NCBI RefSeq assembly: GCF_032444005.1 | Contig: NC_091291.1 | Span: 14,384,001 to 14,448,000, forward strand | Length of the DNA stretch: 64,000 bases | Direction: 5' to 3' | Source of the DNA: Ranitomeya imitator | Lineage: Eukaryota | Made by a program: the position numbers and the translations under genes | Part shown: positions 1-64,000 of the stretch, piece by piece | How the letters are laid out: the number at the start of each line of letters is the position of its first letter | Position numbering within the stretch: position 1 is the stretch's first letter | The notes under the pieces: model-generated | Seen by the model: the letters and a program-made list of their open reading frames with translations, nothing else | The model's database searches: none | Told to the model about the DNA's origin: nothing

Positions 1-171
1 AGAGCAAAAGAGGGTCTTTGTCCAGCTCTAGGAAGTAGATAGGGGTCCTGAACAGGGGGAATTTCTATTCATTCTGAATTCCCACCAACTAAGATATTTT
101 AGATATTTATACATTTCCTCTGTATAAATTACTCATCAGAATGACTTCTCACGACATGATGTGCTACTTAC

Positions 172-453
172 AGGCCAAGTTGAACGTCACGTTCCTGCTG
201 TTCAGGCGGTTTATTATGTTTGTAGCCGTACATATGAAGGATCCGCTGTCATCAGTGGAGACAGGGCTGATAATGAGCGTGGCGTTATTATCGGTGAGGA
301 TATATCGGCCTCCTCCGGATATCGCTGCCCCTTGTAGACTCCACGAGTAGCTGACATTTGTTCCATCAGCCGAACATCGTAGAGACACTGAATCTAATCC
401 AGGCCAGACAAGTCCCGATACATTACTTGTCACCGCGACATTAGAGACCTGGA
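172..453 (-). CDS. Gene C (Ig-superfamily receptor, CEACAM/VSIG10L-like) IgC exon 2; gene continues off the left edge
   Basis: AG acceptor at 455-454, GT donor at 171-170, 282 bp, phase 1/1. VQVSNVAV..LRC..SW..DSGSFIC has the canonical Ig Cys-Trp-Cys. About 97.5% identical to 40561-40842. Confidence 0.9.
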
Positions 454-1479
454 CTGAGATACAAAACACAAAGAAACATAAGAATTTAATGTATTATACT
501 ATATTTGACCTATATGATGCTTTATACTATGTATGAACATCCTCAAGAGTTTAGACACCTGATTCTAGGGATATTGATGTTCCAGCATGAAGAAGGATCC
601 AGCTCCATGAAATAAAAGCTTCTTCATTGGTGAATGGATTTCAGTTAGATGGTTATGACATGTTTTTACTCCCACTAAGTTACAAGACATATGTATAGTC
701 TATTACTGGGCGGTCTGAGACCGACCCGGCTGTCAACGCTTTTCTGCTGTTGGTTAAGGGTGAAAACACCAGAAAAGAGTAAACAGCCAGGTCGGTTTAA
801 GACCACCCAGTCATATACAATGCATATGTCTTATAACTTGGTTATGATGACACATTTTTAATCTCACTATCCAACTGAAATTCTTCACCGATAAAGAAGA
901 TTTTATTTTGTGGAGATGGATCTTCCTTATGGTGTTTCTGCAGACTCCAGGCAAAGACGTTTTTCCGTGCTCCGGAACTAATGGAACATAGATGGATGTG
1001 AGCTGGTCTTTCCAGGTCATACTGCAAACCCACCAGCACCCAAGCAATATTACTAAAAATAATCCATCCCAAACCCTTTTCCTTGTTGTAGGCCAACGTA
1101 GAAGACGCAGTTCAATTCGGTTGTCTAATAATCGTACAAACGTATACAACAAAGACATCCAAGTACAAACTTAATCGTTTAAGGATGGAGTAATTCTAGG
1201 AGGATTTTGATGTGGAAGAATGCAGAATCAGATTCCTCCTCCACGATCCTCGTTTATCAAGTATAAATCTGTACTGCCACTATACATATTGACTATAAAA
1301 ACTAGATTAAAAGTTTAAAGGGATTTTCTAGTTTTGGATTCTAAATTCCGCAGAGTAAAGAAATCTGTAATTTTGCAATATAATTAATTTATTAATTCAT
1401 CTCAATTTTCAAGATATCTGCTTGAAGAAAGTGAGAAGGAATCGGGCTTTACTACATCACCACTGTGAGTCCCCCGCCC

Positions 1480-1785
1480 TGCTCAGTTCTGCTAAATTAC
1501 CATAGCGAGTTTCCTAAAGTACTCAACTCTTTTCCCTGACTGGGCTCTATCCATTGTCACACTGATTATGCTTACCTACTCGATTCTGCTATTCCGCTGG
1601 AGTCTGCTACCTCGTCAGAGCAACCTTCCTGTCCTATTAAACTCTGCTATATCGCTGGGTTCTGCTACATCTTCATAGTGAGTTTCCAGACCTACTCAAC
1701 TCTGCTACGTCGCTGGATTCTGCTATATCCTCATTGTGAGTCTCCAGACCTACTCATTTCTGCTACATCGCTGTCCTCTGCTATG
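1480..1785. repeat. Degenerate 58-bp tandem repeat, about 5 units
   Basis: Units start at 1582, 1640, 1698, 1756 (aactctgcta..cgctgg..ctgcta..gagt.tccagacctactc). Confidence 0.75.
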
Positions 1786-1844
1786 CAACTTGCTATATTT
1801 TTGCGTAGAACTCCATAACATACAATGCTCAATCTCATCATTAA

Positions 1845-2109
1845 GGCTACGTTCACATTAGTGTTGTGCGGTGCTGCGTCGGGCGCAGCCGCAGCGAAGC
1901 ATGCATCATGCGCCCCTATATTTAACATGGGGGCGCATGGACATGCGTTGTGTTGCGTTTTGTGATGCATGCGTCTTTTTTGGCGCAAGCGTCAGGGCGC
2001 AGAGGACGCAGCAAGTTGCATTTTTTTTGTGTCCAAAAGCAAGACAAAAATGGACGCATGCATCACAAAATCCGACGCAACACACAACAACGCAAATGTG
2101 AACGTACCC
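1845..2109. mobile_element. MITE with terminal inverted repeats
   Basis: GGCTACGTTCACATT ... AATGTGAACGTACCC, flanked by TAA on both sides. Confidence 0.7.
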
Positions 2110-2572
2110 TAAGTCTGTTTTGTTCTATTTCGATTCTGCCTCATCAGTCTCCACATGTGAACTTCCAGCTCAATAGTGGACTACTACTCAACTCCTCCGG
2201 TTACCATAAAGAGTCCAAGAGGACTGCCCTCCTACAACAACTGCTGCATTATTACTGCTAACCTAGATCAAAGGATTTGAGGATCCACCTTACCCTAAGG
2301 GATATAATGTTTTTCTTAATAATATGTTATAGTTATTTCTTGCCTTTTACAAGAGGATAAATCTCCTTTCTGTATTTTAAATTCAGGGACGTACTATAAC
2401 AGGTTCAGGGGTTGAACTTGCACCCGAGTCCGGGAGCCTAGGGATTCCAAAGGTCCATTTGGTCCATATGAAAAGACCAATACTATTAAAGATTTGCAAT
2501 AATTGGGGTCCCCATTGGAGGTTTTGCATTGAGACCCATGAGCTTCACTGTTTACATTACATATATTCTTAC

Positions 2573-2848
2573 CGTTCACAATCAGAATCAGGGAGTTGCT
2601 GGTGTTGGAGCTGACAGGGTTTTCAATGGTGCAGGTGTAGGATCCGCCGTCACTCTCCAATATCGGGGCGAAGTCCAGAAATGATCCCCTGCAGATCACA
2701 CGTCCAGAGCAGGTAATCTTTTGACCATTTTGGTAGAAACTGTAAGATGTCACATTCTGGTTCCCGGCATCACACTGGAGGGTCACATTGGTGCCATTAA
2801 TAAGAGGAGTACTGGTAATGGAGCGGAGAGCAGGAGCACTGAGGGGAG
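2573..2848 (-). CDS. Gene C IgC exon 1
   Basis: Acceptor tttctttttcag, donor gtaag, 276 bp, phase 1/1. APLSAPALRS..VTLQC..DGGSYTC. Paralogous to 39149-39424 and 59529-59804. Confidence 0.9.
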
Positions 2849-3330
2849 CTGAAAAAGAAAAATAGTTACTTTTGTAAGGTTTTAATTATAAAAAAATATA
2901 ATAAAGATAAATGAAATAAAAGAATTGTTCTGTCTATACCTCAAATTCTTCAATGATATGCCCTTAGAACACTTAGCGAAACTTATTTTTAAATGTATAT
3001 ATATGATATCTGTAAATCAGAGTAAGGTGATGCAGTTAAAAGCAGCACTTTGTCAGGAGAAACACTAGCATCTGTCGATATAATCCATTCAATTACCAAA
3101 AAATGTGAAAAAATACCTTCAATCAAGCTCTTAATGACAATAAGGTCAACGGTTCAGAAACATCTTTATTTTTATTCTTATCTGCAAATCACTTTTTATA
3201 CAATCTGTAAACTATTATAATTAATTTGCAATATATTTACACAACTGCTTATAGGATTGTCTGCAGTAATCCCTGTCAGGGGTTTCAGCTCTCTGGTAAT
3301 CACATAAATACACATAGGCAAAGGGTTTTA

Positions 3331-3332
<2 letters not shown>

Positions 3333-3361
<29 letters not shown>

Positions 3362-5606
3362 TTTATTTATATAGCGCCAACATATTCCGCAGCGCTTTAC
3401 AAATTATAGAGGGGACTTGTACAGACAATAGACATTACAGCATAACAAAAATCACAGTTCAAAACAGATACCAGGAGGAGTGAGGGCCCTGCTGCTCGCA
3501 AGCTACAAACTATGAGGAAAAGGGGAGACACGAGAGGTGGATGGTAACAATTGCTTTAGTTATTCGGACCAGCCATAGTGTAAGGCTCGGGTGTTCATGT
3601 AAAGCTGCATGAACCAGTTACCTGCCTAAGTATGTAGCAGTACAGACACAGAGGGCTAATAACTGCATAAAGTGAATGAGAACATGATGGAGGAACCTGG
3701 TTATGGTTTTGTTTTGTTTTTTTATAAATAGGCCACACAGGGATCGTTAGGTTAATGCATTGAGGCGGTAGGCCAGTCTGAACAAGTGAGTTTTTAGGGT
3801 ACGCTTAAAACTGTGGGGATTGGGGATTAATCGTATTAACCTGGGTTTTACATTCCAAAGAATCGGCGCAGCACGTGTAAAGTCTTGGAGACGGGAGTGG
3901 GAGGTTCTGATTATTGAGGATGCCAGCCTGAGGTCATTAGCGGAGCGGAGGGCACGGGTAGGGTGGTAGACTGAGACCAGAGAGGAGATGTAAGGTGGTG
4001 CTGAGCCATGGAGTGCTTTGTGGATGAGGGTAGTAGTTTTGTACTGGATTCTGGAGTGGATGGGTAGCCAGTGTAATGACTGGCACAAAATAGAGGCATC
4101 GGTGTAATGGTTGGTGAGGAATATGATCCAGGCAGCAGCATTCAGGACAGATTGGAGCGGGGAGAGTTTTGTAAGAGGGAGGCCGATTAGTAGAGAGTTA
4201 CAATAGTCCAGACGAGAATGAATAAGTGAAACAGTAAGAGTTTTTGCAGAGTCGAAAGTAAGAAAAGGGCGAATTCTAGAAATGTTTTTGAGATGCAGGT
4301 AAGAAGAGCGAGCCAGTGATCGGTTGTGGGGGGTGAATGAAAGGTCAGAATCAAGGATGACCCCAAGGCAGCGGGCATGTTGCTTTGGAGTAATGGTGGA
4401 ACCGCACACGGAGATGGCAATGTCAGGCAAAGGTAGGTTAGTAGAGGGAGAGAACACGAGGAGTTCAGTTTTTGACAGGTTCAGTTTCAGATAGAGGGAG
4501 GACATGATGTTAGAGACAGCGGTAAGACAATCACTGGTGTTTTCTAAAAAGGTCGGCGTGATAACAGGAGAAGAAGTGTATAATTGGGTGTCGTCAGCAT
4601 AGAGATGGTACTGGAAGCCAAATCTACTGATTGTTTGTCCAATAGGGGCAGTATACAAAGAGAAGAGGAGGGGGCCTAGGACTGATCCTTGAGGAACCCC
4701 AACAGTAAGGGGAAGGTGAGAGGAGGAGGAACCAGCAAAACATACAGTGAAGGATCGGTCAGAGAGATAGGAGGAGAACCAGGAGAGAACGGTGTCCTTG
4801 AGGCCGATGGAGCGGAGCATAGTGAGGAGGAGCTGATGATCCACAGTATCGAATGCTGCGGAGAGATCCAAGAGAATTAGCATGGAGTAGTGACCATTAG
4901 ATTTAGCTGTTAGTAGGTCATTAGAGACTTTAGTGAGGGCAGTTTCAGTAGAGTGTAAAGAGCGGAAACCAGATTGAAGAGGGTCGAGAAGAGAGTTATC
5001 TGAGAGATAGCGGGTAAGACGGGAGTGGACCAGGCGTTCGAGGAGTTTAGAGATGAAGGGAAGATTAGAGACAGGTCTATAATTAGCGGCACAGTTTTGA
5101 TCGAGGGATGGTTTTTTAAGTAATGGATGTATGATGGCATGCTTAAATGAGGATGGAAAAATACCGTAAGTGAGAGAAATGTTGAATATTTTTGTTAGGT
5201 GAGAGGTGACAGCCGGGGAAAGGGACTGGAGGAGATGTGATGGAATGGGGTCACTGGTGCAAGTGGTCGGGCGAGAAGATGCAAGGAGCCTGATTACTTC
5301 TTCTGTAAATGGTTCAAAGTCAGAGAGTGAACTAGATGCAGTGGGGGAGGGAGGACAGTGCATGGTATGAAGAGATTGGGAGATGATTTCCTGTCGAATG
5401 TGGTCAATTTTTTCTTTGAAGTAATTGGCCAGATTGTCAGCACGGAGATCCGTGGTTGGGGCCTGCTCTCTTGGGTTGAGTAGGGACTGGAAAGTGTCAA
5501 AGAGACGTTTAGGGTTGTTGGACAGCGAGGTGATTAGGGTGTTGAAATAGGTTTGATTGGAGAGGTGAAGGGCAGAGTTGTATGTTTTTAGCATGAACTT
5601 ATAATG
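3333..5606 (-). mobile_element. 5'-truncated L2 (CR1-group) LINE in the intron between IgV and IgC1 of gene C
   Basis: RT ORF plus 3' UTR ending GGCGCTATATAAATAAAA(TTA)n tail at about 3333-3375. Confidence 0.88.
3747..5594 (-). CDS. L2 reverse transcriptase ORF2 (C-terminal part)
   Basis: [50 protein letters not shown] motifs. Confidence 0.9.
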
Positions 5607-6176
5607 TCCAAAATAAAATACAGTTTATTGTTCTTCATAAATGAAACATCCTTTCTTCCTCACAAATGAATAAGAATGCAGTCTCTTCTTTTGCTAAGGC
5701 AAAGTAAATCAAACGGTCGCACCAAGTTGGTGTCACAGGAACCTCTCGGGCTATAACACAGATGACAGTGGACACAAGCTCCATCTTTCTCCTACCTCAG
5801 CACAACTACCGCAGCTGGGCTAGTTCAGCTGCTTTTTATTAGGCCTCAAAAACGCAGACCGTAGTATGAGAGCAACCTTTCCCACTCAGGCTCTTTTGGT
5901 TTAAATTCCTGACCCAAAAATCCAGTCAACATAAAATCATCTTAGTAAACTTTTGTGACTGGTGCACCTCTCCCAGGACTTACATCACCAAGGCCAGCCA
6001 CCTCAATGACACACACCTGCCATCCAGGCCCCTACCTCCTGCTTTCTTACAATCTTTAACTGGGTTTACACTGCTAGACAACCCCTGCTTAATCAATTGA
6101 AGAACCCATAGAAAATAATAACAATGTATGCTCATCTCTTCAGTTGCGCCATTCCAGTGATCTTGGTGCTACTATT

Positions 6177-6328
6177 CCCGGTGTGTGACGTGACATCATT
6201 GTGTCATGTGACTGCTGCAGCCAATCAGCAAATGCTGCTGTGATGACATGGTAAAGGCTGCAGCCTGTTAGCAGATACTGATTGGCTGCAGCAGTCACGT
6301 AACAGCAACGTCACATCACACACCGGGA
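6177..6328. repeat. Hairpin (MITE-derived inverted repeat)
   Basis: cccggtgtgtgacgtgac..gtgactgctgcagccaatcag / ctgattggctgcagcagtcac..gtcacatcacacaccggg. Confidence 0.7.
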
Positions 6329-6832
6329 TCAGTAGAGCTATAAGAGAGACGCTGCAGGAGAAATGGAGCAGCTAAGGTCAGGTAAGATACCTGGAACAAG
6401 AATTCCATTATGGTCTCTCAAGTCTCAAAATGGACACACTGATGGCAAAACAGACACACGGACACACTGATGGCAAAACAGACACACGGACACACGGATG
6501 ACAAAGTGATGCACAACACTGATGACGCCGGTAACTTTTTTTTCAGTCATGTGTTTAAACACAGACGTGCGAATGAGGCCTTAAAATCACATGTTCAGGT
6601 GAAAACTGCAGATCCAATAGACGCTAAGCTTGTGTCTTTTATATGGCCCTTAAAATGAAAGAGCCCTTCCTTGGGGGTGGAGAGACATCTCTTTTGCTAC
6701 TTCTTGGTGAATACTTGAGGCTCCTCTCCACTGATTTACTGCTTTGATTATCAAAGAATGGAGGGCTCAGGGCACCACCACTAATATAACCAATCAAACA
6801 GTGTCCCGAATCTACCTCAACATGAAAAACCT

Positions 6833-7732
6833 CAACTGAACCACATAGAAAAAGACATGTTGCATTGGAGATCAACGGGACAGAATAAATTACCAAGTAT
6901 AAATATTTATTTAGAAAAAGATAAGCAAGCATAAACATTAAAAACAATTTGCGCATGCGTATTGCACTGGCAACAACGCTGCTGCCATTTCTGGCTTTCT
7001 TCCCGCAGCTGACACTGATCCTTTTATCATGTAAGTGTGTATATAAGAGATAAGGCTAGGGTAAGTAGGCACACCTGCCCCTGATGAAGCTACCTTGTAA
7101 GGCGACACGCGTAGGGAAACATAGCCCCACGGACTTTTTGGCACCCTGACTGACGGGACAGACTGGACTCTTAGCTCTACTATTGATGCCTCTACTAGGC
7201 TTGGGGAACCGCACACCTGACTGATATGCATGAGTATGGAGCTCCCTGTGATATGAATGCCCAGTGATCAGAATTGGTGTCTGATTATGCTCTCTTATGT
7301 AGCTTATTATAGCCTTTTTGGGAAGATGGCAATTCAGGGGGTATGATGATTCCATAAGTATTATAGGTGGGCAATTCCCTTTTGGTAATTTTGTTTATTA
7401 TGTCCTGTAGGTATTTGCTATGGTAGGGGCCCTCCTGTACCACAAATATTAAGTTTGTTTTTGAATAACTGTTTGGCAATTATTATTTGATCAACAATTT
7501 TTGGGAGTGGTTCTTTTTTCAATTCCCCAGCCTAGCCTTCTCAGGTGCCAAAGTACATCTCAGTCTGTGGGATATGTGTTTGTCTTCTGTCATTGTGGGT
7601 ATTTTTGTGCCTTTTAATTGTTTTTAATGTTTATGCTTGCTTACCTTTTTCTAAATAAATATTTATTCTTGGTAATTTATTCTGTCCCGTCGATCTCCAA
7701 CGCAACATGTCTTTTTCTATGTGGTTCAGTTG
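6833..7732 (+). mobile_element. Non-coding Penelope-like element fragment bounded by 117-bp inverted arms
   Basis: Arms 6833-6949 and 7616-7732 with 4 mismatches; internal TATATAA followed by a hammerhead-like motif at 7078-7116. Confidence 0.6.
7078..7116 (+). ncRNA. Minimal type I hammerhead ribozyme, core-mutated (GAAA to GACA)
   Basis: ccc-CUGAUGA-agc..ggc-GACA-cgcg-UA-ggg; palindromic stem III ACGCGU. Confidence 0.55.
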
Positions 7733-8828
7733 GATTTACTGCATTGTTCGCAAACAAGGAGGCAGGCAAATGACCAAAGGGTCAATGAAATTGTGTGTTG
7801 GGGGACGTAAACAGCAGACCCTGTGGGCTATTTCCATCTGGAAAAAAAGGACTCATTGTCCTGTATCTATGGCCTGATCGTTGGTCGCTGTCAAACACAA
7901 TGATATCGCTAGCCAGGACGCTGCAACGTCACGGATCGCTAGCGATATCATTCAGTGTGACGGTACCTTAGTGCCACTGGGAAAAAGAACCTCTAGAAGA
8001 CACTCAGCGAAACAAAACCTACATGATACGGCACCCAATGGCACGATTTTCAGAATGTCTCCTTATGAAATCGGAGGAACATGGAAGTTTTGGACGACTC
8101 AACAGTTGTTCCAACACGTGTATCTGGCATTATGTCCGGGGAGTTTAACATATCCTCACTGATAGTTTGCTGCCATGTATCAGTCTGGAGTCCATGATAA
8201 CAAACCACTTTAAGTGCATACTTATACTTTAATAATGCCCTAAATATAGTTATGTGCTACCATTTGCAGTCAGATTCTCATGTTATTAGCATGAGGCACA
8301 TACTGACACTGAATGGTAGTAGATCCCGCTGACATATTTTAGTTAGAGCATCGAAGAGCAATGAAAAAAGTATAAGAACAGGTTCAAAGCCACAAAAATA
8401 TGTAATATTAAATCATACTTTAGTCATTTTATAAGGTAATAACTCCAGGTATAAAAATATAGGCAAATAATTTAAAACAATATCTCAGATACAACTTTTT
8501 GTTATAAGTTTACAATAGTTTAGTCGTCATGATAAAACATATGGTGTAGTCTGAAACAGCATATAATAGACATTAGACATTCTGATTTCAACAACATCTA
8601 CATTGCCAGGACGCAGATATTGTTGAATTCACCGGTGGAGGACGGAGTCATCAGCTCTCTCCTCCGCCATTCAGCCTGTGTGTCTGAGACTTAGTGCAGG
8701 AGACGTGGTGATGTCACTAGATTGTGCCTGCTGCGGACAGCCTCAATCCATACATTACACAGACTGGAGTAGGTAGATTTTAACAAAAGATTTTCATCCA
8801 AAAAGGTTAGCGAAACATTATAACTTAC

Positions 8829-9119
8829 CATATACTCCGAGCTGGTAGCTTGTAGTGATAGGAGTAGAAGATTCTGGAGGTACTACAGACAGATCATAAA
8901 TCCCTTCATCAGTGTAGGAGACGTTGTTAATACTCAGGGATCCATTTTCATATAAATTACATCTTCCTACAAACGGATTCAAACAACGTAATGGAGACTG
9001 AATGTACACTGGTGCATTTTTATAATTCCATTGTACGTAGGATCCTACTGGAAAATTCACATTGAATAATACAAGTTTCCCAAGAGTTCCCGACACGTTG
9101 ATGACAGCGGCCACATTAC
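8829..9119 (-). CDS. Gene C N-terminal IgV-like exon (lacks canonical B/F cysteines)
   Basis: Acceptor ttcctatacag, donor gtaagt, 291 bp, phase 1/1. GNVAAVINVSGTLGK..VQW..GSLSINNVSYTDEGIY. Paralogous to the IgV exons of genes A and B. Confidence 0.9.
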
Positions 9120-10164
9120 CTGTATAGGAACATACACAGGACAATATTAGTAACATTTGTTATGTCTTTTTTTATATAATAAAATACATCATACTTGCTA
9201 ACTTTTATATCTTGGCATCAGGCAGGTTAACTACTTTGTGCGAGGAGATGCCACTCCTTCCGTTACATTGCCATGCCCCTTCCTCGCCTATTTCCTGTTC
9301 CTGGCTTTTTTCCCTTACAGTAACCATACATGATTTACATCCCGACAAACTAGTGATTGAATTTGTGACATGTGATATACATGTGCAACCAGTGTCGGAT
9401 TGAGGAGCCAAGGGTCCACCAGTAACCAATTCCTGGTCCTCACTTTTCATCTACATGTAAATGTGACATTATCCTCAATCACACATTTATATAACAATGA
9501 ACTGGGTAGATTGATAAATTAATAAGATGTCGCCTTTGTCTGTACATAGTGATTCAAGTATATAGTGCCAAGTACTGCTCATATCAGAGGGTGGTGTCCT
9601 ACTGCTGCACAGCGGCCCACCGGAGGATTCCCCTGTTCTCCTGTGGGCCAGTCCATGCCTGCGTACAACCAATAGTATCAACAGTATCTAAGACGTGAGA
9701 TGGAAGGACTCCTTCACCACCCCAACAAATCTGACTGCTGTGACAAGATTGGGGGCCACTGCTGGACTGTCATGGCGGAAGATGTTTAATTGAAGGTCCC
9801 TGTGTGGCACTCCTATGAAGCTATCATTGAAAAGTCTCCTTGAAGTACTAATGACAAATAAAAATATTTAGTATCATTACATCTGGAAATCTGGAAAAGT
9901 AAGGACTTTTAAAAAAAAATCCTACATATAGAAAAAAAAATACAGGATTGTGGTCACCTCGCCACTCAAAATAAAAAAAATGAAATTAAATGAAAAAGTA
10001 GTGCGTACCGCAAATGATACCAATAAAAACTACAGCTCTCTAAAACTACATTGATGGAAAAATATCACTTATGGCTTCAGAAAATGGTAATACAAACTAT
10101 GATTTTTTGTGGGGTTTTGTTGAAAGAGAACCTGTCATGTCCCCTAATGCTGTTAAGCTGCAAA

Positions 10165-11047
10165 TGTGGCACCCCTAGGGGTATTTGCCACAAAAATAGT
10201 TACTGACACTAAACACAAATATTAAGATAGCAAAACTGCACTACCACCTCCGGCCAGAAGGGGGAGCTCCAGAGACTCCCCTTGATCCATTCTGGTCTGA
10301 GAGAAGAAATGGCAGTTGGGCTAAGGAGCTGAAAGTGAGAGGTCATACAGTTGAATCTCTAACAGCCCTGTGACTGTTACCAGGCCTAAATCACCGGCCT
10401 GAGGAGAAGAGGGATAGAGAAAAAGGACATTGTGAGAACCGGGTAGCATTAATCACTACCCAGAACAGGCGCAAAGACGGATACCGGATCCGTGGCTGTA
10501 TTCATTATATATAATACAGCAACCGGAAAAACGTGAGGTGATATCAGCTTCACTAGGGTCGGACGCAGCAACAGACACAGAGTTCAGCGGTACTCCTGGA
10601 GAGGGTAAGCCGATAAAAGGACTCGGGTTGCCCGTCGAACCAGGACGGGACAGATTGGGCCGGCAGCCAGTTCACATACAGCAGCAGGGCCACACAGATA
10701 TTGCGTACAATAAGAGGCGAAGACCCCGGCAGGGTCAAAGTAACTCAGAGTTCCCATACAGACTCCGGTGACAGGACTGGTTGTAAATCCTTTTTTGTTA
10801 AAGTAAACTGGTTAAACGTTTCAGTGCCTCAGTCTTTCATTTGGACAATAGCCATCTATCCAGGATTGGGATCATCACCGCTGGGAGAACCTGCTGCTGA
10901 TCAAGTAAGTGCCTGTCCCCTCATGATACCCCTTACACTGTGCATTGCCTGAGGCCACAGCACCGGGTCAAGCCACCCGTGACACCCCCCTCAAGAGACA
11001 GACCCCATTGGTCCGGTGCTGGGTACCCCGGTCTCTTGGGCGTCACA
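10165..11047 (+). repeat. 5' LTR copy 1 (883 bp)
   Basis: TGTGGCA...CGTCACA; direct repeat of 17174-18063. Confidence 0.95.
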
Positions 11048-11049
11048 AT

Positions 11050-11067
11050 TGGCGTCACGAACAGGAT
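11050..11067 (+). promoter_or_regulatory. Primer-binding site TGGCGTCACGAACAGGAT (tRNA-Ser(CGA)-like)
   Basis: 2 nt after the 5' LTR. The reverse complement ATCCTGTTCGTGACGCCA matches the 3' end of a vertebrate tRNA-Ser(CGA) as I recall it. Confidence 0.75.
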
Positions 11068-11517
11068 CTAGCCAGCCCGTATACCGGGTATTGTGTGCCG
11101 TGATTGGAGCCCAAAACTGTGAAAACTTGGATGAAAAATCTTGAAAATTGACCTTATTAAAGAAAAATCCATTCTCCATTGAAAACTATTGAAAGTGACT
11201 TTTCCCCATTGGTTATAATGGAGTAAAGATGGCCGCCATCCCCTGAGGTAATCACTTCATAACCGTTAGGCACGAGACTGTTAATTGAGCTACGCCATCA
11301 CCTGAGCCCCAGTCTAACTGAAAAACTTCAGAATCCGCCATTACAGAGCGCGGTGGGTGGGAGCAGCAGGGGGCGTGTCATTGTGGGCGGCACCAAGCTG
11401 AGCGCTCTGACATCAGAGCAAGGGGAAAATCGATCCTGCTGCACAGCGGAACGAATCTACACTATCCCGACGGAAGCGGAGGACCGGAAGGGTCCGGATT
11501 AACTAAGGGGGCACAGT

Positions 11518-12558
11518 ATGTCGCAGCACGGAGACGCCGCAGCACCCGGCAACGCTAATGCAGCTGAAAGACAGAGTGTCAATAGAGAGTCCGGCAGCGC
11601 AGCGGTGCAAGGAGTGGCGCCCATCATGCCGGTGCTGATGCCATATACCCCGGGTGGCCCATGGCTTCCAATGTATGAAGGTGAGCCTAATACCCTTGAC
11701 GATTTCAGAGAAAAGATGCTGGCCCATTTTGACATGTTCCCTGTGGGTGAAGTTCAGCGTGTTAGTCTCCTGATGATGCAGTTAAGTGGCCATGCTAAGC
11801 GAGAAGTCACAGCATGGGCAGCTGATCTAAAAGGCACTGTTGAACGCATATTTGCTGGATTAAAAGCTACATTTGAAACCACTGCCAGCAGCAAAGCTAA
11901 AGTACGATTCTTTAATTGCAAACAAAAAGTTAATGAGGGCGTGAGAGACTTTGCCTTAAACCTGCAGGAAGCCCTTAAATCACTTACACTGGCTGAACCC
12001 ATTTTTAACACCGGAGCGGATAAACTGCTAAGAGATCAATTTATTGAGGGACTCTACACCCCTTCTCACCGGGGGCATGTGAGCATGCTTGTTTTTAAGA
12101 ACCCTGAATTGACATTTGCTCAATTAAAGGAGAGCGCTATACGTCTCCAGCTGGCAGAGGCACCTCAGGATCAGGATCCTGCGCAACCCATGGCAGAGGC
12201 ACCTCAACAACAGGGAGTGCCAGTGACATCAGCTATGTCCGGGGCCATTGCTAAGCCCCTGGGGCCCAGTACTAATGAGGCTCTTCAACAAAAGCTTGAC
12301 TCTTTAACTGATGTTGTTGCTTCAATGGCTAAAACCATGCAGGAGATGAGAGGACCCAAGATGGAGTTGTCAAACCGTAGAGAAGGTGTTCCATGGATGA
12401 GACCCCGGAGATACCCGACATGGAGAGGACGACCTCGCGACCGCTACCAACCGGATGGACAGCCCATTTGCCGCCGTTGCCAGCAGCCAGGCCACTTTGC
12501 ACGAGATTGTGATTTAAACGGGAATCCCCTGGGAATGCGGGCCGCTTCGCAGGAATGA
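11518..12558 (+). CDS. gag: Gag, copy 1
   Basis: 346 aa; retrotransposon capsid-like region (LRDQFIEGL) and CCHC knuckle CRRCQQPGHFARDC. Confidence 0.92.
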   Translation: MSQHGDAAAPGNANAAERQSVNRESGSAAVQGVAPIMPVLMPYTPGGPWLPMYEGEPNTLDDFREKMLAHFDMFPVGEVQRVSLLMMQLSGHAKREVTAWAADLKGTVERIFAGLKATFETTASSKAKVRFFNCKQKVNEGVRDFALNLQEALKSLTLAEPIFNTGADKLLRDQFIEGLYTPSHRGHVSMLVFKNPELTFAQLKESAIRLQLAEAPQDQDPAQPMAEAPQQQGVPVTSAMSGAIAKPLGPSTNEALQQKLDSLTDVVASMAKTMQEMRGPKMELSNRREGVPWMRPRRYPTWRGRPRDRYQPDGQPICRRCQQPGHFARDCDLNGNPLGMRAASQE

Positions 12559-15500
12559 ACTTTCAAGGCCCAACACCCTGGCACGACAGGTACATCGGAG
12601 GACGACCCATTATCCCTATCGTGCTGGACGGAATGCCCCTCAACGCTTTGCTGGACACAGGTTCCCAGATTTCATCTATACCGTATATCCTTTATAAGAG
12701 GTACTGGGCTGATGCAGATATTGATAAAGGGCCCTCTGATGTTGAACTAGATATATGGGCCAGTAATGGTAAGTTGGTACCGAAACTAGGATTCAGGGAG
12801 ATGACCATAAAGATTGGTAAAGTAGAATTGAAGAAACAGGGTATAATTGTTGTTGATGTTGACCGGCGGAACTGTGAACCAACTGTATTGATAGGAATGA
12901 ATGTGTTAGAGAACTGCTTTTCCGAAGTCATTTCTGTCTTACAGCAAATTGCTGAAACTGCCCAATCCTGCCAGCAGAGAGTTCTCCGGAGGGAAATAAA
13001 AGTATTGATGTTAAGGCAACAGGTAGAAGTTGCAGGTGGAGAAATCGGCAGTGTGAGGGTAAGTGATCCAACATCTATTGTAATCCCACCAAAAACAGAA
13101 ATGCTGGTATGGTGTAGAGCAGCCATTGGTACTAAGGGACGAGATTATCAAGCCTTAATAGAACCAGTGTACACCGACAGCAGTCCCACTATACTCACAG
13201 CACGAGGGATAGTCGAGGTACACCGGGGACGAGTGCCGGTACGACTTTTGAACTGTGGAGAGGAAGAGGTCACTTTGCCAAGGTATGCTACAATGGCAAA
13301 GCTATATACTGTTGACAACAATGCCATCACAACCATTGAGCCCTTAGAACCAACCTGTCAGGTGGAAGGCAATGGCTCAGATGGAGAAATGGAGGATTGG
13401 TGCCAACAGCTACACGTGGGCATAAATTCAACACCTACCCATCAAAAACAAGGGGTGTATAGGCTAGTGACGGAATATGAACAAGTCTTCAGTAAACACC
13501 CATTGGACTTCGGACGGATAGAAGGGGTAGAACACACAATCCCCACCAGTGACCATCCCCCAATAAAAGAAAGATATAGACGCATACCGCCCGCTCACTA
13601 TCAATGTGCAAAAGATATGCTGAGGGAGATGAAACAGGCCGGGGTAATAAGAGACAGCTGTAGCCCCTGGGCGGCCCCTCTAGTGATTGTCAAAAAAAAG
13701 GACGGAACCATGAGAATGTGCGTAGACTACCGGAAGATTAATAACATCACCCATAAAGACGCCTACCCCTTGCCTAGGATAGAAGAGTCCTTAACTGCTT
13801 TGAAATCTGCTAATTATTTTTCCACCTTAGACTTAACAAGCGGGTATTGGCAAGTCCCTGTGGCTGAGCGAGATAAGGAAAAGACGGCATTCACCACACC
13901 AATGGGTCTATGTGAATTTAATCGCATGCCGTTCGGACTCTGCAACGCATCCGGTACCTTCCAGCGGCTGATGGAATGCTGCCTCGGACACAAGAACTTC
14001 GAGACCGTCCTCCTGTACCTAGATGATGTGATCGTCTACTCAAAGACTTACGAACAACACTTAATAGACCTGGCAGAAGTGTTCGAAGCCTTATCCAGGT
14101 ATGGCATGAAAGTCAAGCCATCCAAATGTCACCTTCTCAAGCCAAAGGTACAGTACCTGGGACACATCGTGAGTTCGGAGGGAGTAGCACCAGATCCCGA
14201 GAAAATAAGCGCCATAAGGGATTGGCCAAGACCTACCAGCGCAAAAGAGGTGAGACAATTCCTGGGATTGGTGGGTTACTATCGCAGATTTATAAAAGGA
14301 TTTACCAAGTTGGCAGCACCCTTGCAAGACACCTTGGTAGGGCAGACGAAGAAACCTTCAAACCGAAACCCTCCTTTTCAGTGGAACGACGAAAGGGAAG
14401 ACTCCTTTGAACAACTAAAGAAGGCACTAACCGGAGAAGAGGTTCTGGCGTACCCAGATTACCATCAACCTTTCATCCTCTACACCGATGCCAGTAATGT
14501 GGGACTAGGAGCGGTGCTGTCACAAAAGCAAGAAGGTCGGGAGAAAGTCATCGCCTTTGCAAGTAGAAAGCTCCGGCTTACTGAAAGAAATTCAGAAAAT
14601 TACAGCTCCTTCAAATTGGAACTACTGGCAGTAGTTTGGGCTGTGACTGAACGTTTCAAACACTATCTGGCCGCTGCAGAATTTATTGTCTATACTGACA
14701 ACAATCCGTTGACCCACCTGGACACAGCCAAATTAGGTGCGTTAGAACAGCGATGGATAGCCCGGTTATCTAATTACAACTTCAAGATCAAGTATCGAGC
14801 AGGTCGCAAGAATGGAAATGCCGATGCCCTATCCCGGATGCCACACTTGAGAGATGTAGAAGAAGAAATGGGGGAGCTTGAAGAAATTGAACTACCAGCC
14901 TTCCATCATCCCAAGGCAAAACATCATCAGTCAAGTACCTATCAGAAACAACAAGAGGTGAATTTTAATCCGTTAGCACACCATAGATGGGCTGACACCC
15001 AAGACAGCAATCCGGCTGTGAAGTTGGTGAAGGAACTGTTAACTGAGCAAAGTGCATATCCCGATGAGGATGCCCCAGAAGAGACGCATCAACTCTGGAA
15101 AGAGAGAGGCAAAATGTTCCTGTATCAAGGGAAGCTCTGTAGAAGGTACACCAATCCGAAAACACATGAATTGGTTTGGCAGATTATCGTGCCTAAACAA
15201 GATGTCAAGATGGTCCTCGAAGCTTACCATAATGGTGCTGGTCACTTCGGTTGGAAAAAGTTAGAAGTACTTCTAAGAGAAAGATTTTATTGGGTCGGGA
15301 TGAGAAAATCAATCGAACAGTGGTGCAGAAATTGTGGCCCGTGCAACCTCAGAAGAAACGATCAAAAGAACCAAAGAGCACCACTGCAGCCCATAATCAC
15401 CAAACAACCACTTGAACTTGTAGCCATGGACCACGTGAAGTTGACACCAAGCCGGTCTGGCTATGTCTATGCCTTGACCATCGTGGACCATTATTCACGC

Positions 15501-16691
15501 TTCTTGGTAGTAGTACCCGTAAAAGATCTGACAGCAAAAACAGCAGCCAAAGTGTTCCAAACGTACTTTTGTAGACCCCATGGATATCCGGAACAGGTTC
15601 TCACCGACCAAGGTACAGCCTTTGAATCAGAGATCTTCAGAGAATTCTGTAATATGTATGGTTGCAAAAAGATCCGGACGACGGCCTATCATCCACAAAC
15701 AAACGGCTTATGCGAGAAGATGAACCATATTGTAATAGACCTACTAAAGACTTTACCTGAGACAGAAAGGAATCAATGGCCAGAGAAATTGCCTGACTTG
15801 GTGGATCTGTATAATCATGTCCCGGTGAGTTCCACCAATTGCACCCCAGCTTACCTTATGCGTGCAAGACCCGGCCAATTACCAATCGATCTAGAAATGG
15901 GAATTCTGAAACCAGACGCAGAAGTTCAAGACTCCAATTGGGATATCATACGGCAAAAGCAGTATCGCCAAGTGCAAGAGAGTGTGGAAAGAAGCCTTCA
16001 GCAAACTAGAGAAAGACAAGAGCGAACTTTCAACCAGAATGCTCTAGCGACCCCATTAAGACCAGGTGACCAAGTGCTCAAGAGAAATCGTCGAACCAAT
16101 AAACTGGACAATCAGTGGGAAGCCGTACCCTACACAGTTTTACCAACAAGAGTGGATAATCCTAAAATGTGTCTCATTAGCAAAAACGGAGGCTTAACAT
16201 CTGTACTAGTGTCAAGAGACAATCTTAAATTATGTCCGGAAGCATTGAAAGAGCCAGAAGTTGTCCAGCCAGAACCAGAAGTTATTCAACCCATACAGGT
16301 TCAACCAGTAAAGGAAAAAGAAGAGGAAGTGTATCACACCTGTATAGGAGACTTTCCCAAAACCCTACTAACATACCATGGTGCAGTAGTGGTTCCCATG
16401 GTGGCCTTTTACCCAACACCGAACCCAATACCAGAAGTCCCAAGACAGGAAGAGGCTGACCCCGTACTACAGGAGGTTCCAGGCAAGGAAGAACAGATTC
16501 CTGATCAGAGTAATCCCATTCACGGTGGATTTGCCAACTCCATAGTCGTGGAATTATCTTTAGCAGAGCGGGCAGATACTACATCCGCTGTAGACAGTAG
16601 TACACCACATGAAGAGACACCGCTATTACGTAGATCACAGCGTAGTACCCAGGGTCAATTACTGGCCAGGTATGCAGATTACCAACTATAA
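12555..16691 (+). CDS. pol: Pol (protease-RT-RNase H-integrase), copy 1, -1 frame relative to gag
   Basis: LLDTGS, YLDD, LYTDAS, HHCC zinc finger, D-D-E (AMDH, TDQG, CEKMN); 1378 aa open. Confidence 0.96.
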   Translation: MNFQGPTPWHDRYIGGRPIIPIVLDGMPLNALLDTGSQISSIPYILYKRYWADADIDKGPSDVELDIWASNGKLVPKLGFREMTIKIGKVELKKQGIIVVDVDRRNCEPTVLIGMNVLENCFSEVISVLQQIAETAQSCQQRVLRREIKVLMLRQQVEVAGGEIGSVRVSDPTSIVIPPKTEMLVWCRAAIGTKGRDYQALIEPVYTDSSPTILTARGIVEVHRGRVPVRLLNCGEEEVTLPRYATMAKLYTVDNNAITTIEPLEPTCQVEGNGSDGEMEDWCQQLHVGINSTPTHQKQGVYRLVTEYEQVFSKHPLDFGRIEGVEHTIPTSDHPPIKERYRRIPPAHYQCAKDMLREMKQAGVIRDSCSPWAAPLVIVKKKDGTMRMCVDYRKINNITHKDAYPLPRIEESLTALKSANYFSTLDLTSGYWQVPVAERDKEKTAFTTPMGLCEFNRMPFGLCNASGTFQRLMECCLGHKNFETVLLYLDDVIVYSKTYEQHLIDLAEVFEALSRYGMKVKPSKCHLLKPKVQYLGHIVSSEGVAPDPEKISAIRDWPRPTSAKEVRQFLGLVGYYRRFIKGFTKLAAPLQDTLVGQTKKPSNRNPPFQWNDEREDSFEQLKKALTGEEVLAYPDYHQPFILYTDASNVGLGAVLSQKQEGREKVIAFASRKLRLTERNSENYSSFKLELLAVVWAVTERFKHYLAAAEFIVYTDNNPLTHLDTAKLGALEQRWIARLSNYNFKIKYRAGRKNGNADALSRMPHLRDVEEEMGELEEIELPAFHHPKAKHHQSSTYQKQQEVNFNPLAHHRWADTQDSNPAVKLVKELLTEQSAYPDEDAPEETHQLWKERGKMFLYQGKLCRRYTNPKTHELVWQIIVPKQDVKMVLEAYHNGAGHFGWKKLEVLLRERFYWVGMRKSIEQWCRNCGPCNLRRNDQKNQRAPLQPIITKQPLELVAMDHVKLTPSRSGYVYALTIVDHYSRFLVVVPVKDLTAKTAAKVFQTYFCRPHGYPEQVLTDQGTAFESEIFREFCNMYGCKKIRTTAYHPQTNGLCEKMNHIVIDLLKTLPETERNQWPEKLPDLVDLYNHVPVSSTNCTPAYLMRARPGQLPIDLEMGILKPDAEVQDSNWDIIRQKQYRQVQESVERSLQQTRERQERTFNQNALATPLRPGDQVLKRNRRTNKLDNQWEAVPYTVLPTRVDNPKMCLISKNGGLTSVLVSRDNLKLCPEALKEPEVVQPEPEVIQPIQVQPVKEKEEEVYHTCIGDFPKTLLTYHGAVVVPMVAFYPTPNPIPEVPRQEEADPVLQEVPGKEEQIPDQSNPIHGGFANSIVVELSLAERADTTSAVDSSTPHEETPLLRRSQRSTQGQLLARYADYQL

Positions 16692-17173
16692 AGCTCATAA
16701 TGTGAATTGTATATATGTTATGCCGTATATAGTTAAACAGAAAATGTAGTATAGTCATTGTTATCAGTCTGCAACGTTTAAGCCCAGTGCCTACAGAGAC
16801 TTGTCTGTAGGAACTTCTTGCATATTCTTGAACTTTTTATCAGCCCGGAGGCACTAAATCAAAGCTCCGGAAAGACTGCTTTTTGAACTTTGCTCCTCGC
16901 TCTTTTTGAACTTTCTTTAGACTTTATATTGATAACTCCGTTGGAAAAATGGAACTAAATTCCTGGACACAAAGTGCAGTGCCTTTCCTAGCACCTTCAA
17001 GGATAGAACTGTATTAATGGACGCTATTTGAAGTGACTTTGTACAGAACTATATTTTTGTTTCCTCGAGTGGTTTTTGTAACTTTTCATTTTTAAGACTC
17101 TGTACATATTAATTGTTATTTCAAAATGTTATTGTCCCACAGTCCCGGAGTACTGTTCTTAACTAAGGGGGAA

Positions 17174-18063
17174 TGTGGCACCCCTAGGGGTATTTGCCAC
17201 AAAAATAGTTACTGACACTAAACACAAATATTAAGATAGCAAAACTGCACTACCACCTCCGGCCAGAAGGGGGAGCTCCAGAGACTCCCCTTAATCCATT
17301 CTGGTCTGAGAGAAGAAATGGCTGTTGGGCTAAGGAGCTGATAGTGAGAGGTCATACAGTTGAATCTCTAACAGCCCTGTGACTGTTACCAGGCCTAAAT
17401 CACCGGCCTGAGGAGAAGAGGGATAGAGAAAAAGGACATTGTGAGAACCGGGTAGCATTAATCACTACCCAGAACAGGCGCAAAGACGGATACCGGATCC
17501 GTGGCTGTATTCATTACATATAATACAGCAACCGGAAAAAACGTGAGGTGATATCAGCTTCACTAGGGTCGGACGCAGCAACAGACACAGAGTTCAGTGG
17601 TACTCCTGGAGGGGGTAAGCCGATAAAAGGACTCGGGTTGCCCGTCGAACCAGGACCCGGAGGGGACAGATTGGGCCGGCAGCCAGTTCACATACAGCAG
17701 CAGGGCCACACAGATATTGCGTACAATAAGAGGCGAAGATCCCGGCAGGGTCAAAGTAACTCAGAGTTCCCATACAGACTCCGGTGACAGGACTGGTTGT
17801 AAATCCTTTTATGTTAAAGTAAACTGGTTAAACGTTTCAGTGCCTCAGCCTTTCATTTGGACAATAGCCATCTATCCAGGATCGGGATCGTCACCGCTGG
17901 GAGAACCTGCTGCTGATCAAGTAAGTGCCTGTCCCCTCATGATACCCCTTACACTGTGCATTGCCTGAGGCCACAGCACCGGGTCAAGCCACCCGTGACA
18001 CCCCCCTCAAGAGACAGACCCCATTGGTCCGGTGCTGGGTACCCCGGTCTCTTGGGCGTCACA
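17174..18063 (+). repeat. 3' LTR copy 1 (890 bp)
   Basis: Follows the PPT; about 11 substitutions and 2 indels versus the 5' LTR. Confidence 0.95.
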
Positions 18064-20073
18064 CATACATAGGGTTAATTTGTAGGGTAATAGCTTTCTA
18101 AAGCTGCCCGCTCAACACTAAAATCAAGGCTACCGGGAAAAATTAACTTTATTCATCCTGACAGACTCTGTGTTTTCGTCATAGAGGCGCAGTCGGCCCG
18201 GCTTCAGTTACCGCTCAGTACATAGTGAGTGGCGGCTGTCAGCATGTCCCCATGCATTGACTGACAGCTGGTCCTGCACTGATGCACTGCAGCGCTGGCT
18301 GTCAATCCAAGTGCCATAGCGTGCTTACTACCGCCACTATGTACTGAGTGAAGGCTGAAGTCACGCTGGCCACGCCTTTATGCCTAAAGAAATAAATAAT
18401 GGACATGTATGGACCAAAAAATGCTGATGCAAGTCTATGAAAATCAAGGACAGCAAATAGATGAAATTTGTGTTCCATCCTTGTACTGTCTGTTTTTTTT
18501 TTTACATCTCAATGCAATTTGTTTTCTTTATATATGAAAATCACGGTAAAAATCCGTTCCAAAACACTGAGGAAAATTGGACCATATTTTGCATACAATA
18601 AAAGTCACTTTTACCTAACATATAGATATGTACTGGTATGTAGCTATGTATCTCTATGGACCAGTACAGTATGCCTGTAAAGAAGAAAAATACCATTTAG
18701 ATCTTTAGGCAAAGAAAATCCTCATATACAGTGCAAACTTGGGCTCACTGATAAAGTTTTAGTCTGCCAAGCAACAAGTCATTTTAAATATCATAAAAGT
18801 CCACATTTTGAGAAAGACAAATAGGTGATAAATTATAAACAAGGGTAATTACTGAGCAGAAACAAATGTGAGGCCCCTCCAGCAAAATACTTGAGGTTGA
18901 GGAATACATGCAGGATGACTAGTCCTATCTTCCCCATCTGAACCACCTGAATGTGTGATGTCTGTCCATTCAATATTTGGTACATTTCATGGCGTTAGTT
19001 AAAACTACAGCTCGACCTACGAAAAAAGGCAAGCCTTAAAATATGTATGGAAGAATAAAAATGTTGGGCATGAGAAAATTAAAGGAAAAAAAATAATGAC
19101 ACATGATGTCATCAGGAAAAAATATAAAACTAACTGATACTTTTGATTTACTGAAGTTCCAAGTCAGTTTTATCATGGCACACCATTTTTTTTCTGGTTC
19201 CAGACTACAGAGCAGCAGGAGCTCCGTATGTTGCTGTATCTTCTTTTTCACAGGCAAAATATCTGAAAAATTTATGAAAACGCCTATGTCTCTAATTTAT
19301 TAGCATTTTACTCTAGTCCAATTTATTATGAAGGGCGTGTAAAACACTGATCTGAGGCTCAGACTTCATGGTCATATATGATTTTCAATCTACATTTTGT
19401 AATGCGTGTAGAACGGACAACACACCGACCAGGCTTTAGTCACACATCAGTATTTCTATACCAAAACCAGGAATATCGCCAAGACACACAACAGGTGCCA
19501 ACCTTTCACGTAAAGTTTTTCTGTGTACGTTTCTCTCCTGGTTTCGGTGTCCAAAAACTGATGGAAAATACTGACGTGTGAATAACACAGAGCAATGATC
19601 CAGTCGTGTCTGCAATTTTCAGTTGTGACTGGTCCAAGAAATTCGATGCCCCTGTGAACCTAACCTCAGTGAATGTCGCCTATTGATAGATATATGTCGC
19701 CTATTGATAGATATTTTTGGCAATTTTATGCATTTCCTCTTACTGGATAATAAATATTTTTATAGAATTTTTTTTTGTACTACAATTTGCTAATTTGAAC
19801 GAAAGGGATCAAAATCAGATTTGTACTTTATTCAAAAGACAATTCAATTGTCTTATGAAAAACAATGGGATGGTCTTCCTATGTGATCGCTGTGTTCACG
19901 TCTCATTAAGAGCCTACGTTTGAGGAAAAATGTACCATATTTTTTTTTTAATTGTATACCTTTGCATAGAATTAGAGCAGTCTACTATATACTAGGCAAC
20001 TAACCAAGAGGAGCACAGGGTTGAAGTAGTCTGAAATGAAAGGGTCAGTATACATAGTTGCGGTATGTTTTAC

Positions 20074-20125
20074 CTGAAAGTCCCAGCAGTAGAAACAAAG
20101 GTAGAACATTCTTGTAATAATCCAT
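20074..20125 (-). CDS. Gene C signal-peptide (leader) exon MDYYKNVLPLFLLLGLS(G)
   Basis: ATG in AAAATGG context, hydrophobic 17 codons +1 nt, donor TCAG|gtaaaa; phase 1 joins the 8829-9119 exon in frame. No other leader-like exon was seen nearer the IgV exon. Confidence 0.75.
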
Positions 20126-20276
20126 TTTTGCAGATTCCTGGGTGTCGGAGCTGTAGACTCGGTCTCCGTTTTCTCCCTTTTGCTCCAAGGTCTGTTTCCA
20201 GCTCAGACCTTTGTCCTTTGTTCTTCAGGTCTCCTGGTTCCTAAATGGTTGGTGACATCTGACTGTCACTGTTACA

Positions 20277-20291
20277 GGGAAGTGGGAAGTG
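20277..20291. promoter_or_regulatory. Tandem ETS-type motif GGGAAGTGGGAAGTG about 150 bp upstream of the gene C ATG
   Basis: Two adjacent GGAAGT cores; function is inferred only. Confidence 0.3.
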
Positions 20292-21084
20292 TGTGAAATA
20301 TTAACCACATCCCCAGAAGACTGCAGCGCACACCTTGCTGGTGTGGTCTGAGAGCAACAATCACGCAAAAATCCTGTAGACGTTGCCTATTTTTCCTTGG
20401 TCGGCAAATCTCGGAGCATATTTCCTATGTTGACTGCATGCAACTTAGAAGCCTCATCCTCTTTTTCAGTCTTCAAAACTTACAGTAAGATCTCATGCAC
20501 CTTATTAATTCTCTTAAAAATGTGAGTCTTCCCTCTTGGAGCTTTCAGGGTGTCTCTAATATTGACCTGAGCCAAATCGGTAGCCACAGGTCTTCTGTAG
20601 ACAGAGTACGGACACCATATAAAATGCCTCACACAAGTCCTAGGTACACATATGTAGCTTGATCCCCCACCCCTCGTGTAAAACACTTTCCTCCTACATC
20701 TTCTCCCACCGGTCTCTCCATCGGTAGAAGACAACTGAGTGATGCTGCCACCTGCTGGAAATACGTGTACAAAGTAACATTGAAACAAAGAAACAAATAC
20801 GAAAAAACAGCATTGCATCCAGAAAAAAAACAATCGATATGGATAAAATATGTATCGGGAGTGGAGGAAAAACTGAAAAACTGTGCCCTAGTCCGAGGAG
20901 AGCCAGGAGAGACGCGACTATCTGAGCAGCTGGCTCTTCACTAGAGTCCCTGATGGTGGGGTTAGGCTTGGCTCCAGATGGACACCAGGTGCTACTTCAG
21001 GACAAGGGACCGGTAGCTGGAACGGCTCAATAGGAGAGTACAGCTGGTACAGGCAGGCACAGCAGGAGCACGGGTACAGCTGGT

Positions 21085-21425
21085 GCACAGATAGGCACTG
21101 GCAGGTACGGATTGGTCCGGCTGATATACAGACCAGCACGACAGGTGCAGGGGGTCCGGCTAATATACATAGTGGCACAGCAGGTGCAGGTGGGTCCAGC
21201 TGATATACAGACTGGCAAGGCAGGTGCAAGCGTGTCCGGCTGATATACAGACTGGCACGGCAGGTGTAGGTGGGTCCAGCTGATATACATACTGGCACAG
21301 CTGGTACAGGTAGGTTCGGCTGATATACATAGTGGCCCGGCAGGTGCAAGCATGTCTGGCTAATTTACAGACAAGCACGGATGGTGCTGGTGGATCTGGC
21401 TGACACACAGACTGGCACAGCAGAT
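21085..21425. repeat. 40-bp minisatellite, about 8 units
   Basis: tgatatacag actggcacgg caggtgtagg tgggtccagc; unit starts at 21161, 21201, 21241, 21281, 21321, 21361, 21401. Confidence 0.85.
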
Positions 21426-21611
21426 TCTGGCAAGGAGGTTAGGGTCAGACAGACACTAGTGTAAGGTGAATACAGTAATCGATACTAGTAAGGTATTACA
21501 GAGGACAGCTTATACCCTGCACCTGCTTCTAAGTTCCTGAATGTCTGATTATATACAGTATATATATATATTATTGCCTTGTATCATAATGCTGCTATGG
21601 TGTTTAATATA

Positions 21612-22992
21612 CACTGCTCAAAAAAATAAAGGGAACACTAAAGTTCCATATCCTAGATATCACTGAATGATGTTTCAGTTGTAAATCTTTATTCATTACC
21701 TAATGGAATGTGTGGAGAACAATAAAACATAAAAATGATCAATGTAAATCACAACTAATAACCCACGAAGGTCTGGAGTTGGAATGATGCTCAAAATCGA
21801 AGTGGAAAATGAAGTTACAGGCTGATCCAACTTCAGTGGAAATGCCTCAAGACAAGGAAATGATGCTCATGCTCAGTAGTGTGTGTGGCCTCCACGTGCC
21901 TGTATGACCTCCCTACAACGCCTGGGCATGCTCCTGATGAGACACTCCAGCCACATGAGGTCTGGCATTGTCCTGCATTAGGAGGAACCCAGGGCCAACC
22001 GCACCAGCATATGGTCTCACAAGGGGTCTGAGGATCTCATCTCGGTACCTAATGGCAGTTAGGCTACCTCTGGCGAGCACATGGAGGGCTGTACAGCTCT
22101 CCAAAGACATGCCACCCCACACCATTACTGACCCACTGCCAAACCGGTCATGCTGAAGGACATTGCAGGCAGCAGATCGCTCTCCACGGCGTCTCCAGAC
22201 TCTGTCACGTCTGTCACATGTGCTCAGTGTGAACCTGCTTTCATCTGTGAAGAGCACAGGGCGCCAGTGGAGAATTTGCCAATCCTGGTGTTCTGTGGCA
22301 AATGCCAAGCGTCCTGTACGGTGTTGGGCTGTGAGCACAACCCCATCTGTGGACGCTGGGTACTCAGACCATCCTCATGGAGTCGGTTTCTAACCGTTTG
22401 TGCAGACACATGCACATTTGTGGCCTGCTGGAGGTCATTTTGCAGGACTCTGGCAGTGCTCCTCCTGTTACTCCTTGCACAAAGGCTGAGGTAGCGGTCC
22501 TGCTGCTGGATTGTTGCCCTCCTACGGCCCCCTCCACATCTCCTGGTGTACTGGCCTGTCTCCTGGTAGCGCCTCCAGCCTCTGGACACTACGGTGACAG
22601 ACACAGCAAACCTTCTTACCACAGCTCGCATTGATGTGCCATCCTGGATGAGCTGCACTACCTGAGCCACTTGTGTGGGTTGTAGAGTCTGTCTCATGCT
22701 ACCACGAGTGTGAAAGCACAACCAACATTCAAAAGTGACCAAAACATCAGCCAGAAAGCATTGGTACTGAGATGTGGTCTGTGGTCCCCACCTGCAGAAC
22801 TGCTCCTTTATTGAGGGGGTCTTGATAATTGCCAATAATTTCCATCTGTTTTCTATTCCATTTGCACAACAGCATGTGAAATTGATTGTCAATCAGTGTT
22901 GCTTCCTAAGTGGACAGTTTGATTTCACAGAAGTTTTATTTACTTGGAGTTATATTCTGTTGTTTAAGTGTTCCCTTTATTTTTTTGAGGTG
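21612..22992 (-). mobile_element. Tc1-like DNA transposon, defective
   Basis: TA-flanked TIRs CACTGCTCAAAAAAATAAAGGGAACACT; HTH region, [23 protein letters not shown]; frameshift and 3' internal deletion. Confidence 0.88.
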
Positions 22993-25900
22993 TATATATG
23001 TTCCAGTACTGTATAGATAGGGAAAGTGTAGTATTTGTAGCAGAACTACAGGTCCCAGAGAAACATTTCTGGCTTACAGCGCAGAGGACCTCCTCCTCTG
23101 CGACACGTACCAGCCATGTACAATAATGCCGGTCACAGCAGATAAAAATCATAAAAAAGACGCAGTATTTACCCTAAGTGTGAACATGGCCTCAGCATTA
23201 CATTTTTTATATATTTTTATGGGTTTACACCATTTACCGATCACAATAAGTAATCTGTTCACTGTATTGTACAGGGTGTAACAACTGTAATGAAAATATG
23301 TACGTTGTTTCCAAATGTGTGATGTATCTTTAAGAAAAAAAAGTGCATTCAAAATATCATTATTGCAATTATTTTTATTATTTTGGAATAATTTTTAAAG
23401 GAAAAAAAATGTCTTACCTTTATGAATCGCTATATACAAGTACCACTGCGGTAAAGCGAAAAAAAAGGCAACCGGCTCTCCTCCTCCATGTAGTATCAAT
23501 GAACCTTGGTGAACGGACTGCTCATTGACAAGACACCAACTTTTTATATTTTTTTTAATTGGATTTGAAAGTTTTAATTGCATCAATAAAAAGCATTATT
23601 TTAACCCTTTGGAGCTGGAATATTCTTAAAGGATTATCATTACCTCTGCATACCAGTACGCTGAGCCTTCGGTGAAGCAGAATATATTGCACTTTCACAG
23701 GTTTTGCTGCTGCCTTCAATGATACAAGTTGTGAGTTCGATTCAATTTTTTTTGCATATATTACTTTTGTTCTTAAGTTGTTTATTTTACAGAAAAAACA
23801 CAATTTTTACTTCTGAAACTCCTTTAGTTCTTTATTTTCTATTTTTTCTTTACTTAGTCTCAGTATGGGACATTAACTTTCACTTGTTTGGTTGCCGGTC
23901 TAATACTATGGATTGAAGGGAATTAAAACTGTGAATCTTTAGGCTCGCGCACATGAGCCTATAAATTGTAAGTGTCCGATTTTTGATCAGATAGCACATG
24001 GACATCACATTGAGCCATGTTATTCAATATTGTTGTTCAGAGGTCCAAGTGTTCGCGAGAACCAAATTGCAGCATGCACTACTTTCATCTGAGCATCGGA
24101 CGAGACTCACACATTTACGGTAAGTCAATGGGTGTGTGAAAAAAGTCAGATTCCACACCGACCATACGAGTGGCATTCAATTTTTAAGGATAGATTTCTA
24201 TTATAATCCTAGGAAACTGGATGTGATCATGTTTTAATATATTTGTATGAAAACAGATCGCACATGGACGTCACACGGACGTGAAAAAAAATTCATTGAT
24301 GGCACATGGACGAAAATCAGAAAAAAATAAGTCTGGGTTTTTGGATGAAATGTCACTTTCGGAGGGCAGGACTGGTCGCTGGGTTTTCTCCTTACTCTTA
24401 GAGTGCACTCAGTTGCCAGCTCATCACTTCTCATCAGAGCTGTCCAATCTGAAAGAGTCCTATACTCAACCCGCGTTCTGCCCTCCTTCTTTGCCAGTCA
24501 CTTATCTCCTCTGTGTCTAATCCTCTTGAACACTCTCTTCGTCTTACGTACTCTTATGTCCTATTTAGGCCTGTTACCCCTGCAAGTAATATAAACTCTA
24601 GGCCGTACTTCTAGGCGTCCTGACTCAGGACCTATCTCCGATCGATCACTCTGCTTCTTCATTCACTTCTCTTCCACTTCTCTGCTCAGGATCTCACTAT
24701 CCTCTGTCTCCTATCTCTCGTTGGAAACACCCACGTCTTTCAGCCCTGCTCACACTAGACCTTAGTTCTTTCTTCTATGAACACTGGGCTCTTTCTGATG
24801 TTCTAACAGGAAATTGTCTCTTTCCTTTCGGCTTGGTCCCTCCCACTCTGGGCTAGTCCCAGCTATTAAATTTTACTGTCCCTACTGTCAAACAATACAC
24901 ATTATCAGCATTACCAACACAAGTCTCAATTCACAATATACATCAAAAATGTTTTTTCTTCAAGGGGTAAATGTGGTCAATATGTACATCTCCTTACAGA
25001 TGCACCAACTGATTATGCTATGTCTGCGCTGGAATGTTCTTTTTAGGATAGTTCATGTTCTCGGTATTGTTAATGAAATTGTGGATGCCTTTTCTCATTT
25101 GCAACTCAACAGGTTCAGATGATTAGCTCCAGAACATTGGCTAAGTCATGCACACTGGTTCTAACTAGTATGAGATAGGCATGCTAATCGGGGGCAGACA
25201 AACCAGGAATGGAACCTGTGCTGCCGACCAGGGGCCCAAGTGGAAGGGGGCCTACTACCTCCTCCAAAGCAGTGGAATTGTGCATTATTATGAGCTATTG
25301 GACTGCAAAGAGTCCATATTGTGTTCCTGTACAGGGCATCTTCTGTCTGTGTCCACTCCTTCTTCTAGTAACAGACAAGACATGGTAAAACTGTTTTGAA
25401 ACGAAAGTTAAATGCCTGAGAGTATCTGGGTCACTATAATGCCGCAGGCGGTATACCGGAGAGGAGTGACATGAAGCAAGGAGAGACAAAGTGCCAGCAC
25501 AAACAACTTTCCCACAATGGATAGTTATTAACCTCTCAAGGGCCAAGTGATTTTTAATTTTTTTCAATTCCAACTTTGCTTATTGAGTTTTGTTTTTTCG
25601 GCATTCATTCAGTCGTAAAAATGACTCCCCAGATCGGTACAATTATAGCAATGTCAAGGTCATATAATTTTGTGGTTATTTGTTAGCGGTTAAACAAATT
25701 CAGAGCTTTAACAAAAAAAAATTGTGTCCCATTTTCATTGATGGAGCTGTTTGAGTACTTGTTTTTGTGCACATTTTTATTGATGCCATTATAGGGGCAG
25801 CGGCAGTGACCGTTGGAGACCAAAAGTGAGAAATAAACTGCATGACTAACCAGCAAAGGCTAAGCAAACAGCTGTCAAGTGTTATTAATAGCCTGGGAGC

Positions 25901-26409
25901 CTTTTGGGATATTATCCTCTTTCCCAGATTTGCAACATCAGCCCCCAGCCCTGGGCTTTCCCTCTGCTGGTTATCAAAATTACGCACAAATATTTATTTT
26001 ACACACAATGTGCACAGCGGGTGCTGAAAACGACACCCATCATTGTCTCCTGGTCATGCTGAGCTCGGTGAGACCAGCCAAGAATAATCATAGCTATCTT
26101 CATCACCCGGCACCTGGGAATAGAGATAACTGTACCACTTTTTCCCAGGCATCGGTACGTGTCACACTTATGAAACACGGATGTCATCCGTGTGTCATCA
26201 GTGTGCACGTGTGCGGGACATTTTGTGGCCCGTGCTGCTGATTAAAACAGACATGTCTGCAGGTCTTTCACACGGACATACTGTCCATGTATAAAATCTG
26301 ACATGTGCGCACCACCATTGAATACAATGTGCGTATATCCGTATTAGTGGTCCTTAAAAACCGGACCCCATACGGACATAAAATACGGATGTGTGAATGG
26401 GGCCTTACA

Positions 26410-27185
26410 ATGACTGGAAATAATTTTTTTAACCAGGACACCCAACAGCATAAATCCTAAAATGTCTATTGACCAATACAAACTACAAATTGGACTTCTT
26501 ATAGCTTGCTTTCTTCTTGCCATGATTCCATAAAGGCCAGATTTGTGGAGTATACAACTAATAGTTGTCCTATGGACAGATTTTCCCACCTTAGTTGAAT
26601 CTCTGCAGCTCCTCCAGGTCACCATGGGCCCCTTGGCCGCTTCTCTAATTAATTCTCTCCTTGATTGGGATGTCAGTCTAGGTGAAAGGCCATTTTTTGG
26701 TAGGTTTGCAGTTGTGCCATGCTCCTTGAGAAGATCAGAGCTTGGGCTATTTTTTTTTTATACCCTAACCCGACTTTACTCTTCTTTACAACTTTATCCC
26801 TAACTTGTCTGGTGGGCTCCTTGATTTCATGATGCTGTTTGATCTTTAATGTTCCCAAACAAATCCCCGATGCCTTCCCAATACCACTGTAGTTATACTG
26901 AGAATATATTATACACAGGCGGACTCAATATAAAAATTATGTGACTTCTGGAGGCGATTTGTCACTAGCGATTAAATTTAGTGGTATCAATCAGGCTACA
27001 GAGGTCTGAATACAAATGTACATCTCAATTGTCGGATTTATCTTATCCTTTTCTCTTTACAAATCCCTTTATACTTTGTGTTGGTATATCACATAAAATC
27101 CCAATAAAATAGGTTTACTTTTGTGGGTGTAACATGACAACATGTGACTAGGTTCATGGGGTAGGAATACTTTTTCAAGTCACTG
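26410..27185 (-). mobile_element. Tc1-like transposon 5' remnant
   Basis: TIR ...gaatactttttcaagtcactg|TA; transposase fragments QVRDKVVKK and VHRTTISCILHKSGLYG. Confidence 0.7.
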
Positions 27186-27432
27186 TAGTAGTAGGAATGT
27201 AAATAAAAACATGTTTTTCATCTTTTTTGTGTCCACTTTGCTGTGTAGATGCAGGGCAACAAAATTACTAATGTCATTATCAATTCTTATCAATCAATCG
27301 GGCTTTTCATTTTAGCTCTGTGGGCGTGTACTTTCACCCCTCTATGACATTGTCCAATCATAAAAAGACAGCTTCCATAGAGAGGAAAAAGTACACGCTC
27401 ACAGTTTTGACCAAAATGAAACATCCAAAGAG
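27186..27432 (+). promoter_or_regulatory. Conserved upstream block shared by genes A and B (paralog 56689-56943), with GC-box-like GGGCGTGT, CCAAT and AGAGGAAA
   Basis: Clear pairwise similarity about 1.0-1.1 kb upstream of each ATG; regulatory role is inferred. Confidence 0.45.
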
Positions 27433-27918
27433 CGTGTGCGCAGATGGACATCGCGGCGGCCATTTTCCTGAAGCTGAGATGCAAACTCGGCTTTGGGAAA
27501 ATGGCCGCCGCGATCTCTTCTGCGCACGCGCGGCATCCCGCGGCCATTTTCCTGAAGCCCCGTGCAGCAGAGCACTCCATCTGCGCACGCGCGGCCCCAG
27601 GAAGATGGCCGCCCCCACCGATGACAGTAATAGTGCAGATCGCGCACTGTTTCTTCACATGCGAGCAGTGGATTCGGCACTGGGACATGCGCACACCACT
27701 ACGCCATCAATGTAAAGCTGGGGAAGAAACAGCGCTGTGACCACACCCACCCGACCTGACCAGCCTGATTGACAGGCGAAAACGGCGACTTTGGTAATGT
27801 ATTTCGCAGCATAGGTGGGGAATCAGGGTACACTACATACACTATAGTAACGCACAGCGCAGGCCCTATTTAACAGTATTTTTATCTCAATCTGAAAAAA
27901 CGGTGTGACAGGTTCCCT
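27433..27918. mobile_element. TTAA-type MITE remnant, right end only
   Basis: Ends TGACAGGTTCCCT|TTAA; internal short inverted repeats; absent from the gene B paralogous position. Confidence 0.6.
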
Positions 27919-28533
27919 TTAATGTAAAAGGATATATGAAATATGGTGATTTCTCTATTGGATAATGAATGATATTAATATCGATGAAGGGGTAGAATCA
28001 TGCTATTATGTCCCCCACATATATACAGCGGAAGGGTGATGGAAATAAAATAATAAAGTGGATATAGAATCGAAGGCAAGGAAAAAGTTAAAAAAAACAT
28101 CAGTTATTACATGAACATCTCAGTAAATTTGTTTTGTTATGTTAAAATTGGGAGGTAAGAAAAAAACGGATGTTGGAACTACGGCAAAAAAAAAAAAAAG
28201 CCGCTTTATTATTCGGAGAATATGGGCTAGAACGACAACTCGTTATTCATTTCAGGGAAGCCGGGCTGCAGTGATACAGTATATCTATAACAGACCCATG
28301 TTCCACACTGAGCATAGTCAGTTTCTGAATTAGTCTCTTCCAATGTGGGAGAAGGTTCCTCTGGTTGAACATTTTTGGTTGAGATTCTTTGACTTTCCTC
28401 CCTTATACCGCCAGCAGAGGGCAGGTGGCACTGACGATACATGAGACGGAAGCTCATTAGAATAAATGTAGGACAGGAACTTTTAGAAGAATTCGAAGGT
28501 GGGATATTCTCCCCGATCCTTGGAGCCTCTGAG

Positions 28534-28579
28534 ATGAATCTCATATTACTACTGGGCGCTGTCTTATTCCTGGGCTTAG
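28534..28579 (+). CDS. Gene A signal-peptide exon MNLILLLGAVLFLGL(G)
   Basis: ATG, hydrophobic core, donor TTAG|gtgaga, 46 bp phase 1, followed by a 93-bp intron. Identical in gene B. Confidence 0.85.
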
Positions 28580-28672
28580 GTGAGATGGTTGTGCTGTCAG
28601 GGGTTATAGCTCCATGTTATTTTACCCTTTGTCACTCACTTTTTGTATATTGTCCTTGTGTTTTCCATACAG

Positions 28673-28966
28673 GTGATGTGGCCGCTGTCACCATCGTGAC
28701 GGGAACTCTTGGGAAACTTGTATTATTCAGTGCGAATGTTCCAGTAGGATCCTACGTACAATGGACTTATAACGGTCTACTAGTCTATGTTCAGTCTACA
28801 CCTGTTAATTGTTTAAATCAGTTCGCAGGAAGATGTAATTCGTATGAAAACGGATCCCTGAGTATTAACAACATCTCCTACACCGATGAAGGGATTTATG
28901 TTCTGAATATAATACCCCCGGATTCTTCTACTACTACCACTACAAACTACCAGCTCAGAGTATATG
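28673..28966 (+). CDS. Gene A IgV-like N-domain exon
   Basis: ttccatacag acceptor, gtaagg donor, 294 bp phase 1/1. V-set hallmarks (C-strand W, GSLxI, DEGIY) without the B/F Cys. Confidence 0.9.
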
Positions 28967-31037
28967 GTAAGGAGACGTCTGACTCTACATACAGTGCTAT
29001 AATACAATTTAACATTTGATGTTAAGTAAAAAAAATCATTTTAAAGATTATAAAATAATAGACAATTACATAATAGTTTATTATATTATAAAGTTCACTT
29101 TTCCAATATCTCTTAACATTTAGTTGCCCTTTTATCTTTGGGAGTGAAATTTCAGTTATGGAATTGATAATGAATCTGTCACGTTTTTTTTTAATGGGGG
29201 GGCATATTTTTTATGATAATTTAAGTAAAAAAAACACGAAGGAAATTGATAGGGTTGCCTCATCGGATATTAAATGAATAATTATTATTATCTATTATTA
29301 TAACGCCATTTATTTCATGTGAAAAGGGGAATTTGGTGTTGTTTTGCGCCTGCCTTTTCCATTCCACGGGGATGAACAACTCTTCCTTTTTGTGCCCAGT
29401 ATGTAAATCTGCCATATACATACATGACGCATCAGCACACTGCGACTAATCAGTACATGAACTTCACTATGGCAGCAAACGTTAAAAACATAAAGGTACT
29501 TGTACTTATTTAGCATTTTTTTAACAAAGATCCCAATAGCCATCTAACCACGTCAAGGTGTACCTAACTATGGATGGGCCCTAACCAGTAAACGTCCTAT
29601 TCCTCCATGTGCCAAACCAGCCTCGACTGAATGGGAAGTGGAAAGGAAACCAGGCATAGCTAACAATTAAAATGTTATTGTGGCACCCCTAGGGGTATTT
29701 GCCACAAAAATAGTTACTGACAGTAAGTACAAATACTAAAATAGCAAGACTGCACTACCACCTCCGGCCAGAAGGGGGAGCTCCAGAGACTCCCCTTGAT
29801 CCATTCTGGTCTGAGAGAAGAACTGGCAGTTGGGCTAAGGAGCTGAAAGTGAGAGGTCATACAGTTGAATCTCTAACAGCCCTGTGACTGTTACCAGGCC
29901 TAAATCACCGGCCTGAGGAGAAGAGGGATAGAGAAAAAGGACATTGTGAGAACCGGGTAGCATTAATCACTACCCAGAACAGGCGCAAAGACGGATACCG
30001 GATCCGTGGCTGTATTCATTATATATAATACAGCAACCGGAAAAACGTGAGGTGATATCAGCTTCACTAGGGCCGGACGCAGCAACAGACACAGAGTTCA
30101 GCGGTACTCCTGGAGGGGGTAAGCCGATAAAAGGACTCGGGTTGCCCGTCGAACCAGGACCCGGAGGGGACAGATTGGGCCGGCAGCCAGTTCACATACA
30201 GCAGCAGGGCCACACAGAAATTGCGCACAATAAGAGGCGAAGACCCCGGCAGGGTCAAAGTAACTCAGAGTTCCCATACAGACTCCGGTGACAGGACTGG
30301 TTGTAAATCCTTTTATGTTAAAGTAAACTGGTTAAACGTTTCAGTGCCTCAGTCTTTCATTTGGACAATAGCCATCTATCCAGGATCGAGATCGTCACCG
30401 CTGGGAGAACCTGCTGCTGATCAAGTAAGTGCCCGTCCCCTCATGATACCCCTTACACTGTGCATTGCCTGAGGCCACAGCACCGGGTCAAGCCACCCGT
30501 GACATCCCCCTCAAGAGACAGACTCCATTGGTCCGGTGCTGGGTATCCCGGTCTCCTGGGCGTCACAATTGGCGTCACGAACAGGATCTAGCCAGCCCGT
30601 ATACCGGGTATTGTGTGCCGTGATTGGAGCCCAAAACTGTGAAAACTGGGATGAAAAATCTTGAAAATTGACTTTATTAAAGAAAAATCCATTCCCCATT
30701 GAAAACTATTGAAAGTGACTTTTCCCCATTGGTTATAATGGAGTAAAGATGGCCGCCATCCCCTGAGGTAATCACTTCATAACCGTTAGGCACGAGACTG
30801 TTAATTGAGCTACGCCATCACCTGAGCCCCAGTCTAACTGAAAAACTTCAGAATCCGCCATTACAGAGCGCGGTGGGTGGGAGCAGCAGGGGGCGTGTCA
30901 TTGTGGGCGGCACCAAGCTGAGCGCTCTGACATCAGAGCAAGGGGAAAATCGATCCTGCTGCACAGCGGAACGAATCTACACTATCCCGACGGAAGCGGA
31001 GGACCGGAAGGGTCCGGATTAACTAAGGGGGCACAGT

Positions 31038-32078
31038 ATGTCGCAGCACGGAGACGCCGCAGCACTCGGCAACGCTAATGCAGCTGAAAGACAGAGTGTC
31101 AATAGAGAGTCCGGCAGCGCAGCGGTGCAAGGAGTGGCGCCCATCATGCCGGTGCTGATGCCATATACCCCGGGTGGCCCATGGCTTCCAATGTATGAAG
31201 GTGAGCCTAATACCCTTGACGATTTCAGAGAAAAGATGCTGGCCCATTTTGACATGTTCCCTGTGGGTGAAGTTCAGCGTGTTAGTCTCCTGATGATGCA
31301 GTTAAGTGGCCATGCTAAGCGAGAAGTCACAGCATGGGCAGCTGATCTAAAAGGCACTGTTGAACGCATATTTGCTGGATTAAAAGCTACATTTGAAACC
31401 ACGGCCAGCAGCAAAGCTAAAATACGATTCTTTAGTTGCAAACAAAAAGCTAATGAGGGCGTGAGAGACTTTGCCTTAAACCTGCAGGAAGCCCTTAAAT
31501 CACTTACACTGGCTGAACCCATTTTTAACACCGGAGCGGATAAACTGCTAAGAGATCAATTTATTGAGGGACTCTACACCCCTTCTCACCGGGGGCATGT
31601 GAGCATGCTTGTTTTTAAGAACCCTGAATTGACATTTGCCCAATTAAAGGAGAGCGCTATACGTCTCCAGCTGGCAGAGGCACCTCAGGATCAGGATCCT
31701 GCGCAACCCATGGCAGAGGCACCTCAACAACAGGGAGTGCCAGTGACATCAGCTATGTCTGGGGCCATTGCTAAGCCCCTGGGGCCCAGTACTAATGAGG
31801 CTCTTCAACAAAAGCTTGACTCTTTAGCTGATGTTGTTGCTTCAATGGCTAAAACCATGCAGGAGATGAGAGGACACAAGATGGAGTTGGCAAACTGTAG
31901 AGAGGATGTTCCATGGATGAGACTCCGGAGATACCCGACATGGAGAGGACGACCCCGCGACCGCTACCAACCGGATGGACAGCCCATTTGCCGCCGTTGC
32001 CAGCAGCCAGGCCACTTTGCACGAGATTGTGATTTAAACGGGAATCCCCTGGGAATGCGGGCCGCTTCGCAGGAATGA
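31038..32078 (+). CDS. gag: Gag, copy 2
   Basis: 346 aa, 10 aa differences from copy 1, CCHC intact. Confidence 0.92.
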   Translation: MSQHGDAAALGNANAAERQSVNRESGSAAVQGVAPIMPVLMPYTPGGPWLPMYEGEPNTLDDFREKMLAHFDMFPVGEVQRVSLLMMQLSGHAKREVTAWAADLKGTVERIFAGLKATFETTASSKAKIRFFSCKQKANEGVRDFALNLQEALKSLTLAEPIFNTGADKLLRDQFIEGLYTPSHRGHVSMLVFKNPELTFAQLKESAIRLQLAEAPQDQDPAQPMAEAPQQQGVPVTSAMSGAIAKPLGPSTNEALQQKLDSLADVVASMAKTMQEMRGHKMELANCREDVPWMRLRRYPTWRGRPRDRYQPDGQPICRRCQQPGHFARDCDLNGNPLGMRAASQE

Positions 32079-35000
32079 ACTTTCAAGGCCCAACACCCTG
32101 GCACAACAGGTACATCGGAGGACGACCCATTATCCCTATCGTGCTGGACGGAATTCCCCTCAACGCTTTGCTGGGCACAGGTTCCCAGATTTCATCTATA
32201 CCGTATATCCTTTATAAGAGGTACTGGGCTGATGCAGATATTGATAAAGGGCCCTCTGATGTTGAACTAGATATATGGGCCAGTAATGGTAAGTTGGTAC
32301 CGAAACTAGGATTCAGGGAGATGACCATAAAGATTGGTAAAGTAGAATTGAAGAAACAGGGTATAATTGTTGTTGATGTTGACCGACGGAACTGTGAACC
32401 AACTGTATTGATAGGAATGAATGTGTTAGAGAACTGCTTTTCCGAAGTCATTTCTGTCTTACAGCAAATTGCTGAAACTGCCCAATCCTGCCAGCAGAGA
32501 GTTCTCCGGAGGGAAATAAAAGTATTGATGTTAAGACAACAGGTAGAAGTTGCAGGTGGAGAAATCGGCAGTGTGAGGGTAAGTGATCCAACATCTATTG
32601 TAATCCCACCAAAAACAGAAATGCTGGTATGGTGTAGAGCAGCCATTGGTACTAAGGGACGAGATTATCAAGCCTTAATAGAACCAGTGTACACCGACAG
32701 CAGGCCCACTATACTCACAGCACGAGGGATAGTCGAGGTACACCGGGGACGAGTGCCGGTACGACTTTTGAACTGTGGAGAGGAAGAGGTCACTTTGCCA
32801 AGGTATGCTACAATGGCAAAGCTATATACTGTTGACAACAATGCCATCACAACCATTGAGCCCTTAGAACCAACCTGTCAGGTGGAAGGCAATGGCTCAG
32901 ATGGAGAAATGGAGGATTGGTGCCAACAGCTACACGTGGGCATAAATTCAACACCTACCCATCAAAAACAAGGGGTGTATAGGCTAGTGACGGAATATGA
33001 ACAAGTCTTCAGTAAACACCCATTGGACTTCGGACGGATAGAAGGGGTAGAACACACAATCCCCACAGGTGACCATCCCCCAATAAAAGAAAGATATAGA
33101 CCCATACCGCCCGCTCACTATCAATGTGCAAAAGATATGCTGAGGGAAATGAAACAGGCCGGGGTAATAAGAGACAGCTGTAGCCCCTGGGCGGCCCCTC
33201 TAGTGATTGTCAAAAAAAAGGACGGAACCATGAGAATGTGCGTAGACTACCGGAAGATTAATAACATCACCCATAAAGACGCCTACCCCTTGCCTAGGAT
33301 AGAAGAGTCCTTAACTGCTTTGAAATCTGCTAATTATTTTTCCACCTTAGACTTAACAAGCGGGTATTGGCAAGTCCCTGTGGCTGAGAGAGATAAGGAA
33401 AAGACGGCATTCACCACACCAATGGGTCTATGTGAATTTAATCGCATGCCGTTCGGACTCTGCAACGCATCCGGTACCTTCCAGCGGCTGATGGAATGCT
33501 GCCTCGGACACAAGAACTTCGAGACCGTCCTCCTGTACCTAGATGATGTGATCGTCTACTCAAAGACTTACGAACAACACTTAGTAGACCTGGCAGAAGT
33601 GTTCGAAGCCTTATCCAGGTATGGCATGAAAGTCAAGCCATCCAAATGTCACCTTCTCAAGCCAAAGGTACAGTACCTGGGACACATCGTGAGTTCGGAG
33701 GGAGTAGCACCAGATCCCGAGAAAATAAGCGCCATAAGGGATTGGCCAAGACCTACCAGCGCAAAAGAAGTGAGACAATTCCTGGGATTGGTGGGTTACT
33801 ATCGCAGATTTATAAAAGGATTTACCAAGTTGGCAGCACCCTTGCAAGACACCTTGGTAGGGCAGACGAAGAAACCTTCAAACCGAAACCCTCCTTTTCA
33901 GTGGAACGACGAAAGGGAAGACTCCTTTGAACAACTAAAGAAGGCACTAACCGGACAAGAGGTTCTGGCATACCCAGATTACCATAAACCTTTCATCCTC
34001 TACACCGATGCCAGTAATGTGGGACTAGGAGCGGTGCTGTCACAAAAGCAAGAAGGTCGGGAGAAAGTCATCGCCTTTGCAAGTAGAAAGCTCCGGCCTA
34101 CTGAAAGAAATTCAGAAAATTACAGCTCCTTCAAATTGGAACTACTGGCAGTAGTTTGGGCTGTGACGGAGCGTTTCAAACACTATCTGGCCGCTGCAGA
34201 ATTTATTGTCTATACTGACAACAATCCGTTGACCCACCTGGACACAGCCAAATTAGGTGCGTTAGAACAGCGATGGATAGCCCGGTTATCTAATTACAAC
34301 TTCATAATCAAGTATCGAGCAGGTCGCAAGAATGGAAATGCCGATGCCCTATCCCGGATGCCACACTTGAGAGATGTAGAAGAAGAAATGGGGGAGCTTG
34401 AAGAAATTGAACTACCAGCCTTCCATCATCCCAAGGCAAAACATCATCAGTCAAGTACCTATCAGAAACAACAAGAGGTGAATTTAAATCCGTTAGCACA
34501 CCATAGATGGGCTGACACCCAAGACAGCAATCCGGCTGTGAAGTTGGTGAAGGAACTGTTAACTGAGCAAAGTGCATATCCCGATGAGGATGCCCCAGAA
34601 GAGACGCATCAACTCTGGAAAGAGAGAGGCAAAATGTTCCTGTATCAAGGGAAGCTCTGTAGAAGGTACACCAATCCGAAAACACATGAATTGGTTTGGC
34701 AGATTATCGTGCCTAAACAAGATGTCAAGATGGTCCTCGAAGCTTACCATAATGGTGCTGGTCACTTCGGTTGGAAAAAGTTAGAAGTACTTCTAAGAGA
34801 AAGATTTTATTGGGTCGGGATGAGAAAATCAATCGAACAGTGGTGCAGAAATTGTGGCCCGTGCAACCTCAGAAGAAACGATCAAAAGAACCAAAGAGCA
34901 CCCCTGCAGCCCATAATCACCAAACAACCACTTGAACTTGTAGCCATGGACCACGTGAAGTTGACACCAAGCCGGTCTGGCTATGTCTATGCCTTGACCA

Positions 35001-36211
35001 TCGTGGACCATTATTCACGCTTCTTGGTAGTAGTACCCGTAAAAGATCTGACAGCAAAAACAGCAGCCAAAGCGTTCCAAACGTACTTTTGTAGACCCCA
35101 TGGATATCCGGAACAGGTTCTCACCGACCAAGGTACAGCCTTTGAATCAGAGATCTTCAGAGAATTCTGTAATATGTATGGTTGCAAAAAGATCCGGACG
35201 ACGGCCTATCATCCACAAACAAACGGCTTATGCGAGAAGATGAACCATATTGTAATAGAACTACTAAAGACTTTACCTGAGGCAGAAAGGAATCAATGGC
35301 CAGAGAAATTGCCTGACTTGGTGGATCTGTATAATCATGTCCCGGTGAGTTCCACCAATTGCACCCCAGCTTACCTTATGCGTGCAAGACCCGGCCAATT
35401 ACCAATCGATCTAGAAATGGGAATTCTGAAACCAGACGCAGAAGTTCAAGACTCCAATTGGGATATCATACGGCAAAAGCAGTATCGCCAAGTGCAAGAG
35501 AGTGTGGAAAGAAGCCTTCAGCAAACTAGAGAAAGACAAGAGCGAACTTTCAACCAGAATGCTCTAGCGACCCCATTAAGACCGGGTGACCAAGTGCTCA
35601 AGAGAAATCGTCGAACCAATAAACTGGACAATCAGTGGGAAGCCGTACCCTACACAGTTTTACCAACAAGAGTGGATAATCCTAAAATGTGTCTCATTAG
35701 CAAAAACGGAGGCTTAACATCTGTACTAGTGTCAAGAGACAATCTTAAATTATGTCCGGAAGCATTGAAAGAGCCAGACGTTGTCCAGCCAGAACCAGAA
35801 GTTATTCAACCCATACAGGTTCAACCAGTAAAGGAAAAAGAAGAGGAAGTGTATCACACCTGTATAGGAGACTTTCCCAAAACCCTACTAACATACCATG
35901 GTGCAGTAGTGGTTCCCATGGTGGCCTTTTACCCAACACCGAACCCAATACCAGAAGTCCCAAGACAGGAAGAGGCTGACCCCGTACTACAGGAGGTTCC
36001 AGGCCAGGAAGAACAGATTCCTGGTCAGAGTAATCCCATTCACGGTGGACTTGCCAACTCCATAGTCGTGGAATTATCTTTAGCAGAGCGGGCAGATACT
36101 ACATCCGCAGTAGACAGTAGTACACCACATGAAGAGACACCGCTATTACGTAGATCACAGCGTAGTACCCAGGGTCAATTACCGGCCAGGTATGCAGATT
36201 ACCAACTATAA
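32075..36211 (+). CDS. pol: Pol, copy 2 (protease catalytic Asp mutated to Gly)
   Basis: 1378 aa open; LLGTGS in place of LLDTGS; RT/RH/IN motifs intact. Confidence 0.95.
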   Translation: MNFQGPTPWHNRYIGGRPIIPIVLDGIPLNALLGTGSQISSIPYILYKRYWADADIDKGPSDVELDIWASNGKLVPKLGFREMTIKIGKVELKKQGIIVVDVDRRNCEPTVLIGMNVLENCFSEVISVLQQIAETAQSCQQRVLRREIKVLMLRQQVEVAGGEIGSVRVSDPTSIVIPPKTEMLVWCRAAIGTKGRDYQALIEPVYTDSRPTILTARGIVEVHRGRVPVRLLNCGEEEVTLPRYATMAKLYTVDNNAITTIEPLEPTCQVEGNGSDGEMEDWCQQLHVGINSTPTHQKQGVYRLVTEYEQVFSKHPLDFGRIEGVEHTIPTGDHPPIKERYRPIPPAHYQCAKDMLREMKQAGVIRDSCSPWAAPLVIVKKKDGTMRMCVDYRKINNITHKDAYPLPRIEESLTALKSANYFSTLDLTSGYWQVPVAERDKEKTAFTTPMGLCEFNRMPFGLCNASGTFQRLMECCLGHKNFETVLLYLDDVIVYSKTYEQHLVDLAEVFEALSRYGMKVKPSKCHLLKPKVQYLGHIVSSEGVAPDPEKISAIRDWPRPTSAKEVRQFLGLVGYYRRFIKGFTKLAAPLQDTLVGQTKKPSNRNPPFQWNDEREDSFEQLKKALTGQEVLAYPDYHKPFILYTDASNVGLGAVLSQKQEGREKVIAFASRKLRPTERNSENYSSFKLELLAVVWAVTERFKHYLAAAEFIVYTDNNPLTHLDTAKLGALEQRWIARLSNYNFIIKYRAGRKNGNADALSRMPHLRDVEEEMGELEEIELPAFHHPKAKHHQSSTYQKQQEVNLNPLAHHRWADTQDSNPAVKLVKELLTEQSAYPDEDAPEETHQLWKERGKMFLYQGKLCRRYTNPKTHELVWQIIVPKQDVKMVLEAYHNGAGHFGWKKLEVLLRERFYWVGMRKSIEQWCRNCGPCNLRRNDQKNQRAPLQPIITKQPLELVAMDHVKLTPSRSGYVYALTIVDHYSRFLVVVPVKDLTAKTAAKAFQTYFCRPHGYPEQVLTDQGTAFESEIFREFCNMYGCKKIRTTAYHPQTNGLCEKMNHIVIELLKTLPEAERNQWPEKLPDLVDLYNHVPVSSTNCTPAYLMRARPGQLPIDLEMGILKPDAEVQDSNWDIIRQKQYRQVQESVERSLQQTRERQERTFNQNALATPLRPGDQVLKRNRRTNKLDNQWEAVPYTVLPTRVDNPKMCLISKNGGLTSVLVSRDNLKLCPEALKEPDVVQPEPEVIQPIQVQPVKEKEEEVYHTCIGDFPKTLLTYHGAVVVPMVAFYPTPNPIPEVPRQEEADPVLQEVPGQEEQIPGQSNPIHGGLANSIVVELSLAERADTTSAVDSSTPHEETPLLRRSQRSTQGQLPARYADYQL

Positions 36212-37749
36212 AGCTCATAATGTGAATTGTATATATGTTATGCCGTATATAGTTAAACAGAAAATGTAGTATAGTCATTGTTATCAGTCTGCAACGTTTA
36301 AGCCCAGTGCCTACAGAGACTTGTCTGTATGAACTTATTGCATATTCTTGAACTTTTTATCAGCCCGGAGGCACTAAATCAAAGCTCCGGAAAGACTGCT
36401 TTTTGAACTTTGCTCCTCGCTCTTTTTGAACTTTCTTTAGACTTTATATTGATAACTCCGTTGGAAAAATGGAACTAAATTACTGGACACTAAGTACAGT
36501 GCCTTTCCTAATACCTTCAAGGATAGAACTGTATTAATGGATGCTATTTGAAGTGACTTTTTACAGAACTCTATTTTTGTTTCCTTGAGTGGTTTTTGTA
36601 ACTTTTCATTTTTAAGACTCTGTACATATTAATTGTTATTTCAAAATGTTATTGTCCCACAGTCCCGGAGTACTGTTCTTAACTAAGGGGGAATGTGGCA
36701 CCCCTAGGGGTATTTGCCACAAAAATAGTTACTGACAGTAAGTACAAATACTAAAATAGCAAGACTGCACTACCACCTCCGGCCAGAAGGGGGAGCTCCA
36801 GAGACTCCCCTTGATCCATTCTGGTCTGAGAGAAGAAATGGCAGTTGGGCCAAGGAGCTGAAAGTGAGAGGTCATACAGTTGAATCTCTAACAGCCCTGT
36901 GACTGTTACCAGGCCTAAATCACCGGCCTGAGGAGAAGAGGGATAGAGAAAAAGGACATTGTGAGAACCGGGTAGCATTAATCACTACCCAGAACAGGCG
37001 CAAAGACGGATACCGGATCCGTGGCTGTATTCATTATATATAATACAGCAACCGGAAAAACGTGAGGTGATATCAGCTTCACTAGGGCCGGACGCAGCAA
37101 CAGACACAGAGTTCAGCGGTACTCCCAGAGGGGGTAAACCGATAAAAGGACTCGGGTTGCCCGTCGAACCAGGACCCGGAGGGGACAGATTGGGCCGGCA
37201 GCCAGTTCACATACAGCAGCAGGGCCACACAGATATTGCGTACAATAAGAGGCGAAGACCCCGGCAGGGTCAAAGTAACTCAGAGTTCCCATACAGACTC
37301 CGGTGACAGGACTGGTTGTAAATCCTTTTATGTTAAAGTAAACTGGTTAAACGTTTCAGTGCCTCAGTCTTTCATTTGGACAATAGCCATCTATCCAGGA
37401 TCGAGATCGTCACCGCTGGGAGAACCTGCTGCTGATCAAGTAAGTGCCTGTCCCCTCATGATACCCCTTACACTGTGCATTGCCTGAGGCCACAGCACCG
37501 GGTCAAGCCACCCGTGACATCCCCCTCAAGAGACAGACTCCATTGGTCCGGTGCTGGGTATCCCGGTCTCCTGGGCGTCACATTATGTAGGAAAGATTGG
37601 TGGATAAAGGTGCTGGGCCCTGGAGGAGGTCACAACCCCTACCCCATATGTCTTACACAAAAAAAACTATAGTATTAAATTATTGTACAGGTGCACAAAT
37701 ATGCTATCTGGCCAATATACAGACGTATGCAATTCATCAGCGCACTGTA

Positions 37750-37945
37750 AATGTTAAAAGCATAAAGGTAATGAGTTAGCATTTTTTTTTATCAAAGAGA
37801 GCAAAAGCCATCAGACCACATTAAGGTGTAATGTCTTACCTCTCTTGGAGCCAAACTAGCCCCGTATACACCTTGATGTGGTTGGATGGCTTTTGCACTC
37901 TTTGATAAAAAAAAAGGTAACTCATTACCTTTACGATTTTAATCT
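37750..37945. repeat. Degenerate hairpin repeat; related copies at about 29380-29620 (inverted) and 38330-38610
   Basis: taaaggtaatgagtta..tatcaaagag..aaagccatc..ccacat.aaggtgta pairs with tacaccttgatgtgg..gatggcttt..ctctttgata..taactcattaccttta. Confidence 0.55.
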
Positions 37946-38050
37946 TTGCAACAATATTGGAGTTCATGTATTTATTAGTCGCAATGTGCGGATGCATCAT
38001 GTATGTATATCTGAGGACATATCACAGTGTAGAGGGATCATCATTATTCT

Positions 38051-38318
38051 CATTTGCACATGGAAACACGAGAAGCAATGGAAGGAAACTGAAAGGGAGA
38101 AGATACAGATTAGATATTAGAAAAAACTTTGTGACAGTGAGGGTGATCAATGAGTGGAACAGGCGGCCACGAGAGGTGGGGAGTTCTCCTTCAATGGAAG
38201 TCTACAAACAGAGGCTGGACAGATATCTGTCTGAGATGGTTCAGTGACTCCTACATTGAGCCGGGGGTTGGACACGATGACCCTAGAGTTCCCTTTCAAC
38301 TCTAACATTCTAGGATTC
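38051..38318 (+). mobile_element. CR1 LINE 3' fragment
   Basis: RYRLDIRKNF.TVRVINEWN..P.EV..S.S.E..K.RLD and a CR1-type 3' UTR ending (attct) repeats. Confidence 0.8.
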
Positions 38319-39148
38319 CATGTATGGCTGGTTTAGCACATGAAGAAGGAAGTCATTTTGTGTTAGGGACTATCCATAATTAGCTAAACCTTGGTGTGGA
38401 TGCATGGCGATCAAAAAACTAGCTAAATATCTTTAAGTTTTTTTTAGATCATCCTTGGTTAGCTACACCTTGCCATGGATGGATGGCTTTTACGCTCTTT
38501 GATCAAAAAAATTAGTGAAGTATCTTTATGTTTTTAATGTTCACAGCTCTATTGGAGTTCACATATCCAGTAGTCATAGAACGCTGACACATCGTGTATG
38601 TATATGATCATATATTGGCCACATAGCGTATTCGTGCACCTGAGCATTAATTTAATACTAAAGGTTTGTGGGCTCTATTTTTTATCTGTTGTGCTGTATG
38701 TAAATCTAGTCTTATCACCAAAGGGGGCATAGCCCTCAAGAAGTCTCCCATAGATAAGTGTTGAGGAACAACCCACTTGGCTAACAAGACTAGACTTTTA
38801 TACAAGAAAAAGGATGCCATATCTCAGAAATGGAGAGGAGTAAGAACCAAATAAAAACATTGCTGTATTCAAGAGAATAGAGGCAATGTGAAAGCGACAG
38901 GTCCTTTTTAATGGGGCAAAGGACGGCAAATATATTCTACACTGGCATAGAGACATAACTGACTGACCTCCATTGTTGATACTTCCATACAATACTTGTG
39001 CTTTAGTTTTACCGATTGCTCCACTTCTCAGATCTGCCTCCACCTGCACCCCAGCTTATTACAGCCTCCTCTGTGACCGTCCAGTGTAATTATGGGAATT
39101 AAAATTTACATTACAAAATGAACCAGTATATTTTTTGCTCTTTTTCAG

Positions 39149-39424
39149 GTGCCCTCAGTGCTCCTGTTCTCCGCTCCATTACCAGTACTCCTCTTATTAA
39201 TGGCACCAATGTGACCCTCCAGTGTGATGCCGGGAGCCAAAATGTGACATCTTACACTTTCTACCGAAATGGTCAGAAGATTATCTGCTCTGGACGTGTG
39301 ATCTGCAGAGGATCATTCCTGGACTTCGCCCCGATATTTGAGAGTGACGGCGGATCCTACACCTGCACCATTGAAAACCCTGTCAGCTCCCACACCAGCA
39401 ACTCCCTGAGTCTGACTGTGTACG
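39149..39424 (+). CDS. Gene A IgC exon 1
   Basis: ttgctctttttcag acceptor, gtaaga donor, 276 bp phase 1/1; VTLQC...DGGSYTC. Confidence 0.9.
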
Positions 39425-40560
39425 GTAAGAATATAGAGAATGGGAAATAAATTAAAACTTGTAACCATTTAATCCATTTTTACTCCAAATGCCCTCAGTA
39501 GTGGCGGTGCTCACCTCTAAATAGATTTGCTTGTTGGCATGACTTGAAGCTCATGGGCCCCAGTTCTAAAGCTCCAACATGACATCCAACTTGAAGTTCA
39601 TGGTCCCCAGGGCAAAAACTCCAATTATTGCAAGCCTTTCATACTAATGGTCTTTTGATATAGGCTAAAGGGACCTTTAGGACTCCCTAGGCTCCAGGGA
39701 AGGGGTGCAATTGCAACCCCTGCACCTATTATAGTTACGCCCCTTCTTTGGATGGTTCGTGCAGCAAAAAAATACATCTTTCCAGATGTGGGTTGAAGGA
39801 GATTGCAGCTACAATTCTGACCAGTTTTTTGGGAGTACTTTATGTTAAATTTTTTTTAGGCAGATGTTGGCGAAAGCAAAAAGTTGCAAAATTGCTGTGA
39901 AAAACAGCTATCAACAATTTTTTTCGCAACAGTTAGGCACAGAAGGAACAATGAATTCCCCCCATAGTTATCAACAAGTATAAATATTAATAATAATGAA
40001 TAGTTCAATAATGTCAAAAACTTCTTGATCGTCAGGATCTCACTATTTAACGACCTAATACATTCACTACGCAGTCTTTATCTTCACTAATCCAATTAGG
40101 ACCTGACATATAGGCCACCTTTGTCATTATCCTGCTAAATGATGATCCATGTAAGGGTCTGTACTCAGTCATAAATATATTGCCTTTACGGATAGACACA
40201 GATACCAACATACAGCCATATAAACTTTACTACGTGTGGGAGCAGCACAACACGCACGGGACGTTTTAAAAAATTTGCTCATCTTCTAACCATGCCCACA
40301 TTATGCTGTCGCCTTTTTTCTGGCCTGAAATGTTCATCTTCGCATCTCCTAAATCTGCTTATTAGAAGCCAAAGAAGACGAAGCATTTTAGCAATGTTGC
40401 TTGTTGGTCATAGTTTGGCAGATATGGACATGAGGGGGAATCCAATGACCCGTAGCCAGAATACCAAATTCTGAGAATGTATGTATTCGGTATATTATAT
40501 TGTGATCATTCTAAGCTTTTACAATCCAACCTTCATGTTTCTTTGTGTTTTGTATCTCAG

Positions 40561-40842
40561 TCCAGGTCTCTAATGTCGCGGTGACAAGTAATGTATCGGG
40601 ACTTGTGTGGCCCGGATTAGATTCAGTGTCTCTACGATGTTCGGCTGATGGAACAAATGTCAGCTACTCGTGGAGCCTACAAGGGGCAGCGATATCCGGA
40701 GGAGGCCGATATCTCCTCACCGATAATAACGCCACGCTCACTATCAGCCCTGTCTCCACTGATGACAGCGGATCCTTCATATGTACGGCTACAAACATAA
40801 TAAACAGCCTGAACAGCAGGAACGTGACGTTCAACCTGGCCT
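40561..40842 (+). CDS. Gene A IgC exon 2
   Basis: tgttttgtatctcag acceptor, gtaagt donor, 282 bp phase 1/1. Confidence 0.9.
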
Positions 40843-41463
40843 GTAAGTAGCACATCATGTCTGTCATTATAGTCTGTAATTTACGTAGGAAGGAATACAA
40901 GAGCACAGAAAGCAGCTCAACAACAGGTTTTTTTTTCACAAAATGGCAATGTGCTTGCTGGTGTCCACTGTATTTAAAGATATAACAGTTTGAGCTAAAC
41001 AGAGGTAGTTGATTGTTTCATGAGCTGATACTTTTTCCTTTTTGCTGGCAGTCTCAACCACATCCTCCGCATTACCTACATACAGATTTGCACTCACCTC
41101 TTTCATAGAAACCCAACGTGTTAGTTAGACACGACTTATTCGTCATGAATCCGTATTCCAATGCCGTAGTCCAATGGATCCTCCATAATCCACATTGATG
41201 TCCCACGATGAACCCCATCTAAATGCTAGCATATGAGCCCCATTCAGAGCATGGGGCTGTCACACCAGCACACACTGCCAGATCGTGCAGTGCAATGTCT
41301 GCGACCAGCGGTGACGTTAGTAAGGTTACCGCCTGCCACAGTCAGTGCTGCAGGGCAATTGAACACTTGTTGCTAAACTCCCCACAGATTACAGCTGATG
41401 TGGTAGGATAACGATTGATTTTTCAGGGTATTTACTCATATTCATCTTTGGTTTTGTTCACAG

Positions 41464-41757
41464 CTCCGGTCTCGGCAGTGACGTTGACCAGTAACACATC
41501 GGCGGTGCTCTGGGCAGGAGAGGACTCGGCGTCTTTCCATTGCTCAGCTCAGGGTTCAGCCATCACCTTCTCCTGGAGACTGAATGGAACCCAAGTGTTA
41601 TCAAAGCCTCCATATTCCATAACTCAGAGTGATTCTCCTCCCAACTCTAATCTCACCATCAGGCCCGTCTCCAAGAACGACACTGGACCATTCACCTGTA
41701 CGGCATCCAACAGAGCTAATAGTATAACTAGTGGAGCAGCCAACCTCAATATCAACT
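41464..41757 (+). CDS. Gene A IgC exon 3
   Basis: tttttgttcacag acceptor, gtgagt donor, 294 bp phase 1/1; SFHC..FSW..DTGPFTC. Confidence 0.9.
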
Positions 41758-42250
41758 GTGAGTAAAACATGTAATTCTGTCACTCTAATATATATATTTG
41801 TTATATCTAATCTATTTATCAAATTAGTCTATCATACAAGAGTAACACACTGCACTTAATGGTTGCAATTCCCATTGAGCGGCACTATACGCTTGATGGT
41901 TGCAGTCACATGTTCTGTACAAGACACTTGAAAGTTTCAATACTTAATTTTTAAGTTCACATTTTATAGTCCATCTATCAGGCCAATGGGACCTTGTTAC
42001 AATATTATACTCCACTATACTGAGAATCAGGTTGATGAGGAAATGATTGTTACTTTTTCCTCATTCTACATGGCTTCTGTGAGTTTCTGGATTCTATCCG
42101 TTGCCACAGCCCGTCCTTTCTTTTTGGAGGGTTTGTACTTCATTGGTGAATCCTTGTGACAATCTGACATGTCGGATAGGGAATATATAAGTGGATATAT
42201 AGATATTGGTAATATGTGTTTATTGCATCTATCGCTTTCCTACATCCCAG

Positions 42251-42487
42251 GGTCTCCCGATGGAAACATTAGCTGTACTGGCCAACCCATAGGACAGATC
42301 GTACAGCTCGGCTGCTCCTGGCCCGGAGGAAAACCTGCAGCCGATGTCACCATGATATTTGATGATGTGCGAAATACAAGCACTAATGAAGTGTACAGAA
42401 ATGTGAGTTCTATCAGTAATATCCACGGGAGCAATCTCACCTGTAATGGTAACCAGAGGAGAACCTCAAGCTGCCTGGTTACATTTG
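42251..42487 (+). CDS. Gene A IgC exon 4 (short 4-Cys domain, WSPDG..C..QLGCSWPGGKP.., VSIG10L-like)
   Basis: tacatcccag acceptor, gtaaga donor, 237 bp phase 1/1. Paralog at 62456-62695 is one codon longer. Confidence 0.85.
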
Positions 42488-44477
42488 GTAAGAAGTCCAT
42501 TTTAGCTGTATGTATAATACTGTATTCTACTCTTGAGTAGTGACCAAAATGGAAATATCTATGGCCCCCGCTAACTCCTACTTTCTTCTTTCCTGCTGTT
42601 CTGCAATGTCATAGATTGACAAAACAGCAAAAACTATGGCAATGGAGAAGCCGTCTTGTGATGGACACTATTGGCACTTGCAGACCCATAAAGCTTTATT
42701 GGAGTCTGACCGGATTATGTCCATTTACGAGATAAAATAATAGTATGAATTTTGCAGTACGGGGGTCATCGCAAAAGGGCAAAAAGTTGCAACATTTCTG
42801 CACAAATACCCCTTAGAAAATTATAATTCACCCTCATAGTCGAAGACTGAAGTTAGTAAGATATCAGATTTTATGTTTTAGCTTGATAGTTGCAATATAC
42901 ACTAGGCCACATTCTGCTTATCAGTCGCTATCTAGTCCCGATGATGCAGAATACTCACTCAACTGTTTATTTGCTTCCTTTTCAGATGGGGAGGGCGGAG
43001 GAGGTCTTTGGTATGGGACATCCCTTACTCTGAGACCTCCTCCTGACCGCCACATATTTTCATGCTATTGTATAAAATGGGAAACACTAGCATACCAGTC
43101 TCAGGTCTTTCTCAGATGCATGGTTGATAAGTCCAGTTTTCCTTCTAGTCCTAAATTCATCCAAGCAAATAAACAGAATCCTCAAAATAAAACTTCTGAA
43201 GACTGGATAGGGGATAAAAAATAATAAAAGATTATATTCACCTGTCCTAGGCCCGTCCCTTTCCTATCCCGCTGGTGGGGCTTCCTACCCTGTCTTCTAC
43301 TAGCGAACTCTGGTCTTCAGATCTTCCAGCACTGACTAGGCCACATCTGTAATACAAAAGACATCATTGGCCTCAATGACATGTGTCACACCCCTCGTGA
43401 CCACGGCAGCACCCGGAGATCTGAAGACCAGAAACCTGGTGTCTAAAACCTGTAATATTGTTCTTAAAGTTGGATTTCTGGCCTCATTGCCATTAATTAC
43501 CATCATAGCATCCTCGGACAGAGTATTGCAGTGCATCCTACTCAGGGGCGGACTGGGCCGGGTGGCAGGAAGAGGTCTTTCTACTACCTTGCCTGGCGCC
43601 CTAAACTACACACAATATTTAATATGCGATCTAGTCAATGATTTATAAAGTGGTGAAACTATATATCATCAAGTATATATTTGCCTCCTGCTTTCCTGCA
43701 TTCCACCGTTATCTTAATTGCCTTGGCAGCAGCTGCCTGACATTGGTTGCTACAGATAAAGCTAGGTCACAAGGATGTATTTTCTCTCATCCGAGAGAAT
43801 TGGGTCGATTGTGTAGATCACACTCTGATCAGAGTTTGATCAGAGTGTGATCATAGTGTAATCTGATTCTCCTGGATTAGAAGAAGATGGAGAAAAAAAT
43901 GTCTCCATCTTCTCCATTCTATCAGTCCATGGAAATCAGACTGTTCTCTGATGTAATACGAGTGCAGGTAGACGTTTTCTTCCTACTCATTGACTTGCAT
44001 GGTCGAGTGTGATCTGAATATAGAATCAAACTTGGACATGCTGCGATTTATTTTCTCGGACCGGTTTTTACATCAGTTTACACCAGTTCTGCCAAAATGG
44101 GCAACATTAGGGTAGGATGGGGTCGCGATGGAGGCTTGATGCCACAGCTGTAATTCATGACAAGCTGTGAGTTTCCTCATGTCTGTAATTTTACTCCAGT
44201 GTAGGATTTGTGGCGAGGAACATGGAGGGGCATGTTTCTTAATAAATCAGAGGCTTCTGATTCCAACACGACCCTCATCAAGACCGGCGCGAATGTTTCG
44301 ATGAGTAGGGACCTTTGTGTTTACTACTTTTCACGTTCATCATGGTCATAATCATAAATGATTGTATGAGTGTCACTATTATTGATCATTGAAAGCCTCT
44401 GCTCATTTGTAAGGAGAAGAACATGTCTAGGGAATAACTATTTTGCATTTTCTGGATTTTATTCCCTTTTCCATCAG

Positions 44478-44810
44478 AGCCTCCTGTGTCTACGATCCAT
44501 AAAAATGATACAGTTACTCCAGGTCTAGTCGGAGGTGCAGTCAACCTAACAGTGGATCTACAAGCTGGAGTCCGGTCGCGGGCCACTGCCCTGTCAGCTC
44601 AGGCCCTACCCGCTTCGTTCTCCTGGTACCAAGGCAATAGTGCTACTGCTATTCAGACTGGCGGTAAATTCAGGGTGGACTCCACTCTCTATGCATCCAC
44701 TCTCAACATTGATAAGTTGACCGAGGTCGAATCGGGAGATTATAAATGTGTAGCCGAAAACTTTATTGGAAAAACAACCTTCCTTTTCAATGTTATAGTG
44801 TCCCAAAGCG
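44478..44810 (+). CDS. Gene A membrane-proximal Ig exon
   Basis: cccttttccatcag acceptor, gtaagt donor, 333 bp phase 1/1; FSWY..STLNI..ESGDYKC. Confidence 0.85.
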
Positions 44811-45004
44811 GTAAGTCACGTCTGATGAATATATCATTTTCAATCTGACTACCATGAATAAGCTAATATGGGCGGGTATCCAACTGTGATCCATACTCTA
44901 TCATGACCCCCTGATGATAAGAAGATCACAGCAATTAGTTGTTATTTGTGGGAGATATCAGCATCAGCTGCTCAATTTCCCTACAGTGACTACACAGGGG
45001 ATAT

Positions 45005-45912
45005 GAAAACAGAAACACATGGGCTACTTGCACAGTGAACAAGTCTGTAGGAACCTGTTCACACACCACCAAGAAACCTGAAGACACAAAAGAGCACAGT
45101 AAGACCAAAAACACTCTGTTGTAAAAACAAAATCACAGTAATAAGAAAGTGCTAGTAAAAAGATGGAAAAAACAGGGTATTTAGTTGATACATTTTTTGC
45201 AAAAAATGTGTACTAAGCTGCTCCACCAAACGTCAAGGTATACCCAGATAGAGCAGTCCTAACTGATGTATATAATCCCTATCTGATGTATTTAAAAACC
45301 TGATCATCTGTATAGTACCTGTATACGCAGGGTTCAGAGAGGGAATGTCCATGTGGACCTGCTAAATGGAACAGCTTTTGTGCAAATGACCCACAAGAAG
45401 TGGTGGATAACTCCCCAGTCTTGTAGACACAAGAGAACAATTATGGAAACAGAAACACATGGGCTACTTGCACAGTGAACAAGTCTGTAGGAACATGTTC
45501 ACACACCACCAAGAAACTTGAAGACAAAAAAGAGCACAGTGAGGTCAAAAATACTCTGTTGTAAAAAAAAAAATCACAGTAATAAGCAAGTGCTAGTAAA
45601 AAGATGGAAAAAAACAGGGTATTTAGTGGATACGTTTTTTGGGGGGGACATTCCCTCTCTGAACCCTGCTTATACAGGTACTATACAGATGATCAGGTTT
45701 TAAATACATCAGAAAGGGATTATATACATTAGATAGGACTGCTCTATATAGGTATACCTTGACGTTTGGTGGAGCAGCTTAGTATACATTTTAAGCAAAA
45801 AACGTATTAACTAAATACCCTGTTTTTTTCCTTCTTTTTACTAGCACTTGCTTATTACTGTGATTTTTTTTTTACAACAGAGTATTTTTGGTCTTACTGT
45901 GCTCTTTTGTGT
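45005..45912. repeat. Compound direct plus inverted repeat (X-Y...X-Y'-X')
   Basis: About 45005-45200 repeats at 45446-45640; about 45080-45350 is repeated in inverted form at about 45648-45912. Confidence 0.8.
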
Positions 45913-46195
45913 CTACAGGGGATATGAAGTATTACATAGGCTCTATTGCATTTATTGTTTATTTATTTTACACAATTGTGTAGCACTATTAATTCCACAG
46001 AAATTTACAGACATCATCGCTATTGGGTTAATAGTGTCATGTACAGATCTGCCAGCTTTACAGACAGAGGTTCTCTTTAGAGCCTCTCTACATATGGGTT
46101 ATTAAACATAGATCTTGAATTGGATCCCCTTGCACCACCTCTGTTAGCTAAGAATTTAATAATTGGGTGTTTAAAATGCAAATTTAATATTTAAT

Positions 46196-46684
46196 ATGCA
46201 AATTCAGAGACGTAAAGGACATGAACGCTAGTGCCACCTTTTTGGAAATAGCAATCCTAAAAGTCAGTATTAACCTTTTGACAAGCCTTACCACATGACT
46301 TAGGATAAAAAACAGAATCTCTATTTGCCGAGACGTTTTAGCTGTGTTGACCCTCCTTAGTGCAAAGCAGGAGATTGATGTGGCTGTAAGAGAGACCTCT
46401 GACTGGGGTCTAAGGGATGTTTCTCCTTGTGGAGAGCGACATGCCTGATATGCCACGTTAAAGGGCCATATAGGCCATGCAATCCTCCTCTAGGTAAATA
46501 AATACGCAAATTGCCTCTTTAGAGAGGAAGAAGATAAACTCTAGTGACACTAATTGGAAGTACCAATCCTAAAAGTCAATATAAATCCTTTATCAAGCCT
46601 TGCAACATAACTTAGGATAAAAGCCAAAGCAGAATCTCAATTTGCAGACACGTGTTTCGGGGTGTTTGCCTCTCCTCAGTGCAA
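46196..46684 (-). mobile_element. Retrozyme/Penelope-derived 1.5-mer repeat (unit about 310-320 bp) with two hammerhead positions
   Basis: 46196-46365 repeats at 46504-46684; a decayed hammerhead copy lies at 46324-46365. Confidence 0.6.
46642..46684 (-). ncRNA. Minimal type I hammerhead ribozyme with intact catalytic core
   Basis: uugca-CUGAGGA-gagg caaaca cccc-GAAA-c acgu g-UC|ugcaa: 5-bp stem I, all core nucleotides, GUC cleavage triplet, palindromic stem III ACACGUGU. Confidence 0.75.
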
Positions 46685-47072
46685 TTCATAACTGGATTTA
46701 TTCATAGGTTTTCTACATCAGGCAGTTGTCTTGCTGTCCATAGTATTATAATACTTAGCGTCCATACTCTTACATTATTTTATGTGAACCCCACATATTT
46801 CAGGTCTCATATATTACACAGTTAACAGGCTTTGATTATTTTGTGTCTTGTAAATCAGCAGTATATTCTAGTGCCTATACCCTGTATTGTGCTGTAACCC
46901 AATATGTGAAGTCAACCATGAAATATAAGCTACCCAGTTCTAGCTTCCAACTGGTTGAGTATTACCATTGACATACAGCTACAATAATGGCTCAAAAAAG
47001 TGGAAAATAGTTCCTGAATATGTTCTTTATCTCCTTTTTTTATTGTGACTTTGTATGCTCTTTATTTTCTAG

Positions 47073-47183
47073 GTGGTGGTTCTAGTAGTGGACTGGACGG
47101 TGGGGCGATCGCCGGGATTGTTATAGGAGTACTTGCTGGTGTTGCATTAATAGGAGTCATCGCATTCTTCATATTGAAGAAAC
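47073..47183 (+). CDS. Gene A transmembrane exon GGGSSSGLDGGAIAGIVIGVLAGVALIGVIAFFILKK
   Basis: ctttattttctag acceptor, gtatgt donor, 111 bp phase 1/1; about 23 hydrophobic residues followed by KK. Missed by the ORF track. Confidence 0.9.
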
Positions 47184-47265
47184 GTATGTACCCGTTACGT
47201 TGTGTATAGCTGTATCTACTGTATTAACGTTCAAATAGAATTTTTTCGTTGTTTCCCGTTTTTAA

Positions 47266-48539
47266 CCCCTTTCTGACCTCGGATGGGATAGTACGTCCAA
47301 GGTCAGATCCCCTGCTTTGATGTAGGGCTCCGCGGTGAGCCCGCACCAAAGCCGGGACATGTCAGCTGTTTTGAACAGCTGACATGTGCCCGTAATAGGC
47401 GCGGGCAGAATCGCGATCTGCCCGCGCCTATTAACTAGTTAATTGCCGCTGTCAAACGCAAACAGCGGCATTTAGCTACCGCATCCGGCCGGAAATGACG
47501 GCATCACCGACCCCCATCACATCATCGGGGGTCGGCGATGCGTCTCCATTGTAACCATAGAGGTCCTAGAGACCTCTATGGTTACTGATCGCCGGTAGCT
47601 GTGAGTGCCACCCTGTGGTCGGCGCTCACAGCACACCTCCATTTCTGCTACATAGCAGCGATCATCAGATCGCTGCTATGTAGCAGAGCCGATCGCGTTG
47701 TGCCTGCTTCTAGCCTCCCATGGAGGATATTGAAGCATGGCAAAAGTAAAAAAAAAAAGTTAAAATAAATGTGAAAAAAATAAAAAAAATATAAAAGTTT
47801 AAATCACCCCCCTTTCGCCCCAATCAAAATAAATCAATAAAAAAAAATCAAATCTACACATATTTGTTATCGCCGTGCTCAGAATCGCCCGATCTATCAA
47901 TTAAAAAAAAGCATTAACCTGATCGCTAAACGGCGTAGCGAGAAAAAAATTCGAAACGCCAGAATTACATTTTTTAGGTCGCCGCGACATTGCATTAAAA
48001 TGCAATAACGGGCGATCAAAAGAACGTATCTGCACCAAAATGGTATAATTAAAAATGACATCTCGGCACGCAAAAAATAAGCCCTCAACCGACCCCAGAT
48101 CACGAAAAATAGAGACGCTATGAGTATCGGAAAATGGCGCAATTTTTTTTTTTTTTTCTAGCAAAGTTTGGAATTTGTTTTCACCACTTAGATAAAAAAT
48201 AACCCAGTCATGTTTGGTGTCTATGAACTCGTACTGACCTGGAGAATCATAATGGCAGGTCAGTTTTAGCATTTAGTGAACCTCGCAAAAAAGCCAAACA
48301 AAAAACCAGTGTGTGAGATTGCACTTTTTTTGCAATTTCACCGCATTTGGAATTTTTTCCCGGTTTCTAGTACATGACATGCTAAAACCAATGATGTCGT
48401 TCAAAAGTACAAGTCGTCCCGCAAAAAATAAGCCCTCACATGACCATATTGACGGAAAAATAAAAAAGTTATGGCTGTGGGAAGGAGGGAAGTGAAAAAC
48501 GAACGCGGAAAAATGAAAAATCCCAAGGTCATGAAGGGG
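47266..48539. mobile_element. Non-autonomous piggyBac-like element
   Basis: TTAA|CCCCTTTCTGACC ... GGTCATGAAGGGG|TTAA. Confidence 0.8.
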
Positions 48540-48543
48540 TTAA

Positions 48544-48838
48544 AGGGACACTGTCACCTGAATTTGGAGGGAACAATCTTCAGCCATGGAGGCGGGGTTT
48601 TGGGGCTTTTGATTCACCCTTTCCTTACCTGCTGGCTGCAATATTGGATTGCAGTTCATTCTCTGTCCTCCGTAGTACACGCCTGCGCAAGGCAAGATTA
48701 CCTGTACTACGGAGGACAGAGAATGAACTTCAATCCAATATTGCAGCCAGCGGGTAAGGAAAGGGTGAATCAAAAGCCCCAAAACCCCGCCTCCATGGCT
48801 GAAGATTGTTCCCTCCAAATTCAGGTGACAGTGTCCCT
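48544..48838. mobile_element. Near-perfect palindromic TTAA MITE (295 bp)
   Basis: TTAA|AGGGACACTGTCACC ... GGTGACAGTGTCCCT|TTAA; arms of about 130 bp. Confidence 0.9.
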
Positions 48839-49025
48839 TTAATGTCAGTAATTCTAGATTATTGCTTCAGTGATTGTCTACATTAAAGCATTGCTGAGTA
48901 ACCCTTCTTTGATATATGTAATCTGAAAGCTAGCAGATACTTGCAAATTGCAGTTAATATACAAATATTAATTTATTGCGCATTTTTATTGTATTATATC
49001 TATTTTTTATTCATTATTTAATCAG

Positions 49026-49105
49026 GTAAAATCCCAGAAGCAGCATATGAAGATCCAGATTTTCCAACACCACACGTTTATGAAACTAAACTTCCAGAAA
49101 TAACG
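49026..49105 (+). CDS. Gene A cytoplasmic exon RKIPEAAYEDPDFPTPHVYETKLPEIT
   Basis: T-rich acceptor ending atcag, donor ACG|gtaatg, 80 bp phase 1/0; in frame with the TM exon; two tyrosine motifs. Confidence 0.7.
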
Positions 49106-49278
49106 GTAATGTGTGATGTAGCAATTGGGATAAAAATTAACTTTTATTATAAACGTTTATAAAAATATATATATGAGCTGCGCAACCCAAAGTGCATAAG
49201 ACAAACATACATAAAATCGTATGATATACCAAGCGTTTGCGCGTAGTCACCGCTATTCTATTGGAACATGAATCCTCC

Positions 49279-49626
49279 TAGCATGAGAGGTGACTACCAA
49301 GGAAGGTGACGGGCACAAGGGGGCATTCTTTGCGTCTGGAGGAGAGAAGGTTTTTCCACCAACATAGAAGAGGATTCTTTACTGTTAGGGCAGTGAGAAT
49401 CTGGAATTGCGTGCCTGAGGAGGTGGTGATGGCGAACTCAGTCGAGGGGTTCAAGAGAGGCCTGGATGTCTTCCTGGAGCAGAACAATATTGTATCATAC
49501 AATTATTAGGTTCTGTAGAAGGACGTAGATCTGGGGATTTATTATGATGGAATATAGGCTGAACTGGATGGACAAATGTCTTTTTTCGGCCTTACTAACT
49601 ATGTTACTATGTTACTATGTTACTAT
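49279..49626 (+). mobile_element. CR1 LINE 3' fragment
   Basis: TRGHSLRLEERRF..RRGFFTVRAVRIWN..PEEVV; ends in (CTATGTTA)n octamer tail. Confidence 0.85.
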
Positions 49627-49628
49627 AT

Positions 49629-49816
49629 GGCCGGGATCACACATACGCAAGATACGGCCGAGTCAGGTGAAAACTCAGGTCTGGCGCCGGCACTCCGGAG
49701 CAGAGCTTGCAGCTCCATGTATTGCTGTGCAGCTGCATGCTCCGCTCCGGAGTGCCGGCGCCAGACCTGAGTTTTCACCTGACTCGGCCGTATCTCGCGT
49801 ATGTGTGATCCCGGCC
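49629..49816. mobile_element. Palindromic MITE inserted at the CR1 tail
   Basis: GGCCGGGATCACACATACGC ... GCGTATGTGTGATCCCGGCC. Confidence 0.85.
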
Positions 49817-50088
49817 TAATGTCTATACTATACACAGCACTTATGTATCAATCAAGATCACGTGCTGAATATCCAATTAACTCTATATTTGCTCAACGGA
49901 GACCTAGTAATTCCAGCCCAGGTAGAAGTGCTGAAAAACATAAATCTGATAAGTACAAACATTCCACCACGCAGGCCACCGGTTCAAGGTGAAATTGATG
50001 GGCTAATCAACTGGTGTGGGTGTATACAATAGTCTTAGTTCTCCTTCTCAGGTTTTATGATAGAGATAATGGTGGAAAATTCAGTATA

Positions 50089-50845
50089 CAGTCGTAACCA
50101 GAATTTTCCATCTACTATATAAAAAGACACATCTGCAGGTTTTTCTCAATTTCTGACATGAAATGAGAATAAACCTTTCCCGTGTAAGGTCAATTAGGAT
50201 TACCATAATTATTCATATTTGCCAAATGCCAGAATAATGAAAGATAGAGAATGGTTTAAGGATTTTTATGACATACTGCAAAGTCAAAAGTTTACAGACA
50301 TTAAGATTACTATGGATTTAAACAATTCTGGAATGTCCATATGATGATGTCATGTGTTTGATAGTTTTTTTGACAACATCTGAGTTAATTAGAGACACAC
50401 GTGGGTGTATTTTAATGCACACCTGAAACACACTGCTTCTTTGTGTAGCATCATGGGAAAGTCTCAAGAAATCAGCCACGATATCAGGAAGATAATTGTG
50501 GACTTTCACAAGTCTGGCTCATCCTTGGGTACAATTTCAAGATACCTGAGGATGCCTAATTCATCTGTACAAACAATTATACGCAAGTACAAACAAGCTA
50601 GCAATGTGCAGTCATCATACTGCTCAGGAAGGAGATGGGTACTGTGTCCCAGAGATGAACTTGCTTTGGTCCGATATGTGCATATTAACACAAGGACAAA
50701 AGCAAATGACTTTGTGAAGATTATGGCGGAAGTTGGTAAGATTGTGTCAATATCCACAGAGAAATGAGCACTGTATCAACATGGGCTGAAAGGCCACTCT
50801 GCCACAAAGAAGCCATTACTCCAAAAGGAACAAAAAAACAAACAG
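50089..50845 (+). mobile_element. Tc1-like transposon 5' remnant
   Basis: TA|CAGTCG start; MGKSQEISHDIRKIIVDFHKSG..SVQTIIRKYK..SGR from 50453, with a premature stop. Confidence 0.8.
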
Positions 50846-51358
50846 ATTAATATTTGTTGGCCAGCATAACTACATGTGGGGGTTGCCTGGTTTATAGGGA
50901 ATCCCCACATGTACTTATGCTGGCTATCAGATGTAAATCATTCAGATGCGTCAATAAAAACGACATTTCCGAGCACTAAAGAATACTCGAAGGACCCCCA
51001 AGCATGCTCGGGAAATCTCGAGTAACGAGTATATTCACTCATCACCTTTTTTTTTTAGTATTTAGCGCAGATAAACTTGCAGCAACTTTATTAACCTAGG
51101 GGGTAAAAATAGCTCCACAGTAAAGAAATTTTTTTTTTCCATTCGTTTCAAGGAGAACAAAACACCACCAAGAAAGGAAGAAGGAAATTATCAGGTAACC
51201 TAATTTATTGGGGTAGGGTTTTTTTTTGTCTGCTTTAGAAAAATATATACCTGGCCGGATCATAGAGGGAATATACACATAGTGCAGAGATGGCCAAAAA
51301 GATTTGTTGTTATCATACAGTAAATCCATGAAAGACCACAAGTCTCTCCAATAATCAG

Positions 51359-51478
51359 AGATATCATCAACTCATAAGACGGAGACAGAAAGATGCCCAA
51401 AAATACAGTGCCAAACACAGTGATCCGCAACACAGTGCCTCAAATACAATGAACCCAACCCATTATACAATGCTGTAG
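51359..51478 (+). CDS. Candidate terminal exon of gene A (RYHQL...PTHYTML*)
   Basis: Phase-0 CAG at 51356-51358 fits the 49105 donor, and the frame has two YxxL motifs. The acceptor is mediocre and the sequence is partly repetitive (cacagtg). Confidence 0.2.
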   Translation, partial: RYHQLIRRRQKDAQKYSAKHSDPQHSASNTMNPTHYTML

Positions 51479-51679
51479 ATAAGCACTGAAAGGCCGTGGC
51501 CGTAACTCATATCGGCCAAACCTGGTGACAGGCTCGCATTAAGGAAGTGGGTAGTAATAAAAGATTATTTAATCCGGATTGATGCGTAGACTACCGTAAT
51601 TTTTCCCAATTTGACCTCAACCAAATGTTAGTCTTACTGAAGCCACGGTCCTATATTGGGTGAAAAGGATGGATATAAT

Positions 51680-52120
51680 ATTGGGAGCTGCTGGTGATGA
51701 CCCAGCTTTCATGGTCTATGTGGGAACCAACAGCCGAGAACATGGAAGGACTCGGAATGTAAGAATAGTTTTAAATAACAAGAGTCCAAGCTGAAGGACA
51801 GGGCCTTCAATGTCGTATCCTATGCATTTCTGCCTGTGGCATCTTCAGTTCTGGAACAACGCTGGGAGCTTAGGGTGTTTGTTAAATCTATGGAATAGGC
51901 TTATACTAGATTCCTTGATAGGGCGTTGATCCAGGGAACTAGTCTGATTGCCGTATGTGGAGTCGGGAAGGAATTTCTTTTTCCCCAATGTGGAGCTTAC
52001 TCTTTGCCACATGGTTTTTTTTTGCCTTCCTCTGGATCAACATGTTGGGGCATGTTAGGTTAGGCGATGGGTTGAACTAGATGGACGTAAAGTCTTCCTG
52101 CAACGTTAATAACTATGTTA
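51680..52120 (+). mobile_element. Rearranged CR1 remnant
   Basis: DPAFMVYVGTN (ORF1 esterase-like) at about 51700; CR1 3' UTR ending aactatgtta at about 52110-52120. Confidence 0.55.
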
Positions 52121-52569
52121 ACGTGGTTTTGTCATCTCTATAAATTGTGGCATACTGTCAAAAAAATGGAAGGGGCCTCAAGTTTGCAATCCAATGAATC
52201 TAGGAGGGCGACAAAGCACTCAAGAAGACCGAGGTCCCCTCATTCTCAGAAATGGTGAGGGTCATATAAGTTGGGCCTCCAGTGATCCGAAGTGATTCTA
52301 CCCCAGTGTTATGGTTTTCCTTACCTAGATGGGAACATAGCTTTGAATTTTGGCGTAAGGTGAAGAATTTAGGAATGAGAAGTGAGGATAAATGAAAATA
52401 TAGACGGTCAAAGAGGGTCAGACTATATTGGTGGGTGGACGCTGACGGTATTGATGGCAGCGGATAGGGAGATCAAGGTGTACAAACCTGTACTGAAGGA
52501 AAATGTCTGCACAATGGAAAGAAATTGCGTTAATCAAACTGAAAGCGGAACACTCCCTGACGACTTTAT

Positions 52570-52990
52570 GTGTACAATGGCCAACGCCAGAAGTTTAGGA
52601 AACAAAATGAGAACTGGGTGCTGGAGGATCTGAAACAGGATATTATTAAGTTACCGTCTTGTGAGCTGTTTTGCAAAGAAAGTCATGTAAACGCAATGAT
52701 TTGTGCTCGCCTCTCATTACTGATTCGTTTTTTCCCCTCCATTACAGGAATTAACACATGGCAATAAATCAGTATACCACACTGTGATGCCAGGCGCTGG
52801 AAGATAACCGAAATAATATAGCACAAGCAGTGCGCCCCTCTACGGTCCATTATCTGCTCTGCTACAATGTACCGTCTCCTCCCGTTGTACAAAGTCTTTG
52901 CAATGGATTTTGCGATGTTATGTAACTACCGCTTTCTTGGGAAATTCCAAAAGTGAGCAAAACTACAAAGCGAGCGCAGAATTGTAGCTT
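52570..52990 (+). mobile_element. Decayed CR1 endonuclease fragment
   Basis: ANARSLGNKM resembles the CR1 ORF2 start motif (TNARSLGNK). Confidence 0.4.
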
Positions 52991-53309
52991 TTTTTTTGTC
53001 CTTGGAGCTTGTGAACACCTTAAATCTTGAACCGTTTGTATTTTTTATGGTACGTCACTTTGATTTAATAAAATAAAATTGTATTTACTTTATTTTTTTT
53101 TTATATATATATATACTTACACAAAATGAATTTGTCTGATAAGGAGAGGGGTTTTTGCATTTTTTTTCTGATATTTGTTTACAATTCATTTTATTACTAT
53201 GCAATGGCTAGAATTACATGACGGGCAGTTGTTAGGGTTTGCTGTAACCGAGGTTAATGTAGGTAAACCCTAGAGACCTTTATAAAGCTCAGGAATCACA
53301 AGTTAATAG

Positions 53310-53537
53310 TTATGAGTGAACGTGTTTGGATAAGGCGTTATCTGAGCATGCTCGGGTGCTAATAGAGTGTCTTCGGCGTGCTCGAAAAATAGGTTTGAGT
53401 CCTAGCGACTGCATGTCTCGCAGCTGTTTTACAGAGAAGAGGACTCAGATTTATTTTTCGAGCACGCCAAAGACACTAGATTAGCACCCGAGCATGCTCA
53501 GATAACGCCTTATCATAGCACATTCACTCATCAGTAC
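53310..53537. mobile_element. Palindromic MITE
   Basis: gataaggcgttatctgagcatgctcgggtgcta ... tagcacccgagcatgctcagataacgccttatc. Confidence 0.8.
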
Positions 53538-53836
53538 TAGTTAAACCTTAGGTCCTGGTGATTAGTATAACCAGCTTCCAATGTGGAACATGTGAGGTGG
53601 CTGCTGCCAAGTGATTTAAGTATAAAGCACCTGCACAGGTCTGTTATTTACGGCCATAATACGCAGAAAATAGTGGTCCGTAGCTCCTCCGTAGGCAGGG
53701 TGTGTCAGCGTATTTTGCGCATGGCATCCTCCGTATGTAATCCGTATGGCAGCCGTACTGCGAGATTTTCTTGCAGGCTTGCAAAACGGACATACAATGG
53801 ATCCATGGGCTCAAATAATCGTAAAAACATATATAC

Positions 53837-53837
<1 letters not shown>

Positions 53838-53872
<35 letters not shown>
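53838..53872. repeat. (TA)n microsatellite within a larger repeat element
   Basis: Direct reading. Confidence 0.9.
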
Positions 53873-53876
<4 letters not shown>

Positions 53877-54747
53877 TGAGACACACATATATATATATAT
53901 TAATATTTCATACAGCGCTAGATAGTTAGTAGTGTGTATGTGCAAAATTTGGGCACTCTAGCTATTAAATTAAAGGGTTAAATCGCGGAAAAAATTGTCG
54001 TGGGCTCCCGCGCAATTTTCTCCTCCAGAATGGTAAAGCCAGTGACTGAGGGCAGATATTAATAGCCTGGAGAGGGTCCACGGTTATTGCCCCCCCCCCC
54101 CGGCTAAAAACATCTGCCCCCAGCCACCCCAGAAAAGGCACATCTGGAAGATGCGCCTATTCTGGCACTTGGCCACTCTCTTCCCATTCCCGTGTAGCGG
54201 TGGGATATGGGGTAATGAAGGGTTAATGTCACCTTGCTATTGTATGGTGACATTAAGCCAGATTAATAATGGAGAGGCGTCAATTATGACACCTATCCAT
54301 TATTAATCCAACAACATGAAATGGTTAAAAAAACACACACACATTATTGCAAAGTATTTTAATGAAATAAATACACAGGTTGTTGTAATATTTTATTATA
54401 CTGGTAATCCACCTGAAGACCCTTGTCACCTGAAACAAATGTAAACAAAACAAACAACAATATTCCATACCTTCCGACGATCAGTCTCGTCCCACGCTGT
54501 AAATCCATCTGAAAGGGTTAACTAATTTTACAAGCAGAAGCTCTGCTAATGCAGCTGTGCTCCTGCCTGTAAAAACCCGGTGAATGAATGGAATGTAGGT
54601 GAATGACCTGTAGTTACCTCGAGTTGCGGTGATGCGCCCTCTGCTGGATGAACTCATATAAACTCGAGCCTGGGAACTTTTCAGAATATTTTCCCAGGCA
54701 TTCGCAGGCTTCTGCTTGGAATATGTGTGACAATTCCCCAAAGTCAC

Positions 54748-55149
54748 AAGCCATCAAACAAAGAAGAACTGCTTACATTTTGGCGCCAAAAGCAGTGTGA
54801 AAGACTGGTGGAAAGCTGCCCAGACGCATGAAAGCTCTGAAAAATAAGGTTATTCCACACAATATTGATTTCTGAACTGTTCCTGAGTTAAAACATTACT
54901 ATTGTTGTGTCTAAATGATTACGAACTTGTTTTCTTTGCATTATTTGAGGTCTGAAAGCCCTGGGTTTTTCTTTTAATTTTAACCATTTTTCTTTCTCAG
55001 AAAAAAATACAAAATTTATTACTTGGAAATTCGGAGACCTGTCAGAAGTTTATAGAATAAAAGAATAATTTACAAAAATTATACCTAGAAAGAGAAAAAT
55101 CAGACAAACTGAACATTTTGCAGTGGCCTCTTCATTTTTGCCAGAGCTG
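54748..55149 (+). mobile_element. Tc1-like 3' remnant; related remnant at about 58790-58982
   Basis: KPSNKEELL.. C-terminal fragment and TIR ending GCCAGAGCTG|TA; the 58790-58982 copy encodes AAQSPDLNPIENLWN on the minus strand. Confidence 0.7.
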
Positions 55150-55643
55150 TATTTTTGGTGTAAGCTGGCGCAAGTTATACCCCAGTTCGGCCCACTTTGC
55201 TGGGTGAAACTGGCATGAAAACCATGCAAAACCATGAGTTGAATAAATCACGTTGAATGAACGTTTGGCAGGAACATAATCATGCTGACTTGATAATCAT
55301 GCTACCAAGTAATTCTTTTCATACAATGCATATATGTGAGGGACGAGGAAGGCCCCATAGCTTCTCCAGGGATCCCCCTCCTCTCCTGAAATGTGGCCTC
55401 CACACATATGTCAGTTATAATTATCTTTTTTTTTAATAAAATAATAAACATCACAAATCAGCAAATAAAATGGAAATACTTGGTGTTACTGTAATCTTAA
55501 TGACCCGCACAAAACAGCAATAAGATTATTTACGGGGATCGGTAAATGGCATAATACAAAAATGGCATGATTGATACTTTCATGAAAACTGTGCCCACTG
55601 TGCATCTAAAGACTCTGCTGAACTGTGCATTTTTGTTGCTTTT

Positions 55644-55669
55644 TTGTTGTTGTTGTTGTTGTTGTTGTT
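55644..55669. repeat. (TTG)n microsatellite
   Basis: Direct reading. Confidence 0.85.
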
Positions 55670-57944
55670 GCTTTTTTTTCTCTGGAGCCTAAAAAAATAT
55701 GAATAAAAAACTGCAGTTGCTTTTTAAGTGCAGAATCAAAGCTTTTCTGTGCTATAAAAAAACACATTAAAAATGCAGCTTTACATCTGCTCCAGAAACT
55801 CATCAAATAAGGGGAAGAAGATTGTTATTGTGTAGGTCGGTGTGGACACCAGCAGAAAAAAAAAACACATTATTTATGCTACATGTGAACACAGCCTGAT
55901 ACAATAAAGCCAGATGTCATGTAGTGAAGCTACATAAAGTTGAGAATGTTCTGGCGGCTAAAGCTGTGATTGAATGAACACAAAATAAATCCAAAAAGTC
56001 CCAACTAGAGATGAGCAGGACACACAGCTGGCTAATCAAAACCTGCGCCGGGGACGCCAGATGGTCAGAGATTTGCAGCCTCCTGTCCAGCCACCAGCTG
56101 CCACTGATCTAGACGCTGGACCAGAGACTCGTGAATTGATCCACTCATCTCTAGTCCCAACTGTTCCAGATACAGTGGACAGTACTTGGTCTGGTCTACA
56201 CCCTGCTGTCTTTGGCGTCTGCTGAATTTTTCTCACTGCCATCATCCCTCTGACATCTGCTCCTGCCAGGGGATAAAGGAAAGGTAAATGGGCAAAAATT
56301 GGGGCAGGGCCAGACTGGCCATCTGGCAATTCTGGGAAATGCCCGAAGGGACTGTTTGGTTATGGGCTGCCTTGTCTGCTACCTTGTTAACAGAATCGGT
56401 GCTCTCAAGACACCCATACTGTTAAGAGTTGTGATGGAGCTGCTGACTCCGTCACTTACCCCAGCAGGCCACGGGTATCAATAGAAATATTGATCTTGTA
56501 AAAAAACTTCCTTTCCTCTATCCAGGGTAGTATTAATAATATATCCCATCTGGTTCATGGGGATGGGGACAACATGGGCCTGTGTCAATTCAAATGTCAG
56601 GACTGAATTACATCCCCAGTCTGTACCAGGATTGGGGTGTGGCTTAGTACCCCACAAGTCACACTGTACATCCATGCACAAGGCACTGTAGTAGCAAGAA
56701 TGTAAATAAAAACGTGTTTTTCATCTTTTTTTATCAACTTTGTTGTGGAGATGCAGGGCACTGATATTATTGTTGCCAAATACACTAATTTTCTTATCAA
56801 TTTAATCAGGTTTTCATTTTGTTTATCTCTGTGGGCGTGTACTTTCACCCCACTATGACATTGTCCAATCATAAAAAGACAGCTTCCATAGAGAGGAAAA
56901 AGGACACGCCCACAGTTCTGACCAAAATGAAACATCCAAAGAGAAGGTCAGAACTGTGCCAGCGTGATCGTGCAAGACTTTATCTATCATCCCCTCCGGC
57001 ACTTGCTTTTAGTAAAGTGATGGGAGAGGCGGTGACTGCAACATCAGAGTGATGGAATAGCTGGAAGATGAAGGACTGTCACGGGATTAGCTGAGGACGA
57101 GGAGAGCAGACCTACTACAGGTAAATATCACACTGACACGGCACCTTCTTTATGGGTATTTCATTATCTTCAGAACTGTTGACGTCTACTTTTTCCTCCT
57201 TAAAATGCTTACTTCTTATAATTGGACAGTCATAGTGAGGTGAAAGTACAAACCCACAGAGCTAGATCAGATGTAATGCCCTGTTGATTGATAAGAAAAT
57301 TATTATACTTGTCATCAGTTATTTCAGTACTCTGTACCTCTATAATAAAGTGGAGAAACAAGAGCGATTCAATGTTTTCATGTACATGCTTAGTACTATG
57401 TACAGGAATATACTGTTCCTAAGGTCACAATTTGTGAATGGTTATCGTTAACTAGAGACAATAATTCTTCATGGAAACTATAAATGACTAGGTGAAATTA
57501 AAGTACTGTCTTAGCATAAAATTTGCCACAGAATTCCTCACACGCCACAGTATGTGTTCTTTATAGAGAAAATGGGAGGTAGGAAAAAAAAGGATGTTGA
57601 AGTGAAGCCAAAAAAGCCACTTTATTATTCAGAGAACATGGGCTATAATGACCACTCATTATAACTTTCTGAGAATCTGGGCAGCGATGCAAAATCTATA
57701 ACAGACCCATATTCCACACTGAACATGATCAAGTTCTGAATTAGCATCTTCCAATGTGGGAGAAGGTTCCTCTGGTTGAACATTTTTGGTTGAGATTCTT
57801 CGACTTTCCTCCCTTATACCGCCAGCAGAGGGCAGGTGGCACTGACGATACATGAGACGGAAGCTCATTAGAATAAATGTAGGACAGGAACTTTTAGAAG
57901 AATTCGAAGGTGGGATATTCTCCCCGATCCTTGGAGCCTCTGAG

Positions 57945-57990
57945 ATGAATCTCATATTACTACTGGGCGCTGTCTTATTCCTGGGCTTAG
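57945..57990 (+). CDS. Gene B signal-peptide exon
   Basis: Identical to 28534-28579; donor gtgaga. Confidence 0.85.
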
Positions 57991-58083
57991 GTGAGATGGT
58001 TGTGCTCTCAGGGGTTATAGCTCCATGTTATTTTACCCTTTGTCACTCACTTTTTGTATATTGTCCTTGTGTTTTCTATCCAG

Positions 58084-58377
58084 GTGATGTGGCCGCTGAC
58101 ACCATCGTGACGGGAACTCTTGGGAAACTTGTATTATTCAGTGCGAATGTTCCAGTAGGATCCTACGTACAATGGACTTATAACAGTGCACCAGTCTATG
58201 TTCAGTCTCCAACTTTTCGTTGTTTGAATCAGTTTATAGGAAGATGTAATTCATATGAAAACGGATCCCTGAGTATTAACTACATCTCCTACACTGATGA
58301 AGGGATTTATGTTCTGTCCATAATACCTCCAGATTCTTCTACTGTTATCTCTACAAACTACCAGCTCAGAGTATATG
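58084..58377 (+). CDS. Gene B IgV-like exon
   Basis: 294 bp phase 1/1, AG/GT bounded; 14 of 98 aa differ from gene A. Confidence 0.9.
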
Positions 58378-59528
58378 GTAAGGAGACGTCTGACTCTACA
58401 TACAGTGCTATAATACAATTTAACATTTGACGTTAAGTAATACAATATTTTTAAAGATTATTAAACAATACATAATTACATAATAGTTTATTGTATCATA
58501 AAAGTTCACTTTGTCGATATCTCTTCGAAATTTAGTTCTCTTTTCCTTTTGGGGATGAAATTTCAATTATGGAATTGGTAATAATTTTTTTTTTTTTGGT
58601 GGGGTGTTGGGCATATTTTCTATGATAATTTAAGTAATAAAACCAGAAGAAATTTGAAAGGGTTGCCTCATCAAGATATACCATAAATCATTATTATTAT
58701 TGTTGGTTATTATAGCCCCATTTATTCCTTGTCGCTTTACATGTGAAAAGTGGAATACATAATAAAAACAAGGACAATAATCTTGAACAAAATGAGTCAC
58801 TGACTGGTAGAGGAGGATTACCTGGTACAATAATGTCAGCAGTTCTTCTTTGTTTGATGGCTTCTGACTATCCATCATCCTCTTGATTACATTCCAGAGG
58901 TTTTCAATGGGGTTCAGGTCTGGAGATTGGGCGGCCATGACAGGGATTTGATATGGTGGTCTCTTAATTTTTTCCAGAGCTGTATTTTAGTATATTGGCC
59001 ACATAGCGTATTCGTGCACCTGAGCATTAATGTAATACAAAAGGTTTGTGAGCTCTATTTTTTATTTGTTGTGCTGTATGTAAATCTAGTCTTAGCAACA
59101 AAAAGGGCATAGCCCTCAAGAAGTCTCCCATAGATAAGAGTTGAGGACTAACACACTTCGCTAACAAGACTAGACTTTTATACAAGAAAGGGGATGCCAT
59201 ATCTCAGAAATGGAGAGGAGCAAGAACCAAATAAAAACATCGCTGGATTCAAGAGAATAGAGGCAATGTGAAAGCGACAGGTCCTTTTTAAGGGAGCTGA
59301 GGACGGCAAATATATTCTCCACTGGCATAGAGACATAACTGACTGACCTCCATTGTTGATACTTCCATGCAATACTTGTGCTTTAGTTTTACCGATTGCT
59401 CCACTTCTCAGATCTGCCTCCACCTGCACTCCAGCTTATTACAGCCTCCTCTGTGACCGTCCAGGTTAATTATGGGAATTAAAATTTACATTACAAAATG
59501 AACCAGTATATTTTTTGCTCTTTTTCAG

Positions 59529-59804
59529 CTCCCCACAGTGCTCCTGTTCTCCGCTCTATTACCAGTACTCCTCTTATTAATAGCACCAATGTGACCCTCC
59601 AGTGTGATGCCGGGAGCCAGACTGTGACTTCTTACACTTTCTACCGAAATGGTCAGAAGATCATCTGCTCTGGACGTGTGATCTGCAGGGGATCATTCCT
59701 GGACTTCACCCCGATATTTGAGAGTGATGGCGGATCCTACACCTGCACCATCCAGAACCCTGACAGCTCCCACATCAGCAACTCCCTGAGTCTGACTGTG
59801 TACG
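59529..59804 (+). CDS. Gene B IgC exon 1
   Basis: 276 bp, AG/GT bounded, paralog of 39149-39424. Confidence 0.9.
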
Positions 59805-60256
59805 GTAAGGATATAGAAAATGGGAAATGCGGTATATTAAAACCTATAACCATTTACTCCTTTTTTACTCCAAAAGCCCTCAGTAGTGAGGGCGCTCACC
59901 TCTAAATAGATTTACTACCAGTTGCGTCACCAGTTCCAACATGGCCTCCAACCATTGCAAGTCTTTAGTACTAATGACCTTCCATATGGGCTAAAGGGAC
60001 CTTTAGGACCCCCCTAGACTCCAAGGTGGGGGTGCAATTGCAACCCCTGCACCTATTATAATTATGCCACTGTTTGACACATCTTTAGCAATGTTGCTTG
60101 TTGGTCATAGTTTGGCAAATATGGACATGAGGGGGAATAAAAGCACCCTTAGCCAGAATACCAATTCTGAGGATGTGTATATGCGGTCTATTATATTGTG
60201 ATCATTCTAAGCTTTTACAATCCAACCTTTATGTTTCTTTGTGTTTTGTATCTCAG

Positions 60257-60538
60257 TTCCGGTCTCTAATGTCGCGGTGACAAGTAATGTATCGGGACTT
60301 GTGTGGCCCGGATTAGATTCAGTGTCTCTACGATGTTCGGCTGATGGAACAAATGTCAGCTACTCGTGGAGTCTACAAGGGGCAGCGATATCCGGAGGAG
60401 GCCGATATCTCCTCACCGATAATAACGCCACGCTCACTATCAGCCCTGTCTCCACTGATGACAGCAGATCCTTCATATGTACGGCTACAAACATAATAAA
60501 CAGCCTGAACAGCAGGAACGTGACGTTCAACCTGGCCT
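60257..60538 (+). CDS. Gene B IgC exon 2
   Basis: 282 bp, AG/GT bounded, 2 aa differences from gene A. Confidence 0.9.
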
Positions 60539-61582
60539 GTAAGTAGCACATCACGTCTGTCATTATAGTCTGTAATTTACGTAGGAAGGAATACAAAAGC
60601 ACAGAAAGCAGCTCAACAACAGGTTTTTTTTTCACAAAATGGCAATGTGCTTGCTGGTGTCCACTGTATTTAAAGATATAACAGTTTGAGCTAAACAGAG
60701 GTAGTTGCTTTTTACATAGCCGCCGACGAGTGGGGGCACCATATCGTAGAAACTAAGGGTGCCAACCCCCACTCATAGGTAGTGCATCCATTAGGGCATA
60801 TTCGTCCATGCATTTTGTGATTTATTTTTGCTCCCTCAGGGGGTTATTTGTTCCCCTATAGCCCTAATTTTTCACTTTTTCACATATATATTTTTTCATT
60901 CTTTTTCGTATGTTGTATATTGTCTGCGGTATGTCCTTTTAACTTATACTTGTGATACTTTTAAACTTCTTAATAAACGTTACATTTTAAGGGGTCATTT
61001 TTTTTTTGTTTTGTCCTTAGGTGGGACCTCACCCTATAGCTTTTTTTTTGGTCCTAACAATCAAACTCTCTCTTTTGTGCCTATGTCTTTTTTCCAGTAT
61101 AGGAGACTAATTCTCATCTGTCCACCAGATGCAATCTTCTCTAACATGAGCAAGAAAAATTGTGAAGACAAAAAGCGCAATAGGGTCTTTTCCGAAAAGA
61201 AACATGGAGACAAAAGGGAGTTATGCTCACCTGATGGGGACGGGTTGTGAAGTCACAACCCCTGTACGTGTGAAACTGGGGACGAGTGGGTTAAAAATGT
61301 TAACAAGAAATAAAGAAATGCAGTTTACTGGTCAACAAATTTCGAAGTGAAGCGAATATTTAAATGCCTTAAAATAATTTCTTACTCTTCATTATACATT
61401 AGAAAAACCTTGATTAACGTTTTATTTATTTTGGAAGAAATTACTAAGGAACTTTAATAACTAATAATTCAGAGAAACTCTAATACAGATGTCAAAAACG
61501 AAATTTTCCCATGGCAGAAAGCAGCGAGGTTTCTGAGCTTTTATTGATGGCTTCTCATATTCATCGTTGGTGTTTTTCACAG

Positions 61583-61876
61583 CTCCGGTTTCGGCAGTGA
61601 CGCTGTACAGTCTCATATCAACAGGGATCTGGGCAGGAGAGGATTTGGCACATTTCTATTGCTCAGCTCAGGGTTCAGCCATCACCTTCTCCTGGAGTCT
61701 GAATGGAATCCTAATGTCTGCGAATCCTCCATACCACATTAATCAGGGCGATTCTCCTCCAAACTCCAATTTCCTCATCATCCCCGTTTCCGAGACCGAC
61801 AATGGACTAATCATCTGCAAAGCCTCCAACAGAGCTAATAGTTTGAACAGTAGTTCAGCCAACATCAATATCAACT
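61583..61876 (+). CDS. Gene B IgC exon 3
   Basis: 294 bp, tgtttttcacag / gtgagt; paralog of 41464-41757. Confidence 0.9.
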
Positions 61877-62455
61877 GTGAGTAACACTTCTGCTCTTTCA
61901 ATGGAATAAATCCAATCTATTAATCTAATCAATCTGTCTACCTGTCATAAAACAGTGGCCCACTGCACTTAATGGTTACAGTTCACATTGCGCGGCACTA
62001 TGTGCTTGATGGTTGCAGTTACACGTGCTTTATGAGACACTTGAAGGCTTCAAAACTTCAGTTCTTCTGCCAGGACCATAATTACCATATGATACTCCAC
62101 AAGGTTGATCGTAACGTGACTGCTAATTTTTGCTCACCCTCCGTTTCCATAGTGGGTCTTTGTGAGTCAACCCATTGCTACAGCTGGACCTAATTAGGTC
62201 CTCGTACCAAGATAATCTGTGAGATAAGAGATAGGTAGCTAATTGGATAGATTGATCTGGTTGATGTGGAAATGATTGGTACTTTTTCCTTAATCTACAT
62301 TGCTTTTTTGGATTTTTGAATTCGATCCCTTGCCACGGTGTGTTGACCCTCTTTGGTGAATCCTTGTGATAATCTACCATGTGGAATAGGAAATAGGTAG
62401 ATATATAGATATTGTTAATAATATGTGTTTATTGCACCTATCCTGTAAATTCCAG

Positions 62456-62695
62456 GGTCTCCCGATGGGAAAATTGTCTGTACTGTGCAACCCATAAACC
62501 AGACAGTACAGCTCGGCTGTTCCTGGCCCAGAGGAAAACCGGCAGCCAATGTCACCATGATATTTGGTGATGTCCAAAATACAAGCACTAATGAAGTGTT
62601 CAGAAATGTGAGCTCTACCGGTAATATCCACGGGCACAGTCTCTCCTGTAATGGTAACCAGCTCGGAAGAGCCTCAAGCTGCCTGGTAACATTGG
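62456..62695 (+). CDS. Gene B IgC exon 4; gene presumably continues off the right edge
   Basis: 240 bp, ttccag / gtaag; WSPDGKIVC..QLGCSWPRGKP. Confidence 0.85.
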
Positions 62696-64000
62696 GTAAG
62701 AAGTAAATACTGATATTTCAGTTCCATGAGTGATACTGCGTTCTACTCTTGAGTAGAGGCTAAATGGAAATATCTATGACTCTGTGCGCTTTCGCTTTCT
62801 TAATTTTTGTTGTTATGCACTGACATAGAAACAGAACAACAAAAACGATGGAAGTTTAGGATCCATAGTGGAACATACACTAACCCCTCCTATTGGATCC
62901 TATTAAGCTTAGTGGAGTTCTACTTGTTTCCGTCCTTTTACCGGACAAAATAGTTCAGCATGAATTTTTTTTAAAAAAAGTGACCATCAAAGAAGGGCAA
63001 AAAACTAGTGTAGCAAAAATTGAGTGAAGTCAGTTAAACATCGGTTTAAGCTTGATGGTTGCAATATAGATGACATGATTCTTGTCAGTTGCTACCTTCT
63101 CCTGGTGTCGTAGAAGACTTGAATGTTATAGAATAAAACTTGAACAATACGATTCAAAAATAAAAAGTATCTCTCAACAGACTGGGGCTGCCCCAGACTG
63201 GTGATTTTCTAAATGTTAGTTATTTTCGAAAGTGCTCAGGATTCTTAATGCTCCCCTAAAGGGCGCCACTTTCAAGCAACAGTCACCCCCGAACTTCTGG
63301 ATTGTTGGATCCCATCATGCAGAAGGGGATCCCACAACCTTCAGTGGTGACTCTTGTTGTGAAAGGGTGAGATCTCACATTTTGTCAAGATATGTCATAC
63401 TTTGCGCTGACCGTGGGGACCTGCATCATTTGCTAAACAGATACCGAACAGTAACATCGTTAGAGAAATTACCGTTCGTAACCTCTTAGTAGAGAATGTG
63501 ACACCGTTGAGTTAGTGCAAAGTGCAAGATCCCATAATATTAAGTGAGCGGGACCATGGAGGGTTATAAAATCCTGCTTTGCATGCAGAGACCCCACGAC
63601 CTTGAAGTTCAAGTCTGACTTTTTCTAGAAAGTGAGGTTTTTTAGGTGGCCGGTAGGAATCCTCCCGACAACTTTTGACAATAACTTGTATATAGAAAAA
63701 TCATCAGACTGGGGCTGTCCCCTCTTTTATTAAACAAAAAGGGCATCCCCTGACTTGTTATAGCGTCTTTTTAGTGTTAAAGATGGTCGATAATGAAAAA
63801 AAATAACTCATAATCTCCTACTGCTCTCCTGCCACTCTTACATGGTGCTCTCTTGGTCCCTCACTGGTCTACTTGCTTACGCTTCTGATGAGATTCCATA
63901 TGAAAATTGCCGTCAATCATTGACCACAATGGTGACCAGTGACCTCACTGACACTAAACCCTCCTATGGCTCACAAAAAAAAAGCAATCCCTCCTTTTTT

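Follow-up and report, generated by a model that had tools for sequence, protein, structure and literature searches.

Three CEACAM-family receptor genes with ITIM/ITSM and ITAM-like tails in the mimic poison frog Ranitomeya imitator

Results

Three Spliced and Expressed Genes in a 64-kb Window

The 64-kb stretch of DNA analyzed here (hereafter the window, to which all positions refer) corresponds to ~14.38–14.45 Mb of Ranitomeya imitator CM064368.1 and contains three spliced, expressed members of the CEACAM family of immune receptors, of which one is of an inhibitory and two are of an activating type. Genes A and B lie in tandem on the + strand and gene C is inverted, on the − strand, as had originally been predicted. 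Likewise, every exon listed in that prediction as phase-compatible and GT–AG-bounded does have an AG acceptor and a GT donor, is in phase 1, and is devoid of stops and frameshifts; beyond the exons of genes A, B, and C, no further Ig exon was found in the 64-kb window. The three genes were however not hidden, as first thought, since all of them are present in the NCBI annotation: genes B (XP_069597697.1, P0159) and C (XP_069597696.1, P0160) are both named “CEACAM1-like” and match the annotated proteins exon for exon, and gene A is annotated as a 715-aa product with a gene end at 52807. With CEACAMs previously described in Xenopus and the three genes public, the finding is correct but ordinary.

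Gene A opens with a leader exon encoding the signal peptide (exon 1, 28534–28579, +), upstream of which an in-frame ATG at 28441 is the start of the annotated 715-aa product. The other exons, all on the + strand, encode an IgV-like N domain without B–F cysteines (exon 2, 28673–28966; Pfam V-set, 2.5e-7), a CEACAM A-type IgC domain (exon 3, 39149–39424; Pfam Ig_2, 5e-12), two Ig domains of the I-set/Ig_3 kind (exon 4, 40561–40842; exon 5, 41464–41757), a short C2-type Ig domain of 78 aa bearing a CSWPGGKP motif (exon 6, 42251–42487), a membrane-proximal I-set Ig domain (exon 7, 44478–44810), and a transmembrane segment (exon 8, 47073–47183). Exons 3–5 and 7 matched Ig_2, Ig_3, or I-set in Pfam at 1e-7 to 1e-13, and exon 6 matched Ig_2 weakly. 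The anticipated architecture (leader, IgV, five further Ig domains, transmembrane segment, and tyrosine-bearing tail) therefore holds, and exons 1–9 do sum to 1,953 nt, but the gene does not end at 49105, which is a splice donor. Indeed, exon 9 (Cyt1, 49026–49105, with the tyrosines YEDP and YETK), entered in phase 1 and left in phase 0, is followed by two phase-0 exons: exon 10 (Cyt2, 51153–51194), whose 14 codons end in EEGNYQ, the first half of a split YxxL, and exon 11 (Cyt3, 52748–52807), which reads EL...SVYHTV up to a TAA stop identical to the annotated gene end. With both tail exons, the product amounts to 684 aa, or to 715 aa from the upstream ATG.

Gene B (+) consists, within the window, of a leader 100% identical to that of gene A (exon 1, 57945–57990), an IgV N domain (exon 2, 58084–58377), exons 3 (59529–59804), 4 (60257–60538), and 5 (61583–61876), and an exon 6 of 240 nt, one codon longer than that of gene A (62456–62695). 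It extends past the right end of the window, and half of its exon 7 is lost in the R. imitator assembly. Gene C (−) starts with a leader (MDYYKNVLPLFLLLGLS-G; exon 1, 20074–20125) that was missing from the original prediction and lies 11 kb upstream of its IgV N domain, itself one codon shorter than that of gene A (exon 2, 8829–9119). Exons 3 (2573–2848) and 4 (172–453) follow; the rest of the gene, with its ITIM/ITSM tail, is encoded past the left end of the window.

Spliced transcripts at the predicted junctions were found in assembled contigs of four public runs, whose RNA label is a guess. These contigs contain the gene A GT..AG joints 39424>40561, 40842>41464, 41757>42251, and 42487>44478, a loose end specific to gene A that links exon 2 to exon 3 over a 10-kb intron, and an exon 2–exon 3 join specific to gene C. 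The exon 2–exon 3 join of gene A removes from the transcript a Ty3/gypsy LTR retrotransposon inserted in intron 2 (29679–37582, +; LTRs 99.1% identical), which carries intact gag (346 aa) and pol (1,378 aa) ORFs and is flanked by a TTAT target duplication. Another copy, 98.6% identical to this one, sits antisense in intron 1 of gene C (10165–18063, +; LTRs 98.0% identical).

Family Assignment of the Ig Domains and Tails

The N domain of gene A displays the D-x-G-x-Y-x-L motif in strand F and two conserved cysteines in a CxxxxxxxC loop, with no B–F disulfide. The CEACAM likeness proposed for this domain is borne out by its best sequence matches among solved structures, 26 of the 28 profile matches in the PDB being CEACAM N domains, although mammalian CEACAMs resemble it only weakly in sequence (best E 4.5e-4). 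When the N-domain profile was compared with 1.84 billion proteins, the top matches came from hyloid frogs and bore the names CEACAM5-like, CEACAM1-like, or PSG-like. The AF2 model (pLDDT 90) predicts a fold that resembles CD2/SLAM V domains to the same degree as CEACAM ones. Exon 3 has a full-length match to the CEACAM A-type domain (PDB CEA, 3.6e-21; CEACAM1 A1 domain, 2.7e-13), and the X. tropicalis CEACAM1 (P0067) was matched at 1.8e-171. In PDB searches, exons 6 and 7 had no CEACAM-specific match, and exon 6 no significant match to any solved structure, the best weak one being SYG-2; the short C2 module of exon 6 is found across anuran homologs.

The tails fall into two types. That of gene C comprises two ITIMs and one ITSM (XP_069597696.1), and its last exon, VKYASL...ETIYSDVK, parallels VKYADL...ETEYSTVK in Xenopus Ceacam301 and VSYASV...ETIYSEIK in opossum CEACAM1. 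In genes A and B, the tail is ITAM-like and its YxxL is divided by a phase-0 intron, a split called characteristic of Xenopus group-1 ITAM-like Ceacams (PMC5112662). In gene A, the exon plan is (1)Cyt1(0)Cyt2(0)Cyt3, with a 14-codon EN...YQ Cyt2 and a Cyt3 beginning with EL, and the motif spanning Cyt2/Cyt3 reads Y-Q-E-L-x7-Y-H-T-V. The tail of X. tropicalis P0067 corresponds to the published Ceacam303-type Cyt1. The signaling polarity is not certain, however, since in A and B the distal tyrosine (SVYHTV) agrees with the ITIM pattern as well.

Mosaic Similarity between Paralogs

The three genes resemble one another in patches. Gene A is like B at its 5′ end and like C in exons 5–7: its exon 2 is 91% identical to that of B in DNA (86% in aa), with the 300 nt upstream ~99% identical, when its exon 5 shares 93% aa identity with gene C and only 65% with gene B. 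Exon 4 of gene A is 97.5–99.3% identical in DNA to that of B and C; yet, despite a 97.5% identical exon 4 (dS 0.04–0.06), no alignment is possible between the introns of gene C and those of A or B. Divergence is greatest in the N exon (C vs. A/B 70–72% identical; C vs. A 70% aa), whose dN/dS, near or above 1, also exceeds that of every other exon, though pairwise tests did not find the excess of dN over dS significant (best P = 0.10). Being multi-copy and mosaic, the family is not a set of plain 1:1 orthologs of a single-copy gene.

Beyond R. imitator, the N-domain tree groups ITIM and ITAM-like partners by species, with N identities of 94–98% in the hyloid frogs Hyla, Leptodactylus, and Dendrobates, and opposing tail types are kept in Hylidae, Leptodactylidae, Rhinodermatidae, dendrobatoid frogs, and Ranidae. 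The combination of near-identical N domains and opposing tails within a species has been published as the signature of receptor/decoy pairs (PMC5112662).

Discussion

On this basis, the window probably belongs to the CEACAM locus of R. imitator and encodes a set of receptors and counter-receptors, all of them type I membrane proteins. The reading of the three-gene cluster as CEACAM and paired receptor is supported, and the earlier suggestion of a CEACAM-like, lineage-expanded, possibly paired- or pathogen-receptor locus fits the N domain, the A-type exon 3, and the opposing tails.

The genes could instead belong to the CD2/SLAM family, in which the N-terminal V domain likewise lacks the disulfide and tails carry ITSMs, and Foldseek does place the V domains of 2B4, CD84, CD58, and CD48 slightly above CEACAM N domains, with a faint Pfam Receptor_2B4 match (E 0.12) and the ITSM of gene C pointing the same way. 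But sequence searches rank CEACAM N domains first, CD48/SLAMF5 reaching only E 0.11–0.63. SLAM/CD2 proteins have a V-C2 architecture, as opposed to the V and five Ig domains of gene A. Together with the CEACAM A-domain match of exon 3 (1e-13 to 1e-21) and tail exon plans and motifs that agree with published Xenopus and opossum CEACAM tails, this makes a SLAM identity highly improbable. Hardly more credible is the view that the genes encode VSIG10/VSIG10L- or HEPACAM-like adhesion molecules, or a chimera of such a stalk and a CEACAM head, with CEACAM names being mere automatic best-hit labels. A likeness to VSIG10/VSIG10L had originally been suggested for the short CxWPGGKP domain. Two Leptodactylus orthologs are named “VSIG10-like” by NCBI, and the module formed by the short exon 6 (CxWPGGKP) and the I-set exon 7 lacks a CEACAM-specific match and was not found in Xenopus P0067. 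However, both the head (N domain and exon 3) and the two types of tail resemble CEACAM, GGxP is a generic motif of C2-set domains, and an exon 6–7 search, which relies on shared words, returned CEACAM-like proteins of anurans exclusively, with no VSIG10/10L among them.

A more serious contender, if still the less likely one, accepts the CEACAM family but sees ordinary homophilic adhesion or regulatory molecules, whose within-species similarity would be explained by concerted evolution alone, with no pathogen pressure and no receptor/decoy function. It would accord with the absence of any dN/dS value significantly above 1, with the modest identity of the N domain of C to those of A and B, and with the clades that Zimmermann and Kammerer describe as without signs of pathogen use (PMC13278318). 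Against it stand the receptor/decoy signature kept across neobatrachian families and the N exon having the highest dN/dS. Even so, it may be wrong to pair gene C functionally with A or B, because their N domains are only 70–72% identical, when published pairs reach 80–93%.

Under the preferred CEACAM paired-receptor reading, each protein combines a leader, a disulfide-less IgV N domain, five Ig domains, a transmembrane segment, and a tyrosine-motif tail. Gene C would be the CEACAM1-like inhibitory member, recruiting SH2 phosphatases upon engagement of its N domain, and A and B, whose ITAM-like (endocytic) tail is of the CEACAM3/Xenopus Ceacam303 type, would convey activation or uptake upon engaging the same or a similar ligand, be it homophilic, heterophilic, or a pathogen adhesin, in which last case a decoy role may be conceived. 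Paralogs would swap sequence by exon-scale gene conversion or recombination, an exchange that inverted orientation would favor, and the N exon, presumably encoding the ligand face, evolves at a dN/dS near or above 1.

This organization is closest to that of the Xenopus group-1 Ceacams, among which Ceacam301/302/325 carry ITIMs and Ceacam303/304/315/328/332 carry ITAM or ITAM-like tails (Zimmermann and Kammerer 2016, PMC5112662). Shared with them are the disulfide-less IgV N exon, phase-1 Ig exons, and separate leader exon; the ITAM-like tail spread over three exons of phases (1)(0)(0), a 14-codon EN...YQ middle exon, an EL last exon, and YxxL split at phase 0; the ITIM/ITSM last exon VKYAxL...ETxYSxVK; the opposite orientation of inhibitory and activating genes; and a similarity confined to exons, the introns not being alignable. 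By contrast, the R. imitator N domains are only ~32% identical to that of P0067, the ectodomain has five further Ig domains, among them the exon 6–7 module, not found in P0067, and the pattern of Xenopus ceacam301/303 is reversed, the stalk exons (3–4, and 5–7 for A/C) being homogenized and the N exon most divergent. Mammalian CEACAM1/CEACAM3 likewise present a D-x-G-x-Y-x-L strand F and no B–F disulfide in an N domain followed by an A-type IgC domain, an inhibitory member with ITIM and ITSM, a partner with an ITAM-like endocytic YxxL-x7-Yxx(M/V), and reported gene conversion between paralogs, but N identity is only 20–25%, and a single N domain in CEACAM3 stands against the full six-domain ectodomain retained by frog A and B.

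We found no study of a frog CEACAM-like family outside Xenopus in the literature. This architecture recurs, with both types of tail, in neobatrachian models named CEACAM1-like, CEACAM5-like, PSG-like, hemicentin-1-like, or VSIG10-like (e.g., R. variabilis XP_077115977.1 and Hyla sarda XP_056398458.1), to which genes B and C themselves belong (XP_069597697.1 and XP_069597696.1). The names of these models are automatic, and several giant “hemicentin-1-like” ones resemble fused neighboring genes.

Structure and Annotation of the Three Genes

The window consists of vertebrate DNA rich in transposon remnants and free of N runs, in which we delimited the exons of gene A from long open frames and their borders. 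The nine exons initially recognized, each with an AG acceptor and a GT donor, all lie on the plus strand and comprise a leader exon (28534-28579), an IgV exon that encodes the N domain (E2, 28673-28966), five stalk exons (E3-E7, 39149-39424, 40561-40842, 41464-41757, 42251-42487, and 44478-44810), a transmembrane (TM) exon (47073-47183), and a tail exon (E9, 49026-49105) that is entered in phase 1 and left in phase 0. The original prediction had read these exons as phase-compatible GT-AG units, and phase 1 was found for every Ig exon of gene A, zero stops and zero frameshifts being found in any exon of genes A, B, or C within the window. The nine exons of gene A also sum to exactly the 1953 nt that had been predicted, a count that proved incomplete: guided by the tail of P0002, the Ranitomeya variabilis protein that is the best full-length match and the nearest relative of genes A and B, we added two phase 0 tail exons on the same strand, both bounded by AG and GT. 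The first of these, E10 (51153-51194), has 14 codons ending in EEGNYQ; the second, E11 (52748-52807), opens with ELTHGNKSVYHTV and reads ELTHGNKSVYHTVMPGAGR up to the stop. With both exons included, the coding sequence reaches 2055 nt, or 684 aa when counted from the ATG at 28534.

The tandem gene B and the inverted gene C that had been proposed are both present, and both cross the ends of the window. Exons 1-6 of gene B (57945-62695, plus strand) repeat exons 1-6 of gene A, and the gene continues past the right end; exons 2-4 of gene C lie on the minus strand (8829-9119, 2573-2848, and 172-453), and the gene continues past the left end. A single whole codon separates gene B exon 6 and gene C exon 2 from their gene A counterparts. 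A sensitive tblastn search of the window with all gene A exon peptides returned no further Ig exon, and the window yielded no gene besides these three. The leader of gene C was not found beside its exon 2; it sits 11 kb upstream of that exon, beyond an LTR element.

With regard to existing annotation, XP_069597697.1 corresponds exon for exon to gene B and XP_069597696.1 to gene C, and by exact look-up both lie on CM064368.1 of GCA_032444005.1. The sequence of that locus agrees with the window at every base, which sets the window at about 14,384,001-14,448,000. Between genes C and B, a 715-aa product is annotated from 28441 to 52807, and the 684 aa of our gene A plus 31 upstream codons make up the same 715 aa, with the same end. 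Since these three products cover them, genes A, B, and C are already annotated.

In both genes A and B, an in-frame ATG is found 31 codons 5' of the signal-peptide ATG (28441-28533 and 57852-57944, respectively). This upstream ATG serves as the start of the annotated 715-aa product and of CAJ0928383.1, the gene B product from another R. imitator assembly, and XP_069597697.1 uses the second ATG. The N-terminal extension resulting from the upstream start would bury the signal peptide.

Compared with gene A, gene B in the present assembly is missing about 288 bp just outside the window (about 64,924 in window numbering; position 16980 of L001, a stretch of the locus that reaches beyond the window). 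The missing piece extends from the 3' 188 nt of exon 7 across the donor into about 100 nt of intron. In RefSeq, the model of gene B reads through to a stop, giving a product of 557 aa without a TM segment, and the TM and tail exons of the gene persist downstream. Exon 7 is intact in CAJ0928383.1, and the loss reflects either a deletion allele or a difference between the assemblies.

Spliced Transcripts in Public Sequencing Runs

Parts of the stretch 39120-44900 are contained in 11 public runs, and contigs were examined from four of these, each belonging to a different study. Although the RNA label of the runs is a guess, we take them to be transcript-derived, since DNA would not yield spliced contigs. 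The depth of the contigs falls on the exons and is nearly zero across most introns, and the predicted junctions are seen in these contigs as GT..AG joints (39424 to 40561, 40842 to 41464, 41757 to 42251, and 42487 to 44478). Two contig pieces spanning exon 7 match it with zero mismatches. One loose end of the contigs before 39148 carries the last 30 nt of gene A exon 2 in a form specific to gene A, and therefore shows that the 10-kb intron 2 of this gene is spliced out. In a second loose end, the end of gene C exon 2 is joined to gene C exon 3, and contigs that extend beyond 44812 run into a TM-like paralogue exon.

Membership in the CEACAM Family

The claim that the genes carry an N-terminal IgV domain devoid of the B-F disulfide was borne out, the B and F strand positions being without Cys in all three N exons. 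E2 matches Pfam V-set (2.5e-7); its F strand reads DEGIYVL or DEGIYDL, which is the D-x-G-x-Y-x-L pattern of CEACAMs; and W30, R53, and D71 are conserved across the three exons, as are two other cysteines, eight residues apart, in all three copies. When a single N sequence was compared with the PDB, the top 23 matches were all CEACAMs, with weak scores (best E 0.0027), and of the 28 matches to a profile of the N domains, all but two were to CEACAM N domains (26 of 28), again with weak scores (best E 4.5e-4). A membership in the CD2/SLAM family, whose members combine a V-C2 two-domain ectodomain with multiple ITSMs, was also considered. On the side of this alternative, the AF2 model of the N domain adopts a V-set fold (pLDDT 90) that Foldseek matches equally well to 2B4, CD84, CD58, and CEACAM, so that the predicted fold alone cannot separate the two families. 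The sequence comparison does separate them, the SLAM/CD48 matches in the PDB (E 0.11-0.63) being weaker than those to CEACAM (4.5e-4 to 0.02), and the six Ig domains encoded here depart from the two-domain plan, for which reasons the CD2/SLAM assignment is very unlikely. The family is decided by sequence, architecture, and tail exons rather than by fold.

This assignment is also reflected in the relatives of these genes, for which gene A was represented in searches by its single exons and genes B and C by the database proteins equal to them. A word-index protein search with the N exon by itself gave no match, as expected from a length filter that keeps out full-length relatives. Against a library of 1.84 billion proteins, a profile of the three N domains gave 175 matches, the best of which are hyloid frog proteins labelled CEACAM5-like, CEACAM1-like, PSG-like, hemicentin-1-like, or VSIG10-like. 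Most of the approximately 90 proteins returned by a search with P0002 are anuran, among them two R. imitator RefSeq proteins and proteins of Ascaphus, Discoglossus, Leptobrachium, Rana, and Hyperolius. The weakest matches come from fish, from one gecko, and from a few generic IgSF proteins. P0002 matches the X. tropicalis "CEACAM1" (P0067) at 1.8e-171 and XP_031762394.1 at 2.4e-117, and the tail of P0067 bears the Ceacam303-type Cyt1 sequence when compared with the published Xenopus set (PMC5112662). The genes further display the exon phasing of CEACAMs (a leader exon, one phase 1 exon per Ig domain, a TM exon, and small cytoplasmic exons) and, as in CEACAM clusters, an ITIM/ITSM-tailed paralogue, gene C, in opposite orientation. 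In Xenopus, the CEACAM locus is situated between lipe and bcl3; the 10 kb of flank covered here contains no non-CEACAM gene. By analogy with the CEACAM family, from which they are inferred, the function, ligands, and tissues of genes A-C would be those of CEACAMs.

Giant protein models of 1449-2645 aa, called "hemicentin-1-like" or uncharacterized, also occur in Rhinoderma and Phyllobates (P0001, P0003, and P0157). They carry several N-like domains, at least one of them (P0157) contains two TM/tail units, and they look like adjoining CEACAM genes that automatic annotation has joined into one model.

Opposing Cytoplasmic Tails

In Xenopus, the group 1 Ceacams with an ITAM-like tail follow the plan (1)Cyt1(0)Cyt2(0)Cyt3, in which Cyt2 has 14 residues of the form EN...YQ and Cyt3 starts with EL (PMC5112662, Additional file 1). 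The tail of gene A follows exactly this plan, its first YxxL being split by a phase 0 intron within the motif E-x-x-Y-Q|E-L-x7-Y-H-T-V, and the intact gene B product CAJ0928383.1 has the same tail. The tail of gene C, as found in XP_069597696.1, instead carries two ITIMs and one ITSM (VVYAEI, VKYASL, and TIYSDV). The last exon of gene C, located outside the window (58874-58990 of L002, another stretch of the locus), aligns with the tails of Xenopus Ceacam301 and opossum CEACAM1 (PMC5112662). Each tail type is conserved across several neobatrachian families, namely in Hylidae, Leptodactylidae, Rhinodermatidae, dendrobatoid frogs, and Ranidae. Together with the CEACAM-like matches of the N domain and of E3, the presence of both tail types supports the interpretation of the locus as one of CEACAM paired receptors.

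Neobatrachian frogs represent the majority of amphibian species, and the CEACAM receptor/decoy design, described in mammals, Xenopus, and recently reptiles, now extends to them. Frogs face heavy pathogen pressure, and a rapidly exchanging inhibitory/activating pair of cell-surface receptors is for this reason a reasonable candidate for host–pathogen studies. The authors of the Xenopus CEACAM study had themselves named neobatrachian frogs as the next place to look (PMC5112662). The practical result is nonetheless modest, for the genes of the window are real and expressed, yet existing annotation covers them, and the family has been described in Xenopus.

A Membrane-Proximal Module in Anuran Stalks

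Within the stalk, E3, E4, E5, and E7 match Pfam Ig_2, Ig_3, or I-set (1e-7 to 1e-13) and E6 weakly matches Ig_2. In the PDB, E3 aligns along its entire length with the CEACAM A-type domain (CEA 3.6e-21, CEACAM1 2.7e-13), E5 and E7 are generic I-set domains, and E6 has no significant match. A resemblance of the short domain to VSIG10/VSIG10L had been proposed; a search with the E6-E7 region returned only anuran CEACAM-like proteins. The two exons form a membrane-proximal module in which an I-set domain comes after a short C2 domain with CxWPGGKP. The module occurs from Ascaphus to hyloids and was not found in the Xenopus protein examined (P0067). In the first of the tentative readings given below, anuran CEACAMs, those of Ascaphus, Discoglossus, hyloids, and ranoids included, would carry it and mammalian CEACAMs would lack it.

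Exchange among the Paralogues

In Xenopus paired receptors, the ligand-binding domains borne on opposing tails are 80-93% similar (PMC5112662). The N domains of ITIM and ITAM-like partners are 98% identical in Hyla sarda and 94% identical in both Leptodactylus fuscus and Dendrobates tinctorius, and a maximum-likelihood N-domain tree groups these partners by species and not by tail, a pattern published as the hallmark of receptor/decoy pairs that gene conversion keeps alike. In the window, gene C shares 70-72% N-domain identity with genes A and B, under the range published for Xenopus.

Other regions of the three genes follow different patterns. Exon 4 is 97-99% identical across genes A, B, and C (dS 0.014-0.06). 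E5-E7 of gene A are 85-93% identical to those of gene C versus 65-79% to those of gene B, and in the promoter, leader, and intron 1 its identity to gene B is about 99%; the introns of gene C are unalignable to those of A or B farther than about 30 nt from the exons. From this region-wise pattern of identity, it follows that B-like and C-like parts are combined in gene A as a mosaic and that exchange operates at the scale of exons. Genes A and B show 26 differences in the 294-nt N exon versus 4 in the upstream 300 nt (p = 2e-5), and the N exon has the highest dN/dS among exons (0.86-2.2), values whose excess above 1 was not significant in pairwise tests.

Two readings can be put forward tentatively, as possibilities toward which we do not yet lean. 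In the first, the ancestral frog CEACAM would have been a chimaera, its head from a CEACAM and its stalk from a different IgSF protein; in the second, the receptor/decoy pair of R. imitator would be out of register. On the second reading, gene A may be a recent recombinant, B-like in its promoter, leader, and N exon, C-like in E5-E7, and with an ITAM-like tail, and the N exons of R. imitator may have escaped the homogenization seen in Hyla, Leptodactylus, and Dendrobates. Both the anuran C2 plus I-set module and the out-of-register R. imitator pair may be unreported.

A second type of N domain, 24-27% identical to the type of the window, is found in the dendrobatoid proteins P0161, P0162, P0165, P0169, P0170, and P0151, the stalk and tails of which are nearly the same as those of the window genes. 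The proteins of R. variabilis, D. tinctorius, and P. terribilis that stand nearest to gene C in E6-E7 and tail bear this type-2 N domain, and R. imitator gene C bears type 1. The occurrence of either type on like stalks points to whole-N-exon swapping or to alternative N exons.

Mobile Elements in the Introns

Two copies of a Ty3/gypsy LTR retrotransposon lie within the genes, one at 10165-18063, antisense in intron 1 of gene C (LTRs 98.0% identical), and the other at 29679-37582, sense in intron 2 of gene A (LTRs 99.1% identical, TTAT target duplication). The copies are 98.6% identical to each other, their LTRs run TG...CA, and each encodes an intact 346-aa gag with a zinc knuckle and a 1378-aa pol with protease, RT, RNase H, and integrase; no env-like ORF was seen in either copy. 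Their flanks share no homology, which indicates independent recent insertions.

Intron 2 of gene C further contains a LINE-like open frame of 615 aa with an RVT_1 domain (5e-36) on the minus strand (3747-5594). Remnants of Tc1/mariner-type transposases, with HTH_Tnp_Tc3_2, DDE_3, and Sleeping Beauty HTH domains, occur between genes C and A (21913-22892, minus strand) and in a tail intron of gene A (50405-50767, plus strand). In the 3' introns of gene A, short near-perfect inverted repeats of MITE-like appearance are found at 48540-48842 and 49629-49816, with arms of 140 nt (99% complementary) and 89 nt (96% complementary), respectively, and a MITE-like nest of direct and inverted repeats occupies 45002-45919.

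Follow-up and report, generated by a model that had tools for sequence, protein, structure and literature searches.

A mosaic N-domain exon in two CEACAM-type receptor genes of the poison frog Ranitomeya imitator

In cattle, GENECONV analysis of the CEACAM32 and CEACAM1 paralogs placed conversion in the leader exon and in introns flanking the N exon and found none within the N exon, a pattern ascribed to selection that hinders conversion in the mature, ligand-binding domain (Hanske et al. 2020, PMC7042247). In Xenopus, parts of the ceacam N exons lack synonymous differences, which was ascribed to recent conversion. Replacements there gather in the CC′C″FG strands, and some of the conversions are restricted to the exon, with introns that cannot be aligned (Zimmermann and Kammerer 2016, PMC5112662). 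The same Xenopus study (PMC5112662) cites a human case, in which CEACAM1 sequence has replaced part of CEACAM3 exon 2.

Here we describe a mosaic between two receptor paralogs, A and B, of Ranitomeya imitator, in a window of 64,000 nucleotides that also holds a third copy, C (positions below are those of the window). The A/B mosaic is a new instance of known CEACAM-family behaviour, not a new mechanism. It resembles the bovine CEACAM32 case in that conversion of leader and intron spares coding sequence of the binding domain. In the frog, however, the part that appears unconverted is confined to 166 bp in the middle of the N exon and both exon ends are homogenised, and the frog A/B tracts come from comparison of the three copies in the window, whereas the bovine conversion was called by GENECONV. 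With Xenopus the locus shares an anuran CEACAM cluster, and the exon-limited exchange described there resembles the relation of C to A and B. The Xenopus work emphasised N-domain likeness between inhibitory and activating partners, whereas the A/B tract spans promoter, leader and intron, omits the core of the binding face and leaves an island with full synonymous divergence. The human CEACAM3 event, as far as that citation describes it, is likewise a partial N-exon conversion between CEACAM paralogs, but one that restores similarity of the binding domain.

A full-text search pairing CEACAM with Ranitomeya returned no study of the Ranitomeya CEACAM cluster. On the reading favoured below, the locus offers a small, clean example of an immune-receptor family that shares regulatory and signal-peptide modules by conversion while its binding faces stay different, and it extends the pattern known from Xenopus and cattle to dendrobatid poison frogs. 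It also illustrates that an exon "more divergent than its flanks" can reflect homogenised flanks rather than an accelerated exon, and that synonymous sites and more distant flanks discriminate between the two.

Three CEACAM-type genes and their N domain

The window contains three paralogs of an immunoglobulin-superfamily receptor as its sole genes. Their exons are as follows.

28534-28579, forward strand: leader exon of gene A, from the ATG to the donor, phase 1, read from the sequence
28673-28966, forward strand: N-domain (IgV) exon of gene A, 294 bp, without a B-F disulfide (Pfam V-set, E=2.5e-7; AlphaFold2 pLDDT 89)
39149-39424, forward strand: exon 3 of gene A, first IgC2-type domain (splice sites, loose ends of RNA contigs, Pfam Ig_2)
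40561-40842, forward strand: exon 4 of gene A, an Ig exon
41464-41757 (exon 5), 42251-42487 and 44478-44810, forward strand: further Ig exons of gene A
near 47090-47194, forward strand: transmembrane (TM) exon of gene A
near 52733-52804, forward strand: last coding exon of gene A, reading QELTHGNKSVYHTV
57945-57990, forward strand: leader exon of gene B, identical to that of A (gap-free alignment, offset 29411; matches P0143)
58084-58377, forward strand: N-domain exon of gene B, its protein identical to the N domain of P0143
up to about 62695, forward strand: further Ig exons of gene B
20077-20128, reverse strand: leader exon of gene C, encoding a different leader, MDYYKNVLPLFLLLGLS (loose end of a C-type RNA contig; matches P0144)
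8829-9119, reverse strand: N-domain exon of gene C, 291 bp and thus one codon shorter, identical to the N domain of P0144
2848-2573 and 453-172 (exon 4), reverse strand: further exons of gene C

The bounds of the gene A N exon are correct at 28673-28966, with AG before and GT after the exon and phase 1. RNA contigs from runs X3, X4 and X7 splice out intron 1 (28580-28672) exactly, joining 28579 to 28673, and RNA contigs also join 28966 to exon 3 of gene A, with loose ends past 28966 that read into exon 3. The contigs begin at 28466-28475, which marks the transcript start. Exons 3-7 of gene A all have lengths that are multiples of three, AG/GT splice sites and phase 1, and the exons that follow the N exon, each searched on its own, are assigned by Pfam to Ig_2, Ig_3 or I-set. 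Gene A therefore has the CEACAM layout of a leader, an N exon, a chain of phase-1 IgC2-type exons and a TM exon. Transcription of A, B and C is seen in RNA contigs, and C-type transcripts use the gene's own leader. The introns flanking the gene C N exon do not align with their A and B counterparts.

Gene A is the only one whose tail falls within the window, which stops short of the 3′ ends of B and C. The cytoplasmic tail of gene A (48905-49096 and 52733-52804) ends in a Tyr, encoded before the last intron, followed by QELTHGNKSVYHTV; the YxxL motif of this tail is interrupted by an intron, as it is in the ITAM-like tails of Xenopus, and the SVYHTV of the tail also matches the ITIM consensus. 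The window further holds two 7.9-kb copies of an LTR element (10165-18063 and 29679-37582), which are 98.6% identical and have LTRs of about 885 bp each. One copy lies inside the 11-kb intron 1 of gene C and the other in intron 2 of gene A, 0.7 kb past the N exon, where A transcripts splice across it.

The N domain bears the CEACAM hallmark of a missing canonical B-F disulfide: its B strand (VLFSA) has no Cys, and Leu77 occupies the F-strand Cys position of the D-x-G-x-Y-x-C motif. Compared with PDB sequences, its best 23 matches are all N domains of CEACAM1, 3, 5, 6 or 7, at weak scores (E 0.003-0.03). The nearest database proteins are frog models to which NCBI has given the automatic names CEACAM1-like, CEACAM5-like or PSG-like, and A, B and C are themselves already present as predicted RefSeq models ("CEACAM1-like"). 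Two of the R. imitator RefSeq proteins, P0143 and P0144, derive from another assembly; over their first 125 residues, leader and N domain, they match B and C exactly, and over their later exons they agree with the window at 97-100% identity.

An AlphaFold2 model of the N domain, built from 26 frog N domains, is confident (pLDDT 89) and places the strands at residues 5-10 (A), 16-18 (B), 27-32 (C), 35-39 (C′), 54-56 (D), 62-64 (E), 73-80 (F) and 88-96 (G). Foldseek matches the model to the disulfide-less IgV domains of CD84, 2B4, CD58 and CEACAM1/5/6 (TM 0.73-0.85), with CD84, CD58 and 2B4 (0.76-0.84) level with or slightly above the CEACAM N domains (0.73-0.76).

A pair of cysteines in the C″-D region, C46 and C54 (28810-28836), is near-invariant in frog N domains: C46 is found in at least 90% and C54 in 12 of 12 sequences of a first alignment; in a larger alignment of 26 sequences, at least 90% have C54. 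To our knowledge such a pair is absent from mammalian CEACAM N domains, and it may form a non-canonical disulfide that substitutes for the absent B-F bond.

Near-identical tracts and a divergent island

Aligned over the 5′ part of the genes and around exon 4, A and B alternate between near-identical and diverged DNA.

28336-28773, forward strand: 5′ near-identical A/B tract, 5 differences in 438 bp against a background of 18.4%
28774-28939, forward strand: divergent island of 166 bp with 25 A/B differences, codons 34-89, which run from the C-C′ turn to where the G strand begins
28940-29019, forward strand: 3′ identical A/B tract of 80 bp without a difference, made up of 27 nt at the end of the N exon and 53 nt at the start of intron 2
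40490-40969 (A) and 60186-60665 (B), forward strand: another near-identical A/B tract, of 480 bp with 6 differences, enclosing exon 4

A sequence-only reading of this DNA had described the N exon as far more divergent between A and B than its own flanks, with about 26 differences, about 20 of them nonsynonymous and 6 synonymous, and 14 changed residues. Its counts are borne out almost to the base. The two N exons differ at 26 of 294 bases (one at exon position 16, the other 25 within positions 102-267) and the N domains at 14 of 97 residues, with 19 nonsynonymous and 7 synonymous changes by the Nei-Gojobori method. The 165 nt before the leader donor are identical as described, positions 28391-28595 being free of any A/B difference; the 93-bp intron 1 has the 3 differences reported, and identity past the IgV donor covers the first 53 nt of intron 2. 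The loss of an N-I-S sequon in B, also described earlier, is caused by N66Y.

The differences within the exon are clustered beyond chance: finding 25 of 26 in 166 of 294 bp has P ~4e-5 by a scan test, and the concentration of 25 of 30 differences in 166 bp of the 684-bp near-identical tract was reached in none of 50,000 simulations.

What the earlier framing missed is the state of the DNA farther out. Upstream of 28336 and downstream of 29019, A and B differ at 83 of 450 aligned bases (18.4%), and the divergence of the island, 25/166 (15%), is not different from this outer background (P=0.40). An island that matches the background is no anomaly; what stands out is the near-identity of its flanks, rather than any unusual divergence of the exon. 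The 5′ tract starts about 125 bp before the transcript start and runs through the 5′UTR, the leader exon and intron 1 to nucleotide 101 of the IgV exon. Under an 18% background, the probability of 5 or fewer differences in 438 bp is ~1e-31, that of no difference in the 80 bp of the 3′ tract is ~8e-8, and the near-identity of intron 1 on its own has P ~1e-5. Because near-identity of an intron is outside the reach of protein-level constraint, we read these stretches as tracts of gene conversion or recombination.

The second tract, around exon 4, is bordered by 17-25% A/B divergence. The DNA preceding exon 3 is about 5% diverged between A and B, and exons 5-6 are 14-20% diverged. With a second tract at exon 4 and diverged exons 5-6, the whole A/B pair is a patchwork. 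The IgC2 domain of exon 4 is near-identical in all three genes (A-B 99.3%, A-C 97.5%; C at 172-453), and between A and B the near-identity takes in flanking intron DNA. Exon 5 of A (41464-41757) and exon 5 of B (61583-61876) are only 80% identical, and their best matches are different Ig domains of an R. variabilis CEACAM5-like protein (residues 403-502 and 687-786), which suggests that A and B retained different members of an older domain array.

Origin of the island

Silent sites bear directly on the age of the island. Its synonymous divergence (pS 0.174, 7 changes in 40.3 sites; pN 0.141) is 15-fold higher than the divergence of the neighbouring introns and upstream DNA, which differ at 4 of 344 positions (1.2%; Fisher P=2e-5). 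As silent changes in the island stand at background level, the replacements did not accumulate after homogenisation, and the island is older than its flanks.

We assign a probability of roughly 65% to a history in which interlocus gene conversion homogenised the promoter, leader, intron 1 and exon ends of A and B, but not the core of the binding face. In this history A and B would be old tandem paralogs of a frog CEACAM-type receptor whose non-coding DNA had diverged by about 18%, until recent interlocus conversion overwrote about 0.68 kb at their 5′ ends and left them with a common promoter, 5′UTR, signal peptide, intron 1 and both ends of the N exon. The central 166 bp, which encode the C′, C″, D, E and F strands and the FG loop, would have escaped overwriting, or converted versions of them may not have been kept, so that silent and replacement sites of this patch would both retain the old divergence. 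Inside the patch, the D-E-F core would be under purifying selection and the exposed C′C″/FG side free to vary, which would give the appearance of clustering on one face.

Selection for distinct ligand specificities may plausibly keep the patch from being homogenised. Going further, we suggest only tentatively that selection blocks homogenisation of the face, that A and B are co-regulated with deliberately different specificities and that the N exon is positively selected after each exon-limited conversion. If this holds, a pair with the same promoter and signal peptide and divergent specificities would be the frog counterpart of mammalian receptor/decoy arms races.

The earlier reading had attributed the pattern to diversifying selection and/or short conversion tracts, of which the conversion component is upheld by the tract probabilities and the selective one is not. 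That pathogens drove face replacements to fixation in place, after A and B had become identical, is a very unlikely account. The replacements do lie on the C-C′ turn, C′, the C′-C″ loop, F (N78) and FG/G, similar curves in Xenopus were read in this way by their authors, and the N exon has the highest dN/dS among the gene's exons (0.86-2.2 against 0.25-0.87). Against it stand the 7 synonymous changes at the island's 40 sites beside ~1% divergence in adjoining non-coding DNA. The ratios themselves, pairwise counts on the three window copies, also speak against it: A/B dN/dS, at 0.86 over the exon and 0.79 over the island, does not depart from neutrality in either, pN/pS on the C′C″/FG segments is 1.17 and not significantly above 1, and the ratio on A's own branch is about 0.5. 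Exon-wide dN/dS between B and C is 2.2, again without significance (P=0.18), so that none of these pairwise counts, for the A/B exon, island or face segments or for the B/C exon, is significantly above 1.

How the changes are distributed within the island is informative. Silent changes are evenly spread, and replacements avoid codons 52-77 (D, E, EF and F core), where 1 of 26 codons is changed against 12 of 30 in the rest of the island (P=0.0014); pN/pS of the D-E-F core is 0.14. This pattern is one of purifying selection on a structural core with little constraint on the exposed side, and some diversifying selection is also compatible with it.

With C as third sequence, 18 island sites are unique to A, 5 to B and 15 to C, and 2 differ three ways. 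The imbalance between A and B (P=0.011) recurs at the silent A/B differences, 7 of which are A-unique and none B-unique (P=0.016), in a polarisation on only three DNA sequences. The mixture of B states (APVY, SP, RC, LS) and one A state (INN) that had been noticed in gene C reappears in our comparison. The B states at residues 35, 36, 45, 78 and 88 are common to C and to R. variabilis or Anomaloglossus homologs, and the A residues G34, L35, L36, N45, N78 and T88 occur in none of the four close dendrobatoid homologs; with its specific states unmatched, the A patch is the odd one out. Since simple retention predicts about equal shares for A and B, this lopsidedness demands an extra step: either the B patch was partly reset by C-like copies, or the A patch came from another source. 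Under retention, the B patch would have been held near the family consensus through exchange with C-like genes.

The other source would be an unsampled CEACAM paralog or a divergent allele, from which a short tract of at least 166 bp and under about 250 bp was copied into A after the whole 0.68 kb had been homogenised. That A is the odd one out, with all 7 of 7 synonymous differences on its side and B sharing its states with C and the other dendrobatoids, is what such an import would produce, and mosaic A-like alleles in other individuals indicate that short exchanges occur here. However, contigs of one DNA run yield three island versions only, those of A, B and C, each at depth 8-11; the A-type depth is not doubled, and a fourth version at least 82% alike was not found in that run, although contigs cannot prove absence, and import accordingly keeps some weight. 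The A island residues also fail to appear in any of the four homologs, and a match between island divergence and A/B background would have to be coincidence. We therefore prefer retention, on the grounds that the island equals the A/B background, that three versions are present at single-copy depth and that no relative carries the A states; import we regard as unlikely but worth keeping in view.

An assembly artefact, in which collapsed or chimeric joining of paralogs made the near-identical flanks or misplaced the island, is hardly credible. It could draw on the A/B identical stretches of 83-85 bp on either side of the island, at which short-read contigs break, so that the island is not phased with the outer flanks. 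But in independent DNA contigs each of the versions A, B and C is recovered at the depth of a single copy, one RNA contig joins the exact A-type island to A exon 3 and another the B-type island to B exon 3, and RefSeq proteins of another assembly have N domains identical to those of B and C. The pattern would moreover be unchanged even if the two islands were swapped.

A recent conversion from C to B was considered as a cause of the island and rejected: B-C divergence is 10-13% throughout the exon, which gives no sign of a recent tract confined to the island.

The exon ends show a separate pattern. In codons 1-33 and 90-97 (28675-28773 and 28942-28965), none of the A, B and C pairs has a synonymous difference, and over these 41 codons C differs from A and B by 11-12 replacements and no silent change. 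That silent differences are missing here, though the C introns cannot be aligned, argues for an exchange limited to the exon. The absence of silent changes among 11-12 is marginal (P ~0.04-0.05 by our own estimate, with a synonymous share of 0.24). Even so, it points to positive selection following exon-limited conversion more strongly than the A/B island does, and counts in favour of diversifying selection as a region where replacements stand out while synonymous divergence is nil. In C, a new N-V-S sequon is present at residues 7-9.

Letters of B or C type turn up at 28870, 28906-28909 and 28920 in A-like transcripts from other individuals, and the A allele of the DNA run has paralog-type letters at 28766, 28873 and 28884. 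Continuing short exchanges fit these letters; shared polymorphism may also account for them, and chimeric contigs are a less likely source. The A-like contigs concerned may be mosaic alleles or a fourth copy that varies in number.

Replacements on the predicted binding face

The sequence-only reading had placed the changes on the predicted CC′C″/FG face, and the secondary structure of the model, together with alignment to CEACAM N domains, supports that placement. Using the DSSP string of the model and this alignment, we locate the replaced residues at 5 (A strand), 34-36 (C-C′ turn and C′ strand), 42-45 (C′-C″ loop), 51, 66 (E-F loop, the sequon), 78 (F strand) and 87-89 (FG loop and start of G). 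The clustering on CC′C″/FG is explained equally well by purifying selection on the D-E-F core.

In CEACAM1, V39, Q89 and N97-E99 are interface residues of the GFCC′ face. By HMMER alignments to CEACAM5 and CEACAM6, N78 aligns with what we take to be CEACAM1 Q89, and T86-T88 with what are presumably N97-E99; L36 presumably falls on V39 when the conserved Trp is taken as anchor. Crystal structures of the V39A, N97A and E99A mutants are among the fold matches of the frog N-domain model.
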